Positions 1 through 64,000 of a stretch of DNA of 64,000 nucleotides are shown in pieces; positions within the stretch are counted from its first letter, which is position 1, and each line of letters opens with the position of its first letter. This stretch comes from an uncultured Chlamydiales bacterium. Lineage in GTDB: Bacteria; Chlamydiota; Chlamydiia; Chlamydiales; JAAKFR01. The position numbers were made by a program, and so were the translations under genes. The DNA is taken from the NCBI GenBank assembly GCA_963699155.1, contig OY969414.1, positions 64,001-128,000 of the forward strand. Reading direction: 5' to 3'. The notes under the pieces are model-generated. The model saw only the letters and a program-made list of their open reading frames with translations. It did no database searches and was not told the DNA's origin.

Positions 1-967
1 CCCGTCTGCCCGCATTGATCTTATCGGAAAGCCAACCGGCCACCAACATACCAAAGAGGCCTCCAATCTCAAAGAGGGAGACGCACGCATTGGCTTGGAT
101 CATCGAATAATCTTTTGTCTCGATCAGATAGAGCGCGCTCCAGTCATTGATCGCCATCCGAACGATATAGACAAAGAAGGAGGCGATTGCCAACATCCAG
201 ACCCATTTATTATTGAGGACATACTTGAAGAGAATCTCTTTAGTCTTCAGCTCTTTCTCTCGTTGATCGGCCTTCTTTTTGTCGGGGAAGTCGTTACGGT
301 ACTTCTCAATAGTCGGCAACCCTAAAGATTGGGGGGTATCGCGCAACCGGTTCATCAGGATGAATCCCATAATGATACAGAGAACCCCTGGAATAAACAT
401 GGCGTAACGCCAACCTAAATATTCTGCACAAGCCCCAGCAAGGATAGGAATTAAAAAGCCACCGACATTATGGGAGGTGCTCCAGACGCTCCACCAGGTT
501 CCCCTCTCTGATTGGGAGTACCAGTGGGTCAGAAGGCGCGCACAAGGAGGCCAACCCCATCCCTGGAACCAGCCATTTAAGCCCCAAAAGAGCGCAAAGA
601 GGAGGAGGGAGGAGGCAAAACCGAAGAGAATGGTGCTGATACCTGTAATAATCAATCCAAAGGCCATGAAGAAGCGAGGGTTGGATTGGTCTGATATCAC
701 CCCACTCGCAAACTTGCTGAGACCATAAGTAATATAAAGGATGCTACCCAAGATGCCGAGTTCGGCTTTGTCATACCCCAAATCGCTCATCAAGGCGGGC
801 ATGGCGAAGGTAAAGCTTTTCCGTGTGAAGTAGTAAAAAACGTAGCCGATGAACATCGAATAAAAAATCCGCATGCGCCAATATCGGTATTCCTTCTTGA
901 CAATCTGCGGATCTTCAATCTCTTTAAGATGTTCAGCTGGCTTTAAAAAATTTAACACACCATTCAC
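1..967 (-). CDS. uhpC: Hexose-phosphate MFS transporter (UhpC/GlpT family), 3' end outside window
   Basis: Manual translation from GTG at 967: VNGVLNFLKPAEHLKEIEDPQIVKKEYRYWRMRIFYSMFIGYVFYYFTRKSFTFAMP...GWFQGWGWPPC...WYSQSERGTWWSVWSTSHNVGG. AGGAGAG RBS upstream. Absent from the ORF track because it has no stop in the window. Confidence 0.9.
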   Translation of the reverse strand, partial: MNGVLNFLKPAEHLKEIEDPQIVKKEYRYWRMRIFYSMFIGYVFYYFTRKSFTFAMPALMSDLGYDKAELGILGSILYITYGLSKFASGVISDQSNPRFFMAFGLIITGISTILFGFASSLLLFALFWGLNGWFQGWGWPPCARLLTHWYSQSERGTWWSVWSTSHNVGGFLIPILAGACAEYLGWRYAMFIPGVLCIIMGFILMNRLRDTPQSLGLPTIEKYRNDFPDKKKADQREKELKTKEILFKYVLNNKWVWMLAIASFFVYIVRMAINDWSALYLIETKDYSMIQANACVSLFEIGGLFGMLVAGWLSDKINAGRR

Positions 968-1142
968 AGCACTCTCCTATCTAAAGAGATTTATTAACGC
1001 TCATGATTTTCCCGTAACGATAAATATAGCATGAAAAAGGCGAAAAAGTCACCACTCTTTTCTCCCTCGGCTGGTCGATGAGGTTATGGAAGAGGTCTAT
1101 TGCTTCTTGACCTTCTGTTTAAGATATGCTAACAAAAGAGAG

Positions 1143-1595
1143 ATGAGCAATAATATATCGGAAGATGAGGTCGACGCACTGCTAAAGGGCAACGCTTCTG
1201 AGCCTCAATCCACCAAAGAAGAATCTCTTGAAAAACTGCTTGAAGAGATCATGAGCACCGCTCCCTCAGCCCCTGCTGCTTCGGCGCTCTCCCCAGAAAG
1301 AGCGCCCCTCTTTGCTACCCAAACCGAAAAGCAAAAAAAGAATCGCTACCTACCCCTCTGGCTCAGCAGCGCCGTTTTAGGCGCTTTTCTCCTCGGCGGC
1401 GCATTTGGCTTTTATTGGGGAAAGAATGATCCTTCTGCCCCCACCTTGAAAGCCCTCCAAGAAGGAATCACCCAACTCACCGACCAGGTCAACCGCTTAG
1501 TGAAAGCGATGGAACCTCCCTCCACCGCCTCCTCAGAGATCATCGAGCCCCTCCCTTCCCCCATCAAAAAGAAAGCCAAAGAAGCCATTCTTTAA
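1143..1595 (+). CDS. Hypothetical single-TM protein with coiled coil
   Basis: ORF with likely start MSNNISEDEVDALLKG, one hydrophobic segment (LWLSSAVLGAFLLGGAFGFYW) and a heptad-like segment after it. Confidence 0.65.
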   Translation: MSNNISEDEVDALLKGNASEPQSTKEESLEKLLEEIMSTAPSAPAASALSPERAPLFATQTEKQKKNRYLPLWLSSAVLGAFLLGGAFGFYWGKNDPSAPTLKALQEGITQLTDQVNRLVKAMEPPSTASSEIIEPLPSPIKKKAKEAIL

Positions 1596-1776
1596 CATAG
1601 CTCCCCATCTGCTGCTGCAGGCGATCCTCTTATCCTGTAAAAAAAATAGGAATTATTATGGCACTAGAACCAAAGGCGGCTTTTATCGCCTTCACACTGC
1701 TCTGGCTTCTCAAAATGTAGTGAAGATTTAATCCCCATCGTCTATTCTGATTTGCCATATTTTATTTGTATAGGTT

Positions 1777-3072
1777 ATGCAGTACCGCACCGCGAAAGGG
1801 GTCTTTGACATCCTGCCTTCCGATCCTGATCCTGAAGGACGGTGGCGGGAGTCCCATCTCTGGAACTATCTTGAAGGGGTCATACGCCACCTCGCCCTCC
1901 AGTTTGGTTATCGAGAGATAAGAACCCCTCTCTTTGAAACGACCGATCTCTTTACGCGCAGTATTGGGACAGGCACCGATATCGTCACCAAAGAGATGTA
2001 CACCTTCCAGGACAAAGCCGAGCGTTCTCTTACTTTACGGCCGGAGGGGACTGCGCCGGTGATGCGCGCCTTTATCGAAAAGCAGCTCCACAACCAAGCT
2101 CCGATCCACAAATTTTTCTATATCTGCCCCATGTTCCGCTATGAGCGGAGCCAAGCGGGCCGCTATCGCCAGCACCATCAATTTGGTGTGGAGGCGATCG
2201 GCAGTGCGCTGCCGCAACAGGATGCCGAGTGCATCCATCTTCTCTGGTCACTCTATCACCGGCTTGGGCTGAATGGATTGACGCTTCACCTGAACTCGAT
2301 CGGCGATAAAGAGGCGAGAGCTGAGTTTCGCCATGCTTTAAAGATCTATTTGCGTCCCCACTTAGAGGTTCTCTCTCCTGATAGTCAAGAGCGGTATGAG
2401 ACCAACCCTCTACGCATTCTCGATTCCAAAGATCCGCAGGACCAGAAATGGCTCAAAGAGGCGCCTCATATTCTCGATTTTCTCAATACTGACTCGAAAG
2501 CCCACTTTGAGGCGCTGCGTCAGCTGCTCACAGCTATCGGTATCCCCTACCAGATCAACCACCGGCTGGTGCGTGGGCTCGACTATTACAACAACACCGT
2601 TTTCGAGATCACTGCAAACGAATTGGGCTCTCAAAATAGTTTAGGAGGCGGAGGTCGCTACGATGGCTTGATCCCGCAGCTCGGCGGTCCCGACCTGCCC
2701 GCATTTGGGTTTGGAGCCGGTTTAGAGAGAATCATTCAAACAGCTTTAGCGCAACAGGTCTTTATCCCCAGTTCCCCAGTCTCCGATCTGCTGCTCATTC
2801 CATTGGGCGATCAGGCAGCCACCGAATGTTTCAAACTGCTCTGTGCGATGCGCGACCGTCGGTTGAAGGTCGAGATGGATCTCACAGGTAAAAAACTTAA
2901 GGCAGCGATGCGCTATGCAGACGCCGCTAAAATCCGCTATGTCGCCGTCGTCGGCGATCAAGAGCTCGAGAGTGGTCAGATCGAGCTCAAAGAGATGGCG
3001 ACAGCCACTTCCCAAACCCTTTCTATCGATAGGTTAGTCGATGCGTTACAAGAGAAGTCATTATTGCAATGA
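1777..3072 (+). CDS. hisS: Histidyl-tRNA synthetase
   Basis: LRPEGTA, FRYER..GRYRQHHQFGVE, LVRGLDYY and GGGRYDGL motifs. Confidence 0.97.
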   Translation: MQYRTAKGVFDILPSDPDPEGRWRESHLWNYLEGVIRHLALQFGYREIRTPLFETTDLFTRSIGTGTDIVTKEMYTFQDKAERSLTLRPEGTAPVMRAFIEKQLHNQAPIHKFFYICPMFRYERSQAGRYRQHHQFGVEAIGSALPQQDAECIHLLWSLYHRLGLNGLTLHLNSIGDKEARAEFRHALKIYLRPHLEVLSPDSQERYETNPLRILDSKDPQDQKWLKEAPHILDFLNTDSKAHFEALRQLLTAIGIPYQINHRLVRGLDYYNNTVFEITANELGSQNSLGGGGRYDGLIPQLGGPDLPAFGFGAGLERIIQTALAQQVFIPSSPVSDLLLIPLGDQAATECFKLLCAMRDRRLKVEMDLTGKKLKAAMRYADAAKIRYVAVVGDQELESGQIELKEMATATSQTLSIDRLVDALQEKSLLQ

Positions 3073-4810
3073 CCTGACAAAAGAGAATATCGGAGAGAGC
3101 GTTTCTCTTTGTGGCTGGGTCCACAGACGCAGAGACCATGGAGGCCTCATCTTTATCGACCTGCGCGACCGTTATGGGCTCACTCAGATTGTCTTTCGGC
3201 CTTTCTATCCTGAATTGCACGCCCAAGCGGGTCACTTACGCTCCGAATGGGTCATCGCTGTCAAAGGAACGGTGGCAGCTCGTGCAGAAGGGATGGCCAA
3301 TCCCAAACTAAAAACGGGCTCAATCGAAATCGAGGCTAAAGAGCTCGACGTGCTCTCTATTGCCAAGACACCTCCTTTTTCTATCAGCGATGAGCATATC
3401 GAGGTCAACGAAGAGCTCCGTTTCAAATATCGCTACCTGGATATCCGCAGGGGGGAAATTGCGAGAAGGCTCATCCTCCGTCATCAGATGCTTCTCGCCG
3501 TCCGCAACTTTCTGGACAAACACCGCTTTTTGGAGATCACGACACCAGTACTCGCCAAATCAACTCCTGAAGGTGCTAGAGACTACCTAGTCCCATCCAG
3601 GATCTATCCAGGAACCTTTTTTGCACTCCCTCAATCGCCACAGCTCTTCAAACAGCTCCTGATGATCTCTGGCATGGATCGCTATTTCCAGATCGCTACC
3701 TGCTTCCGTGACGAGGATTCCCGAAGCGACCGTCAGCCCGAATTTGCTCAGATCGACGTCGAAATGAGTTTTGGTTCACAAGATGAGCTCTTTGCCCTGA
3801 TGGAGGGCCTCTGTGCCGCCATTTTCAAAGCCTGTTTGGGTCTCGATTTGAAAACCCCCTTCCCCCGCATGCCCCACAAAGAGTCGATAGAGAAGTATGG
3901 GTGTGACAAACCAGATCTTCGCTTTGGCATGCCGCTGATCCGTGTCGATGAGATTGTTAAAGAGTCTCAATTCTCCGTCTTTAAAGAGGCGCTGGCAACA
4001 GGAGGCACTGTCAAAGGTCTCTGCGTGAAAGGTGGCGCTGAACTTTCCCGCAAACAGATTGAAGAGTACACCTCATTTGTCGGCCGCTTTGGTGCTCAAG
4101 GACTCGCCTGGATGAAGATCACAGATGAGGGACCCACCTCCAGCATCGTCAAATTCTTTGATCAGCCATGCCTAGAGCGTTTGATGAAAACAATGGGCGC
4201 CGAAAAAAACGACCTGCTCCTCTTTGTCGCCGCAGAGAGATCGACCGTCAACCAATCTCTCGACCACCTACGCCGCCGTTTAGGAAAAGAGCTGGGGCTG
4301 ATCGATCCTGAGCAATATGCCTTCACCTGGATCACCGAATTTCCGCTCATGCAGTGGGATGAGGAGACGCAGAATTATGCCTGCGAACACCACCCTTTCA
4401 CCTCACCTCATCCCGATGATATTCCCCTTCTCGATAGCGATCCGCTAAAGGTGCGCTCTTCAAGTTACGACCTCGTGCTGAATGGCTATGAATTGGGATC
4501 GGGCTCTCAGCGCATATTTGATGGAGAGCTCCAGGCAAAAATTTTTCGCCTGCTCAAACTTTCCCCCGAAGATATCCAAAAACGTTTTGGATTTTTCATC
4601 GAGGCTTTACAGTATGGGACACCGCCTCACATGGGCATCGCACTCGGCGTCGACCGCATCGCGATGCTGCTCAGTGGAGCTGAAAGCATCCGCGATGTGA
4701 TCGCCTTCCCCAAAACGCAAAAAGCCTTTGACCTGATGCTGGATGCCCCTTCAGAAGTGGCGCAACATCAATTGACAGAACTCAAAATTCATGTGGAGAA
4801 ACCCGAATGA
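3041..4810 (+). CDS. aspS: Aspartyl-tRNA synthetase
   Basis: GWVHRRRDHGGLIFIDLRD, STPEGARDYLVP, LPQSPQLFKQ and YGTPPHMGIALG motifs. Confidence 0.97.
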   Translation: MRYKRSHYCNDLTKENIGESVSLCGWVHRRRDHGGLIFIDLRDRYGLTQIVFRPFYPELHAQAGHLRSEWVIAVKGTVAARAEGMANPKLKTGSIEIEAKELDVLSIAKTPPFSISDEHIEVNEELRFKYRYLDIRRGEIARRLILRHQMLLAVRNFLDKHRFLEITTPVLAKSTPEGARDYLVPSRIYPGTFFALPQSPQLFKQLLMISGMDRYFQIATCFRDEDSRSDRQPEFAQIDVEMSFGSQDELFALMEGLCAAIFKACLGLDLKTPFPRMPHKESIEKYGCDKPDLRFGMPLIRVDEIVKESQFSVFKEALATGGTVKGLCVKGGAELSRKQIEEYTSFVGRFGAQGLAWMKITDEGPTSSIVKFFDQPCLERLMKTMGAEKNDLLLFVAAERSTVNQSLDHLRRRLGKELGLIDPEQYAFTWITEFPLMQWDEETQNYACEHHPFTSPHPDDIPLLDSDPLKVRSSSYDLVLNGYELGSGSQRIFDGELQAKIFRLLKLSPEDIQKRFGFFIEALQYGTPPHMGIALGVDRIAMLLSGAESIRDVIAFPKTQKAFDLMLDAPSEVAQHQLTELKIHVEKPE

Positions 4811-5568
4811 TGAATAAATGGATCGTATGTACGCTATTGGCCTTTTCTGTGCCGCTATGTGCTTCAAAAGGCACAGACAAGCCAACCGAGGCGCAGGCAG
4901 CGCCCACGCCTGCTGAAGAAAAGAGCCCTGTTGATTTTGGACGCCTCTCTGAGACGTTAGGACATCTCATTGTCCGCCAACTACAGCAGCCCGGATTCAC
5001 CTTCGACTTAGATCGTGTAATCTTGGGGATGCGGGATGAACAGTCGGGCAAACCCTCCCCGATGAATGAAGAAGAGTATGAGCGGGTAGTCTCCTCTCTT
5101 CAGGAACAGCAGTTCCTCCAAGCTGCGGAAAAGAATCTGGCAGAAGCCAATGCTTTCTTGCAGGAAAATTCAAAAAAAGAGGGAATACAGACAATCGATG
5201 AGAAATTGCAGTATGTGATCTCATCTACAGGTATTGGAGAGGCTGTCGGTCCCGAATCGATCCCGCTCATCCATTACAAAGGACAGCTTCTCGATGGCAC
5301 CATCTTCGCAAGCTCAGAGGGAATGACACAGCCGATCGCCCTCCCCATCAAACAATCGATCCCCGGCTTTGCCAAGGGGCTTGTTGGCATGAAAGAGGGT
5401 GAAAAGCGGGTTCTCTATATCCATCCTGAACTCGCTTACGGCTTGTCTGGCCATCTTCCCCCCAATTCACTGCTCATCTTCGAGGTGGAGATCGTCAAAG
5501 CCAACGCTTTGCCAGCGAGTGAAATAGCCAAACAAGAGGGTGAAAGCAGCGTCAAAGTCGAACAGTGA
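4807..5568 (+). CDS. mip: Mip-type FKBP peptidyl-prolyl isomerase
   Basis: Signal peptide and FKBP domain (HYKGQLLDGT, IPGFAKGL, YIHPELAYG); follows aspS. Confidence 0.9.
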   Translation: MMNKWIVCTLLAFSVPLCASKGTDKPTEAQAAPTPAEEKSPVDFGRLSETLGHLIVRQLQQPGFTFDLDRVILGMRDEQSGKPSPMNEEEYERVVSSLQEQQFLQAAEKNLAEANAFLQENSKKEGIQTIDEKLQYVISSTGIGEAVGPESIPLIHYKGQLLDGTIFASSEGMTQPIALPIKQSIPGFAKGLVGMKEGEKRVLYIHPELAYGLSGHLPPNSLLIFEVEIVKANALPASEIAKQEGESSVKVEQ

Positions 5569-6005
5569 ACATTGTTCTCTTTGCGCCTGAAATCCCTCAA
5601 AACGCCGGTAATATCGCACGCAGCTGCGCTGTTACCGGCGCTACCCTGACACTTGTCCGCCCCCTCGGCTTCAACCTCACCGACAAACAGCTCAAACGCT
5701 CCGGCCTCGACTACTGGAGCACGCTCAACTTCCGCATCGTCGACAGCCTCGAGGAGGCCCTCCAGGAACCCTTCTACTTCTTCTCAACAAAAGGTAAAAA
5801 GAACTACACCGATATCGCCTACTCACCCCACTCCACACTCATCTTCGGCTCCGAAACTGCCGGCCTGCCCCCCTGGATCCACGCCCAATGGCCCCACCTC
5901 TTCCACACCATACCCATGAAGCCCCCTGCTCGCTCCCTCAACCTCTCCAACGCCGTCGCCATCGTCCTCTACGAAGCCCTCCGCCAGTTAGATTTTAAAT
6001 TTTAA
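5565..6005 (+). CDS. trmL: tRNA (cytidine/uridine-34 2'-O)-methyltransferase, SpoU family
   Basis: PEIPQNAGNIAR, GLDYW, FGSETAGL and RSLNLSNAVAI motifs. Confidence 0.92.
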   Translation: MNIVLFAPEIPQNAGNIARSCAVTGATLTLVRPLGFNLTDKQLKRSGLDYWSTLNFRIVDSLEEALQEPFYFFSTKGKKNYTDIAYSPHSTLIFGSETAGLPPWIHAQWPHLFHTIPMKPPARSLNLSNAVAIVLYEALRQLDFKF

Positions 6006-6008
6006 CTA

Positions 6009-6084
6009 AACGCAAAGACGCCAAGACACAAAGAAGGGGGGTACGCGAAGCGCTCCTATTTCTTTGCGACTCTGAGTCTTTGCG
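6009..6084. repeat. REP-like palindrome family A, copy 1
   Basis: aacgcaaagacgccaag...gggtacgcgaagcgc...gtctttgcg; same element at 19898, 44543 (reverse) and 60691. Confidence 0.85.
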
Positions 6085-6206
6085 CCTTTACCCCTCGCTG
6101 ACTTCGTCAGTCTCGGACAATCCATCAAAAAAGCGCCACTGGCGCTTTATTTGAGGTACCTTGTCGTTGAATTTTTTAGGCGGATTTTTCCCCACGAGCC
6201 TTACGG

Positions 6207-6530
6207 CTAGAGAGCTTCAGTGACGAGGCGGCGGAGTGAGTCGAGGTCTTTGAGGCCGACGACCCGTTTAACCTGCTTTCCGTTTTTGAAGAGGATCAGG
6301 GTGGGGATGGAGGTGACCTCGAAGCGGGCAGCGACACTGACCGACTGATCGGTATCGACTTTGGCAACTGTGAGTTTTCCAGCCATTTCTTGAGCGAGCT
6401 CTTCTACGATGGGAGTCAGCATCCGGCAGGGGCCACACCAGTCAGCATAAAAATCGATAAGAACGACACCCTGGGCAATGCCCTGATCGAAGTTGTCGTC
6501 ATTAAATTGTTTGAGATTTGACCCAGCCAT
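6207..6530 (-). CDS. trxA: Thioredoxin
   Basis: DFYADWCGPC active site, SIPTL. Confidence 0.96.
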   Translation of the reverse strand: MAGSNLKQFNDDNFDQGIAQGVVLIDFYADWCGPCRMLTPIVEELAQEMAGKLTVAKVDTDQSVSVAARFEVTSIPTLILFKNGKQVKRVVGLKDLDSLRRLVTEAL

Positions 6531-6613
6531 TTTAACTCCTCAAAAAGATTGGTAATCAGATCATAACCTGAGAGTGGAAAAAATTCAAGGGTATGGTTAT
6601 GATTTTTGCCCAT

Positions 6614-6697
6614 GCGGCCATGGCGGAATTGGTAGACGCGCTAGATTCAGGTTCTAGTCGGGGCAACTCGGTGGATGTTCGAGTCATCTTGGCCGCA
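6614..6697 (+). tRNA. tRNA-Leu(CAG)
   Basis: Acceptor stem GCGGCCA/TGGCCGC, D-arm GGAATTGGTAGAC, anticodon arm CTAGA-TTCAGGT-TCTAG, long variable arm, TTCGAGT T-loop. Confidence 0.93.
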
Positions 6698-6736
6698 AAT
6701 ATAAGCCATTCCTGCTCTGGGAATGGCTCAAATAGG

Positions 6737-6902
6737 GGCTGTATTGAAAAATTTAAGCCGCTCGAATTTAGCCAGATTTGGCCTCCAGTTTTGGAAGCAC
6801 GAGTGAAGAAGATAGCCCCAGCGCTATCTTCGATCGAGTGGTTAAAAAAATGGAGGACCAAAGATGGTTAAAGGCGAGCAGCTTAAATTTTTCAACACAG
6901 CC
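6737..6902. mobile_element. 166-bp MITE-like element, copy 1
   Basis: Terminal inverted repeats GGCTGT(A/G)TTGAAAAATTTAAGC; flanked by 9-bp direct repeat TCAAATAGG (6728-6736 and 6903-6911); reverse-complement copy at 53368. Confidence 0.88.
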
Positions 6903-6921
6903 TCAAATAGGTGATAGTTAG

Positions 6922-8118
6922 ATGATCCGAGCCATCCTTGCAGCTCTCTTTATTGCTGGGATTTGCATTGGGATTGCCTATTTTAATGTCCCGATTTTGA
7001 CAGGAATCATCGGCTTCATTCCAGGCACGGTGATGACTGTCATTGTCTGGGTTTTTACCCTTTCGATCTGTTTACTTTACGCTGAGGCCACCCTGACACA
7101 ACCGGATGGCGCTAATTTGGCCTCAATCTCATACGCCTTGCTGGGCCGTACCTGGATGGTCATCCTCTCGATTTTCTTCATCATCAATGTGATTTCCTAC
7201 CTTGCCTCTTACGCCTATGTCACCACGGAATTCTTGCAATGGTTCTTTCAAGACCGCTGGCACCATATCCTTCCCCCCTTTGCTGCTGAACTCTTGAGCC
7301 TTCTTCCTCCCCTCATTATCATCTATCTCGGCGTCAAATTTTCCATTCATGTTCAAGCCCTCTTGATGGTCGGCCTCTTCGTCTCCTTTATCCTACTCTG
7401 TTACTGGGGAAGTGGGTCTGTGGTCCCAAGCCGTCTTCTTGAATCTCAGTGGACCTACACGATTTTCTCGGTGCCAATTTTGTTCAGCGCTTTCGGCTTT
7501 GCGGGGATTGTTCCTGTCATCTGTACCTATCTTAAACGCAATCCTTTCCATATCAAATTCGCCCTCTGGATCGGAAGTGTCATCCCATTGATCATCTATA
7601 TTTTTTGGCAGTGGTTCATGCTCGGATCCTTCTCATCAGACAACTTTTGGGTCCTATTTGAAAAAAAAGCCTCTCTTGATTCGGTTGTCGCACTAGCTCA
7701 AACGATTCCCCATATCATCTACCCTCTGAATTATCTCATCTTTTTCTCGATGATCACTTCTCTGATCGGCAATGGGACCACGATGGTCGAATTTTTTAGC
7801 GACCTCTTTAAAATTCCTCTCCAAGAAAGAAAGGGATGGATCCGTTTAGGTTTAAGCTGCCTTGTCTTTGCACTCACCTTTCTTGCCTCTTTCTACAAAG
7901 GACAATTCTTTGTCTCACTCGTTCAGACCGTGACCGCTTCTTTGGGAGCCTTTTTGACCAACGGGATCATCCCCCTTATCATGGTGATTCAAGCCCGCTA
8001 TTTCTATAAACTTCAAACCCCTCGCCTCTTGGGCGGGGGCACCGTTACCCTATTCTTACTCGGATCCGGCCTTCTCCTTCTGCTCTATTTGGAAGGCGTT
8101 GACTATATTAGTTATTAA
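6922..8118 (+). CDS. Aromatic amino acid permease (TyrP/Mtr, HAAAP family)-like
   Basis: About 11 TM segments; LLYAEATL, PILFSAFGF and WIGSVIPLIIYIFWQW motifs. Confidence 0.8.
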   Translation: MIRAILAALFIAGICIGIAYFNVPILTGIIGFIPGTVMTVIVWVFTLSICLLYAEATLTQPDGANLASISYALLGRTWMVILSIFFIINVISYLASYAYVTTEFLQWFFQDRWHHILPPFAAELLSLLPPLIIIYLGVKFSIHVQALLMVGLFVSFILLCYWGSGSVVPSRLLESQWTYTIFSVPILFSAFGFAGIVPVICTYLKRNPFHIKFALWIGSVIPLIIYIFWQWFMLGSFSSDNFWVLFEKKASLDSVVALAQTIPHIIYPLNYLIFFSMITSLIGNGTTMVEFFSDLFKIPLQERKGWIRLGLSCLVFALTFLASFYKGQFFVSLVQTVTASLGAFLTNGIIPLIMVIQARYFYKLQTPRLLGGGTVTLFLLGSGLLLLLYLEGVDYISY

Positions 8119-8135
8119 TTTTATCTCTTGGTCTC

Positions 8136-9332
8136 ATGTGGCGCTCTGTTGGTGCAGCTTTTTTTATCTTCGCTTTCTGCACAGGAACCAGCTTCATCAC
8201 ACTCCCATTCACTGTCAGCCATGCCGGTTTTTGGCCCTCTGTAGTCGCTCTCTTCGTCTCCTGGCTTTTTCTCATTTTCACAGCATTCTATTACCTCGAA
8301 GCTGTTTTAACGATGCCTCCAGGCGCCAATATCGCATCGATCTCTAGGCGCTACTCTTCCCGTTCGATCGTCATCCTCAATACAATCATTTTCCTCGCTG
8401 CCTGCTACGGCTACTTGCTAACAACTTTCTGCTTCGGCATTCCGATGCTCATTTCTCTTTTAGAGTTTTATCAGATCCCTGCACCACAATTCTTGGCCTA
8501 TCTTTTTTTCGCTCTGGCCCTCTTTGTCACGGTCGCTATCAGCGTGCGCTGCGCTGTCATCGTCAACTTCTTCCTGCTCATTTTATTGGGTTTTGTTTTT
8601 TACTTCTCTTTTCGTTCAGGTCTTGTCGCCTACAAACCTGAGACCCTCAACCATTTCACAGCAGCTTACCTCTTTGTTGTCATCCCCTCCCTCCTAAATT
8701 CTCTCTTCTTCCAGGTCATGATTCCCACCCTGGCAAACTTTTTAAACTACAGTGTGAATCGTTTGCGAATGGTCATACTGAGTGGAGTGACACTGGCAAC
8801 TCTTCTCTTTATCGCTTGGCTCTGGTTGGTCATTACCTCGACCGGTACCAAGAGCTTTGGAAACATCAATTGGCTGGCTCCCAAAACTGTCAATTTTCTC
8901 AAACTCTACCATGTCGAAGGGATCGGTCATTGGCTACCCTCACTGCTGATCCTCATTCTAACAACCAGCTCGATCGGAGCAGGGACAATCATGGTCGACT
9001 TCTTCTCCGACCTCTTTCGAATTCCATCAGAGGAGAGAAAGGGAGTCAAAAGAGTCCTCTTGGCGCTGCTGATCTTTCTGCCCCCTCTTCTAGCTTCTTA
9101 TCTACCCACTCCACTTCTGCTCAAAGTGATGATCTATATCACCGATGTGGGTGGTCTCTACCTCTGTGGGATCCTCCCCATCTGGTGGATCTGGACCATT
9201 CGCTATTACCATCAGGTGAAAACAAAAAATTTAGTTCCCGGCGGAAAGGTGACCCTGACCATTTTAACCATCTTGGCCTTCTTTTTCCTCTACCTAGTTG
9301 GCCTCGAATTCCTCTATCAAGCCCTGATTTAA
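8136..9332 (+). CDS. Second TyrP/Mtr-like amino acid permease (tandem paralogue)
   Basis: Same length as upstream ORF (398 aa); shared PxGANxASIS and MVxFFSDLFxIP..ERKG motifs. Confidence 0.78.
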   Translation: MWRSVGAAFFIFAFCTGTSFITLPFTVSHAGFWPSVVALFVSWLFLIFTAFYYLEAVLTMPPGANIASISRRYSSRSIVILNTIIFLAACYGYLLTTFCFGIPMLISLLEFYQIPAPQFLAYLFFALALFVTVAISVRCAVIVNFFLLILLGFVFYFSFRSGLVAYKPETLNHFTAAYLFVVIPSLLNSLFFQVMIPTLANFLNYSVNRLRMVILSGVTLATLLFIAWLWLVITSTGTKSFGNINWLAPKTVNFLKLYHVEGIGHWLPSLLILILTTSSIGAGTIMVDFFSDLFRIPSEERKGVKRVLLALLIFLPPLLASYLPTPLLLKVMIYITDVGGLYLCGILPIWWIWTIRYYHQVKTKNLVPGGKVTLTILTILAFFFLYLVGLEFLYQALI

Positions 9333-9399
9333 TTGGACTTTGTGGATAAACAGTCCCTCTGATATACTGTCCAACTAAAAACAGAATTTGAGGCATCGG

Positions 9400-10116
9400 A
9401 TGGCCCTTCCAGAATCCACAAAGAACTCGCTTTTGCAGTTTTTGCAAGAAAGACGCTCACCAGAGCTCCTTGCAGCCTATCTTTTTTATCTAGAGCAGCA
9501 CTTTCATCTGCAACCAGTCGTCTTTGTCAGAGATAAAATCATCTATCAAAGCGCCGATACGGCCATTAAGAAATTGGAAGGGGAAGGAAAAGTTTGGCGC
9601 GAAACTGAAATTAAGATCGGGTATGGTCCTCCCTCTGTCAATGACCAGACAAAAAAAATCTATATCTGCCCCTTTACAGGAAAAGTTTTTGCTGACAATA
9701 CCCATCCCAATCCCCAAGATGCGATCTATGATTGGGTCTCAAAATGCCCTGAAAATACAGAGAGAATCGGTGGCGTACCTGCTAAACGCTTCTTCGTTTC
9801 TGAAGATCTTGAAGTGATCCGCAACTACATCAAACCCCCTAAACAGCCGATCTCGAAAACTGTCTTCTCTTCTGCCGTGACTGGGAAACTCTTCAATTCG
9901 AAAGAGGCCGTCATCAGAGATTTTAAAGAGCACTATTTGAAACCGATGACACTGGTGGAGGTTCAGAACCAGAACCGGTTCCAACTCGAAGACTCCTTCC
10001 TCAACTTCATCCAAGACCATCTCCAAGAAGATAAAATCGCCTCATTTGTTGAAAATTTAGCGGAAGATCCCGCCTTTCATCCCTATGTCAATAAATGGGT
10101 CGAGGCAGCTGAGTAA
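9400..10116 (+). CDS. Conserved chlamydial protein (DUF2709-like)
   Basis: KKIYICPFTGKVFADNTHPNPQDAIYDWVSKCPEN motif; chlamydial position before tsaE. Confidence 0.8.
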   Translation: MALPESTKNSLLQFLQERRSPELLAAYLFYLEQHFHLQPVVFVRDKIIYQSADTAIKKLEGEGKVWRETEIKIGYGPPSVNDQTKKIYICPFTGKVFADNTHPNPQDAIYDWVSKCPENTERIGGVPAKRFFVSEDLEVIRNYIKPPKQPISKTVFSSAVTGKLFNSKEAVIRDFKEHYLKPMTLVEVQNQNRFQLEDSFLNFIQDHLQEDKIASFVENLAEDPAFHPYVNKWVEAAE

Positions 10117-10579
10117 AACCGAAATTACTACTTCGGCAGAAGAAACTATTGCCTGGGGAAAAGAGCTCGCCAAAGAGCTGCGACCTGGTGCTGTGGTTTG
10201 CCTTTTTGGCGATTTAGGGGCGGGAAAGACAACACTGATAAAAGGAATCGTGGAGGCGGTGACAGGGAATAATGCTGACTCTGTCTGCAGCCCTACCTTT
10301 TCTTATTTAAATATCTATCCTGGCCCCTGTCCGGTTTATCATTTTGATCTCTATCGACTCCAGGATGCCGAGGATTTTATCAGCATGGGATTTGAAGAAT
10401 ACCTTCTAGGCGAAGGGATCTGCTGTGTGGAGTGGAGCGAAAGAATCGAAACCATCCTGCCCTCCCACTGCCTCAAAATCAGCCTAGAATATGGTGGAGA
10501 AGAGGAGAGAAAGATTCATTATGAAGTTCCAAGACGCTCACTTTCTGATCACGGTTGCCAATGCCGAGGATCTTCCTGA
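10085..10579 (+). CDS. tsaE: tRNA threonylcarbamoyladenosine biosynthesis ATPase (start uncertain)
   Basis: GDLGAGKTT, SPTF, YHFDLYRL and VEW motifs. Confidence 0.93.
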   Translation: MSINGSRQLSKTEITTSAEETIAWGKELAKELRPGAVVCLFGDLGAGKTTLIKGIVEAVTGNNADSVCSPTFSYLNIYPGPCPVYHFDLYRLQDAEDFISMGFEEYLLGEGICCVEWSERIETILPSHCLKISLEYGGEEERKIHYEVPRRSLSDHGCQCRGSS

Positions 10580-11108
10580 CAATGAGAAGTTCCCTGAAAT
10601 TGCTGTCCTAGGGCGCTCCAACGTAGGAAAATCGTCCCTGCTCAACAATCTTTTTGGCTCCAAAAACTTGGTAAAAACCTCCTCCACGCCAGGGAAAACA
10701 CGCGCTCTCAACTTTTTTCTCGTCGACAAACAGCTCATTTTTGTCGATATGCCCGGTTATGGTTATGCTGAGGCTTCTGCCCAAGAAAAAAAACGGTGGG
10801 CCAGCCTGATGGAACACTATTTAAACTCGCGCACCGCGCTAAAAGCCCTTCTCTTTCTCTTCGATATCCGCCGGACTCCAGGGGCCGAGGACCTTCAAAT
10901 GCTAGAATGGATCCGCTATAGAGAGTTGCCTACTCTTCTCATTCTGACCAAAGTAGACAAAGTGGGGCAATCGGAAAAGGTCCTTCAGACCCGGCGAATA
11001 ACCGATAGGATAAAAGAGATCCCCTATGTACACTATTCTGCAACGAAAAATGTGGGGAGAAAGGAATTGATCGCGCAGATTACAGGGTATGTTCATGGTG
11101 CTGCTTAA
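10521..11108 (+). CDS. engB: Ribosome biogenesis GTPase YihA/YsxC
   Basis: GRSNVGKSS, STPGKT, DMPGYG and TKVD motifs. Confidence 0.93.
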   Translation: MKFQDAHFLITVANAEDLPDNEKFPEIAVLGRSNVGKSSLLNNLFGSKNLVKTSSTPGKTRALNFFLVDKQLIFVDMPGYGYAEASAQEKKRWASLMEHYLNSRTALKALLFLFDIRRTPGAEDLQMLEWIRYRELPTLLILTKVDKVGQSEKVLQTRRITDRIKEIPYVHYSATKNVGRKELIAQITGYVHGAA

Positions 11109-11844
11109 ACAGGCAACCCTCGTCTGTCTCGATTGCGAGTTTACGGGGCTCGATCCGGAAAATGACCGCATTATCGAGTTGGCAGCCGCCAAATTCAATG
11201 GCACAGAGATCCTCGATACGATCGACCTCCTAGTCAGTCCTGGCTGCGCCATCTCTCCAGCCTCCCTCGCCATCCACCATATCACCGAAGAGATGGTAAA
11301 GGCGAAGCCTCCCATCGAAGCGATTCTTCCCCAGTTTTTCAATTTTATCGGTCAGAGCACCATCGTCGGCCACGCTGTCGGCTGCGACCTCGATATGTTG
11401 GAAAAGGCAGCCGGAAGAGCAACCATCCACTATCCCCTCAAATCGCGTTCCTATATCGACACGTTGAGGCTGGCCCGTCTTTATGGGGATAGCCCCAATA
11501 ACTCGTTAGAAAGCCTTGCCACCCATTTCAATGTTCCCAATCCTGGCTCCCATCGCGCCCTCAATGATGTGATGATGAATATCGAAGTCTTCAAACACCT
11601 TGTCCGTAAGTATCAGACCCTTGACCAGCTCTTCCAGCTCCTCTCCCATCCTATCAAGATGAAATATATGCCACTCGGTAAACACAAAGGGAGATTATTC
11701 GGCGAAATTCCTCTTCAGTATCTCCAGTGGGCTGCTCATATGGATTTCGATCAGGATCTTCTTTTCACCATTCGGACAGAATTAAAAAAACGGAAGAAGG
11801 GAGGCGCCTTTGGACAGGCCGCAAACCCTTTTGCCGAACTATAG
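11089..11844 (+). CDS. dnaQ: DEDDh exonuclease / DNA polymerase III epsilon family with C-terminal MPxGKHKG module
   Basis: LDCEFTG, GHAVGCD, HRALND and MPLGKHKG motifs. Confidence 0.85.
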   Translation: MFMVLLKQATLVCLDCEFTGLDPENDRIIELAAAKFNGTEILDTIDLLVSPGCAISPASLAIHHITEEMVKAKPPIEAILPQFFNFIGQSTIVGHAVGCDLDMLEKAAGRATIHYPLKSRSYIDTLRLARLYGDSPNNSLESLATHFNVPNPGSHRALNDVMMNIEVFKHLVRKYQTLDQLFQLLSHPIKMKYMPLGKHKGRLFGEIPLQYLQWAAHMDFDQDLLFTIRTELKKRKKGGAFGQAANPFAEL

Positions 11845-11853
11845 GTAAGCTCT

Positions 11854-12738
11854 ATGAAAGAAACAGGCTCCTTTGCAGTGAAATTGGGTCTCTCTGAGAT
11901 GCTCAAAGGGGGGGTTATCATGGATGTCACCACCCCTGAGCAGGCGAAGATTGCTGAGGAAGCAGGTGCCTGCGCTGTCATGGCCCTAGAGAGGATTCCC
12001 GCCGATATCCGTGCTGAGGGTGGTGTCTCCCGAATGTCTGCACCCCATCTCATCGAAGCCATTCAAGAGGCGGTGACGATCCCCATCATGGCAAAATGCA
12101 GGATCGGCCATTTTGTTGAAGCCCAAATTCTGGAGGCGCTGCAGGTCGATTTTATCGATGAAAGTGAGGTTTTGACTCCTGCCGATGAGGAGTATCATAT
12201 CGACAAGCACCCTTTCCTTATCCCTTTTGTCTGTGGAGCACGTGATCTGGGAGAGGCTCTTAGGCGCATCGGAGAGGGTGCCGCCATGATCCGCACTAAA
12301 GGCGAAGCGGGCAGTGGCAACATCGTCGAAGCGGTGCGCCATATGCGCTCCATCCAATCGGCGATCCGTCGGCTCAAAACGATGGAGAAGAGTGAACTGA
12401 TGGCAGAATCCAAACGGCTGATGGCTCCCTATGACTTAGTCTGCCAAGTGGCTGAGACGGGAAAACTCCCTGTCCCTAACTTCTCAGCTGGTGGCATCGC
12501 GACCCCAGCTGACGCAGCCCTGATGATGCAGCTTGGGGCAGAAAGCATCTTTGTCGGCTCGGGTATCTTCAAATCGAATGATCCCGCCAAAAGAGCCCGT
12601 GCTATCGTCCTTGCCGTCACCTATTATCAAGATCGGGGCAAACTCGCAACGATCTCTTCGGGATTGCTGGAAGGAATGAAAGGGATCGACTTACGCAAAC
12701 TTGCCAAAGAGGAGCTCTTGGCTCACCGTGGCTGGTAA
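11854..12738 (+). CDS. pdxS: Pyridoxal 5'-phosphate synthase, synthase subunit
   Basis: [29 protein letters not shown] and [10 protein letters not shown] motifs. Confidence 0.96.
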
Positions 12739-13315
12739 AATCGGTGTCCTGGCTCTTCAAGGAGCCTTTGCGAAGCATCTCTCCCTACTTCACAAATTGG
12801 AGATTCCCGCCATCGAAGTGCGCTATCCAGAGCAGCTGTCAGACTGCTGTGGGCTCATTCTCCCGGGTGGAGAATCGACCACTATGACGCGCCAGATCGC
12901 CTCTATGGCAATGGAGGAGCCTTTGCGCCACTTTGCCGAAGAATCTCCTCTTTTTGGAACCTGTGCAGGCATGATTTTGATGTCTCGAGCAGGAATCTTG
13001 TCGCTCTTGGATATCGTTGTGGACCGCAATGCCTATGGCCGGCAAGCCGATTCATTCACAACCCCTCTCACCTTTCGTGGATGCACCTTTCCTGGCTTTT
13101 TCATCCGCGCTCCGCGCATCACGGCGATTACCTCACCCGATGTCAAAGTGGTTGTCTCATACGAAAATGAAGCTGTCTGCGTCCAGCAAGGCCACCATCT
13201 CGCAGCCTCCTTCCACCCCGAATTGGCAGGTAACCCCATTTTGCATCGCTATTTTATAGAATTGTGTTATGGCGACAAGCGGGTAATGAGCCAATCGCTG
13301 TTCTCTTTGACATAG
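12728..13315 (+). CDS. pdxT: Pyridoxal 5'-phosphate synthase, glutaminase subunit
   Basis: GVLALQG, PGGESTT, GTCAG, FIRAP and FHPEL motifs. Confidence 0.95.
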
Positions 13316-13908
13316 AGGAAGCGGTCGTGGAGGCGGTTAGCGCGCCCCTGCCAAAACTCTATCCTCTCAGGAATTAACCGGTACCCACCCCACATTTTCG
13401 GACAAGGAACCTCTTTTCCACGATATTTTTTCTGGAGACGACCAAATAGTTCCTCAAGCTCCTGCCGAGATGCTAGCGGGGCACTCTGATGCGAAGCAGC
13501 GGCCGCCAGTTGCGCTCCCCGAGGTCGTGAATGGAAGTAGCGGAGCGTCTCTTTCCTAGAGATCTTTTCGACCCTTCCCTCCAGACATACTTGCCGGTAG
13601 ATCTCTTTCCACCAAAAGGTGAGAGAGCCGTAGGGATTGAGCGCCAGATGTTCCCCTTTACGGCTCTCATAGCTGGTGTAAAAGACAAAACCGTGCGCAT
13701 CGAACTCCTTCAGTAAGACAGTACGCGCAGCCGGCCTCCCTACGCTGCTAACAGTCGCAAAGAGCATGCCATTCGGTTCAAAAATAGCTGCTCGGATGGC
13801 CTCCTCGAGCCAGATGTGGAACTGGGCAATCGGATCCTCCTGCAAACTCTCTTCTAAGAGAGGTTCATTCCCATACTCCCAGCGCAACTTCGCTATAGAA
13901 CGTTTCAT
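13267..13908 (-). CDS. pdxH: Pyridoxine/pyridoxamine 5'-phosphate oxidase
   Basis: RTVLLK, SRKG, YFHSRPRG, WGGYR and EFWQGRANRLHDR motifs. Confidence 0.95.
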   Translation of the reverse strand: MKRSIAKLRWEYGNEPLLEESLQEDPIAQFHIWLEEAIRAAIFEPNGMLFATVSSVGRPAARTVLLKEFDAHGFVFYTSYESRKGEHLALNPYGSLTFWWKEIYRQVCLEGRVEKISRKETLRYFHSRPRGAQLAAAASHQSAPLASRQELEELFGRLQKKYRGKEVPCPKMWGGYRLIPERIEFWQGRANRLHDRFLYVKENSDWLITRLSP

Positions 13909-13930
13909 ATACCTATGCTATATCAATGTT

Positions 13931-15142
13931 ATGACAAAATTAACTATTCAAGATTTAGACATCAAAGGGAAAAAGGTACTGCTGAGAGCCGATCTCAATG
14001 TGCCTCTCGACGGGGATAACAATATAAGTGATGCCTCACGTATCGAGGCGAGCCTTCCCTCCATTCAATACATTCTCGATCATGGCGGCGCAGTGATTCT
14101 GATGAGCCACTTGGGGCGTCCGCGCGGAGCTCCGCTCGCCGATCTCTCATTAGCACCTATTGCCCACTTTCTGAAAGCAGTGCTGGCGGCGCCTGTTACC
14201 CTGGCTCCTAATTGCATCGGGAGCAAGGTGCAGGAGAAGGTTGACGCGCTCAAGCCGGGCGAGGTTCTGCTACTCGAAAATTTAAGATTCCATCGCGCTG
14301 AAGAACATCCTGAAGAGGACCCTTCCTTCGCTAAAGAGTTAGCGAGCTATGGCGACTGCTATGTCAACGATGCCTTTGGATCTGCCCACCGCAAACATAG
14401 CTCCACCTACACGATTGCACAATACTTCCCCGGGAAAGCTGCAGCAGGCATTCTCATGGAACAGGAGATCCGCTTTTTAGGGAAACTGGTAACAAATCCC
14501 GAAAGACCCTTTGTGACACTGCTTGGTGGGGCCAAAATTTCAAGTAAACTGGGTCTCATCAAAGCATTATTGACAAAAGCAGATCGTCTCTTGATCGGTG
14601 GCGGAATGACCTACACTTTCTTAAAAGCCCAAGGGATTGCCACAGGTGATTCTCCGGTGGAGGAGGAGCTCGTACCCTTAGCCGGCTCTTTGATCAAAGA
14701 TTATGGTGATCGCCTCGTTTTGCCAGAAGATTTAGTAATCGCTGCTGACTGCAGGGAGAATGCCCCTGCGAAAACGATTATTTGCCAAGAAGGCATTCCT
14801 CCTGGCTACCAAGGGGTCGATATCGGACCTAAAACCCTCGAAACATTTAAAGCGCTGCTCGCCCCTGCCAAAACGGTACTCTGGAATGGCCCTCTCGGTA
14901 TTTATGAATGTGAAAGCTTTGCCAAAGGCACCCTAGGGATTGCCCACTATCTCGCCACTCTCAAAGCCACTACAGTGGTCGGTGGAGGCGATTCGATCGC
15001 TGCCATCAATCAGGCCGATGTTGCCGACAAAATCACCCATCTCTCCACCGGCGGCGGCGCCACCCTAGAATTTCTCGAATATGGCACCCTCCCCGGCATC
15101 GATGCCCTCTCCGACAAGAAAAGTCAGCCAGTCGGCAGTTAA
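13931..15142 (+). CDS. pgk: Phosphoglycerate kinase
   Basis: RADLNVP, MSHLGRP, LLENLRF, GGAKISSK and HLSTGGGA motifs; start placed at MTKLTI. Confidence 0.96.
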   Translation: MTKLTIQDLDIKGKKVLLRADLNVPLDGDNNISDASRIEASLPSIQYILDHGGAVILMSHLGRPRGAPLADLSLAPIAHFLKAVLAAPVTLAPNCIGSKVQEKVDALKPGEVLLLENLRFHRAEEHPEEDPSFAKELASYGDCYVNDAFGSAHRKHSSTYTIAQYFPGKAAAGILMEQEIRFLGKLVTNPERPFVTLLGGAKISSKLGLIKALLTKADRLLIGGGMTYTFLKAQGIATGDSPVEEELVPLAGSLIKDYGDRLVLPEDLVIAADCRENAPAKTIICQEGIPPGYQGVDIGPKTLETFKALLAPAKTVLWNGPLGIYECESFAKGTLGIAHYLATLKATTVVGGGDSIAAINQADVADKITHLSTGGGATLEFLEYGTLPGIDALSDKKSQPVGS

Positions 15143-15146
15143 GCGA

Positions 15147-15732
15147 TCATTCAAGAGTTCTAAGCTTTTGCCAATAAAAGAATAAGGCATTAACCCCCGA
15201 ATCAAAATCATGGTCGAGCTCACATTCCCGCGCCATCTCACTAAACGATTGTCTCCAGTTATTTGGAGGTTTGGGCAATTGGAGAGGTACTCTCGATTCA
15301 CCACAGCGATGAAAAGTATTCTGCAGGCATAGTAGGAAATCGAAATCCCCCATAGGGAGCTGATTCGATTAATTTTGCTGCAGGCTCTATACGAAAGAGA
15401 AAATAATCCTCCATCTCGAGCATCGCATTCTTTTGCAGTTCCTCAAGGAGAAATGCAGACTGCACATCAGCCGTCCCTTTCATCTTCAACTGCATCGCCA
15501 AGTCGAGATCCTTCGTAGCACGTGCCACATTAAGTCGAGTTTCTAATGCATATCCTCCCTTTAACAACCAGAGGCAAGGCTTGTTTAAGAACAACCGCGC
15601 CAAAAATCGTTCAAACGCGACCTTCCTGCGTACCCTTTCGAGGTCCATCCCACTTTCTTTTGAAAAGGTTTGTAACCGTACTTCTAAACTTTGTCGAAAA
15701 CTTGCAGGAGAAGAAAATGTCTTATTCATCAC
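15147..15732 (-). pseudogene. AbiEii-type nucleotidyltransferase toxin, internally deleted and frameshifted
   Basis: N-terminal part FERFLARL..WLLKGGYALE..RATKDLDL breaks after GGFRFP; C-terminal part (PLQLPKPPNNW..MARECEL) lies in another frame ending at 15147. Confidence 0.75.
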
Positions 15733-16334
15733 TTTGTCACCCTATTCACAATACGCTTAATCCGTTCCGAATTCGATTCGAGGTCCAGTTTCGTGAGAAA
15801 TGCCAGGGAGATCACTCCCTTTTGCAATCCATCTGACAGGGCTTGCATAACAATTTCATCGGAAATCGTCTCATCCAAAAGTACATCACAAATTGTCCTT
15901 TCGGGAGTTGTAACTCTGTATCCCTCAAACTCAGACACCTCCTTCTCTTCAAGCTTGTCGAAATGGAGCCTTAAGCTTTTAGGAGGTTTATGAAATCTCC
16001 GAAAATGCTTCGGAACCGTAAAGTGATAAAAAGCAGGCATTGCATCACTCAAATTGTGAATCGCCAAAGCGGTTTGATGAGAAAAAACACCTTCCACCTT
16101 TCCCAATCGATTGCAGGACCACAAGCTCCAATAAACTAAGTCAGCCCGCTCACCAATTGGATAATTGGCCAGTCGATAGATGCCACGCCCCTCTCGAATC
16201 CATCTTCCTCTCTTTACATGATAAGAAAACCTACTATCCGAATAACCTGCCTCTTTTGCTTGGCGGGCTGTAAAATGCCCTTGTTGAAGACTGGCTATTT
16301 GATAAAGATGGTCTTCCATTTCACTTGCTTTCAT
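15729..16334 (-). CDS. Type IV toxin-antitoxin AbiEi-type antitoxin / regulator
   Basis: QQGHFTARQA, RGIYRL, SHQTALAIH and VTTPERTICD motifs; 4-nt overlap with toxin. Confidence 0.85.
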   Translation of the reverse strand: MKASEMEDHLYQIASLQQGHFTARQAKEAGYSDSRFSYHVKRGRWIREGRGIYRLANYPIGERADLVYWSLWSCNRLGKVEGVFSHQTALAIHNLSDAMPAFYHFTVPKHFRRFHKPPKSLRLHFDKLEEKEVSEFEGYRVTTPERTICDVLLDETISDEIVMQALSDGLQKGVISLAFLTKLDLESNSERIKRIVNRVTK

Positions 16335-16336
16335 GT

Positions 16337-16370
16337 ATAAATCCTAACTAATGGTTAGGTTTTATGTCAA
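16337..16370 (-). promoter_or_regulatory. abiE promoter (TTGACA-18 nt-TAGGAT) with overlapping inverted-repeat operator
   Basis: Minus-strand TTGACA at 16370-16365 and TAGGAT at 16346-16341; palindrome ataaatcctaac-N5-gttaggttttat (16337-16365). Confidence 0.6.
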
Positions 16371-16485
16371 TACCCCCCCCCGTACTGGGAAAACAGATCA
16401 ACCTTCGCTATAGTAATTCCAGTTGTTTTTTTATTAGTTCTTAATAATTTTAGTAAATACTTATACCTAAACAGGAAAAATAAAG

Positions 16486-16836
16486 ATGTTCCGATCAGAG
16501 TTTTCTAGAGAAGAATTTCCTAATATTCAACCAGCATATCTCTCTTCACAAAACATGAAAGAGAGTGCCGTTAGGGCTCGCATCGTTTTCGTATTAGGCC
16601 TTATCGGAACGATTGCTTCAATCATCATTTTGACTCTTGGCTGTTCATCAATTTTTGGACCTAATAGAAGTCCGGGGTTCATTGGATCTATTACCAGTGG
16701 CTCTATTGGTACATTTCTTTTCTCTGTACCTGCCGCTGTTTTACTCATCTCGCGCCATCTAGAAATGAAAACTATAGAAAATGAATTAAAAAGTATTAAT
16801 GAAGCTAATGGCAAAGAGTCTGTCTTTGAAAAATAA
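16486..16836 (+). CDS. Hypothetical Inc-like protein (bilobed hydrophobic domain)
   Basis: Two hydrophobic helices with a short loop, hydrophilic tail, AT-rich DNA. Confidence 0.6.
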   Translation: MFRSEFSREEFPNIQPAYLSSQNMKESAVRARIVFVLGLIGTIASIIILTLGCSSIFGPNRSPGFIGSITSGSIGTFLFSVPAAVLLISRHLEMKTIENELKSINEANGKESVFEK

Positions 16837-16865
16837 GGTCCTTCGCGATAGCGAGCCAGGGGTCA

Positions 16866-17066
16866 TTTTTTCTTAATTTGACAGCATTGCCTTATAACCC
16901 CAATGCTATCAAATTAAGAAAAAAAGGCCTCTAGATTAGCTCTGATTGGCTTAAGCGACTTTTACCTGCAACTAAAACAAGATAAGATGATCGGCTAACG
17001 TCGGTAAGATAAGCAAGCTAATCTTGCCTATCCTGCCAGCGTAAGCTGATCATCTTATCTTGTTTT
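16866..17066. repeat. Two adjacent long imperfect inverted repeats (16866-16925 and 16974-17066)
   Basis: ttttttcttaatttgacagcattg/caatgctatcaaattaagaaaaaa and aaaacaagataagatgatc.../...gatcatcttatcttgtttt. Confidence 0.75.
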
Positions 17067-17107
17067 GGCCCCCACTGAGACACTCAGCTGCTGACGCAGC
17101 CTCGGTC

Positions 17108-17596
17108 TCAGGCGAGGGTGGGTGCTGGGCCTGGGGGAGGCTGATCTGATGAGATGTGGGGCTGGGTGGAGATGCGCTTGTGGTAGGCGTAGACCATCAT
17201 TCCGATGGCAATAGTTCCTGAGAGAGTGGCAACTCCAATTAAGGCGATTCCGAGCTGGGCAGAAGTCAGGACGCCAGATGCGCCAAGGGCGCCAAAAGTG
17301 ATGATGAGAGCTGCGAGGCAGAGACCCGAAATCCAATCGACCTTTCTTGTGGCAAATGAGCCGCCCAGCAGCTTAGCCCCTGCATATCCCACGCCGAGAC
17401 CTAAAGCTGTCCAGCCTGTGGTGTGGGAGGGGAAAGCGTGCGCCGCTGCAGTAATTCCGATGATTAAAAGAGCGATCATGATGCAGCTGCCCAGAAGATG
17501 GGTCATCCGTGTCTGATCGCTCTTGTTTCCGATCAGGTTGTCATAATCGTCTTTATAAGTAGCGCCATATCCCGCTACACGAGTGAGTGAGCACAT
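17108..17596 (-). CDS. Hypothetical multi-TM Inc-like protein
   Basis: Two hydrophobic hairpin units and a Pro-rich tail; resembles the neighbouring ORF. Confidence 0.65.
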   Translation of the reverse strand: MCSLTRVAGYGATYKDDYDNLIGNKSDQTRMTHLLGSCIMIALLIIGITAAAHAFPSHTTGWTALGLGVGYAGAKLLGGSFATRKVDWISGLCLAALIITFGALGASGVLTSAQLGIALIGVATLSGTIAIGMMVYAYHKRISTQPHISSDQPPPGPAPTLA

Positions 17597-17609
17597 ATTT
17601 TTAAGAAAC

Positions 17610-17634
17610 GAGGGAGTTTCCTCCCTCTTTTTTT
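17610..17634 (-). terminator. Probable intrinsic terminator hairpin after the 17657-18121 ORF
   Basis: Minus strand GAGGGAG-GAAA-CTCCCTC; T-run on the + side, so possibly bidirectional. Confidence 0.5.
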
Positions 17635-17656
17635 AGCCCCAAAAAGGTTGTTCTTA

Positions 17657-18121
17657 CTATCGTTCTGCTCCTGCTAGAGCCATGCAAGCACAAGGTGCAC
17701 AGCAGTAACAACAGACAATACCGATTGCCAAAATAGCAAGCGTGGGACCGATGACACACCAACCTGCGACAACGGGAGTGACAATCCCTGCGACAGCTAA
17801 AGCTCCGATGACAATGAGGGCTATAGTGATCAGCAAAGGAATGGCATTAGCAGCCTTTTCCCCTGGAGTTCTTCCAGCAATGGCGCCTATGACATAACCA
17901 ATCAGTGAGGGGATCGATAAGCCAACGATGCACCAGCCGATGGTCACACCATTCATGGCCCCTGCTGCTGCGACACAGCCGATAACGAAGAGAGCGATCC
18001 CAATAAGAGCATTACAGCTCTGAGTGCTGATTGCGACTGTTTGGGCTAGATCACCCTCTTTTTGTAGATGCTGAGCTTTAACAGCTTCAGGCATCGATAG
18101 ATTTAAACTAAGAGAAGACAT
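17657..18121 (-). CDS. Hypothetical multi-TM Inc-like protein with Cys-rich C-terminus
   Basis: GGAGG RBS; duplicated IALxVIG..AG...GWC unit; tail VCCYCCAPCACM. Confidence 0.7.
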   Translation of the reverse strand: MSSLSLNLSMPEAVKAQHLQKEGDLAQTVAISTQSCNALIGIALFVIGCVAAAGAMNGVTIGWCIVGLSIPSLIGYVIGAIAGRTPGEKAANAIPLLITIALIVIGALAVAGIVTPVVAGWCVIGPTLAILAIGIVCCYCCAPCACMALAGAER

Positions 18122-18223
18122 TAAACCTCCAATTTAAAAATGAAGGTCTATTATAATGGTATTGGTTTAAGAATTCATCAAGAAAAAAAAGAGTTTACAA
18201 TTGCAGCTCATACCTTGTAGACC

Positions 18224-18252
18224 TTGCTTGATAAGAGAGGATTCTGTATAAT
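18224..18252 (+). promoter_or_regulatory. Sigma66/70-type promoter upstream of npt
   Basis: TTGCTT-17 nt-TATAAT. Confidence 0.5.
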
Positions 18253-18337
18253 AACGCTCTCCTTAAACAGCTAAAGACTGCAATGTCGAGCTTCGCCTTC
18301 ATCGTTTTTTCTCCCATTTTACTCACTGGATCTTGTC

Positions 18338-19885
18338 ATGGCGCGCGCTAAAGGCACTTTTTCTCCTTTGAGAGCCTATTTCTGGCCGATCCACTCCTAT
18401 GAGCTGCGCAAATTTCTGCCTCTGTTGGCAATGGCCTTCTTCATCGGATTTAATTACAACATCCTGCGCAATATGAAAGATGCCCTGCTGGTCACTGCAG
18501 ACCATTCGGGGGCAGAGGTCATCCCTTTCATCAAAGTCTGGGGAATCGTGCCGGGCGCTCTCCTTCTCACCTTCATCTACAGCCGGCTCAATAACCGGTT
18601 GAAGCGCGACCACGTCTTCTCTGTGATGATCGTGATCTTCCTCGTCTTCTTTGCTCTCTTTACCTTCTGCATCTATCCTCTGCAGAATGTGATTCATCCT
18701 CACCAGACAGCCGACCTTCTCGAAGCCCACCTCCCAAAAGGCTTCATGGGGCTGATTGCGATGTTCCGTTACTGGACCTTCAGTAGCTTCTACATCATGT
18801 CAGAGCTCTGGAGCTCGACCGTTTTGTCGATGCTCTTCTGGGGATTTGCCAATGAGGTGACTCGCATGCAGGAAGCGAAACGCTTCTATGGCCTCATCGC
18901 GATCGGCTTGAACGTCGCCGCCATCACTTCAGGCCAGGTCTCCTACTTCCTCTGCAGCACCCTCTTCAAATTAAACATTTCCTTCACAGCTAATCCTTGG
19001 CACCAATCGGTGATTCTTCTCACAACTGTGGTCATCCTCTCGGGACTCGCCATCCTAGGCATCTTCAGATATATCACCCGCGAGCTCCTTTCAAGAGAGG
19101 GCCACGAAGATGTCAGAATTATTCGGAAAGAGAAGATTAAAATGTCGATGCGCGAGAACTTTGCCATTCTCGGGCGCTCCAAATATCTCCTCTCGATCGC
19201 GATCATCGTTTTAGCCTATAACCTGGTCATCAACCTCGTCGAGGTAATCTGGAAAGATCAGGTGCGTCAGCTCTATCCCGACCCCAACCATTTCAACGCC
19301 TACATGAGTCAGATCACCACGATCACCGGCATCATCTCTTTCTTCACCTCTCTGCTCATTTCGGGACAGTTGATCCGCAAATTTGGCTGGACCCTCGGCG
19401 CTCTGATCACCCCTCTTATCCTCCTAGTAACCTCCTGCGCCTTTTTCTTCTTCTTTGGTCGTGATAGCATGGCAGGCGCATTGGCAATTCTCGGTACCTC
19501 TCCCTTAGCTCTCGTCGTCTTCTTTGGCTCTACGCAGAACTGCATTTCGAGAGCCTCCAAGTTTACCCTTTTTGACGCGACCAAAGAGATGGCCTTCATT
19601 CCGCTCAGCATCTCAGATAAGCTAAAAGGGAAAGCTGCTATCGATGGCGTCGGCTCCCGCCTCGGCAAGTCGGGCGGCTCGCTCATCCACCAAACCCTGC
19701 TCGTCGCCTTCTCTTCGATAGCCGCCAGCGCCCACATCGTCGCCGGCATTCTCTTCCTCGCTATCTTCTTCTGGATCGGCGCCGTCCTCTCCCTCGGCCG
19801 CCAGTTCAATGCCCTCCCCCATGCGCAACCCACACCCACACCCACACCCGAAAAACCAGCTCCCGAACTCGCCTCCGCCCCCTAG
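18338..19885 (+). CDS. npt: Nucleotide transport protein (ATP/ADP translocase, Npt/Tlc family)
   Basis: NYNILRNMKD, GAEVIPFIKVW, SELW, FWGFANE, DATKEMAFIP and KGKAAIDGVGSRLGKSGG motifs. Confidence 0.95.
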   Translation: MARAKGTFSPLRAYFWPIHSYELRKFLPLLAMAFFIGFNYNILRNMKDALLVTADHSGAEVIPFIKVWGIVPGALLLTFIYSRLNNRLKRDHVFSVMIVIFLVFFALFTFCIYPLQNVIHPHQTADLLEAHLPKGFMGLIAMFRYWTFSSFYIMSELWSSTVLSMLFWGFANEVTRMQEAKRFYGLIAIGLNVAAITSGQVSYFLCSTLFKLNISFTANPWHQSVILLTTVVILSGLAILGIFRYITRELLSREGHEDVRIIRKEKIKMSMRENFAILGRSKYLLSIAIIVLAYNLVINLVEVIWKDQVRQLYPDPNHFNAYMSQITTITGIISFFTSLLISGQLIRKFGWTLGALITPLILLVTSCAFFFFFGRDSMAGALAILGTSPLALVVFFGSTQNCISRASKFTLFDATKEMAFIPLSISDKLKGKAAIDGVGSRLGKSGGSLIHQTLLVAFSSIAASAHIVAGILFLAIFFWIGAVLSLGRQFNALPHAQPTPTPTPEKPAPELASAP

Positions 19886-19897
19886 TCTTAAATTCAG

Positions 19898-20071
19898 ATT
19901 CAACGCAAAGACGCCAAGACGCCAAGACACAAAGAAGGAGGGTACGCGAAGCGCTCTTCTTTCTTTGCGCCTCTGCGTCTTAGCGTCTTTGCGTTGAATT
20001 TTGAAGAAGGCTTGGCGTCTTTGCGTTGAATTTTAACGAAGGGTTGGCGTCTTAGTGTCTTTGCGTTGAAT
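19898..20071. repeat. REP-like palindrome family A, copy 2 (19898-19999) plus two extra right arms
   Basis: attcaacgcaaagacgccaag...gggtacgcgaagcgc...gtctttgcgttgaat, then gtctttgcgttgaat arms ending at 20031 and 20071. Confidence 0.88.
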
Positions 20072-20098
20072 AAAATGGAAAGTTTTTCCTAGCGCGTT

Positions 20099-20608
20099 TT
20101 ATTGGGTGAGGGAGCGGCGGTAGCGGATCATTAGCTCGAGGAAGGCTAAGCCGGCCATCGCCATGAAGATGATGTAGACATAGGAGGGAAAGACGAAGTT
20201 GAGGGTGAGGCCGATGAGGACAACGAACTGAGCAACGGTGGTGATTTTGCCCCACCAGATCGCCTTGACCTCGTAGTTGGTCCATCCACGGACGAGACCG
20301 AGGAAGAGGCCGAAGAGGCAGATGGAGGCATCACGGGAGAGAAGGGCGCTGAGCTCGAAGAAGTTGATCTTCTCTTCCAGAAAGAAAATGCCTCCGGCGA
20401 AGAAGACGAAAAATTTATCCATGATGGGATCTAAAACAGCGCCAAACTGAGTGGTCATGCGTTGGCGGCGTGCCAGATAGCCATCGAGAAAGTCTGTCAC
20501 CATCGCCAGGATAATTGCAAGGAGGCGAATATAGGGATTGCTTTGAAGAAAGGCAAGTGCGAACCCAGCTCGAGAAAGTGAAAGGACATTAGAAAAATTA
20601 AGAATCAT
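20099..20608 (-). CDS. pgsA: CDP-alcohol phosphatidyltransferase (PgsA family)
   Basis: TDFLDGYLARR..TQFGAVLDPIMDK signature. Confidence 0.88.
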   Translation of the reverse strand: MILNFSNVLSLSRAGFALAFLQSNPYIRLLAIILAMVTDFLDGYLARRQRMTTQFGAVLDPIMDKFFVFFAGGIFFLEEKINFFELSALLSRDASICLFGLFLGLVRGWTNYEVKAIWWGKITTVAQFVVLIGLTLNFVFPSYVYIIFMAMAGLAFLELMIRYRRSLTQ

Positions 20609-21213
20609 GACTCGGTGGGCAGTTTATTACGCTTAATTCTTTTATACCAAATTAAACTTATCAATGCGACAAGAAATAAAGAAAAGATGACTATATTCGC
20701 GTATTTAACAAAATAAGAACAATTTTTACCACAAAAGTAGGCGAGTAAAAAGAGAGTCATGTTAGAGCAGAAGCAGGCGATGCCATCCGCTAATAAAAAT
20801 TTCCCGAAATGCATTTTCCCCATCCCAGCGGATGCAAAGAGGCAATTGCGAACTCCAAAGGGGATGAAACGGCCTACAAGTAGGGTGACGGAACCATATT
20901 TTTGATAGTATCTCTCAATCTTTTCCAATTTTTTAGGATGAAAGACCCGAGCAAACCAGCTGATTTTCCATAATTTAGGACCGAAATAGCGGCCCATCCA
21001 ATAGACAACCCAGTCGGAGATGTAGGCGCCGAGAAAAACCCCCAAAAAAAGTTTCAATGTATTCTCTGGCACGACCGTGCTGGCAAGAATGCCCGAGATA
21101 ACGATCAGGAGATCCTCACTGATGGGAACATTTAAGCCTGCCAGCATCAGGAGGCCAAAGACCACCCAATGGGCATATTGAGCATGGTCGACAATAAAGG
21201 GGATAAGATCCAT
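20605..21213 (-). CDS. DedA family membrane protein
   Basis: PISED, SDWVVYWMGR and GRFIPFGVR motifs. Confidence 0.88.
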   Translation of the reverse strand: MDLIPFIVDHAQYAHWVVFGLLMLAGLNVPISEDLLIVISGILASTVVPENTLKLFLGVFLGAYISDWVVYWMGRYFGPKLWKISWFARVFHPKKLEKIERYYQKYGSVTLLVGRFIPFGVRNCLFASAGMGKMHFGKFLLADGIACFCSNMTLFLLAYFCGKNCSYFVKYANIVIFSLFLVALISLIWYKRIKRNKLPTES

Positions 21214-21295
21214 AATCCGAAAGATTTTAACAAAGTTGTGCTTAACTAGAAACAATAGTTTTCCAAAAAAGAAAACTTATGTAACCTGTTCCGTT

Positions 21296-22324
21296 ATGAA
21301 ACCTATCAATGAATCCGTTTTTATCAGTTCCGTTCGCGCCTTTTTCGTCACCCTGTTTGGGGCTCTCGGCATCGGTGCAGCCACTCTCGCCATTATTCTC
21401 TCCTATGTGCTGATTGTAGCCGGAATCAAGGAGGAATCGCTTCCTTCTAATGTCAAGGTCTTGGCTGATGCCTCGGGGAGCCGCAAGAAATTGAGCTCGA
21501 GCCATCCCGTCATTCTCGAAATTAGTTTTGATGGTGAAATCGGGAAAGATAAGCTGACTGGTAAGAATATTGAGGATCTGCTACTTGATACGCGCGAAGA
21601 TGCTCTGAAGGACCGGGTGAAAGGGATTCTTCTCGTCATTGACTCTCCTGGTGGTGGTGTCAACGACTCCGACAGGATCTATCGCCTTCTCAAAAAATAT
21701 AGAGAGCAATACAATATTCCGATCTATGCTTATGTCAATGGCTTATGCGCATCAGGTGGCTACTATATCTCCTGCGCCGCCAATAAAATTTATGCAAGCA
21801 ATATCAGCTTGATTGGATCGATCGGAGTTCTCTCCTGGCCCCCTTTCATGAATGTGACCGATACCATGAAGAAGATTGGGGTCAATGCTTTAACCTTAAT
21901 CGCAGGGACAGACAAAGATCAGTTGAACCCCTTCCGCGACTGGAAGCCAGATGAGCAGAAGCACTACCAATCGCTGATCAACTTCTTCTACAACGATTTT
22001 GTGCAGGTGGTCTCCCAGAACCGCTCCATTCCAAAAGAGAAAATTATCAATGAATTGGGTGCCAAAGTCTTCCCAGCTCCGGAAGCCATCTCTCTTGGAT
22101 TGGCCGATGTGGGTGAGAGTTCGCGTAACGAAACATTGACGGCTCTCGTGAATGCGGCTGGAATCAAGGATAAATACCAAGTGGTTGGTTATGAATCGGA
22201 AAGTTGGTGGAAAAAGCTGGTCAAAGAAGAATCGGACTCTCCGCTGCTCACAGGTAAAATTAAACATGAGCTCAGTTTGCCGACACACAACGGCAATCCG
22301 TTTAGCTTTATTTATCGTCCGTGA
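21296..22324 (+). CDS. sppA: S49 family peptidase (SppA/SohB)
   Basis: IDSPGG, CASGGYY and GSIGV motifs; N-terminal TM anchor. Confidence 0.87.
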   Translation: MKPINESVFISSVRAFFVTLFGALGIGAATLAIILSYVLIVAGIKEESLPSNVKVLADASGSRKKLSSSHPVILEISFDGEIGKDKLTGKNIEDLLLDTREDALKDRVKGILLVIDSPGGGVNDSDRIYRLLKKYREQYNIPIYAYVNGLCASGGYYISCAANKIYASNISLIGSIGVLSWPPFMNVTDTMKKIGVNALTLIAGTDKDQLNPFRDWKPDEQKHYQSLINFFYNDFVQVVSQNRSIPKEKIINELGAKVFPAPEAISLGLADVGESSRNETLTALVNAAGIKDKYQVVGYESESWWKKLVKEESDSPLLTGKIKHELSLPTHNGNPFSFIYRP

Positions 22325-22341
22325 CACGCAAAAAAAGAAAT

Positions 22342-22507
22342 TAGACCTCTTGCGTAACCTCACGGGTGTAGAAAAAGGAGGGATTTTTGTTTAGATTTTT
22401 TTCCTCCCCTTTTCGACATACTCAAATTGAGTAGGCGAAAAGGGGAGAAAAAAAAGATAAACGAAAAGACCCCTTTTGCTGCCGCGGGAGGTAATGCAAG
22501 AGGTCTA
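22342..22507. mobile_element. RPE-like palindromic element (about 166 bp)
   Basis: Ends TAGACCTCTTGC...GCAAGAGGTCTA; whole element is an imperfect hairpin (ctccccttttcg..tactcaa/ttgagta..cgaaaaggggag). Confidence 0.8.
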
Positions 22508-22531
22508 TTAAACTCATAACCTTAATCGCTC

Positions 22532-25195
22532 GTGACCCACTCTCAACAGAAGCTATTTGTACTCGATGTTTCGGGTTTTATTTTTAGGGCCTATTTCGCT
22601 CTGCCCCCTATGAATAACGCTCAGGGAGAGGCGACTCACGCTCTCTTTGGCTTTATCCGCTCAGTTTTGAAGCTGATCAAAGATTTCAGTCCGGAACATA
22701 TGGTGGCTGTCTATGATGGTCCCGACAATAAAAAGCAGAGGCAAGAGCTCTACGAGCATTACAAGGCGCACCGCACCAAAGAATACGAAGACCTTCCAGA
22801 GCAGATTGAGAAGTCGAAAGAGTTCTGCACGTTACTCGGGATCCCTCAGGTCGAAGTTCCCGGTGTCGAGGCAGACGATGCGATGGGCAGCATCGCTACA
22901 TGGGCTGCAGCAGCGGGTGCGGAGGTCTATCTCTGCACTAGCGATAAAGATCTGGCGCAGCTCGTCACAAACAAGATTTTCGTCCTAAACCCTTGGAAAG
23001 AAAATCTCATCCTAGATGCTGCCAAAGTGGAGGAAACGTATGGGGTGCCACCAAAGCAGATCGTCGATCTTTTAGCGATCATGGGAGATAGCTCAGACAA
23101 TATCCCTGGCCTCTCCGGTTTTGGTCCCAAAACGGCCGTGCCGCTGCTCAAAGAGTTTGGATCACTGGAAAATCTTCTCGCCAATCCGGACAAGGTCAAA
23201 GGGCCGAAAAAGCAGGAGATGCTGCGCACCGAAGCCGAGCTGGCCCGTTTGAGCAAACAGCTCGCGACCATCTCTATCCAGGTCGATTTCCCCAAAGATC
23301 CGAACTACTTTGCCATCGCCAAGCCCAATCTCTCTGCACTGAAAGCCTTCTATCTCGACATGGACTTTGCCACCCTCGCGCGTGAGCTGGAAGCGGTCCC
23401 AGAGGTTGAGGAAAAAGTGGCCTACCACTTGGTCGATAGCCCGCTCGCCCTCCATCAGCTGGTGCAAACTCTGAAAAAAGCCCCTGAGATCGCTTTCGAT
23501 GTGGAGACGACTCACATCCGTCCCATGCGTGCCGCACTCGTCGGAATCGCCTTCTCAATTGCAACCAAAGAGGCCTACTATGTTCCCTTGAATGGTGAAC
23601 TGGACCGCAAACTAGTTTTAAATAGCCTCAAACCCCTCTTTGAAGATCCGACGCTCAAATTTATCGGCCATAATGCCAAATATGACCTGCACGCGCTTGC
23701 CAACGAAGGCATCGCTGTGGCCCACTTGAGCTTTGACACCATTCTAGCCTCCTACTTACTCAACTCCTCCAGTCGCCGCCACTCTCTCGATAACCTTGCA
23801 CTCCTCTATTTTGGAAAGGTGAAAACGCCGATCAAAGCGCTGATCGGAGTGGGAAAAAAGGAGATCACGCTTGACCAAGTTCCGATCCAGAAGGTGGCCG
23901 ATTATGGCTGCCAAGATGTCGATTATACGCTGCGACTAAAGCAGCTCTTTTCTCAGCAGCTCAAAGAGCGGGGACTCGAAAGCCTCCTTTATGATCTTGA
24001 GCTTCCTCTCACCTACCTTCTCTTCAAAATGGAGCGCACCGGCGTCTTTGTCGATCTCAAATCGATCGCTAGCTTCACCCAAGAGGTCATTCACGATCTC
24101 AAAAAGATCGAGGAAGAGATCTATGTTTTAGCTGGCGAAAGCTTCAATATCAGCTCTCCCAAACAGCTCTCGACGATCTTATTTGAAAAGATGGGGATCA
24201 AACCCCTCAAGAAGACGGCGACAGGCCATTCAACCGATGCCGATGTTTTGGAAGCACTCGCCGTGGAACACACCATTGCGAAAAAAATTCTCCAGTTCCG
24301 TTCGCTAGAAAAGCTGCGCTCAACCTATCTAGAGGTCTTACCGAACGAAATCCACCCAGAAACGCACCGGATCCATTCCACCTTTAACCAGTTTATCGCA
24401 GCTACGGGCAGATTAGCCTCCCAAGATCCCAATCTCCAAAATATTCCCGTGCGTACCTCCCAAGGGAAACGGATCCGAGAAGCCTTTCATCCTCAAGAGG
24501 CAGGCTGGAGCTATCTATCAGCCGACTATTCTCAAATTGAACTGCGCCTTTTAGCCCACCTCAGCGGTGATGAGAGTCTGATTGCCGCCTTTCGTGGGGG
24601 AGAAGATATCCATGCCTTTACCGCTTCCCTTGTCTTCGGCACCCCTCTCGAAGAGGTCAGCCCGTCGCAACGCTTCCAAGCCAAGGCGATCAATTTTGGC
24701 ATTATCTACGGCCAACAGGCTTATGGCTTATCCCAAGAGATCGGGGTCGATGTCAAAACAGCCCTCGCCTTCATCGAGAACTACTTCATCCGTTATCCCA
24801 AAGTCTTGGAATATGTCAATACCTCGATCGAAAGGGCGCGCAAAGAAGGAAAAGCTGTCACGATGATCGGAAGAGAGCGGGAAATCCCCGAGATTTTGAG
24901 CTCCAATTCCATTTTGCGCAGTGCCGCGGAAAGATTGGCCATCAATACCCCGCTGCAGGGTAGCGCAGCCGATCTGATTAAGTTAGCGATGCTCGAGATC
25001 GACCATCTCCTCAAAGAGCGCCACCTCCGCTCAAAAATGGTCATGCAAATCCATGACGAGTTGATCTTTGAAGCTCCCGATGAAGAGCTCGAGGAGCTCC
25101 ATGCTCTCGTAAAAAAAGGGATGGAAGGGGTCTTTGAACTGCAGGTTCCTCTCGTTGTCGACATCAATATTGGCAAAAATTGGGCGGAGTGTTAA
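22532..25195 (+). CDS. polA: DNA polymerase I
   Basis: 5'-3' exonuclease (EADD, GDSSDNIPG), 3'-5' exonuclease (FDVET) and polymerase motifs (ADYSQIELR, KAINFG, IHDEL). Confidence 0.97.
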   Translation: MTHSQQKLFVLDVSGFIFRAYFALPPMNNAQGEATHALFGFIRSVLKLIKDFSPEHMVAVYDGPDNKKQRQELYEHYKAHRTKEYEDLPEQIEKSKEFCTLLGIPQVEVPGVEADDAMGSIATWAAAAGAEVYLCTSDKDLAQLVTNKIFVLNPWKENLILDAAKVEETYGVPPKQIVDLLAIMGDSSDNIPGLSGFGPKTAVPLLKEFGSLENLLANPDKVKGPKKQEMLRTEAELARLSKQLATISIQVDFPKDPNYFAIAKPNLSALKAFYLDMDFATLARELEAVPEVEEKVAYHLVDSPLALHQLVQTLKKAPEIAFDVETTHIRPMRAALVGIAFSIATKEAYYVPLNGELDRKLVLNSLKPLFEDPTLKFIGHNAKYDLHALANEGIAVAHLSFDTILASYLLNSSSRRHSLDNLALLYFGKVKTPIKALIGVGKKEITLDQVPIQKVADYGCQDVDYTLRLKQLFSQQLKERGLESLLYDLELPLTYLLFKMERTGVFVDLKSIASFTQEVIHDLKKIEEEIYVLAGESFNISSPKQLSTILFEKMGIKPLKKTATGHSTDADVLEALAVEHTIAKKILQFRSLEKLRSTYLEVLPNEIHPETHRIHSTFNQFIAATGRLASQDPNLQNIPVRTSQGKRIREAFHPQEAGWSYLSADYSQIELRLLAHLSGDESLIAAFRGGEDIHAFTASLVFGTPLEEVSPSQRFQAKAINFGIIYGQQAYGLSQEIGVDVKTALAFIENYFIRYPKVLEYVNTSIERARKEGKAVTMIGREREIPEILSSNSILRSAAERLAINTPLQGSAADLIKLAMLEIDHLLKERHLRSKMVMQIHDELIFEAPDEELEELHALVKKGMEGVFELQVPLVVDINIGKNWAEC

Positions 25196-25795
25196 GATCG
25201 GAAGTAGAAGTATCAAGAAAATCGCTGTAACAGGCGGGATAGCATCTGGCAAAACAACAGTTTGCCGACTATTTGAGGAGCTCGGCGCTTATTATGTCAG
25301 CGCCGATGAGATTGTTCATCAGCTCCTTGTCCCTACAACAGACCTTGGACAAAAAGTGATCGCTCTCCTTGGCGACGACATTGTTGTAGGTGAATCGCTG
25401 AGCCGAGAACGGATCGCTCAAAAGGTATTTGATGATCCCCAACTGTTGCGAACATTTGAAAAATGGATTCATCCAGAAGTTCAGAGAGTAATCGATAGCA
25501 AATATAAAACCATCTCTCCTCAGAAATATCCCTTATTCGTCGCAGAAGTGCCGCTTCTCTTCGAAGCCCATCTGGAAGGCCATTACGATCTGGTGATCGT
25601 TGTGAAGGGAGAGGAAAAAGTCTGCAGAGAGAGATTCGACCAGCAATTTAAAGGTGAATACACCCGAAGAACTCAGAGACTGATGCCGATCGAAGAAAAA
25701 ATCCAAAAAGCCGCTGTCGTGATCGACAACAACGGCACCTTAGAAAATTTACGTCAAAACATTCAACCCCTATTCATTGCTTTGAAGGAAAACTT

Positions 25796-25799
<4 letters not shown>
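25170..25799 (+). CDS. coaE: Dephospho-CoA kinase (start uncertain)
   Basis: AVTGGIASGKTT, SADEIVH, IHPEV and EVPLLFE motifs. Confidence 0.92.
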
Positions 25800-27217
<1,418 letters not shown>

Positions 27218-27273
27218 TGTCATAATTTTTCGATTAGCTCATTAATTCTTAATATTTTATAATATTTTCCATC

Positions 27274-28790
27274 ATGGCTAATGGAATTCCTCCCACTTCA
27301 TCAAATTTCCCCTTATCGATGGAGTTGTTTGTTGCAGTTGTAAAAGATTTACCGATCACAGACTTGGCGCGAAGCTGTCTCGTCTGCACAACCTGGAAAG
27401 CCTGGATCGATAGCTTAGATCTTAGGCACCGGGTCGTTACACTCTTAACAACGGAAGGCGTCGATAAAAAAGGGTCTCTTATCCATATGATCAACTGGGC
27501 GGCCACCAGGAATTTACCTCTAGCTATTCTGTTAGCGCAAACTCTGCCCAATTTGGATGAGTTATTGGAGAGGCTACCTAACTACTTACAGAGCTTAGCT
27601 CAGGTCCGACCCACTTTAGCTCTCCAATGAGATATCCCAGAGAAGCAGGAAAATCTCAATTTCTTGCTGCTGCGCATGCGGCGGATGCGGCCAAAGAAAA
27701 AGTTGAGGCTTCTGATTTGCCGCCCGAAAGTCGTGCAGAGAATCTACGCTGGGTCAAGCACTTCATCAGTAAGATCAAGAATCCTGTTGAATACCTTTCA
27801 CTCAAACTCAAGTTTGCCGGACGATTGGCAGCTATCGATCCCGATGAGGCGTGGATCATGTTTGCCAAGACAAAAGATGATCTGCTCATAGCAGTAGAGG
27901 GAGGGTCACCCTCTTTCCAACAACTTTTGGATTCTCTTCCGCTGACCGAATTCGAAATCTTGCTCCAGATGGCAAAAAGGAAAAACCCAGACCAAGTCCT
28001 TCTCTTTGCGCAACGTCTTCTTCCTGAAATTAAAGGCAAGCTGCTGATCGAAGCGATCCGTCGGCTGGCTATCGCAGAAGCCTCTGTAAAGTTAGAGAGG
28101 GCCACGAAAACTGCTCAACTGCTTGAAAAAATCATGATGGCCGAAGACTACCGGATGCTCATGATCGATCTTGCCAAAATCTACGCCCCATTTGATTCTT
28201 CCAAAGCAAAAAATATACTGAGTGAGCTCCGAGCAAAAACATCTCCTATAGAGGAGAAGATTCACCATGCCATTTTAGTCGCCTCCGTCGAATTAGAACC
28301 TGATCTAGGTTTAGGTATCGATGCGGCATTCGCTTCCGCTTATTCCTTTGAAGAACCTGTAGAGCAGATCGATGCTCTCCTCATGTTGGCACACCTAAAT
28401 CCTCAGGCCCTCGAATTTGCCAAAGAGATCAATAAAAACATGAGCTTGGATGGAAGTGTAGGGAGGGTTTTTGAGATTGCTTACAAAGTACTCGATATAG
28501 ACCCTGAACAAGCCATCATCATGGGAGCGACTTCTGATTCTTATCTACTGGGATATTTAGAAAGGATTATCCAAAAGCTGGCACCTCAGAATCTACCATT
28601 AGCCGCACTCCTCTCTTTGGCAACATATAACCTTCGATTAACAAGACCAAGCCTTCTCCCAGCTGCCATGCGCCACAACCCGACCATCGCCAAAGAGCTC
28701 ATCGAAAGACCCCCTTATGATGACTTCATCAACTCTCTTGATGAACTAGCTGATGCCCTCTTTGCCATCGTCGATGGCTCAACCCATTGA
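27274..28790 (+). pseudogene. F-box-containing helical effector-like gene split into 27274-27630 and 27627-28790
   Basis: F-box-like LSMELFVAVVKDLPITDLARSCLVCTTW; downstream part colinear with the 32594-34426 locus. Confidence 0.6.
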
Positions 28791-29035
28791 ACTTAAAGAG
28801 AAAATTCCTTATTCATCACCGATCAAACGGGCCATCCCTACATTGCACACCAGACTCTCAGTGGCTCGGCAATTGGCGCCGTTGGGAGTGGCAGCGGCCC
28901 ATTGAGGGCCACGAACGACCTTCGGCGCCCCCACCCGCGCCTGTGACCGAGGCGCAGCCGAGTGTCGCAGCGACGGGCCGGCGCCGTAGGCGCGCGCGAG
29001 TAAACCGATTTACTCGCTTCTCTCCTCACGTTGTT

Positions 29036-29123
29036 CGGAAAGAGAGGGATTTGAACCCTCGATACCCTTTAGGGGTATGCGTCCTTAGCAGGGACGTGCT
29101 TTCGGCCACTCAGCCATCTTTCC
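29036..29123 (-). tRNA. tRNA-Ser(GCT)
   Basis: Reverse complement GGAAAGATGGCTGAGTGGCCGAAAGCACGTCCCTGCTAAGGACG...GGTTCAAATCCCTCTCTTTCCG; long variable arm. Confidence 0.93.
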
Positions 29124-29217
29124 AGATATAAATGTCCATCATAGGGAGCTTTTTCATTTTCCTCAACTTGGGAATTTGGATTGAATCTTCGGGAGGAATC
29201 GGCTATTTTTCTCGGTC

Positions 29218-31929
29218 ATGGTGAAAAGTGGAAAAGTGAAAGCGGCTCCCAATTCGAAGGAGTCGGAGATGATGGTGCTGGGCTGCATGCTCACCAGCGT
29301 CAATAGTTTAAATATTGCCTCTGATGCGCTCGATGAAAATGATTTTTACTACACTGAGCATCAGATTCTCTTTCAGGTCTTAAAAATTGCTTATAAGCAG
29401 AATAGGCCGGCCGATGTCCATATCGTCTGCGAGGAGCTGAAACGGCTCGATAAATTAGATGCTATTGGCGGGGCCGCATACGTGACAACGCTGGCCCAAT
29501 ATGCAGGGACCTCCGCCTACATCGAAGAGTATGCCGAGATTGTGAAGTCGAAAGCAATTTTGCGGCGGATGATCCAAGCGGCACAGGTGGTCGAAAAAAA
29601 TGCCCTTGAAGAGCCTGGCGACGTCCATGAAGCACTCGATGAGGCACAAGGACTCTTCTTTAAAATCAGCCAGAATGCCAATCCGGGCGCAGGTATTCTG
29701 ATCAGCGATCTTCTAAGTGGGGTCAAAGCCACCACACAAATTCCCTTCCTGAAAGAGCTGCAGGATCGCCAAGAGGAATTCCGTTTAAAAGGCCCTCAAG
29801 AGGCCAAAATTACAGGAATCCCCACCCACTATCTCGACCTGGACAAACTGATCAACGGCCTCAACAACTCCAACCTGATGATCGTCGCAGGCAGACCCGC
29901 CATGGGAAAGACAGCCCTCGCCGTCAATATCGCCGAAAATGTCTGTTTCAAAAACAACATGCCAGTCGGCATCTTCTCGCTCGAAATGACCGCAGAGCAG
30001 CTTCTCCACCGTATCATCTGTTCTCAAGCCGAAGTCGAATCGGACAAGATCCGTACCGGAAACTTAACCGGAGCCGATTTCCAACGCATTGTCAGCGCTG
30101 TCGGCCAGATGCAGAAGCAGACGATGGTGATCGATGACCAACCAGGGCTCAAAATCACCGACCTGCGCGCACGCGCACGTCGCATGAAGGAGAGCTTTGG
30201 GATCCGCCTGCTCATCATCGACTATCTCCAGCTGATCTCCGGATCAGGCACCTCCCGAACCATAGAAAATCGCCAAAGCGAGATCTCCGAAATCTCCCGC
30301 ATGCTGAAGACCCTCGCCCGCGAGCTCAACATCCCCGTCATCTGCGCCTCCCAGCTCTCCCGCAAAGTCGAAGACAGAGCCGGCCACCGCCCCATGATGA
30401 GCGACCTCCGCGAGAGTGGCTGCCTCACCGGTGATGCTGAAATTCAAGATGCAGATACTGGAAAAATCTATACCATCAAAGAGCTTGCAGATAGGCAAGA
30501 GCAGACAACCCTCTACGTTCATGCCGTCGATGAAAAATTAAAAATAGGTCGACATAAGCTAGTCAAAGCATTCTATTCTGGCAAAAAAAAGGTCTATCAG
30601 CTCACCACACGTTCTGGACGTTCTATTAAAGCCAGCGCCAACCATCCTTTCTTAAAGCTAGGGGGCTGGACACCTCTCGAACAGTTAAAACCTGGTGATC
30701 GTATCGGCTTGCCACGGGAATTGCGCTCCCCTCTCCATGCAACAACAAATCGAAAAGATGAATGGGCATTTTTGGCTCATCTGCTTGGCGATGGCTGTAT
30801 CCTTCCCAAGCAACCTTACCACTTTACAAGCCAGGATGAAGAAAATTTAGCTACAGTGGGAAAGTTATCTAATCAATTGTTCCACATCCTTCCTCGTTAT
30901 ATCCCCCAAAGGAACTGGACTCATGTCTATTTCCCCTCGCCCTACCATCTCACGAAAGGGAAATACCATCCTATCACCGAATGGTTTAATAGCTTAAAAA
31001 TTAATCGTGTGCGCTCTTACGAAAAAAAGTTGCCCCAGGAACTTTTTGAAAGACCCTTAGATGAGATTTCTCATTTTCTCCACCATCTTTGGGCTACAGA
31101 TGGAAATATCAGCACAAAACGGTTAAGAAATAGAAGCCCTTCAGCCGCTATTTATTATGCTTCATCTAGCAAATTACTAGCCAATCAAGTGCAATCTCTT
31201 TTGCTGAGATTAGGCATCAGTAGCTCTACTCATGGCCGCTCCTCGAAAAAGGGATACCGCACCATGTATCATGTCCACATTCAGGGTGCTGAAAATCAGA
31301 TACGCTTTTTAAAGACCGTGGGATGTGCTGGTAAACGTGGCAAGATCATCCCTCAATTATTGGATGATTTAACAAGGATAGAAAGCAATCTCAACATAGA
31401 CGTAATCCCGAAAGAGGCTTGGAAACTTTTCGTTGAGCCCGCAAAAGTGAAAACGGGTATGGGTTGGCGCGAGGTTTGTGAAGGGCTTGAAATGTCCTAT
31501 TGTGGAAGCACTCTCTTCAAATCGGGAGTTTCTCGCCATCGAATGAAAAAACTTTTCCGGGTTTTAGGAGATGAAAAGCTACTGCAGCTGGCTCAATCTG
31601 ACGTTTATTGGGATGAAATCTCTTCAATTGAAGAATTGGGCGTTGAAGATGTTTACGATGCAACAGTTGAGGGAGTCCACAATTTTGTAGCTAACGATAT
31701 TATCGTTCACAATAGCATCGAGCAAGATGCTGATATTGTGATATTTCTGTTGCGCAGGGAGTACTATGATCCCAACGATAAGCCAGGGATGGCGGAGATT
31801 ATTGTGGGGAAAAACCGGCATGGAGCCGTCGGGAGCGTCAATATGACCTTCGTTAAGGAGCTGGTCCAGTTTAGGAACTATACGCCGATCAAGATGGAAG
31901 CGTATAACGACTCCTTCGCTAATCTTTGA
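29218..31929 (+). CDS. dnaB: Replicative DNA helicase DnaB precursor containing an intein
   Basis: AGRPAMGKT, FSLEM, IIDYLQL, SQLSR and SDLRESG|...|SIEQDAD motifs. Confidence 0.96.
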   Translation: MVKSGKVKAAPNSKESEMMVLGCMLTSVNSLNIASDALDENDFYYTEHQILFQVLKIAYKQNRPADVHIVCEELKRLDKLDAIGGAAYVTTLAQYAGTSAYIEEYAEIVKSKAILRRMIQAAQVVEKNALEEPGDVHEALDEAQGLFFKISQNANPGAGILISDLLSGVKATTQIPFLKELQDRQEEFRLKGPQEAKITGIPTHYLDLDKLINGLNNSNLMIVAGRPAMGKTALAVNIAENVCFKNNMPVGIFSLEMTAEQLLHRIICSQAEVESDKIRTGNLTGADFQRIVSAVGQMQKQTMVIDDQPGLKITDLRARARRMKESFGIRLLIIDYLQLISGSGTSRTIENRQSEISEISRMLKTLARELNIPVICASQLSRKVEDRAGHRPMMSDLRESGCLTGDAEIQDADTGKIYTIKELADRQEQTTLYVHAVDEKLKIGRHKLVKAFYSGKKKVYQLTTRSGRSIKASANHPFLKLGGWTPLEQLKPGDRIGLPRELRSPLHATTNRKDEWAFLAHLLGDGCILPKQPYHFTSQDEENLATVGKLSNQLFHILPRYIPQRNWTHVYFPSPYHLTKGKYHPITEWFNSLKINRVRSYEKKLPQELFERPLDEISHFLHHLWATDGNISTKRLRNRSPSAAIYYASSSKLLANQVQSLLLRLGISSSTHGRSSKKGYRTMYHVHIQGAENQIRFLKTVGCAGKRGKIIPQLLDDLTRIESNLNIDVIPKEAWKLFVEPAKVKTGMGWREVCEGLEMSYCGSTLFKSGVSRHRMKKLFRVLGDEKLLQLAQSDVYWDEISSIEELGVEDVYDATVEGVHNFVANDIIVHNSIEQDADIVIFLLRREYYDPNDKPGMAEIIVGKNRHGAVGSVNMTFVKELVQFRNYTPIKMEAYNDSFANL
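30421..31713 (+). mobile_element. 431-aa intein with LAGLIDADG homing endonuclease in dnaB
   Basis: Starts CLTGD after RESG; block B (IKASANHPF); endonuclease blocks FLAHLLGDG and FLHHLWATDG; ends VYDATVEGVHNFVANDIIVHN before Ser+1. Confidence 0.95.
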
Positions 31930-31973
31930 CACTATTTCGCCAAAAGTTTAGTGTCCGGCTTTTGGAGGTTCTC

Positions 31974-32600
31974 ATGATGAAGTGGATATTGCCCCTGATT
32001 TTGTTGGTTCAGCCCTTGTCGGCTAATATCTGCCAGGAGGCCTTTCAGAAGCTGAAAGAGGGGAATGCCCGCTTTATGAAGGATCAGCTTACACATCCTG
32101 ATCGGACGAGTGAGAGAAGAGAGTCTGTCGTCAGCAAGCAGAAGCCCTTTGCTGTCATTTTAGGCTGTTCTGACTCGAGGGTAGCTCCAGAAATCCTTTT
32201 TGACCAAGGTGTGGGCGACCTTTTTGTCGTCCGTGTTGCTGGGAATGTATCAGGACCTCTTGAACTCGATAGCATTGAATACGCAGCCTTGCATCTGGGC
32301 TCCTGTCTCGTTGTCGTTCTAGGCCATGAAAACTGCGGCGCTGTCGAAGCTGTTGTGCAGCATCAGACCCAAGATATCGAAGCGGTGGCAGAGCTGATTG
32401 AGCCAGCTGTCAAAAACATCCCGACCGACCAGCCCAATTCTCTCGAATTGGCAGTCAAAGCCAACGTGAAAAGTGTTGTCGACTACCTCAAACAGACTAA
32501 AGTGATCGCCTCTCTCTTGGAGCAGAAAAAAATCGCTGTGGTTGGCGGCTACTACCACCTCAAGAGCGGCGAGGTCGAGATGCTCAACTCAATCTATTGA
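31974..32600 (+). CDS. Beta-class carbonic anhydrase with signal peptide
   Basis: GCSDSRV, DLFVVRVAGN and GHENCGA motifs; GGAGG RBS. Confidence 0.92.
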   Translation: MMKWILPLILLVQPLSANICQEAFQKLKEGNARFMKDQLTHPDRTSERRESVVSKQKPFAVILGCSDSRVAPEILFDQGVGDLFVVRVAGNVSGPLELDSIEYAALHLGSCLVVVLGHENCGAVEAVVQHQTQDIEAVAELIEPAVKNIPTDQPNSLELAVKANVKSVVDYLKQTKVIASLLEQKKIAVVGGYYHLKSGEVEMLNSIY

Positions 32601-34426
32601 GCAACAATGGGGAAAAGAGTTTGGACGAGATCTTCACCGCTTAACTGAAGCAGGTTGAACATCAGCTTGGCTAGATCGCGATTTTGGGGGGCTGCTGCTT
32701 GAAAAAGAGCTAAACGGACTTCGGGATCGATCCTCTCTCCATCAGGTGGCATCAGCAAAGCTAAAAGGGCTGCTAGCGAGAGTTTTTTGGGAGCAATTTC
32801 TTTGATCAGGGTGCGAAGATGCTGAGGCTCTAATTTCTTTCCTGTCGAGAGAAGAGGTTGTATCATTTCGGTGGGACTCTCACTTTCCGCTTCGGTGACA
32901 CTAATCGTAGAAAGCTTCAGAGAAATTGTAGACTCCACTTGAGCTAACTGCTCCTCTCTTTTTTGTGGATGGGCCATCTCCTTTGCTTGTGCGACGATTT
33001 TTAGGGCTTCTTCGGGCTCTTTCTCTGCTAATCGGGTGGCGAATGCGAAAATGAGATCGAGACGCTTTTCAAGATCACCGATTCTAGCGACCACCCCTTG
33101 AGCCCACGCTAGATTTTCACGATAGGAAGCAGGAGTAGAGGTTAAGGGAATGGGAGGATCTATCTCTCTTTCCCCTTCAACAATACTGGCAAGGGCATAG
33201 GGAAGGTTTATAATAGGGTCGAGCTTAGCCATTGATCTTTATAGGCTCTTTTTTGCCATCTCGGGATTGCGAGCGGCTTCTGCGGCAATAGCATATTGAA
33301 AAGCTCTTGAAATTTCTTTCTTGTCGCTACTATCAAATGGCAAATGAGGGAGGATGAATGATGCGATCAATGGATTCTCATTCATCAATGCCTGAAGGTA
33401 GTAAAGTGAGAAAACAGCATGCCCGGGCGGTAGGCAAGTGGCATAAAGGATGGCAGCAGGCAAGTTTTTAACGGGAGTCCGTTCAAAGATGATTCTAAAA
33501 CAGTCATTTATCTCATCAAAATGAAATTCTCCTAGAAGAATCTGAAGTGCATTGAGGGGATTTTTTTTCATTTCCGGGTAGAGAATATCTAGTAAAAGAC
33601 GATTGCTCCTGGATATTCGAAGAGTTGACACGGCCATTCTTTTTATCCTGTCTGTGAGGGGAGCTCTTGAGAAAAAGCGATAAGTCAGTCCCAAATGGCT
33701 TGAGGGAAAACCTTCGCAAGCCGCTAGAGTTTCTTCTTGAAATGTTTAAGGACGTAGATAGGCTTCAACAGCAGAGATAACATAATCGAGGTTCCCCGTA
33801 GTAAGAAGGGGTCTCGCAGATGCTAATGTTTGCAAACCCCTCGCTGCATCTTTCTCACCTTCTGCCATAGCGATCTTAAACAGTGAATAACATCTCTCAG
33901 CTTCATCTTGATGTGCTGCACTTCTCTTTGCCTCTTCGGGATCAAAAGAGATTTCTGCTTCAACAATCTGACGCCAGCTCCATATGGTGTCTTGGGCAAG
34001 AGGTGCCGGCTGCTTAGCTAGCGCCAGATGGCTATAGCTATTCCTCTTTTTAGCCAGCCCTACAAGTATTGCAACCTCAGTAGAGATGAGTGCTTTTTTA
34101 ATACTCTCGAATTGAGGATCCTCTGCTAACTCCTGGACCAATCTTAGGGCTAAATCGGGATGAGTGAGGGTTAACGCACTGGCAAAGTTGCATAAATGTT
34201 GCCCAATCGAAGCTCCCCTACTGACCAGATCATTCATAGAACTGACCAGAACTTTCATAGCTGAGCCTACCCTCGATTTCAAGCTCAGTGAAGGTGTACT
34301 AGAAATTAGACTTTGCCATTGGCGACACACGAGGCGACATAGGACCACTTGGGTAATGGGAGCTGCTTCAAGCACCCTAACATACATTTCTGGGGGGAGA
34401 TCAGAACTATTAATATGCTTAGTCAT
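32594..34426 (-). pseudogene. F-box effector-like gene in one frame, interrupted by two TAA codons (33746-33748 and 33239-33241)
   Basis: F-box SDLPPEMYVRVLEAAPITQVVLCRLVCRQW; the three listed ORFs are in frame, with open 17- and 2-codon linkers after each stop. Confidence 0.7.
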
Positions 34427-34545
34427 AAAAAAAATTGTAACCTTTTGTTGTTAATATTAGATTAAGAACAACTTCGGACTTTTATTAGTGAAAAGTGTTG
34501 AGAAATATCTCCATTTCACCTATCTTCTTTGTTTTTCGGAGCATC

Positions 34546-34635
34546 ATGTCATCAGTCAAAAAGAAACGAAAATACAAAATCGCCAAGCACAAACGGAAAA
34601 AGCGCCGTCGTCGCGACCGTCATAAAACTCGTTAG
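34546..34635 (+). CDS. 29-aa basic protein, AURKAIP1/COX24 (bS22/mS38-like) family
   Basis: MSSVKKKRKYKIAKHKRKKRRRRDRHKTR with GGAG RBS; below the ORF-track length cutoff. Confidence 0.82.
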   Translation: MSSVKKKRKYKIAKHKRKKRRRRDRHKTR

Positions 34636-34767
34636 AGGATCGGGACCCGATCCATAGTGGCCGATTCTCAAATATTTTGAACGTAGGGCGCAGGCCCCCT
34701 CGAATGTGGCGTTTTATGCCGCCGTTGGTGTCTATTTTATGGCGTTCTACACCGCTGTTGGTTTTCT

Positions 34768-36618
34768 ATGATGTGGCGTTACCCAGTAGAATATGATGTG
34801 ATTGTGGTGGGAGGGGGTCATTCGGGCTGTGAGGCGGCTTTTGCGGCGGCACGGTCGGGAGCGTTGACCCTTCTTTTGACCATGAATCTTGATACTATTG
34901 CCAAAATGAGCTGCAATCCTGCTGTGGGCGGGATTGGGAAGGGCCATATGGTGCGGGAAATCGATGCACTGGGCGGCGAGATGGGCAAGGTGATCGATCG
35001 TACGGGGATCCAATTCCGGATGCTGAATGCCTCTAAGGGACCTGCTGTGTGGGCTCCCAGGGCTCAGGCAGACAAGGTGGCCTACCAGTTTGAGATGAAG
35101 CATAGGCTGGAAAACTGCCCCAATCTTCATTTGCATCAGGGGACGACGGAAGGAATCGAGGTGGTAGATGGCCAGATTCATGGTCTCTATACCCAAGAGG
35201 GCATCGCCTATAGTGCCAAGACGGTGATTTTGTCGTCGGGCACCTTTATGCAGGGCCTTTTGCACATTGGCGAAACTCATTTCTCAGGGGGGCGTGCAGG
35301 GGATAAACCGGCTGTGGGGATTTCCAAGAGCTTGACTGAGCAGGGATTTCAGCTGGGAAGGCTCAAAACAGGGACACCGCCTCGCGTCAATAAGAGGTCG
35401 ATCGACTTTTCCAAGACCGAAGAACAGCCACCCGAAGAGGGAATCCGGTTCTCCTATGACGACGAGCCCTATGAGAGATTGCCACAGATCTCCTGCTGGA
35501 TCACCTACACGTCGGCTGAGACCAAAAAGATCATTCAAGACAATCTGCACAGGTCGCCTCTCTATACGGGGAAAATCAAAAGTATTGGCCCCCGTTACTG
35601 TCCCTCGATCGAAGATAAGGTGGTCCGCTTTGCCGATAAAGAGCGCCACCAGATCTTCCTCGAGCCAGAAGGGCTAAATACTAATGAAATCTATGTGAAT
35701 GGGATCTCCTCCTCACTTCCCTTTGATGTGCAGCTTGCCTTCCTCCACTCCATTCCTGGGCTCGAAAAGGCGGAGGTGACCCGTCCTGCCTATGCGATCG
35801 AATATGACTATCTCTTGTGCGGGCAAGTAGGGCCGACACTCGAAACAAAACGGGTCGAAGGGCTCTTCTTTGCAGGGCAGATCAATGGCACAACGGGCTA
35901 TGAAGAGGCTGCGGCGCAGGGAATCGTCGCTGGCATCAATGCGGCAGCGAAGGTTTTAGGCAAACCTCCCCTCATCCTGCAGCGCCATGAAGCCTACATC
36001 GGGGTGATGATCGATGACCTTATCACCAAGCCGATCGATGAGCCCTACCGCATGTTCACCTCAAGGGCTGAGCACCGCCTCCTCTTGCGCCAAGACAATG
36101 CCGACATGCGCCTCTCACACTATGGCTACGAGCGGGGAATTCTGGAGAGACGTCGCTATGAAAAGGTCCTCCACAAACAAAAAATCCTCGAAGAAGAAAC
36201 GCTTCGTCTGCAAAGCCTCTACAAAAATGAGGGCAGCCGTGGCTCTTCGCTCGCCCAGCTGCTCTGCCGTCCAGAGAATAGCTACGACTCACTTTTGGCC
36301 AGCTATCCCGACGAAATGGTCGATTATGGCAAGGAGCTCAACTTTCAGATCGAGCTCAATCTCAAATATGCGGGCTATATCGAACGGCAGGTTTCCGATA
36401 TCGAGAAGCTCTCCCATATCGAAAAGATTAAGATTCCCGCTGATTTAGATTACTCACCTATCAGCGGACTGCGCAATGAGGCGAAACAGAAATTGGGAAA
36501 AATCAGGCCCCAAACAGTAGGACAAGCCTCTCGCGTCAGCGGAGTCTCTCCTTCCGATATTCAAGTATTGATGATCGCTATTAAAAAAGGTTATGTTTCG
36601 TCTACTGATACTGAATAA
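34768..36618 (+). CDS. mnmG: tRNA uridine-34 carboxymethylaminomethyl modification enzyme
   Basis: [34 protein letters not shown] and [16 protein letters not shown] motifs. Confidence 0.97.
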
Positions 36619-37300
36619 TGTCCCGATTTTTGAACAACTCCGTCTCGAGGAGGCATTGCTGCGCACCAGCAACGAAAATTGGTGCTTGCTCAATACAGGC
36701 TCTCCTCCTGCGATCGTCATGGGCATTTCTGGAAAACCGGAAGAGCTTTTAGACCTCAAGCGCTTGGCACAAGATGAAATCCCCGTCATCAAACGATTCA
36801 GCGGCGGGGGCACTGTCTACATCGATCCCGATACTGTCTTCGCCACCCTCATCTGCAATGAAGAGGCTGTAGATATTCCTCTGCAGCCAAAAGCCCTCTT
36901 AAAGTGGTCGGAGAGCTTCTACTCCCCCATTCTCTCCGGTTTTCAGCTGCGCGAAAATGATTATGCCCTTGGCGATAAGAAAATCGGTGGCAACGCCCAG
37001 TATATCCAGAAAAAGCGGTGGCTGCTCCACACCTCCTTCCTCTGGGATTACTCGATCGAAAAGATGAACTACCTCCTCCTTCCCGCTAAAAGGCCTGCTT
37101 ACCGCCAAGAGCGCTCCCATGGCGACTTTCTCTCCCCCTTGCGCCCCCATTTTCCCTCCAAGGAGAGACTCATCCACTCGATCGTGCAACAAGCGCGCAA
37201 CTTAGGAGCCTCCGAAGCCTCGCTCCAAGAGGCCTCCCATTATTTAACCCTGCCCCATAGGATGAGCACCCACTTTTTAAATTTAAAAAATAAGGTCTAA
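36593..37300 (+). CDS. lplA: Lipoate-protein ligase A family protein
   Basis: [20 protein letters not shown] and KKIGGNAQ motifs. Confidence 0.85.
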
Positions 37301-37304
37301 TTTC

Positions 37305-39134
37305 ATGTCATTTGCCGCTACTAGCATCCTCTCATTCTGTCGCAATGAACCCACCTATCCAAATCCCCTGGGAGGCATGGAGAAAGCGACGTTAGCAGTC
37401 GATGCCACCTTAGCAGTAGCGGCTCTGGTTGCCATTCTTTTCTTTACAGGAGTGATTCCGGGTTTGCCACAAGGGCTAGGACAATTCGCTTGGTGTGCAG
37501 GCGGAGCTGCAGCGCTCCTTCTGATTCCTGACGTTATTGCAGGCGTGGTAAAATATCTCAAATTTACAAGAGAGCGTGACGCACAACAAGCAATCAGTAG
37601 TGAGAGACCAGAAGCAGCCCCTGTCATCATCACAGAAGTAGCTCCTGTGATCCCAAACGAAGATCAGGAACGAGAAGCCCTAAGAACACCCTGCCACGAA
37701 GTTTTACCAGGCCTCTTTTTAGGCAACGGACGAGCCTGTTTGGAAGCTACTGGATTGCCTGGTTTTTATGAGATAGGCCCCTCTAGCAAGAGGGGGCCTG
37801 CAGTAGATACTTCAAACCCCCACCAATTCAAAGGGATCATGAGCTTCTGCCCTCCGACGTCGATTTCTCCAGCTCCTCAAAATAATGAATTTAGTGAACT
37901 CTCAGCGGATCAACTGAGGAAATTCCTTAAAAAGCAGGGCATTAGCTGGCACAACTATGGAAAGGCGGCCATGGATGATGCCGAAAACTGGAAAGCTCTC
38001 GTCTACGATTGCACTTTCCCTGATAAGCATCCCGACAAACCCCTCCGCGGAAACGCTCAGGAAATCGAAAAAATCTTCCAAGATAAGAAAGTGAAAATGG
38101 ATCAGGTAGATGTTAAAGAGTGGTTTGCCGATGCCTTTAAGGCGATCGATAAGGGAAGGAAAAAAGGCAATTTCTTGATCCATTGTCAAATGGGTCAGTC
38201 GAGAAGTGCGACCATCCTGGCCGCTTACTTAATTAACCGCTATGGTTGCACAGCGGAAGTAGCAATCAGCGCCTTAAAGAGCAAACGCCTTTGTGTGAAA
38301 TCCAAGTTTATTCTCCAGTTAAAAGCCTATGAAAGAGCCCTTCATGGAGGAATTCCATTCGACTTAACCCCCCCGAGTACTAAGTTGACTCGGGAGCAGC
38401 GTTTTGACCTCGACCCAATCCCGCAAGCGATCAAGGCAGCTCCAGAATATGTTCAAGAGACAACAAAATCAAGAGAGGCGGTTAAAATCCCCTGTCATGA
38501 GATCTTGCCTGGTCTTTTCTTAGGGGACCAGAAAGCGTTTGCTCAGACAACGGGATTCCCAACTGTGAAATACGATACAGAGATCGACACTTCCAATCCT
38601 AATCAGTTTCAAACGATTCTCTCAGTCACAAGTTTTCCAGGCATGATGCACGATTACACAGACGTCAAGGAAAAAGCAGTCAATGAGTTCAACCAAAGTT
38701 TTGCCAACCAAGGGATTACCTGGAAACGATTTGGCGATGGCTTCCCAGATCTAGCTAAAAGCTGGTTTACCTTGGTCCATGCGACGACAGCAGAAAATCC
38801 CCAGCTTTTTAATACGTTAGAAGAGCTCAACACTGGGTTTGATCAGTATCAAGAGGAGTGCAGAAATAATCATGAGAAGGATGTTAAGAAGTGGTTTGAA
38901 AAGGCTTTTCAGGCCATCGATGCGGGTCTTAAAAAAGGCAATGTCCTCGTGCACTGTTCTGCAGGGCAATCCCGTAGCGTCACACTCATGGCAGCCTTCT
39001 TAATCAAACGACATGGAGTGACCACTGAAGAAGCCTTGAACTATATCGCCAACAGACGACCCTGTATCCATTTACGCCCTCCCTTCTTTGCTCAGCTTCA
39101 AGCCTACGAAACTGCCCTACGAGGATCTGCCTAA
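37305..39134 (+). CDS. Membrane-anchored protein with two dual-specificity phosphatase domains
   Basis: N-terminal bilobed hydrophobic segment; two PCHE(V/I)LPGLFLG...HCxxGQSRS units. Confidence 0.88.
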   Translation: MSFAATSILSFCRNEPTYPNPLGGMEKATLAVDATLAVAALVAILFFTGVIPGLPQGLGQFAWCAGGAAALLLIPDVIAGVVKYLKFTRERDAQQAISSERPEAAPVIITEVAPVIPNEDQEREALRTPCHEVLPGLFLGNGRACLEATGLPGFYEIGPSSKRGPAVDTSNPHQFKGIMSFCPPTSISPAPQNNEFSELSADQLRKFLKKQGISWHNYGKAAMDDAENWKALVYDCTFPDKHPDKPLRGNAQEIEKIFQDKKVKMDQVDVKEWFADAFKAIDKGRKKGNFLIHCQMGQSRSATILAAYLINRYGCTAEVAISALKSKRLCVKSKFILQLKAYERALHGGIPFDLTPPSTKLTREQRFDLDPIPQAIKAAPEYVQETTKSREAVKIPCHEILPGLFLGDQKAFAQTTGFPTVKYDTEIDTSNPNQFQTILSVTSFPGMMHDYTDVKEKAVNEFNQSFANQGITWKRFGDGFPDLAKSWFTLVHATTAENPQLFNTLEELNTGFDQYQEECRNNHEKDVKKWFEKAFQAIDAGLKKGNVLVHCSAGQSRSVTLMAAFLIKRHGVTTEEALNYIANRRPCIHLRPPFFAQLQAYETALRGSA

Positions 39135-40567
39135 TACTTCTCATAACCAGGTGGCGCCTTGCCGTTGTAGTCGATGCCCTCGAGGATGAGGGCAAATTTC
39201 ACCGGAACCTCACCCGTGGAATAGAGGGGATAACTGCCTTTAAACTGGACTGTGCGGAAGTAGGGAGTGAGAGCCTTGGTGTAATGTTCGATGTACCAGG
39301 GAGCATGTTCTAGGGGCTTATTTTCGATAACGACAAAGAAGCCTCGATGACCAATTTCGCGATCTTCCATCTGTGGCCAATAGGAAAACTGGGTTTTGCG
39401 GGATCTGCTGATGTTAAAGTAGTAGGCCCGTTTTTGCTCAGGCGCATAAAAGCTCAGGATGCTCACATTTTGGTATTTGTCGGAGAAGAGGAAATCATTA
39501 TCAGGCTGATAACCTGCTTGGGTGAGTGCAGGAGCCAGGTTTTGCCATCCCAGGGATTGTCGGAAGGGGTTGGCAGAATAGGGCAAGGGAAGCCAAGGGA
39601 TCATGAAGGCAATGAGGATCATCAAAAGAGAGAGAGCCGTTCCAATATAGAGCCATAGGGCGCCCTTCTTCAGCTGTTCTAAAGAGAGCCAAGGCACTAA
39701 TGTCAGCCCGATGGGATAGAGATAAGCTGCCCAATTGGGTTGCATCCTTTTGGCAAAGCTCAGCACCAGATAAACCAGCACGAGAGCAGGAAAGGCGGCG
39801 ATAACCCAGAGTGAGGGCTTTTTTCGGATATAAAAATAGCTTATTACCAGTAGTACAAAGTAGATGGGTGACAATAGCCCGATCTGTGCGATCAGAAATT
39901 CCCCAAAGTTTCCCGCTTTGACAGAGGCAACTGCTGTTGTGACATGTTTGAAGGTAGCCCACTCATGGGCCTGGTTCCAATATAAGCTGGGCAGAAGGGC
40001 AAGTAGAGAGAGAGCGATGCCACCCACAATCTTCCACTGACGTAGCGGCTTAAATATAAACAGTAATGGAAGAATAATCGGCCAAAAAAGAAAGGCAGTC
40101 CACTTAAATAATGCCCCTAGAAGAATACAAAGGCCTGCTAACAGATAGTAGGGCCCTCTCATCACAGCCCAAGCGGCCAGAGTCATAAAGAGAATAGCTC
40201 CCCCATCGGTCGTCGCCGCAAAGGAAAGATAGAAACCCAATGGCGAAAGCACCATCACGACACCCGCCCATAGGGCTGTTTTCTTCTGCACCCCTACAGC
40301 CATAGCTAGCTGATAGACCGCAACGCTGAGAAAAAACCCGATCAGCAGCGCCCCCACCCGCACCCCAAAAGGATGATTCCCAAAAAGTGCTGTTGTCAGC
40401 CATATCTGCCAGGCAATGCCCGGCGGCTTGGAATAGTAGCCCCAGTCGAGCTCCTGGCTCCAGCTCCAGTACTGCGCCTCATCCGGCGACAACCCAATGG
40501 TCCCCTCCCCTATCACCACCCCCAGCAGAATCGCTTTTATCAACAAAATAGCCCACAGCCAGCGCAT
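39131..40567 (-). CDS. GT-C fold glycosyltransferase (ArnT/PMT-like, GT39/GT83)
   Basis: PDEAQYW..LDWGYYSKPPG motif; multiple TM segments. Confidence 0.85.
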   Translation of the reverse strand: MRWLWAILLIKAILLGVVIGEGTIGLSPDEAQYWSWSQELDWGYYSKPPGIAWQIWLTTALFGNHPFGVRVGALLIGFFLSVAVYQLAMAVGVQKKTALWAGVVMVLSPLGFYLSFAATTDGGAILFMTLAAWAVMRGPYYLLAGLCILLGALFKWTAFLFWPIILPLLFIFKPLRQWKIVGGIALSLLALLPSLYWNQAHEWATFKHVTTAVASVKAGNFGEFLIAQIGLLSPIYFVLLVISYFYIRKKPSLWVIAAFPALVLVYLVLSFAKRMQPNWAAYLYPIGLTLVPWLSLEQLKKGALWLYIGTALSLLMILIAFMIPWLPLPYSANPFRQSLGWQNLAPALTQAGYQPDNDFLFSDKYQNVSILSFYAPEQKRAYYFNISRSRKTQFSYWPQMEDREIGHRGFFVVIENKPLEHAPWYIEHYTKALTPYFRTVQFKGSYPLYSTGEVPVKFALILEGIDYNGKAPPGYEKY

Positions 40568-40651
40568 AGAGAGCAGTATAGTCCAGCCATTTTAAGAAAA
40601 ATAGTTCAAAAAAAATGGCTTGTGTTACACTCTGTGTCACGAGGTCTCCCC

Positions 40652-40903
40652 ATGAGTTATGTATCGTTTAGAACCCGCCCAAAAGATGAAAAGAATCTGA
40701 AGAAATTGTGTAAAGAATTCAAGATCAACAGATCCGAAGCTTTACGATTTGCTATTGAAACGGCTGTCTCTGTTTTAGAGAAAAAAAAGAAGAGCAAACT
40801 TGCGTCGTTCATTGGCAGCTTCGAAGGTCCTGAAGATTTAAGCAGCAATAGCCGATCCATTCTTAAACAGAAATTGCTAATTTCCAATGAACGAGCTGAA
40901 TAG
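40652..40903 (+). CDS. Ribbon-helix-helix (CopG-type) antitoxin-like protein
   Basis: MSYVSFR..LKKLCKEFKINRSEALRFAI and IGSFEGPEDLSSN tail; GAGG RBS. Confidence 0.7.
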   Translation: MSYVSFRTRPKDEKNLKKLCKEFKINRSEALRFAIETAVSVLEKKKKSKLASFIGSFEGPEDLSSNSRSILKQKLLISNERAE

Positions 40904-40966
40904 TGTCCTTTCTAAAATGGGGTAGCAATCGCCCATTTATCAATATTACATTGGGGCGATAAGGGT

Positions 40967-41728
40967 CTATTCTCTATCGGGGAGGGAGAAGAGGTCGCGG
41001 AAGGATTGGAGGGTGACGTCGCGGTCCATGACGGCGATGCTGTCGGTGAGAGGGATGTTTTTGGGGCAGACCTCGACGCAGTTTTGGGCGTTGCCGCAGT
41101 CGCTGACACCTCCCTCTTGCATGAGGGGGCGGAGTCGGAGCGAGCGCTGCTGCTTGCCGGTGGGATTGGCGTTGAAGAGGCGGGCTTGAGAGATAGCTGC
41201 GGGGCCAATGAACTTCGAGCGTGAGTTCATTTGCGGACAGGCTTCGCTGCAGCAGCCGCAGGTCATGCAGGTGGAGAGTGAATACATTACCTCTTGCTTT
41301 TTAGGCGAGATGAGGGGGCCATAGCCCTTTTCTTGCGATCCATCGACGTCAATCCAGCCATGAATCAACTTCAAATTCTCAAACATGATGGAGCGGTCGA
41401 CGATGAGATCGCGGACTAGGGGAAATTTGGTGAAAGGGGCGAGGGTAATGACATTGGTTTTGGTCTGCTTGAGGTAATTCTCGATGAGTGCGGTGCAGGC
41501 CTGGCGTGGAAAACCATTGATGAGCATCGAGCATGAGCCGCACACCTCTTCTAGACAGCCCTGCTCCCAGACAATGGGGACGACCTTCTCACCTTGTATG
41601 TTGATGGGATTTTTTTGGATCTCCATGAGTCCACTAATTACATTTTCACCCTTGCGTAAGGGCAACTCAAACTCTTCCCAATATTGCCTTCCAGGTGTTC
41701 CTCGATAGATTTTCAAGCGGTAATTCAT
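40967..41728 (-). CDS. sdhB: Succinate dehydrogenase iron-sulfur subunit
   Basis: CLEEVCGSC, CMTCGCCSEAC and CGNAQNCVEVC clusters. Confidence 0.95.
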   Translation of the reverse strand: MNYRLKIYRGTPGRQYWEEFELPLRKGENVISGLMEIQKNPINIQGEKVVPIVWEQGCLEEVCGSCSMLINGFPRQACTALIENYLKQTKTNVITLAPFTKFPLVRDLIVDRSIMFENLKLIHGWIDVDGSQEKGYGPLISPKKQEVMYSLSTCMTCGCCSEACPQMNSRSKFIGPAAISQARLFNANPTGKQQRSLRLRPLMQEGGVSDCGNAQNCVEVCPKNIPLTDSIAVMDRDVTLQSFRDLFSLPDRE

Positions 41729-41735
41729 GGCATCC

Positions 41736-43622
41736 TTAAATGGGGAGTTGAATTTTTTCAGGGACATTTTTGAGCTGGGGACGCACTTTTTTTGCGACCC
41801 TATAATCTCTCTTTTCAGGCTCCAAATGGCGGATGTCGACCGGCTGGTAGGAGATATAGGGCTCCTCTTTTTCATAGGCAGCGATCGTCGTTTTCAACCA
41901 GTGCTCATCATCCCTCTCTGGAAACTCAGGTTTGAAATGGGATCCGCGAAATTCATTACGTAGCAATGCCCCTTTGGTGATCACGAGGGCCACCTCCAGC
42001 ATCGGCCCAAATTGCAAACCAAACTGGAGCGGCTGGTTGGCGAAAGGGCCCTTATCGGGAAGCGAAATCCGCTGAAAACGCTCTCTCAGCTCTTTGATCT
42101 TCTCTATGGTCTTCTCGAGATCACTATTGTTGCGCTTCACAGTCACATGTTGGACCATGGCAGCCGACAGCTCTTCGTGGAGCTGATAGAGATTTTCAGG
42201 GCCATCTCGTTTGAGCAATCGCTCTTTTTCCTCCTCTTCCAGCTGTAGGGCACTCAGGTAGAGGCTTGGAGAGAGGGAGTCATAGCTAGTGGAAAGGTTT
42301 TCCACATAACGCACCGCTTCATCTCCAGCGACAAGCCCTCCAAAGATGCAGGAGAGCAGGGAATTGGCTCCCAACCGATTGGCACCATGAAACTGGTAAT
42401 CTGCTTCTCCACAATTGAAGCAGCCAGGGAGGTTGGTCATTTGTCGGTAGCGGGCCCAGCGGTCAGAATCGTCTGCAGCAGGCCAATCGACCCACGCGCC
42501 TCCCATGGAATAGTGGACCGCAGGGAAGATCTTCATGGGTACTTTTCGAGGATCATCTCCAGTAAACTTTTGGTAGATATCCAATACTGCCTCGAGTTTT
42601 CTCTTTTTCTCCTCGGGGAGCTCGGTAATATCGAGATAGACCTGCTGCTCTCCATCGACGCCGAGGCCCAGCTCACACACCTGTAAAACGACACGTGCCC
42701 CCACATCGCGACCCACAAGGTTACCATAAGCTGGGAAAAGTTCTTCGAGAAAATACCAGGGTTTTCCCGTTTCGCCACACGGCACCGTTCTGCCATCCAA
42801 TGTGGTGATCGTTTTGCTAGAGTCTCCCCAGACCCAGATCCTGCCGCCTTCACCCCGCACCGATTCGGAGATCAGACGCAGCTTATCCTGTCCTGGGATC
42901 GCTGTGGGATGAATCTGGATGAATTCCCCATTGGCATACCAGACACCCTGCTGATAGAGACGACCGTTGGCAGCCCCTGTGCAAAAGGTAGAATTGGTCG
43001 ATTTTTTAAAAATGAGCCCAGGACCACCTGTCGCAAAGATGGCGGCATCCCCTTTCAGCACCTCCATCCTCTGATTGAAGAGATTCATCACCACCACACC
43101 CCGGACATTTCCTTTGTCATCCTTGACGAGGCGTAAAAATTCATGACACTCATACTTTTTGACACGCCCAGCAACTTCATGGCGACGTACCTGTTCATCC
43201 AGGGTATAAAGAAGTTGCTGCCCCGTTGAAGCGCCACAAAAAACAGTGCGATTGTAGAGCGTACCGCCAAATCTGCGGACATCGAGATGGCCTGTAGGTG
43301 TGCGGTTAAAGGGGCAGCCGAAGCGATCCATCATCTGGATGATGCCAGGGGCGGCCAGACACATCTCGAGCACGGGAGGCTGATTGGCCAAAAAATCGCC
43401 TCCTTTGAGCGTATCGTAGGCATGCAGAAGAGGGGAATCATCCTCTCCCTTCATATTTAAGGCCGCATTGATCCCTCCTTGGGCACAGACCGAATGGGAT
43501 CGTTTGACAGGAGTGACAGAGACGAGTGAGACCTTGCATCCCTTCTCAGCCAACCGCATCGCCGCAGAAAGCCCTGCAAGACCACCTCCGACAACCACCA
43601 CCTCTTTCATTTTTTTTGCCAT
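41736..43622 (-). CDS. sdhA: Succinate dehydrogenase flavoprotein subunit
   Basis: GGGLAG, RSHSVCAQGG, HPT, HYSMGG and HGANRLGANSL motifs. Confidence 0.96.
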   Translation of the reverse strand: MAKKMKEVVVVGGGLAGLSAAMRLAEKGCKVSLVSVTPVKRSHSVCAQGGINAALNMKGEDDSPLLHAYDTLKGGDFLANQPPVLEMCLAAPGIIQMMDRFGCPFNRTPTGHLDVRRFGGTLYNRTVFCGASTGQQLLYTLDEQVRRHEVAGRVKKYECHEFLRLVKDDKGNVRGVVVMNLFNQRMEVLKGDAAIFATGGPGLIFKKSTNSTFCTGAANGRLYQQGVWYANGEFIQIHPTAIPGQDKLRLISESVRGEGGRIWVWGDSSKTITTLDGRTVPCGETGKPWYFLEELFPAYGNLVGRDVGARVVLQVCELGLGVDGEQQVYLDITELPEEKKRKLEAVLDIYQKFTGDDPRKVPMKIFPAVHYSMGGAWVDWPAADDSDRWARYRQMTNLPGCFNCGEADYQFHGANRLGANSLLSCIFGGLVAGDEAVRYVENLSTSYDSLSPSLYLSALQLEEEEKERLLKRDGPENLYQLHEELSAAMVQHVTVKRNNSDLEKTIEKIKELRERFQRISLPDKGPFANQPLQFGLQFGPMLEVALVITKGALLRNEFRGSHFKPEFPERDDEHWLKTTIAAYEKEEPYISYQPVDIRHLEPEKRDYRVAKKVRPQLKNVPEKIQLPI

Positions 43623-43625
43623 ACT

Positions 43626-44468
43626 TTAACTCTGGAATTGTGTCACCCAATAGGTTCCCCAGATGGCCATCAGCCCCAAAAAGAGAAGAATTCCCATCAG
43701 TACAGAAGTAATCATCCTCATTACCCGCTGTGATCTACGTGTCAAAGTAATTCCCCATTTGATCATGAAGGTCCAGATTCCATTAAATCCGTGGAAGACA
43801 GCAGCCAAGACAAAGATCGAATAGAGAAGCACCATGAGAGGACTTTTAAATGCTTCTCGCACCACCAGAAAAAAGGCCGATCCGATGGTCGGAGCTAGGG
43901 CAATCTTTTCTCCCTTCTCATTGATCTCTAAACTTGCTTTCAGCTTGTGGACCGTCTTTTCCAGTCCGGGATCTTCCCTCACACGGATCGCATAGAAAAG
44001 CTGATCTCCTTTTTCCACATGATGCGGATATTCCAGAAAGCGCATATGGACCACATGGGCGATAATACCCACTAACAAAATCCATGAGGTGATTCTCTGC
44101 CAGCTGAAGGCATGGTTTCTCTTGTATTGCGGCAATGCCGGTTTCGAGCCATTTGTGGAATGGGCATTCAACTTCGCCCTCCATGCATATTGGATTCCCC
44201 AAATCCCATGAATCAAGAAGGGGAGCCCCAGAAAGAGAATCTCGATCACCCTCAAATAGGGCAGATTATTGATCTTATCGACCGCAGCAATAAAGGCCGC
44301 ACCCTGATCTTCAAAAAAGAAAGCCGCTTGCGAATTGACAAAGAGATGCTCGCAGAGATAGAGGACAAGCCAAAAGCCAAGCAATGAGTGCAGTCGCCTC
44401 AAAATAAATGGCTTTGGGATCTTTACCTCATCACTTTCAAAATGCTTTTCATGGAGAGGTGTCGCCAT
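43626..44468 (-). CDS. sdhC: Succinate dehydrogenase cytochrome b558 subunit
   Basis: RRLHSLLG, WQRIT and FHGFNG heme-ligand motifs; upstream of sdhA. Confidence 0.9.
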   Translation of the reverse strand: MATPLHEKHFESDEVKIPKPFILRRLHSLLGFWLVLYLCEHLFVNSQAAFFFEDQGAAFIAAVDKINNLPYLRVIEILFLGLPFLIHGIWGIQYAWRAKLNAHSTNGSKPALPQYKRNHAFSWQRITSWILLVGIIAHVVHMRFLEYPHHVEKGDQLFYAIRVREDPGLEKTVHKLKASLEINEKGEKIALAPTIGSAFFLVVREAFKSPLMVLLYSIFVLAAVFHGFNGIWTFMIKWGITLTRRSQRVMRMITSVLMGILLFLGLMAIWGTYWVTQFQS

Positions 44469-44542
44469 TAAGTTGCAAAGTAGCAACTTAATTCAGCTTT
44501 GACAATAAAAAATTAAACGCAAAGACACGAAGTCTGCGTCAA

Positions 44543-44646
44543 GATTCAACGCAAAGACGCCAAGACGCAGAGTCGCAAAGAAATAGGAGCGCTTCGCGTA
44601 CCCTCCCTCTTTGTGTCTCTGCGTCTTGGCGTCTTTGCGTTGAATC
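44543..44646. repeat. REP-like palindrome family A, copy 3 (reverse orientation), with an extra arm at about 44515
   Basis: Loop reads gcgcttcgcgtaccc, the reverse complement of the family loop. Confidence 0.88.
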
Positions 44647-44666
44647 TCTCAGAAACACTTTTGTTT

Positions 44667-45428
44667 TTAAGTCAGTCGGAAAAAGCGCTTAGCATTAGCT
44701 GTAGTAGTCGAAGCAAGCTCTTCAATGGGAATGGCGCGTAAGCGCGCGAGGAAGCGGGCAGTTTCGATGAGGTAGGCGGGTTCATTGGTTTTGCCGCGGT
44801 AGGGATCGGGGGCGAGGTAGGGGGCGTCGGTTTCGATGAGGAGGTTGGTGAGTGGGATAGATTGGGCCACCTGTTGGAGTTCACGGCTCTTTTTGAAGGT
44901 GACGATGCCACTGAAGGAGATGTACCAGCCACGCTTTACTAATTGTTCAGCATCTTGTTGAGTGCCTGTGAAACAGTGAAGGACACCAGGAAAGTTGTCG
45001 TACCCATCTAAAATTTGGAGGAAATCGGGAAAGGCGTCGCGGCAGTGAATGATGATGGGAAGGTTGCACTCTCTGGCTAATTGAAAATAGCGGTGTAGAA
45101 AAAGCTTTTGAATTTCTTTCGTACCTGAATGGTGATAATAATCTAAGCCAGTTTCACCGATGGCAATCAGAGAGCCCCTTTTGGCGGCCTCTTCCATGAG
45201 GGGAAAAGCCGTTTCTCCTTCTTGAGCGACATCGTGGGGGGTTGTGGCTGCGGCCGTGAAGATCCAAGAATGTTGTTTAGCGAGTTCAAGACCGCGTTGG
45301 AGCTCTTGAGGATCGGTGCAGATATTGACAATCGCATCGACACCGGATTCTTGGGCTCTTTTTAAGAGAGAAGGTCTCTGTTCCCATAACGAGGCATGTG
45401 TTAAGTGAGCATGCGAATCAATCAGCAT
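44667..45428 (-). CDS. tatD: TatD family deoxyribonuclease
   Basis: DSHAH, IGETGLDY, IHCR, LHCF and ETDAPYL motifs. Confidence 0.93.
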   Translation of the reverse strand: MLIDSHAHLTHASLWEQRPSLLKRAQESGVDAIVNICTDPQELQRGLELAKQHSWIFTAAATTPHDVAQEGETAFPLMEEAAKRGSLIAIGETGLDYYHHSGTKEIQKLFLHRYFQLARECNLPIIIHCRDAFPDFLQILDGYDNFPGVLHCFTGTQQDAEQLVKRGWYISFSGIVTFKKSRELQQVAQSIPLTNLLIETDAPYLAPDPYRGKTNEPAYLIETARFLARLRAIPIEELASTTTANAKRFFRLT

Positions 45429-47616
45429 AGACTGTTGTCGCACTGCTCTTCAGCTTGGAGAGGTAATCGTGGATCACATTGGCAGTCAAAGTCTGAGGAA
45501 GAATATAGGGAGGATCTTGCAGATTGCCCGGATAGAGAACGTAGACAGGAACACCTGTACGGCCCAATTTTTCGAGCTGCTCTGTGATCACAGGATCTTT
45601 CTTCGTCCAATCTGCCTCCATCGTCACAACCCCTTTCTCGTGAAAGGCCTTCTGGACCTCGGAAGAGTGGAGCGCCACTTTATTGGCCTGGCAGATGAGA
45701 CACCATTTGGCCGTAAAATCGACAAAGACAGGGACGCCTCTCTTTTGCAATTCGGCGATCCGCTCTGGAGAAAAGCTTTCCCATCCGCCTTTGTCAGCGA
45801 CCAGTTCAGCACCATTGCCGCCACTCATCAGATGGTGCTGCTTTGCGGTCATGACCGCTGAGCCACCCCCGACAAAGACAATGAGAGCAGCCAAAGCTGT
45901 GGCGATCCAGCGGCTCACTTTAGGGCGATTGAAAGCTCCCCATTTGCCAAAGATCCAGCCTCCAATTGCCATCACTAGTAAGGCCGCCATCAGAATGAAG
46001 GTGGCGAGATTGTCAGTCTGCGCTCCAAAGACCCAGACGAGCCAAACTACAGTCCCCATCATCAAGAAGCCCATGATCTGTTTGAAGGCGATCATCCAAT
46101 TGCCCGGCTTGGGCAAGAAGCGCACCAGCTGAGGAAAGGCGGAGAAGAGGAGATAGGGAAAGGCCATTCCCAACCCCATCGCTGTGAAGATCATCATGGT
46201 CTGAATCGGCGGCAGTGTCATCGCAAAGCCGAGGGCAGGGCCTAAAAGGGGGCCCGTGCAGGGTGTAGCGACCAGCGTAGCGAGCACACCGCTCATAAAG
46301 GAGCTCGAGAGAGGAGAAGATGTTGATGATGCAGGTGACTTGGCTCCAAGCGAGATCAGCGAAGTGCCGATTTCAAAAACACCGAAGAGGCTCAAGCCTA
46401 GCATGAAGAGGAGAGAGGCCAAAATCACGACAAAGACAGGCTCTTGCAGCTGAAATCCCCAGCCCACCCCTTCGCCATAGGCGCGCAAGATCATCAATGC
46501 ACCCGACAGAATCCAAAATGAAAGAAGCACGCCTCCAGAAAAGAGTGCTCCATGCTGCAAGATAAGGCTGCGCCTCTGCTGCGCCATCTTGACAAAACTA
46601 AAAATTTTGAGAGCAACCACAGGGAGAACGCACGGCATCACATTCAAAATGAGCCCTCCTAAAAAGGCGAAGATGGCGGCTACACCAACACTAGAAACAC
46701 CATCGACACCCCCACTAGAAGGAGTTGCAGAGATCGCGCTATCCACCGAAATCGCCTTCTTAAAGGTTTTTCCATGGTCGGAAACAAGTAACACCCCTTT
46801 CAACGCGCTCGACTCCCCTTCCGGATGAGCCCGCTTGACGCTGAGCGCCATCTCTCCATTCTTAGTGCTGAGAATCTGAGGAGCTTGATAGTCGATCACC
46901 TCATTTTGCTCAGGAATAAAGAGCGCCTCTTCGGCTCCCGCAAGGGGCTTAAATTGGAGAATATAGTGATCCGCTTGAGTGGTGACTTTCAGACTCTCCT
47001 CTTTTTCTGGAAGAGCCTTGCGGGCATCAGCGAAGAGAGCCTTCTCTTCAGCCCCTGAACGAGGTGTTTGATCAGTTATCGGAAGAGCAAGGGTGAGCGA
47101 AGCATTTCCCGGGACACACGAATCGTTACAAGCCAGCCAAGTGACATCGGCTTGGAGAGTGATTTTTTGATCGGCAGCCAGATTATTAGGCGGGGTGATC
47201 TCGGTCATCAATAAGACAGAGTCAGTATAACCGAACGCCACTAAAGAATCGGTCGTAAACTTCTCCGGATAAGGCCACATCAGGGGGCCTGCTTGAAACC
47301 CTTCAGGCAGCTTCCACTTCACTTGAGTCGCAAATCCTGAGTCTCCGGGGTTGATCCAGTAGGTATCCCACCCCTTCGCCATCTTCAGCTCAACGCCCAC
47401 CCAGAAAGGATGGCCCGGCTGGACTTCCTGCTCTTCGGCTATCAGGCGGGCTTGTACAGGTTCTTCTTGTTTTACAGCACTTTTTTCAATTTGAGTTGAC
47501 GGGGCTTGGGGAGGAGCGCTATGTAAAGGGAGTTGATGCAAGAGCAACAAGCTGCAAGCCATAACAAATGGGCGGCATAAATTTAGTAATTTCATTTTGG
47601 ATTTACTCCCAATCAT
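45418..47616 (-). CDS. dsbD: Thiol:disulfide interchange protein DsbD-like
   Basis: C..SC N-terminal domain, NVMPCVLP and ATPCTGP TM cysteines, WCLIC thioredoxin domain. Confidence 0.9.
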   Translation of the reverse strand: MIGSKSKMKLLNLCRPFVMACSLLLLHQLPLHSAPPQAPSTQIEKSAVKQEEPVQARLIAEEQEVQPGHPFWVGVELKMAKGWDTYWINPGDSGFATQVKWKLPEGFQAGPLMWPYPEKFTTDSLVAFGYTDSVLLMTEITPPNNLAADQKITLQADVTWLACNDSCVPGNASLTLALPITDQTPRSGAEEKALFADARKALPEKEESLKVTTQADHYILQFKPLAGAEEALFIPEQNEVIDYQAPQILSTKNGEMALSVKRAHPEGESSALKGVLLVSDHGKTFKKAISVDSAISATPSSGGVDGVSSVGVAAIFAFLGGLILNVMPCVLPVVALKIFSFVKMAQQRRSLILQHGALFSGGVLLSFWILSGALMILRAYGEGVGWGFQLQEPVFVVILASLLFMLGLSLFGVFEIGTSLISLGAKSPASSTSSPLSSSFMSGVLATLVATPCTGPLLGPALGFAMTLPPIQTMMIFTAMGLGMAFPYLLFSAFPQLVRFLPKPGNWMIAFKQIMGFLMMGTVVWLVWVFGAQTDNLATFILMAALLVMAIGGWIFGKWGAFNRPKVSRWIATALAALIVFVGGGSAVMTAKQHHLMSGGNGAELVADKGGWESFSPERIAELQKRGVPVFVDFTAKWCLICQANKVALHSSEVQKAFHEKGVVTMEADWTKKDPVITEQLEKLGRTGVPVYVLYPGNLQDPPYILPQTLTANVIHDYLSKLKSSATTVYAD

Positions 47617-47689
47617 TTTATGGCTATGAGTTAAAAATTATATCTGATAAATTGCACATTGTAAAGGTTTAAAAAACTTAATAGGTATT

Positions 47690-48409
47690 ATGCTTATCTT
47701 ACTGACCAATCCGATTTTGTCTGCCTATCAGGGATCTGATCTCTTTGGAAAAGTGATTTTTATCTCCCTCTTCTTCCTTTCAGTTATCACATGGGTGCTC
47801 TTTCTGCAAAAATTCTTTTTACAACGCGACATCAAACGGCGCGGCCTCCAGTTGGCCCTGGTGGTGCAAAAAAAACGGCAAAACCCCCTTGGGTTAGAGG
47901 TGGGTGAGGTGCAACACCCTTTTGCTTTCCTCTACCGCACTGTGAAAGAACAGACAATGGAACTTCTCCAGAAAAACCGCTCCGTTTTGCAAAAAAACTC
48001 AGTAACACTCTCCCATAGCGATATTTCCCTTCTAGAGGCGCAGCTGATGAGCACGATCACAAGCGAAACGAAAGTACTCGAAAAAAATCTCTTTATCCTC
48101 TCTACTGTCGTCAGTCTTGCCCCTTTTTTAGGCCTTTTGGGGACCGTGTGGGGGATTCTATTGACTTTTGCGGAGCTCCAATCGGGAGCCGCTGTCAATG
48201 CCAGTTCAACCATCATGGGGGGCCTTGCAATGGCGCTCGGAACCACTGTCATGGGCCTTTTGGTGGCTATCCCTGCTCTGATCGGCTACAACTACCTCAA
48301 AGCCTCCATCGCCCAATTTTCAGCAGATATGGAAGATTTTTCTAGCCTCTTGCTAGCCTCCGTAGAAATGCAGTACCGTCAAGTGGAAGTGAGCCATGAG
48401 AGCGCGTAG
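47690..48409 (+). CDS. tolQ: MotA/TolQ/ExbB proton channel protein
   Basis: APFLGLLGTVWG and ALGTTVMGLLVAIPA motifs. Confidence 0.88.
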   Translation: MLILLTNPILSAYQGSDLFGKVIFISLFFLSVITWVLFLQKFFLQRDIKRRGLQLALVVQKKRQNPLGLEVGEVQHPFAFLYRTVKEQTMELLQKNRSVLQKNSVTLSHSDISLLEAQLMSTITSETKVLEKNLFILSTVVSLAPFLGLLGTVWGILLTFAELQSGAAVNASSTIMGGLAMALGTTVMGLLVAIPALIGYNYLKASIAQFSADMEDFSSLLLASVEMQYRQVEVSHESA

Positions 48410-48812
48410 CAAGAGTGCCCATCTGCCTGAAGCAGAAATGAATTTAACTCCATTGATCGACGTCTGTTTCGTCGTCTTGATCATGTTTATCGTAATTGCC
48501 CCTTTGCTCGAGATAGATCGGGTCGCACTGGCCTCAGGACCTCCTCTCGATGGCACAAGTGCGATTGCAGCCCAAGAAAAAAGCCCGCTGTCGATCCAGG
48601 TCTACAGCGATGATAGCCTAGCGGTAAATAAACATCTGGTCTCGCTCGACCAGCTCAGAAAGTTCCTGATCTATGCGAAACAAAAAAATCCCAACTTACG
48701 CCCCCAACTTTTTCACGACCGCAATGCGAAATTTGGCACCTACCAATCTGTCAAAAATGCGGTCGAGGCGGCTGGTTTTTCTGAAATGGATGTGATTTTG
48801 AAACCTGAATGA
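48396..48812 (+). CDS. tolR: ExbD/TolR family protein
   Basis: NLTPLIDVCFVVLIMF motif. Confidence 0.88.
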   Translation: MRARSKSAHLPEAEMNLTPLIDVCFVVLIMFIVIAPLLEIDRVALASGPPLDGTSAIAAQEKSPLSIQVYSDDSLAVNKHLVSLDQLRKFLIYAKQKNPNLRPQLFHDRNAKFGTYQSVKNAVEAAGFSEMDVILKPE

Positions 48813-49678
48813 AAAAAATTCCTTTTTTTGTCACTCTTGTCCATCTTCTGCTTGTCTTAGGGGCCATCTATATCCAGCCCCGACAGATCAAGTTGCCACC
48901 CAAAAAATCGGTGCAGGTCAAGACCATTGTTGCAGACAGAGAGCGTCTGATCGCTCAAATCCCCAACGCACTTCCCCTCAGTCAACCTGAGCAGCCCGCT
49001 TTTGCCCCAAAAAGGCCCCTAGAACCAACTCCTGAAACGGAATCGAGAAGACCTCCTCCCACGCGAGGACCCACACTTCCCCCTCCAAGGCCTACTATCA
49101 AAAAGGAGACAGTGCCTCCATTGCAAACCAGAAGGGCTCGGCCCACACCCCAAGCGGTCGGACCTCCTCTCAGTGAAGCGCCGAAGAAAGAGTCAAAAAA
49201 TAGCTCTAAGGAAAAAGCCATCGCAAAAGCGCCGAAGAACGCATCCTCCGCTAACCACGATAAACTCATCTCGATGATGCAAAAGAGTCTCGCCACCTTA
49301 GATGGCGCCTCTTCAAAAGGTGGGGAGAAGGGAAGCCCCAAAAAAGGGGCCAAAGCTGGCAGTGCAAGAAAGGCCTCTTCCATTGGCCCTCTTGCGAGTG
49401 AATCCCTTTCATTTGAAGCCAAATATGAGGAAGAGCTGGTCTCCTATCTCGAAGCTCTGCTCTCCTTTCCTGAAGATGGCGAAGTGAAGGTCAAGCTCAC
49501 CCTCAATCGCTCAGGTAGTGTGCAGAAGGTGGAAATTGTGAAAGCGTCGAGCACAAAAAACAGAAATTACATTGAAAACTCCCTCGCCTCATGCTCCTTC
49601 CCTGCATTTGGTACCCATTTCAAGGGGGAAGCATCGCATACTTTCACGTTGAATCTTACGAGTGATAATGCGCGGTGA
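48809..49678 (+). CDS. TolA/TonB-like protein
   Basis: N-terminal TM with His, Pro/Lys-rich linker, TonB-C-like end; lies between tolR and tolB. Confidence 0.75.
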   Translation: MKKIPFFVTLVHLLLVLGAIYIQPRQIKLPPKKSVQVKTIVADRERLIAQIPNALPLSQPEQPAFAPKRPLEPTPETESRRPPPTRGPTLPPPRPTIKKETVPPLQTRRARPTPQAVGPPLSEAPKKESKNSSKEKAIAKAPKNASSANHDKLISMMQKSLATLDGASSKGGEKGSPKKGAKAGSARKASSIGPLASESLSFEAKYEEELVSYLEALLSFPEDGEVKVKLTLNRSGSVQKVEIVKASSTKNRNYIENSLASCSFPAFGTHFKGEASHTFTLNLTSDNAR

Positions 49679-49734
49679 TGGTGTGGGCGAAAATTACCTT
49701 GAATGTCGAGCCGTTTTTTGCTATCTCTTTTGGC

Positions 49735-51021
49735 ATGCGTATCCTACTGTTCACTCTCCTCCTTCTATCTCCCCTCTTCGCTGAGGAAGAGATCACGATC
49801 CATCTCAGCTCACAAGAAAGCCTTGTTCCTCTTCACCTCTCATCAATTACGGAGAGTGGAAGTGGCTTTGAGAAGAGCTACATCACTGCGTTGGAAAAAG
49901 TGTTGCGCTTCGACTTCAACCATAACGGCATCACGGAAGTCAGCTCCTCGTCGAAGGGAGCCGCTACGTTCGAAGTGGTGATCAAGCAAAAAAGTTTGAA
50001 GGCAACGCTGGCAGCCACAGCGACAAGCCACGCCAAAGGAGTCGAAGGTGTCACTCTGACGGGAAATTTGGCTCAAGACAGGATAACCCTCCACAGTGTC
50101 CATGACACGCTCCTCACTTCTGTTTTTGATGCCAAAGGCATTGCCAATAGCCACATTCTCTACACAGTCAGAAACAAGAAAAGCGACGATGCGACCCAGT
50201 GGGTCAGCGATGTCTGGGAAGCCGACTATGATGGTGCCAATGCAAAACAGCTGACGAAAGAGAGCTGTCTGATTGTGACGCCCACTTTTGTGCCTGCAAA
50301 GGAGGGAAGACCCCGCCATTTTCTCTACGTCTCCTATAAGTCGGGCCAACCGAAGATCTTTGGCGCCACTTTAGCAGCTGGTGCGGAAGCTGGCAAACGG
50401 CTCACCTTTTTGCGTGGCAACCAGCTGATGCCTGCGGTTTCGCCACGACTGAATCAGGTGGCCTTCATCAATGATATCACGGGCAATCCCGACCTCTTTG
50501 TTCAAGATTTTTCAGCAGAAAAAGGGCTTATCGGACAACCGCGCCAGGTCTTCGCTGCTCCCGGCGCAACGCAAGGTTCTCCCTGCTACAGCCCTGATGG
50601 GAAAAAATTGGCCTTTGTCTCCAATAAAGATGGCACACCGCGGATCTTTGTGTTGACGATTCCGGAGCCGGGTGCATCGGTTAAAGATCTCAAGCCCAAG
50701 ATGGTCACAAAAAAGACAAAAGATAATACCTGCCCATCCTGGTCACCCGATGGCAAAAAGATTGCCTACAGTGCTCTCGTAGGCGGTGCCCGCCAGATCT
50801 GGGTGTATAATGTGGCGACAGGAGAAGAGACACAGCTTACAGAGGGATCGGGTCATAAAGAAAATCCCACCTGGGCCCCTAACAGCCTCCATTTGATGTT
50901 TAACTCATCCGCGACGAGCGGTTCTGAGATTTACATGATCAACTTGAACCAGAAAAAGGCTGTCAAAATCACTCAAGGCCCTGGTGAAAAACGGTTTCCC
51001 TCGTGGGAACCTTATCATTAG
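49735..51021 (+). CDS. tolB: Tol-Pal beta-propeller protein TolB
   Basis: Signal peptide, DYDGAN and repeated PxWSPDGKKIA (PD40) motifs. Confidence 0.92.
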   Translation: MRILLFTLLLLSPLFAEEEITIHLSSQESLVPLHLSSITESGSGFEKSYITALEKVLRFDFNHNGITEVSSSSKGAATFEVVIKQKSLKATLAATATSHAKGVEGVTLTGNLAQDRITLHSVHDTLLTSVFDAKGIANSHILYTVRNKKSDDATQWVSDVWEADYDGANAKQLTKESCLIVTPTFVPAKEGRPRHFLYVSYKSGQPKIFGATLAAGAEAGKRLTFLRGNQLMPAVSPRLNQVAFINDITGNPDLFVQDFSAEKGLIGQPRQVFAAPGATQGSPCYSPDGKKLAFVSNKDGTPRIFVLTIPEPGASVKDLKPKMVTKKTKDNTCPSWSPDGKKIAYSALVGGARQIWVYNVATGEETQLTEGSGHKENPTWAPNSLHLMFNSSATSGSEIYMINLNQKKAVKITQGPGEKRFPSWEPYH

Positions 51022-51024
51022 ATC

Positions 51025-51097
51025 TCTTTTGCTGCCCGGCGAGGTTAAGCAAGGGGTTCTAAAAATGCCCGGTGAGGTTAAGCAAGGGGTCTAAAAA
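51025..51097 (+). repeat. Tandem duplication (33/32 bp) resembling the right end of the RPE-like element
   Basis: tgcccgg(c/t)gaggttaagcaagggg(t)tctaaaaa at 51033 and 51066. Confidence 0.7.
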
Positions 51098-51169
51098 GTA
51101 ACCGCTTTTGCTGGCCACGTGAGGCCAAGAGGGCAGTTTTTAAAAATTAAACGAGGAAGCGAGGAAACG

Positions 51170-51886
51170 ATGAAAAGAAGCCTTATTTTAGGATGCACGG
51201 CGCTGGTACTTTCGGCCAGTTTGACCTCCTGCTACCGCTCACGTAGCGAAATGTGGGAAGATTCGAAGACTGCGGGAAGATATATGGGAAAAGGGATGCG
51301 CTCCTTTTTTGGACAGCATGTCGACTCCAGAGAATATGCAAAAATGTCAGACAATTGGGACGGAAGGGAGGGCCACTTCGCTGCCTCTGACTCTCAGGGA
51401 GAATTTGTCCCCTTGGGCGGTGCAGAAGGGTTTCAAAGCTTAGAAGCCAAAGATTATCCCATCTCGAAAGAATCGCCTGGCGATCCTGGCTCCCCCATCC
51501 CAGGCGTTGATGGCTTTTATAGCCCTACAGGTTCGCTTGCGACCCTTTTTAACAACATCCATTTTGAAACAGATCACTACTCGGTGCAAGGGTCAGAGAG
51601 TGTCGCCAACTTGCGCGAAATTGCCTCCTATATGACCTCTCACCAGGGAACCTATGTCTTCGTTGAGGGGCATGCCGACGAGAGAGGAGCCGCAGCCTAC
51701 AACTTAGCTCTCGCAGCCAAAAGAGCCAATGCTGTCCGCAATTTCCTGATTGAAAATGGAGTCAATCCCGACCAGCTCTTCACAATTTCGTATGGCCTTG
51801 AGCGGCCCATCTCGCTTTCTCATGATGAAGCGGGCTGGATGGCCAACCGCCGCGCGCAATTTAGGCTCTATGATCGGAAAGGATAG
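51170..51886 (+). CDS. pal: Peptidoglycan-associated lipoprotein (OmpA family)
   Basis: Lipobox LTSC; EGHADERG, YNLALAAKRA and NRRAQF motifs. Confidence 0.92.
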   Translation: MKRSLILGCTALVLSASLTSCYRSRSEMWEDSKTAGRYMGKGMRSFFGQHVDSREYAKMSDNWDGREGHFAASDSQGEFVPLGGAEGFQSLEAKDYPISKESPGDPGSPIPGVDGFYSPTGSLATLFNNIHFETDHYSVQGSESVANLREIASYMTSHQGTYVFVEGHADERGAAAYNLALAAKRANAVRNFLIENGVNPDQLFTISYGLERPISLSHDEAGWMANRRAQFRLYDRKG

Positions 51887-51921
51887 GATAATTTTATGAA
51901 CGAAAAGGGTAGTAACCAGCT

Positions 51922-52500
51922 GTGAAACGGATTGCCACTTTTTTACTACTTCTTTTAACGGGAGGGGCTCTTTTTGGGGCCTCTTCCCATGATTCCGCAT
52001 TGCTCCAGGAGCTCCGTCTCTCCCTAGAACAGCTAAGTCGTCAGGTCCATAGCCAGAGTGTCGAGATCAATCTCTTTCAGGAGAGGGCGCTCTCCCTTGA
52101 AAATAGTGTCAAAAACCTGAAACAGGAGCACCGAACCGGTTCTTCTGACAGAGGGGTGGAAAAGAGAATCGGTACTATTGAAAAGAGTCAGGAAGCAATG
52201 GTGACCGATCTGAAAAGCCTCAAGAACCATCTCAACGAGACCAATCGATCTATCACAGAGTGCCAGAGTCAGCTCACAAAAATAGATAAGCAGCTCACCT
52301 CTGACATCCATGCCCTAAAAGGGTCGATCCAATCGATGCTTGCTCTCCTCCAGGGTGAGGGGAAGAGCTATATCGTCCAAAATGGGGACTCGCTGGGTCA
52401 GATCGCCCTCAACCATAAGACCGATATCAAAACCCTCAAAAAGCTCAATAACCTCTCCACTGACAAGATCTATTCGGGTCAAAAGCTGATCCTTCCTTAA
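51922..52500 (+). CDS. Coiled-coil + LysM periplasmic protein
   Basis: Signal peptide, coiled coil, YIVQNGDSLGQIA..LNNL..IYSGQKL. Confidence 0.88.
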   Translation: MKRIATFLLLLLTGGALFGASSHDSALLQELRLSLEQLSRQVHSQSVEINLFQERALSLENSVKNLKQEHRTGSSDRGVEKRIGTIEKSQEAMVTDLKSLKNHLNETNRSITECQSQLTKIDKQLTSDIHALKGSIQSMLALLQGEGKSYIVQNGDSLGQIALNHKTDIKTLKKLNNLSTDKIYSGQKLILP

Positions 52501-52630
52501 TTTTCGCCCCAAAAATATTTTTCACACATCTTAATATAAAATTAAAACTTCTATTATATAATAGAGCCATAAGTTAAACAACTTTAACCAATAAAGTAAT
52601 AAAAACCCATAAAACGGAGAAAAAAATAAT

Positions 52631-53320
52631 ATGGCATCAGCATCAACACCAAAAGTTGATTCAGGAGGAGTGATTCCTTTAGCAGGAGGAAGAGAAAAAG
52701 AAAAAGAATCCAAAACTGGCGCAATCGTGCTCAGTTCAGGAGAGACAAGAGCAGTGAAGCCCGGTTGCTGGGCGAGCATGTCACCTGGGAAAAAGATTGG
52801 ACTTAAGACGGGCATCACTGTAGGCGCTGTCATCGCCATCATCCTCGGCGTCGTCATCTACCAGACCAACTTCTTTGGCGCAGGTTACGGATGGCTGAAT
52901 TCCGTCGGCAATTTCTTCACACAGACTGTAAGCCCCATACTCCATCAGGCAGCTTCTGCTGTGAAAAACTGGCTGGATGCGGCTTCTAACTTGAGCAACG
53001 GCGCTGTTTTAGGTATCTCGGTAGGATCAGCTGTAGTTGGCGGCGGTGTCGCAACAGCTATCATCAATCGTCGCTGGTTCAAATCCAGAATCCATGAAAT
53101 GAGGGAAAAGATTGCCGAAGCCAATGCTGAGAGAGCGAGAAAAGCTCTTGAAGGCAAGAAAGAGGCTCCAGCTGCTGCTGCAGCTCCTTCATTAGAAGCT
53201 GTTAAGGCAGAAACTAAGTCAGAAGCTAACTTGCTAGACAAACTGTTAGCCTGTGTCAGAAGCAAGAAAGTAGAACATGGCCCTGCTGTTGACCCACATT
53301 TGCCACAGCTATATACCTAA
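52631..53320 (+). CDS. Hypothetical Inc-like membrane protein
   Basis: GGAG RBS; two hydrophobic helices with amphipathic spacer, then coiled coil. Confidence 0.7.
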   Translation: MASASTPKVDSGGVIPLAGGREKEKESKTGAIVLSSGETRAVKPGCWASMSPGKKIGLKTGITVGAVIAIILGVVIYQTNFFGAGYGWLNSVGNFFTQTVSPILHQAASAVKNWLDAASNLSNGAVLGISVGSAVVGGGVATAIINRRWFKSRIHEMREKIAEANAERARKALEGKKEAPAAAAAPSLEAVKAETKSEANLLDKLLACVRSKKVEHGPAVDPHLPQLYT

Positions 53321-53336
53321 TCTAATTAGGGACAAG

Positions 53337-53366
53337 AAGGGAGCTAGGAAACTAGCTCCTTTTTTT
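53337..53366 (+). terminator. Rho-independent terminator
   Basis: GGAGCTAG-GAAA-CTAGCTCC followed by T7. Confidence 0.8.
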
Positions 53367-53367
53367 A

Positions 53368-53533
53368 GGCTGTGTTGAAAAATTTAAGCTGCTCATCTTT
53401 AGCCATCTTTGATCCTCCATTTTTCGAACCACTCGCTCGAAGATAGCGCTGGGGCTATCTTCTTCACTCATGTTTCAAAAACTGGAGGCCAAATCTGGCT
53501 AAATTCGAGCGGCTTAAATTTTTCAACACAGCC
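53368..53533. mobile_element. 166-bp MITE-like element, copy 2 (inverted relative to copy 1)
   Basis: TIR GGCTGTGTTGAAAAATTTAAGC; 9-bp direct repeat CTTTTTTTA (53359-53367 and 53534-53542). Confidence 0.88.
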
Positions 53534-53615
53534 CTTTTTTTATACAAATTTTTCTATTTTAATACTTTCTTAATTATAAAATATTATAATTGTATTATAA
53601 AATGGAGGAAGTAAT

Positions 53616-54329
53616 ATGTCTTCAGATGGTGTAAGTGAGAGCTATCTAACTAGCCTGATTTATGGCGAACCTCAACCTACCGCTTCATGTTCTGCGAAGC
53701 CATGGGTTATCTCTGGGGTTGCCCTGCTTGTTATTGGAGTGGCAGGAGCTGTCCTAGCCTACTACTTTAACCCCACCTTCCACAACTTTGTCAATCAGGC
53801 TGCTTTAGATATAAGTAAGTTTGTCACAACATCGCAGCTCTCTACTCAGCAAAGTCTGCTGATGATCACTCTTCCGGTAGCAGGAGCGGCTCTTATCACT
53901 GGCTTGACCATCCACATTGTCCGTAGCCATAAAGAGAAGGTGCAAAGTCATGAGCGATTACCCATCTCTCAAGAAGAACCGCGTCTCATCGATACTTTAA
54001 AAGAGATGGCACCTACAAAAAAACAGATGATGACAACGGGAATTGTTCTAGCAACTCTTTTGCTCATCGGATCGGCGGCTTATGCAGTGATCCACTGGGT
54101 ACCAGTTGTGAATCAATGGGTCACGGGGCAGGCTTTACCACAGCTGCAGCCGCTTCTCAACCATCAGTTTGTCTTTTGGCAATCGGCCCTCTACTTTGGA
54201 GCCGGCACTGCTGCTCTTGCCGTGATCACAGGCTTGGGTAGCACAGCGATTCGCTCCTGCAAAGAGCGGCAGGAGGCTACTAAGTTTCTCACTGATTACC
54301 AAGTGAAACAATTCCCAGCAGGAAAATAG
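53616..54329 (+). CDS. Hypothetical Inc-like membrane protein with internal duplication
   Basis: GGAGG RBS; two TM-spacer-TM units, each ending ITGL....RS.KE. Confidence 0.72.
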   Translation: MSSDGVSESYLTSLIYGEPQPTASCSAKPWVISGVALLVIGVAGAVLAYYFNPTFHNFVNQAALDISKFVTTSQLSTQQSLLMITLPVAGAALITGLTIHIVRSHKEKVQSHERLPISQEEPRLIDTLKEMAPTKKQMMTTGIVLATLLLIGSAAYAVIHWVPVVNQWVTGQALPQLQPLLNHQFVFWQSALYFGAGTAALAVITGLGSTAIRSCKERQEATKFLTDYQVKQFPAGK

Positions 54330-54351
54330 GAAATTCTCTTAGAATTTTCTC

Positions 54352-54723
54352 ATGCGCTGGCAGGAGCTTCCCGAAGCTGTCGATGGGAGTGAGATCGAGA
54401 TCCGAGGCTTTCTTTACCAAACTCCGAGTGGATCTTGGATTCTCTCTTCGGAAGCTGGTCTCAAAACCTGTTGTCAGGGCCATCCAGAAAAAAAAGGGTC
54501 TCAACTCACGCTTGTAGGCAATTTTTCTGAGGCCCCCACCAATAAAAGAATTCTGGTGGTGGGAAAAATCGACCAGTTGAAGGGCCAAAGGCTCCTCGAG
54601 GGCAGTTGGCTACCTGAGAGCCCCTTTCCTTGGGGTACAGCCGGGCTGCTTGCGCTCTGCCTGCTGCTTCTAGCTCTCTATAGAGAAATTCGCAGCAGGA
54701 ACGGCTCTAAACTCAAACGTTAG
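54352..54723 (+). CDS. Hypothetical protein with C-terminal TM
   Basis: EIEIRGFLY..WILS..LKTCC, hydrophobic tail; start may be upstream. Confidence 0.55.
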   Translation: MRWQELPEAVDGSEIEIRGFLYQTPSGSWILSSEAGLKTCCQGHPEKKGSQLTLVGNFSEAPTNKRILVVGKIDQLKGQRLLEGSWLPESPFPWGTAGLLALCLLLLALYREIRSRNGSKLKR

Positions 54724-55420
54724 CTGTGTCCTCTTCTTCCTTGAATCGGTAACCGACGCCGCGCACTGTCTCGATCCAATGAAAATTGGGGCCGAGCTTT
54801 TTCCTCAAAGCAGCGATGTGAACGTCGATGTTGCGATCCATGATGAAGGCATCATCGTTCTGTACATCGTCGAGAAGTTGGTTTCGTGTCAATACCTTGC
54901 CACGGTTGGCCAGGAATCTGCGCAGTATGCCAAACTCGGAGAGAGTGACAGGAATGTATTTGTCCCTTTTGCGGAGGAGATAACGATCGACCTCGAGAGT
55001 AAAGTCTCCGAATGTGAGGGTTTTTGCCACCTTTTGAGGCTCTCTGCCTCTCCGTAAGACAGCTTTGATGCGGGAAAAGAGGATCTTTGGTGAGAAGGGC
55101 TTGGCCACATAGTCATCAGCACCTAGTTCAAGCCCAAGCACCACATCGAGCTCCTCATTCTTCGCAGAGATAATGATCACAGGAATGTTTTTGAGCTCGG
55201 GGCTATGCTTCATCTTACGGCAGATATCTAGCCCGTTCTGCCCTGGAAGCATGATATCGAGGACAACGAGGTCCGGTTTCTCTCTCTCGATGGCACGATA
55301 TCCATTAATCCCATCTATTTCGACATGCAATTTATATCCTGAAATGTCGGCCTGCAGCTTGATCAACGCAGCGATGTCTTCTTCGTCTTCGATTAACAAT
55401 ATACTCTTCTTCTGTGTCAT
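54713..55420 (-). CDS. OmpR/PhoB-family response regulator
   Basis: Receiver (IEDE, LDIMLPG, GADDYVAKPF) and winged helix (DVHIAALRKKL, ETVRGVGYR). Confidence 0.93.
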   Translation of the reverse strand: MTQKKSILLIEDEEDIAALIKLQADISGYKLHVEIDGINGYRAIEREKPDLVVLDIMLPGQNGLDICRKMKHSPELKNIPVIIISAKNEELDVVLGLELGADDYVAKPFSPKILFSRIKAVLRRGREPQKVAKTLTFGDFTLEVDRYLLRKRDKYIPVTLSEFGILRRFLANRGKVLTRNQLLDDVQNDDAFIMDRNIDVHIAALRKKLGPNFHWIETVRGVGYRFKEEEDTANV

Positions 55421-55525
55421 GGTTCCTCTCTGTATCGCTTGGTTAATCTATTACTAACATGAACATTTTATAAATGGAAACCTTTTTTGTTCCTTGATCG
55501 AAGAAAATAGATGTTGGCGGTTAAT

Positions 55526-55559
55526 CTTTACACAATCTTTTCACATTACTTTACACAAT
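55526..55559. promoter_or_regulatory. Three imperfect 11-bp direct repeats, candidate OmpR/PhoB-type binding site
   Basis: ctttacacaat (55526), cttttcacatt (55537), ctttacacaat (55549) in the divergent intergenic region. Confidence 0.5.
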
Positions 55560-55632
55560 CTTATTATCGCTAATTTAATTTGCAGAAAAGTTTAATGCTC
55601 GTTAATATGCCAAAGAAATTAGGTTGCTGATC

Positions 55633-57483
55633 ATGAATAAATGGTTACTTTTACTCATTGCCTCCATCGCCACTCTTGGCATCGGCTCCTTCTATCTGTG
55701 CAGGCCCGACCCTGAAAAAGAGTTGGCCAAAGCTTATCATTATCTAAGCGAGGGTAATCTAACTGAAGCCGAGAAGGTTCTTTCTTCACAAGGTAGTTCA
55801 GCAAGGAGCTCGCTCTATAAAGCCTATATCCAACAGATGCGCGGCCGTTTTGAGAATGGTGAAAAATTCCTCCAGACTGCCTTCAAAGCAGCGAAAGCTT
55901 CACATCAACGCGATCTGCTCTGCGAGATTTCTCTCGCAGAAGCAGCCAATCGTTACTGTTTGGGTGATGAGGAGAATTTTCACGCAGCTGTGGAAAGGGC
56001 ACGCACCTACAATTCTGAATCTCCACTGCTCCCCTTCTTTGAGGGTCTCGATCTCTACCTTCAGCAATCCTACGCTGAGTCTCTCAAAAAATGGGGCAAT
56101 GAAACACGTGCACAAGAGGTTCCATGGAGCAACGACCAAGGTTCGCAGTCACAAACAGCCCCATGGATGGCATTTGCCATAGAGAGCCTCTTTTCACCCA
56201 GCTGGAAGCGACTTCATACTGCCCACTCACTGATCGAAGCGGGAGATAGCGCGTCGGCTCGCGAGATCCTTGAGAAAGAGAGCTGCGCGGCGAGCTCGGG
56301 GGAAGAATGGCTACCCTTAAATCATCTTCTATTGGGTCTCTCTTATCTAAAAGAGGCGCGCCCACTCCCTCTTGAGCAGAGAGATTCCTATTATAAAATT
56401 GCCCGCTTCTATCTCGAACGGGCTCATGCCGAGGAGCTCTTCCCGCAAGAGCAGAAGCGGGCTATCACCCTCCTGAAAGAGGAGACGGCCCAGCTCTTTC
56501 TTGATTCTCAATTTGAGAGAGCCTTTTCCTTTATCCATCTCCTCCAAAGCTGGAAGGCCGGCGAATCAATTGAAGAGCTCAGCCACCATTTTGCCTCACT
56601 GATCCTCCAGCAGTCGCCAGAAGTGGCCCTCTCCCTCTGCTCAGCCCTCAGAAAGGAGTTTCAAGGCTCTCCTTTTCATCTATTGATCACTGAAAAGCTT
56701 CTGGCTACCTTATCAGGGCATCTGAAAGCAGGTGAATCGGATGATCTCTTCCGCATGTGGGCCTCTATCGAACAGCTGGCACCTAGCCCTCAAATGGCTG
56801 CCAAACGGATTGCGGCTCTCACTTCCGAAGAGCTCTTTGAAATGGTCAAAAAAGATAACACCTCGCTCTCGCGCACGCGCCAGTTTCTCGTCTTCTGGGA
56901 AAAACTGAACCGCACCCCTCTGGAGAGGGAGGTCTTAGCACGCGAGCTTCTGATCCACTCGAAAATCTTCTGGCATCATGAACAGCAAGAGAAGAAGGGG
57001 CAACATCTCATGGAGATCGCTCTCAACCTCTCCCAACATAGTCCTTATGTCGAGCGAGAGATGAGCCATTTTTTAACCACTCTGTTCAAACAAGCGGAAA
57101 GCAGCAACATGATAGGTCGGCTCTTGCTGGTCTATGATGCTCTCGAGAAGTTCCAGATCAGCTGCCAAGATCTGATCTCCAAGTCGACCCTGGCCAACTA
57201 TCTCGCTGATGCAGACTATCTCTACCACTCCCGCAACTATTCAGCTGCCAAAACGATCGCTACCTGGGTGTTGAAATTAGAGCCCCTTCATGAGGTAGCG
57301 CTCCGCTTAGCCGGTCTCGCCTCCTTCCAGATGGCAGAATATGGGCAAGCCCTCAGCTACCTCCAACTGGTCGAAGCGCCTGACGAGGAGAGTCACAATG
57401 CGTTAATGCTCTCCCAAGTTTTTGCGTCTCAAGAACAAGCGAAACATCTCTGCCAGATAGACCCTACTGAGACTTACGAATAA
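55633..57483 (+). CDS. TPR-like helical repeat protein with N-terminal membrane anchor
   Basis: Hydrophobic N-terminus; TPR-like AxxYL..G....A repeats. Confidence 0.75.
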   Translation: MNKWLLLLIASIATLGIGSFYLCRPDPEKELAKAYHYLSEGNLTEAEKVLSSQGSSARSSLYKAYIQQMRGRFENGEKFLQTAFKAAKASHQRDLLCEISLAEAANRYCLGDEENFHAAVERARTYNSESPLLPFFEGLDLYLQQSYAESLKKWGNETRAQEVPWSNDQGSQSQTAPWMAFAIESLFSPSWKRLHTAHSLIEAGDSASAREILEKESCAASSGEEWLPLNHLLLGLSYLKEARPLPLEQRDSYYKIARFYLERAHAEELFPQEQKRAITLLKEETAQLFLDSQFERAFSFIHLLQSWKAGESIEELSHHFASLILQQSPEVALSLCSALRKEFQGSPFHLLITEKLLATLSGHLKAGESDDLFRMWASIEQLAPSPQMAAKRIAALTSEELFEMVKKDNTSLSRTRQFLVFWEKLNRTPLEREVLARELLIHSKIFWHHEQQEKKGQHLMEIALNLSQHSPYVEREMSHFLTTLFKQAESSNMIGRLLLVYDALEKFQISCQDLISKSTLANYLADADYLYHSRNYSAAKTIATWVLKLEPLHEVALRLAGLASFQMAEYGQALSYLQLVEAPDEESHNALMLSQVFASQEQAKHLCQIDPTETYE

Positions 57484-57527
57484 TCTTTAAATGAGTATAA
57501 TTAACCTTGAGTGGGGTTAGTTATATT

Positions 57528-58022
57528 ATGGCGCAAACTATCAAATTAACTGATTTATTAGACAGCAGACAACTTGATAAACATAAAGATCAGCTAATTA
57601 ATTATTTCCAACAGGGCGGCACCTGGCAACAGCTTCTCAATTACGATGACAATCTGCTGCGCTCGCAATACCAGAAAGCCTACGATCTCTATCAAAAGGC
57701 AGACTACAAAAATGCAGCTGCCCTCTTTTCCTATCTCACTGTGCTCAATCCCTATGAATCCAATTTTTGGATGGGACTAGGAATCTCTAAACAGTCTGAC
57801 CGTCTCTACGAAGAGGCGATTGTCAGCTATACGACTGCAGAAGCAATGAATCCCGAGAATCCGATCCCTCATCTGCACATGGCGCAATGTTTTTACGGCC
57901 TCAATTTGCGCGAACAGGCGGTCAGCCATCTCCAGCAAGCGATCCAAATCGCTGGCGACCGGCCCGAATTTGCCGACATCCGGTTGAAGGCCTCTACCAT
58001 TTTAGAAAATCTACCGAAATAG
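57528..58022 (+). CDS. SycD/LcrH class II type III secretion chaperone
   Basis: YQKAYDLYQKADYKNAAALFSYLTVLNP, FWMGLG, YEEAIVSY and P.PHLHMAQC motifs. Confidence 0.85.
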   Translation: MAQTIKLTDLLDSRQLDKHKDQLINYFQQGGTWQQLLNYDDNLLRSQYQKAYDLYQKADYKNAAALFSYLTVLNPYESNFWMGLGISKQSDRLYEEAIVSYTTAEAMNPENPIPHLHMAQCFYGLNLREQAVSHLQQAIQIAGDRPEFADIRLKASTILENLPK

Positions 58023-58028
58023 GGGCCT

Positions 58029-59585
58029 ATGTCGAAAACAGAGGGGCCAGGAGATTTTTTTAGAATAAGGGAGTACCGAGTCTATCCCCAAACATCTCTG
58101 CCGGGCGAACCAATCACCGCAGCTCAGGCGCGCCAGCTCGTTGAAGATTTTTCTTATACGGCATCTCCCCTCACGCCCGTTCCTGCACTCGAAGGTTTTG
58201 TCGATATAGTCGCAGCCCACGGCACGGTGATTCAGAATAGAGAGCTCCACATCGACGCAAAGCCCGATCCCGCCAACCGCGAAAAAAGGGAAGCGTGCCA
58301 AGAGAAACAGTTTCAGCTTTGGGAAGAGATAAAAGCCCACCCTTATGTGACGACAGGGTTTGTGATCGCCGGATTGATGCTTCTCGGTACAATTGCATTG
58401 GGCATTACGGTAGCAGCCACAGGTCACACCTCTTTTACCCTTTTTGGGCAGCAAGTTCCTATCGATGTCACCACCTTGACGATGATGCTGAGCTATGTGA
58501 TCACCCTCGCTGTTTTTTGCCGTGAAGCAGCCCTTAAAAGCGATCTGGAGTCGAAAATTGATACCATCAACGAAGAGACGCACTCAAAACATACCTTTAC
58601 AGAAGAGGAATTGCAAAAGAAGATTGCTGAAATCAACGCCAGAATCATGGAGCACGGAGTCAGCTATATTGAAATTGAGCAAAAAGATCGGGCTCTTTCA
58701 GTGACTCTTAAAGAGCAGTATGACAAGGCGACTCAAGCTCAGGGGCGATTAGAAGAATTAAAAAAGGCTCTTTATACTCTTGTTAACCGCGGGGTACCTC
58801 AAGAGCCGATCAGAGAAGCGATAGAAAAGGTGGCGGTCGTCCTTACATTGGGAGGGCAGTTGGCGGCTCCTGTTTTTCCACCCACCACCGAGGTCCCCAC
58901 AATTACCACCATCGAGCTCTTCCCTTCTACACTTTCCATTCCTGAGCACCAGACGGAAACCATGTATGACAATCAGCTGAAACAGCTCGAATTTTGGAAC
59001 CGGATGGGGACAAGACTATCCGATTTGGCCACCACCTTCGAATTCTCCAAGCTCTCCGTAGCGACGGCAATCGCGGGACTACTCATCCTCGCCTGTTCGG
59101 GGATTGCTCTCGGTTTTTATGCCCATGGATCTACCCATCTTTTTCTCTTTGGTGAACTCGATCTTCGGGTGATTCTGCAGATCGGCATGTATGGCCTCAC
59201 CTCGCTGATGTATGGTCTCTATAATGCTAGAATAGATGGTCTTCAAAGGAGTTTGAAACAAAAAGAAGAGGAGAGAGTGGCCCGGCAAGCCATTATCGAA
59301 AGAGAACGGGGAAGACAGGTGGTCATTCAAAGAATGGCGGCCCAAACCTTAGATGATTATACCAGGAAGTGGCTCGCCTTCCAAGAGAGCGCCGTCAGTC
59401 AACTCCAGCAGACGAGAGATACTTTGGAAAAAGGGAATGCCGCCCAGATGTTGCAAGTGCAGCAGTTATGTGAGGGCATTGTGCGCGTTCTTGCACCTAT
59501 CGCCTTCCCTCAATCTGCTCCGCAGGAAGTGAGACGCATCCTCGAAACAGCTGCTCAAGGCGCAATTCAATTTGTCCTCAAATAA
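58029..59585 (+). CDS. Candidate T3SS translocator/Inc-like substrate with two hydrophobic-hairpin + coiled-coil modules
   Basis: Starts 6 nt after the chaperone; duplicated IAGL..L..IALG....G.T...LFG unit. Confidence 0.65.
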   Translation: MSKTEGPGDFFRIREYRVYPQTSLPGEPITAAQARQLVEDFSYTASPLTPVPALEGFVDIVAAHGTVIQNRELHIDAKPDPANREKREACQEKQFQLWEEIKAHPYVTTGFVIAGLMLLGTIALGITVAATGHTSFTLFGQQVPIDVTTLTMMLSYVITLAVFCREAALKSDLESKIDTINEETHSKHTFTEEELQKKIAEINARIMEHGVSYIEIEQKDRALSVTLKEQYDKATQAQGRLEELKKALYTLVNRGVPQEPIREAIEKVAVVLTLGGQLAAPVFPPTTEVPTITTIELFPSTLSIPEHQTETMYDNQLKQLEFWNRMGTRLSDLATTFEFSKLSVATAIAGLLILACSGIALGFYAHGSTHLFLFGELDLRVILQIGMYGLTSLMYGLYNARIDGLQRSLKQKEEERVARQAIIERERGRQVVIQRMAAQTLDDYTRKWLAFQESAVSQLQQTRDTLEKGNAAQMLQVQQLCEGIVRVLAPIAFPQSAPQEVRRILETAAQGAIQFVLK

Positions 59586-59612
59586 GCTCATAGTGTATGA
59601 ATACTGCCACAT

Positions 59613-60644
59613 ATGGTGAGCAGTGTCAGCGAAGCAGTTTTTGATAAAGAGCATTATCACGAAGAGATCTCCAAACTTTGGACTCCGGCACTTCGCTCTT
59701 TCAACCGATTAATCCGCTCTTATGTGATCTTCAACCTTGTCTTTCTGATCATTGTCTGCTCCGAAGTGGCCTGCTTTCTCTCCTTCTTTGCCCTTTTGAG
59801 TAAATCGACCGTTTTGGCCTTTACGCTGGCCATTTTTTTCATGACACTCTTCTCCTATTTTGTGCTGAAACTCTATCTACAGGCCAAAAAGCCCGATCAG
59901 TTAATGGATCTCTGCGACCTCTATCTCGGAAGATGCAAAGAGATTATCCGATATCAGGAGGGTATTCCAGAACATCATATCGCTCTCGGTCAAGCTGCCC
60001 AGAAATTTGCTGCTGCTCTCCATGAAAAAGAGTATAGCTACTATGAAGCGCCCCCCTTACTCAGCTCTCTCAACCCCACGCTCGAGCGCTTTAGCTGTTT
60101 CTGCCACTGGAAGGACCTCCACCGGATGAAAGAGGTGCTTCTCACAACTGCGGTAGAAGAGCATCTAAAGGTGGTGAAGTGCGAACCGACCAATCTGGAG
60201 GTCCATGCCGCTCTCGCCAATGCTTATGTCATGCTCTCGAGCCTCTATAGCGATCCACGCAAATATCACGATTACGACGAAGAACGCTATGTCCCCGAGG
60301 AACGCTTCTCAGAGGCAATGCAAGTAAGGTTCCGCTCCACAGCGCAGAAAGCGATCGAAGAGTTTAAAATTCTCAATGACTATGCACCCGAAGATCCTTG
60401 GGTCCATGTCCAGCTCGCCTACTCCTACCACGATCTCCAAATGCCGCTGGAGGAGATCCGTGAATATGAGATCGTCCTCTCCCTCCGTCCCCAAGACAAA
60501 GAGACCCTCTTCAAGCTCGGCATGCTCTATTTCCAGCAAGGCCTCAACGCCAAAGGGCTCCGCATCTTCGAAGCCCTCAAGCGCACTCACTACGCCAAAG
60601 CCGAAAGCCTCATCAAATTCTACGGCACCTACGAAGAAGCATAA
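59613..60644 (+). CDS. Membrane-anchored TPR protein
   Basis: Two N-terminal TMs; TPRs (EPTNLEVHAALANAY, PWVHVQLAYSYHDL, LFKLGMLYF). Confidence 0.82.
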   Translation: MVSSVSEAVFDKEHYHEEISKLWTPALRSFNRLIRSYVIFNLVFLIIVCSEVACFLSFFALLSKSTVLAFTLAIFFMTLFSYFVLKLYLQAKKPDQLMDLCDLYLGRCKEIIRYQEGIPEHHIALGQAAQKFAAALHEKEYSYYEAPPLLSSLNPTLERFSCFCHWKDLHRMKEVLLTTAVEEHLKVVKCEPTNLEVHAALANAYVMLSSLYSDPRKYHDYDEERYVPEERFSEAMQVRFRSTAQKAIEEFKILNDYAPEDPWVHVQLAYSYHDLQMPLEEIREYEIVLSLRPQDKETLFKLGMLYFQQGLNAKGLRIFEALKRTHYAKAESLIKFYGTYEEA

Positions 60645-60690
60645 CCTCGTGCCTTGCATCAGACTGATTTATCTTGAGTCTTCCTAGTCG

Positions 60691-60787
60691 ATTCAACGCA
60701 AAGACGCCAAGGCGCAAAGAAGCAAAGAAGGAGGGTACGCGAAGCGCCCTCTTTGCTTCTTTGCGCCTTGGCGTCTTTGCGTTGAAT
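60691..60787. repeat. REP-like palindrome family A, copy 4
   Basis: Near-perfect arms attcaacgcaaagacgccaaggcgcaaagaagcaaaga / complement around gggtacgcgaagcgc. Confidence 0.9.
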
Positions 60788-60800
60788 TTGTGCGAAAGAA

Positions 60801-61718
60801 TTAAGCAAGGGATTCCCAGATGACGGTGCCGACGATCAGGCCGGCGAGACAGAGGGAGTTAGCCTTCCAGTTTACCTGCTCTTTGTAGAGGAGCTGGGCC
60901 CAGCCATTACAGATGAGGATCACCCCGACTGAAAAGATGGGGAAGATCATCGCATTTTCCCAGGATCTGGAGACTTGTGGGGCGAGGATGAGGAAGAAGG
61001 TGCACGCACCATTGGCAACGCCGCCTAAGATGCCGTAATAGATCTCTGCCCCTTTGGGGAAATGGTGGTGTTTGCATAGGTAGACGACCCACTGGATGAG
61101 GGCGCCCATGAAAAAGATGGCAGGCATGAACCACTGAATATGCTGGCTGCCGAGGTGGATAGGAAGGAGTGAGGATGTCGGTAATTCTGGTTTGAGAACC
61201 ATGGCCCACCACTGGAGAAAGACGAGGAAGAGGGTGTGGACCAGAAAAATTAAGCTGGCAAAGAAGATCCAACTATTTTTGTTAGGGTTGGAGGCGCTGG
61301 TCCAGCCTGCCCAGAAGAGGCCGATGGCCACGAGGAGGGAGCCAAGGCCATTAGCGAGGGTATAGGGATGGTTAAAGAGAGACCCGAAGAGCAGTGCTAA
61401 AATGACTCCAGGCATAACTGAGGAGGTGTTGAGAATGGCAAAAGTGAGTCCTGGCGGTCCCTTTTCGAGACTCTTTCCTAATCCCCACATGAGCAGGCCA
61501 AAGATAAGACCTCCAATGATCCCGAGAATGGCCGCCCAGTTATTCCATCCATAATCACTCGTACGCACAGGATTCAGTAGGATCATGACGACGAAAGAAA
61601 AGGAGAGCTGAACGACCAGATAGGCTTTGCTAGATCCGCCTGCATCGATGCTGCGTCTCAAGCAAAAATTGCTCAGAGAGGCTAATAGTGCTGCCAAAAT
61701 CGCATAAATTATCCCCAT
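60801..61718 (-). CDS. EamA/DMT-like inner membrane transporter
   Basis: About 10 TM segments in two repeats; SLEKGPPGLTFAI and LLYKEQVN motifs. Confidence 0.75.
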   Translation of the reverse strand: MGIIYAILAALLASLSNFCLRRSIDAGGSSKAYLVVQLSFSFVVMILLNPVRTSDYGWNNWAAILGIIGGLIFGLLMWGLGKSLEKGPPGLTFAILNTSSVMPGVILALLFGSLFNHPYTLANGLGSLLVAIGLFWAGWTSASNPNKNSWIFFASLIFLVHTLFLVFLQWWAMVLKPELPTSSLLPIHLGSQHIQWFMPAIFFMGALIQWVVYLCKHHHFPKGAEIYYGILGGVANGACTFFLILAPQVSRSWENAMIFPIFSVGVILICNGWAQLLYKEQVNWKANSLCLAGLIVGTVIWESLA

Positions 61719-61787
61719 GGTCAAACCCACTTGTGAATAAATACCGAGAAGAGTCTAATCGAATCGATCAAAAGTTGCAGTGATTTT

Positions 61788-64000
61788 ATGAAGAGTATTT
61801 TGTTGCTCTTTTTGGCCACTTCCTTAATGGGAAGCCTGCCCCCATTACCAACGCCACACGACGAAAATGAGGCGCTGATCATGCGCCGTCTGCTGGGATT
61901 CTGGCGTGACCGAGACCTCCGTTTTGCTCAAACGGAGGTGGAAAAGTTTGTGAAAGAGAATCCTGACAATGCTCTATCAGATTATTTTTTAGCGATTTTG
62001 GGGGACATGGCCCAGCAAGAGGGAATTTTTGAAGAGGCCTTGCAAACCTATAGCCGGATCCAGTGTACAGAGCTGAAGGAGCATATCCAACTGAAACGGT
62101 GGGAAGCCCTTTATCATATGGGCCGCTATGCTGAGCTCTATCAAGAAACAGCTCCTATGATGGCAGAGATGTCAGAGAGTGAAGAGTTTCGTTTTTATTT
62201 TGCTGAAGGAGCCTTTCGGGAAGCGCTGGCACTTGCCCGCTATGAGCAAGGGAAAGAGGAGGCTCATTTTCTCTGTAAAGAGGCGCTCCCTGTCTATTTG
62301 ACACTGACGGAAAGCCCCTCTTTTGGAAGCTATGCGAAATTGGCCATGGCCGAGATTTTTAGATTTATGGAAGATGAGCCTAAGTCTCTCGCGATCTATC
62401 ACCAATTAGCCAGCCATGAATCCAATCCTGATGTTCTTTTCCAAGTGGCTGCGATTCTCTGTCAGTACGATCGACAGGAGGCGCTACCTGTATATGAAAA
62501 GATTGCGAAAGCAGGCCAATCAAAAGCAGCTGATGCTGCCTATCAATGGCTCCTTCTGCTAGCCGATGGAGAGGAGTGGAAAACGATCGAAGAGGAGAGG
62601 GAAGTTTTTACAACCCACCTGGAGAACGAGCGGAGAGCGGTCGCCTACTTTTACCTGGGGATGATCAGCTATGAAAAGAGTCTTTTTGCAGAAACGATCC
62701 ATGACCTACAAAAATCTGTAGCACAATTGCCTCCACAACATGATAGGCAGGCTCTATTTGTTCTTCTGGATAGTGCAGGTCAACTTCAAAACTGGGAGCA
62801 GATGGAGCTCTTTTATGAGGGGTTAACTAGCCATTATCCAGAAACCTATGCCGAAGCCACTTTTTTCCTCGCTTCGGCCTATCTTCGAGGGGCAGAGAGA
62901 GAACGAGCTTCCCGGTTATTTCATCAAGTGACCTCTGATTTCCCTCATACGGCTTGGGCGGAGAAGGCGACCCTTCAACTGGGTACGCTTTTGATAGAAG
63001 AGAAAAAGTTTCAACAGGCCCATGAGTTGATTGTCGAGGCGTTTCAAAGCAATCCTCAATCGGAAATTAAGCTCTCTATGCTCCAATTAGCAATCGCCTC
63101 GAGTTTAGCGCAATTACCGGAAAGAGAAATCTACGCTCAGCTAGCTGTGGATCTGGAAAGAGCCATCAGCAGCCATCTTTTTAGCCAAGCAGAGCAGCAA
63201 GAAAAAGAGCTTCTCCTCGCCAAGACCTATCTCCATCTCGATCGCACTCATGCCGCTCTCGCAATCGTTGAGAGGCAGAAAGAACCCGATCCTCTCCTCC
63301 TCTGCTATTGTTATGCGAACGAAGGGACCTCTCCCGAAAAGGTGATCGAATTGGGTGAACATGCCCTCAAAAACCATCCTGAAGAAGCAAGCCTCCATCT
63401 CCATCTTTTTAATGCCTATCTAGAAGTAGCCAAAGAGCATGAAACCCACGATTATCGTGAACAGGCGGCGCAACATTTAGAAGCCGCTCTCCCTATCTAT
63501 CCCGTCTCACTAGAGAATCGCCTCTGGCTGATCCACTATTATGCGCGGGAAAAACGGCACCTGGCGATTCCATTGCTTGAAGAGCTGCTTCAAGAAGCCT
63601 CCTCCCTTCAAAAATTCCCTCAAGAGAGCTATCTGTTAGCAACCCTCTATGCTGAGAAGCGGATGTTTGCTAAGGCGGAATCGCTCCTGACGCAATTGAT
63701 CGAGAGGCAACAAACGGGAATGCCGGAAGCGAGCTTGAAGTTGGCAGAAGTGCATCTGCTGCAGGGCAAGAGAGAAAGTGCACGAGAATTTTATAAAAAA
63801 TTGGAAGAGTCGACACAACTAGGAGTAGCTTATGAGGCACGCCTTCGTTTAGCGCGTCTCGACTTTTCTAAGCGGCCTGAAGAGAGCCTCAAGAAATTGT
63901 TGGAGCTGGCTCAACGCAAAACGCTTTCTCACGAACCGACCCATCTTGAAGCCGCTCTCGATTATGCCGATTTGAAAGCTTCCACCTATCCAGCAAAAGA
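61788..64000 (+). CDS. Large secreted TPR-like protein, runs off window end
   Basis: Manual translation MKSILLLFLATSLMGSLPHYQRHTDENEALIMRRLLGFWRD...DYFLAILGD..EEALQTY. I translated only the start; absence from the ORF track is consistent with no stop before 64000. Confidence 0.75.
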   Translation, partial: MKSILLLFLATSLMGSLPPLPTPHDENEALIMRRLLGFWRDRDLRFAQTEVEKFVKENPDNALSDYFLAILGDMAQQEGIFEEALQTYSRIQCTELKEHIQLKRWEALYHMGRYAELYQETAPMMAEMSESEEFRFYFAEGAFREALALARYEQGKEEAHFLCKEALPVYLTLTESPSFGSYAKLAMAEIFRFMEDEPKSLAIYHQLASHESNPDVLFQVAAILCQYDRQEALPVYEKIAKAGQSKAADAAYQWLLLLADGEEWKTIEEEREVFTTHLENERRAVAYFYLGMISYEKSLFAETIHDLQKSVAQLPPQHDRQALFVLLDSAGQLQNWEQMELFYEGLTSHYPETYAEATFFLASAYLRGAERERASRLFHQVTSDFPHTAWAEKATLQLGTLLIEEKKFQQAHELIVEAFQSNPQSEIKLSMLQLAIASSLAQLPEREIYAQLAVDLERAISSHLFSQAEQQEKELLLAKTYLHLDRTHAALAIVERQKEPDPLLLCYCYANEGTSPEKVIELGEHALKNHPEEASLHLHLFNAYLEVAKEHETHDYREQAAQHLEAALPIYPVSLENRLWLIHYYAREKRHLAIPLLEELLQEASSLQKFPQESYLLATLYAEKRMFAKAESLLTQLIERQQTGMPEASLKLAEVHLLQGKRESAREFYKKLEESTQLGVAYEARLRLARLDFSKRPEESLKKLLELAQRKTLSHEPTHLEAALDYADLKASTYPAK

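Follow-up and report, generated by a model that had tools for sequence, protein, structure and literature searches.

In an uncultured Chlamydiales bacterium, the silent sites of coding sequences grow richer in C towards the ends of predicted transcription units, and the C tract is stronger at 3′ ends that adjoin long hairpin repeats or face DNA missing in the sister species. With a confidence somewhat short of even, we interpret these tracts as selected, rut-like sequences written into synonymous sites, which would stop transcription before it enters accessory DNA or a neighbouring gene. Coordinates below are positions in a 64,000-nt stretch of this genome (the window), and the statistics are genome-wide; genes were predicted with our own gene caller and joined into transcription units by a 30-nt gap rule.

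The preliminary description had singled out eight 60-nt windows with a strong excess of C or G near putative insertion points and regarded the skew as independent of gene direction. All eight hand counts proved exact on recount. Against 39,988 non-overlapping 60-nt windows across the genome, where G-C had a standard deviation of 6.79 vs. a binomial expectation of 5.34, six of the eight fell within the 1% tail of their own sign, and two were ordinary (31801-31860 in the 7.9% tail, 19741-19800 in the 3.1% tail). The supposed independence of gene direction had to be abandoned: among the 718 extreme windows in the genome (|G-C| of at least 17 per 60 nt), 494 were C-rich on the coding strand, 122 were G-rich, and 102 were intergenic. 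Half of the C-rich coding ones (50%) lay at most 300 nt from a predicted unit end, as compared with 19% of all coding windows.

The fourfold-site skew of the coding strand clearly follows the transcription unit: it was about -0.1 to -0.2 at the start, -0.3 in the body and -0.45 to -0.75 in the last 300-500 nt (-0.45 to -0.76 when the last 150-300 nt were taken). Along gene deciles (1,821 genes) it went from -0.22 to -0.42, with C rising from 0.323 to 0.406 and G, T and A all dropping; the standard errors of the genome-wide gradients were 0.01-0.02. C was gained in all eight fourfold boxes and all seven C/T twofold boxes, accompanied by a small amino-acid shift, and the silent sites were pyrimidine-rich on the coding strand as a whole (C>G, -0.32; T>A, -0.17). 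The skew might have been expected to vanish at synonymous sites if the earlier idea were wrong; the opposite was found, since it peaks there. In three-gene operons divided into quintiles, the values were -0.09 to -0.25 in gene 1, -0.30 to -0.34 in gene 2 and -0.33 to -0.51 in gene 3, and no reset was seen at the internal gene starts. Gene ends had a skew of -0.275 when a same-strand gene followed within 30 nt and of -0.445 to -0.581 in the unit-terminal classes, and sense 78-nt windows with C-G of at least 8 amounted to 28% within 300 nt of unit ends vs. 17% beyond 1 kb. The tract stops with the reading frame: at the 407 unit ends with a spacer of at least 250 nt, the all-site skew was about zero from 25 nt beyond the stop codon, and none was seen in the first 25-300 nt 3′ of it. 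The gradient was present at repeat-free unit ends too, so that the tracts mark unit ends generally and not inserts alone. The weakest tract was that of the ribosomal-protein operon, where the skew stayed near 0 until the final genes (-0.41, -0.67). The signature of translational selection, i.e., a bias strongest in highly expressed genes and reset at each ORF, was not seen, as the ribosomal-protein genes were near 0 and there was no reset. The signal was strongest in this genome and weaker in the sister species with an intact rho, and in two genomes of the same family that have rho the gradient was absent or reversed.

For individual genes, the end was measured as the fourfold-site skew over the last 100 codons, and groups were compared by the Mann-Whitney test. 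The window contains the following C-rich 3′ ends and family-1 hairpins, the latter recognized as a repeat block with its fold unless stated otherwise:

1296..1595, + strand, last 100 codons of ORF 1086-1595 (no family match), C-rich (fourfold G3:C36)
5706..6005, + strand, C-rich 3′ end of trmL (TrmL family match; C30:G9 at 5821-5880), running into a family-1 hairpin from 6008
6008..6167, unstranded, family-1 hairpin between the convergent trmL and trxA
14843..15142, + strand, C-rich 3′ end of pgk (fourfold G6:C39), facing genes that the sister species lacks there (junction class C)
17108..17407, - strand, C-rich 3′ end of the hypothetical gene 17108-17596 (fourfold G6:C32), junction class C
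19586..19885, + strand, 3′ end of the gene for the NTP/NDP exchange transporter, C-rich (fourfold G7:C45) and running into a family-1 hairpin
19893..20041, unstranded, family-1 hairpin set 8 nt past the stop codon of that transporter gene (spacer MFE -87 kcal/mol)
20099..20398, - strand, C-rich 3′ end of a pgsA-like gene convergent with the transporter gene (fourfold G3:C39, 8th percentile)
40967..41266, - strand, C-rich 3′ end of sdhB (SdhB match; fourfold G3:C39; third positions of the last 25 codons G1:C20)
44509..44654, unstranded, family-1 hairpin between the 3′ end of tatD and the 5′ end of sdhC
44667..44966, - strand, C-rich 3′ end of tatD, running into a hairpin (fourfold G4:C33, 14th percentile)
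60345..60644, + strand, C-rich 3′ end of gene 59613-60644, previously called a TPR gene (fourfold G5:C31)
60690..60791, unstranded, family-1 hairpin between convergent genes
60801..61100, - strand, C-rich 3′ end of gene 60801-61730, previously called an EamA gene (fourfold G6:C33)

The transporter end lies at the 17th percentile of unit-terminal genes, and its spacer is longer than that of the sister species.

Family-1 hairpins start at most 15 nt from the stop codon in 28 of 43 cases, typically about 5 nt behind it. Rho-dependent attenuation occurs at BIMEs. Like the enterobacterial REP/BIME elements (RepRanger survey, PMC12306157, in whose accessible text the word "skew" is absent), our hairpins are extragenic palindromes close behind stop codons, but they are 100-116 nt long and near-perfect, and no Y1 (RAYT-type) transposase gene accompanies them, as a search of the complete genome for PF01797 gave 0 matches. 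The name MITE-like palindromic repeats suits them better than that of RAYT-linked REP elements.

The 3′ ends adjoining family-1 hairpins had a median skew of -0.68 (n=43) and those adjoining other repeats one of -0.60 (n=105), as compared with -0.36 at ends without repeats (n=452; p = 3e-9 and 8e-6, respectively). Next to REP-type hairpins, C occupied 0.564 of the silent sites vs. 0.409 elsewhere, and the other three bases were each down by 24-30%. For the lineage comparison, 3′ and 5′ junctions were sorted by whether the sister species is without the adjoining DNA. The 3′ ends facing DNA that is missing there had a median of -0.54 (n=90) vs. -0.31 at conserved junctions (n=41, p = 1e-4), whereas their orthologues in the sister species had -0.30 and -0.26 (p = 0.10). 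The paired difference between the lineages was -0.190 +/- 0.034 at insert-facing and -0.053 +/- 0.042 at conserved ends (p = 0.026), and convergent pairs had -0.59 and -0.62 here vs. -0.34 and -0.35 in the sister species. The C excess at insert-facing 3′ ends is thus mostly lineage-specific. The skew is therefore not equally strong at every gene start and end regardless of an insert, an outcome that would have spoken against the earlier idea; insert-facing 3′ ends are much stronger.

The preliminary description had placed the skew around the insertion points themselves, which holds at the flanks that face an insert with a 3′ end and fails at those that face it with a 5′ end. The 5′ ends beside lineage-specific DNA had -0.26 (n=93) vs. 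-0.23 at 72 conserved junctions (p = 0.91), and the lack of an effect there indicates that the tract depends on which way transcription runs. Next to family-1 hairpins, 5′ ends were weakly shifted in the per-gene test (n=24, p = 0.025). When the hairpin loci were defined by blastn, 56 unit ends adjoining them had -0.76 and -0.66 in the first two 150-nt bins vs. -0.48 and -0.44 without hairpins, and 20 unit starts had +0.06 and +0.07 vs. -0.21 and -0.25; Pfam supported the called direction for 18 of the 20 genes at these starts.

A mid-gene case and two G-rich gene starts had also been brought forward:

30121..30420, + strand, last 100 codons of the dnaB N-extein, C-rich, abutting the intein (fourfold C37:G8, skew -0.64)
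30421..31725, + strand, dnaB intein, residues ~402-836 (intein-type family matches over residues 400-836; fourfold skew -0.43)
31726..31926, + strand, dnaB C-extein, G at least equal to C at silent sites (fourfold G12:C8, +0.20)
34768..35067, + strand, first 100 codons of mnmG, G-rich (fourfold G23:C11; third positions of codons 12-31 G10:C1)
40268..40567, - strand, first 100 codons of an ArnT-like gene, G-rich (fourfold G29:C10; third positions of the first 22 codons G15:C1)
40652..40903, + strand, small ORF lying between the ArnT-like gene and sdhB (from the ORF and sequence; previously called an orphan antitoxin)

The jump from -0.64 to +0.20 across the intein was matched at only 0.33% of 2,113 mid-gene control points; the polarity described there is individually unusual, although it is a single case. 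The G-rich starts of the ArnT-like gene and mnmG are tail cases and make no rule, as +0.35 or more was reached by 37 of 984 unit-leading genes genome-wide (3.8%) and by 2 of 29 in the window. The longer frame of the small ORF had no NCBIfam match.

According to the available text of Nadiras et al. (2018, PMC6144790), C>G tracts of ~80 nt are the main predictor of Rho-dependent termination, and strong Rho signals in E. coli are mainly antisense, ORFs being refractory; here, by contrast, the sense strand carries the C>G. In our genome C exceeded G over ~78-80 nt upstream of predicted unit ends, in likeness to rut sites and C>G bubbles, which have C>G over at least ~80 nt on the non-template strand upstream of the expected transcript end. 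The present tracts differ from rut sites in that they consist of synonymous sites and form the end of a gradient spanning the whole transcription unit. Classical rut sites are untranslated RNA, and tracts that lie inside ORFs and end at the stop codon provide no such ribosome-free loading region. Moreover, rho is broken in this assembly:

25796..27171, + strand, rho, disrupted by five single-base indels that come with in-frame stops, and C-rich at its 3′ end (last 100 codons G6:C32)

The gene is split into three ORF pieces, each matching Rho, in frames +1/+3/+1 relative to the Rho of the sister species; four indels were placed, and the fifth follows from the frame changes. A look through public sequencing runs turned up none containing the locus. 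No second rho copy was found in this genome, and an intact rho match was present in 28 of the 31 genomes searched (G000 included). Since rho is broken in the assembly, Rho is only a candidate for the acting factor. That the tract signal is strongest precisely where rho is frameshifted speaks against tracts read by Rho, as does the fact that G is not avoided relative to A in the terminal tracts. The gain of C at third positions averaged +0.10 after a pyrimidine and +0.11 after a purine at codon position 2; by this proxy for YC dimers, C gain in NYC codons is no greater than in NRC codons, and the YC preference of Rho is therefore not visible. Canonical intrinsic terminators occur at a minority of unit ends at the most, 13-16% being the upper bound: hairpin-plus-T structures were found at 12.8% of 1,042 unit ends vs. 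13.3% of random intragenic 165-nt pieces and, in a second count, at 16.4% of 116 ends vs. 3.4% of 135-nt pieces, and positions 1-20000 of the window had 20 such sites vs. 21.9 +/- 4.7 in shuffles, which is no enrichment.

Under the reading that we favour, the local skews would be peaks of a genome-wide silent-site bias that follows transcription units. In the terminal 300-500 nt, C replaces each of the other three bases, whatever the codon box; the tract is much stronger where the unit reads into long hairpins about 5 nt behind the stop, and stronger also where it reads into genes and spacer DNA missing in the sister species. The nascent RNA would then carry a C-rich, rut-like loading tract encoded by synonymous sites, and transcription would end at the stop codon or directly behind it, ahead of the neighbouring gene or accessory DNA; the lower C content close to where units begin and across the ribosomal-protein operon would guard against premature stops. 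The data show the composition and position of the tract, its dependence on direction, the lack of a reset within operons and its lineage specificity. We infer that the tract was made by selection and not by mutation bias, that its role is to end transcription, and that it is read by Rho, or was until recently. Of the two mechanisms put forward in the preliminary description, insulation by rut-like tracts fits best, since the RNA strand running into the insert carries the tract, C is gained in every codon box, the pattern follows units rather than genes, and it is weakest in the ribosomal-protein operon; the amendment is that unit ends in general are marked as well and that insulation "from both sides" is limited to convergent genes, where both flanks are 3′ ends. 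A bolder version appears quite unlikely: silent sites of host genes would have been recoded over some 0.5 kb, within the lifetime of a genus, into C-rich tracts that, together with the long hairpins behind the stop, keep transcription out of newly acquired DNA. Because the strongest tracts and a broken rho coincide in this genome, such a system may work without Rho, and it would then be a new kind of bacterial termination or insulation signal in codon choice.

A directional, transcription-linked mutation bias that enriches the non-template strand in C (or the template strand in G), rises along the unit and peaks where polymerases queue ahead of hairpins or foreign DNA would need no working rho; it would suit a pattern that tracks transcription units, is limited to transcribed coding DNA, is uniform across all codon boxes and differs among related genomes, as changed repair machinery might bring about. 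We nevertheless hold it to be unlikely. Cytosine deamination of the exposed non-template strand, the known process linked to transcription, predicts G>C and T>A, of which the latter holds here but the former is reversed, and a 200-kb E. coli control did have G>C (+0.06 to +0.20). Furthermore, the most highly transcribed operon sampled is the least skewed, no skew continues 25-300 nt past stop codons, and the gain of C is at the expense of A, G and T in equal measure, for which we know of no lesion spectrum. It is also quite improbable that inserts and hairpins simply land or persist behind ends that were already C-rich, the association being one of ascertainment. Such a filter would explain why the end skews of orthologues correlate between the two species (Spearman 0.24, n=290, p = 3e-5), why ends with a repeat in the sister species only are more C-rich here as well (-0.587 vs. 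-0.475) and why orthologues of insert-facing ends are slightly C-richer in that species, but it leaves unexplained that both the paired difference and the convergent pairs assign most of the excess to the lineage holding the extra DNA.

The other mechanism of the preliminary description, a mutational footprint left where insertion hot spots repeatedly undergo break repair, gene conversion or repair synthesis, should be symmetric around the insert. The blastn-defined hairpin loci do shift towards C on the strand reading in at both sides (the 56 ends and 20 starts), the intein flanks have the same polarity, and the effect size is the same on the origin and terminus sides of repeats, an equality that can be counted both for and against this explanation. 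We consider it very unlikely, given that the 93 5′ ends beside lineage-specific DNA are unshifted, the per-gene 5′ hairpin test is weak, and the gradient persists at repeat-free ends. Nor is there extra protein divergence in the 100 flanking residues (difference from the interior -0.041 and -0.003 vs. -0.022 and -0.012 at conserved junctions), and the sister species, with repeats in 280 of its 735 spacers, has only a small effect. As for peaks picked by eye from compositional noise, the choice of windows by eye, the two ordinary ones among the eight and the 2 of 29 unit-leading genes reaching +0.35 vs. 3.8% genome-wide lend this view something, but it is extremely improbable: the small standard errors of the genome-wide gradients and the per-gene p values of 3e-9, 8e-6 and 1e-4 refute a chance origin of the 3′ effect.

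Rho has been described as shaping codon choice genome-wide (Dierksheide et al. 2026, PMC13323073). As far as the accessible text of that article goes, the two cases have in common a proposed link between silent-site choice genome-wide and the liking of one termination factor for C/U-rich RNA. It deals, however, with a uniform whole-gene purine excess in species with runaway transcription, whereas here the silent sites are pyrimidine-rich, the signal is a gradient by position that goes with unit ends and inserts, and unit starts and the ribosomal-protein operon are the least C-rich; the phrases "gene end" and "position along" are absent from the same accessible text. Fungal genes, in the available text of McLean and Tirosh (2011, PMC3315797), likewise have a skew that changes along the gene, can be seen at fourfold sites and is linked to transcription phases, but its polarity is the reverse (C-biased 5′ end, G-biased 3′ end), it reaches promoters and UTRs, and it concerns eukaryotic Pol II without a link to insertions.

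Should the tracts prove to be selected stop signals, the choice of codons towards gene ends would hold transcription punctuation that is altered by insertion next door. Transcription-unit ends and recent insertions in uncultured bacteria could then be mapped from sequence only, tests that assume silent sites to be neutral would call for caution, and chlamydia-like bacteria with few classical terminators would offer a natural system for the study of termination. Since the sign is opposite to that of the E. coli control and the trait varies within one family, its evolution should be traceable.

Replication-associated GC skew is a separate and smaller component. It has a clean origin/terminus switch, with the minimum at 398,686 and the maximum at 1,623,431, and reaches only +/-0.02-0.04, adding ~0.04-0.09 to gene values, whereas the local effect does not differ between the flanks of repeats that lie towards the origin and those towards the terminus.

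Fourfold skew here means G vs. C at fourfold-degenerate sites of the coding strand, negative values being C-rich. The genome is a single contig of 2,399,326 bp, of which the window covers bases 64,001-128,000, and family matches show its owner to be an environmental chlamydia-like bacterium (NTP/NDP exchange transporter; chlamydial-type DnaQ, DnaB and TolB models; SycD/LcrH chaperone). Our own hexamer-based caller gave 1,943 genes occupying 84% of the genome, and same-strand gene runs with gaps of at most 30 nt were taken as transcription units (TUs), 1,302 in all as predicted.

The preliminary description had proposed, from counts in 60-nt windows, that a C/G skew is centred on insertion points and is apparently independent of gene direction. 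On recount, all eight hand counts were exact and six of the eight windows lay in the 1% tail, but two (31801-31860 and 19741-19800) were ordinary. Over 39,988 non-overlapping 60-nt windows of the genome, the standard deviation of G−C was 6.79 vs. the binomial 5.34; the pattern is real and beyond chance. The independence of gene direction was not borne out: among the 718 windows with an absolute G−C of at least 17, 494 were C-rich and only 122 G-rich on the coding strand, the remaining 102 being intergenic. Half of the extreme C-rich coding windows were no more than 300 nt away from a TU end, vs. 19% of all coding windows. The skew is direction-dependent, anchored at the 3′ ends of TUs and sharper at insertions.

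At silent sites, the skew builds up along genes. For the 925 genes at least 900 nt long, the fourfold skew lay at about −0.14 to −0.22 over the opening 150 nt and at −0.45 to −0.48 over the closing 120 nt. Over gene deciles (1,821 genes) it went from −0.22 to −0.42, with a C fraction that climbed from 0.323 to 0.406 at the expense of G, T and A; the AT skew showed no gradient over the same deciles. C was gained in 8 of 8 fourfold boxes and in 7 of 7 C/T twofold boxes, and codon positions 1 and 2 shifted little. The gradient belongs to TUs rather than to single genes. At the 3′ gene end, the skew was −0.275 when a same-strand gene followed within 30 nt and −0.445 to −0.581 in the TU-terminal classes, and at the 5′ start it was −0.302 with a same-strand neighbour within 30 nt upstream vs. 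−0.19 in unit-leading genes. In three-gene operons (n = 88), the quintile values ran from −0.09 to −0.25, from −0.30 to −0.34 and from −0.33 to −0.51 without a reset. Past the stop codon, as seen at 407 TU ends followed by long spacers, it took no more than 25 nt for the all-site skew to come back to about 0. Leading- and lagging-strand genes showed the gradient alike.

The ribosomal-protein operon, a 14-kb cluster at 14.3-28.2 kb of the genome and outside the window, displays the gradient at its largest scale: some 20 genes had a fourfold skew of about 0, the following ones −0.24 to −0.28, and the final two −0.41 and −0.67. Since this operon remains near 0 until its last genes, the use of codons ending in C does not indicate high expression; translational selection was rejected, as the bias is lowest in ribosomal-protein genes and does not start afresh at each ORF. 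Neither a bacterial TU-level C-over-G gradient at silent sites nor a skew beside palindromic repeats was found in the literature searched, whose coverage was partial.

Self-comparison of the 1,092 spacers revealed repeats in 195 of them (311 blocks, 21 clusters). Family 1 comprises 68 blocks, each a near-perfect hairpin of 100-116 nt in which short words recur in inverted order. The window contains four of them:

6008-6167, family-1 hairpin
19893-20041, family-1 hairpin
44509-44654, family-1 hairpin
60690-60791, family-1 hairpin

No matching Rfam family was found for these hairpins, and no RAYT-type transposase in the whole genome. They begin a median of 5 nt past the stop codon (within 15 nt in 28 of 43 cases), so that their non-coding flanks are uninformative. 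Coding sites at TU ends beside them were much richer in C: by distance from the end, the pooled fourfold skew was −0.76, −0.66, −0.55 and −0.41 at TU ends with hairpins vs. −0.48, −0.44, −0.38 and −0.33 without them. The per-gene median was −0.68 at family-1 hairpins (n = 43), −0.60 at other repeats (n = 105) and −0.36 at repeat-free ends (n = 452), with p = 3e-9 and 8e-6, respectively, against the latter. At hairpin-adjoining ends, the share of C at fourfold sites was 0.564, each of the other three bases being down by 24-30%. The replication skew is ordinary (cumulative minimum at 398,686, maximum at 1,623,431; ±0.02-0.04 per 100 kb), the window sitting in a region where the + strand is slightly C-rich. 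It was rejected as a cause, being small, and the hairpin-linked skew was equal on the origin and terminus sides.

In an unbiased test, we classed syntenic junctions against the sister species of the same genus (1.6 Mb sampled, dnaB lying outside the sample; 780 reciprocal best matches). Here "extra DNA" means present in the genome under study relative to the sister, whether by gain in the one or loss in the other.

3′ ends with extra genes or 100 nt or more of additional spacer (n = 90): median −0.54; sister orthologues −0.30; paired difference −0.190 ± 0.034
3′ ends at conserved junctions with a gap above 30 nt (n = 41): median −0.31; sister orthologues −0.26; paired difference −0.053 ± 0.042

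The two classes differed in the genome under study (p = 1e-4) and in the paired differences (p = 0.026), the sister orthologues giving p = 0.10. Convergent pairs, where both genes are sure to end a TU, gave pooled values of −0.59 and −0.62 with extra DNA vs. −0.36 at conserved junctions, and their sister counterparts gave −0.34 and −0.35 vs. −0.28; the per-gene test on these pairs alone had low power (p = 0.11). 5′-facing ends beside the same extra DNA (n = 93) did not differ from those at conserved junctions (n = 72; p = 0.91). The centring on insertion points is confirmed for 3′ ends and not for 5′ ends.

At family-1 hairpins, 5′ ends showed a modest shift, both pooled (+0.06 vs. −0.21, n = 20) and in per-gene medians (−0.11 vs. 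−0.24, n = 24, p = 0.025). Miscalled or wrong-strand genes do not explain it, as Pfam domains support the called direction in 18 of the 20. The skew noticed at the starts of the ArnT-like gene and mnmG is genuine at silent positions (G29:C10 and G23:C11), and amino-acid composition was rejected as its source (third positions G15:C1 and G10:C1), but it is unremarkable among unit-leading genes, of which 37 of 984 genome-wide and 2 of 29 in the window reach +0.35 or more. The small + strand ORF 40652-40903, earlier called an orphan antitoxin, has no adjacent partner gene, and the longer frame 40373-40903 had no match in NCBIfam. The mid-gene skew at the dnaB intein (C37:G8, −0.64, in the 100 preceding codons; G12:C8, +0.20, in the C-extein) is a rare jump, equalled at 0.33% of 2,113 mid-gene control points, but remains a single case.

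What might produce such a pattern? Of the two readings offered earlier, a repair or recombination hot spot at inserts is disfavoured because the 5′ effect is absent, the flanking 100 residues show no excess protein divergence and the effect is small in the repeat-rich sister species. A directional mutation bias is possible, although the known one is opposite in sign: E. coli K-12 (200 kb, same pipeline) gave +0.06 to +0.20. The insulation of accessory DNA by rut-like tracts is best supported, albeit unproven. The C-rich tract would be a selected loading tract halting read-through into accessory DNA. It is located on the RNA-like strand, follows TUs and owes its composition to silent C; its strength is lowest where stopping too early is costliest and highest where transcription running on would reach accessory DNA, as expected from a selected rut-like tract. 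Of the known predictors of Rho-dependent termination, the main one is a tract of about 80 nt with C>G (PMC6144790), and Rho is known to shape codon choice genome-wide (PMC13323073). Classical hairpin-plus-T terminators account for a minority of TU ends at most. In each of the five chlamydial genomes sampled, terminator-like sites of this kind follow only about 7-17% of gene ends. A dependence of the skew on such a downstream terminator was rejected, the skew being equal with and without one.

The main difficulty for a Rho-type reading is the rho gene itself:

25796-27171, rho, split over frames by five single-base indels

Four indels were placed by comparison with the sister species and the fifth is implied by the frame changes, which are three of +1 (together +3), then −1 and +1, leaving the overall length in frame. 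Every frameshifted stretch meets a stop, and the pieces otherwise share 72-93% protein identity with the sister Rho. There is no second rho copy in the genome, and rho is intact in 28 of the 31 genomes searched, the present one included among the 31. A generally indel-ridden assembly is not the cause, as just one of 131 orthologue-like matches, rho itself, was spread over several frames. The locus was not found in public reads, 24 runs sharing at most 0.06 of its words. Judging by indel-to-substitution ratios, the break appears to postdate the shift in composition, in which case the tracts may be a recent relic. Alternatively, C-rich RNA has another reader, or the rho locus is misassembled.

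The gradient is not general. The sister species, whose rho is intact, has a weaker one (−0.18 to −0.31 over 1.6 Mb; gene ends −0.336 terminal vs. −0.233 internal), a member of another family (G025) has a moderate one, and in two members of the same family (G016 and G004) it is absent or reversed. Repeats are far commoner in the sister species (280 of 735 spacers, loci L009-L027 and L088-L147, vs. 195 of 1,092), and the gene-end skew beside them is hardly raised.

An Rfam search of the window returned two tRNAs only:

6614-6697, + strand, tRNA gene, overlapped by a spurious minus-strand ORF (6556-6861)
29036-29123, − strand, tRNA gene

The stretch 7001-9000 has an AT skew of −0.28 to −0.31 and a GC skew of −0.20 to −0.24. 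Tandem aromatic-amino-acid-permease-like genes (6922-8118 and 8136-9332) underlie it, and its strong skew probably reflects membrane-protein composition.
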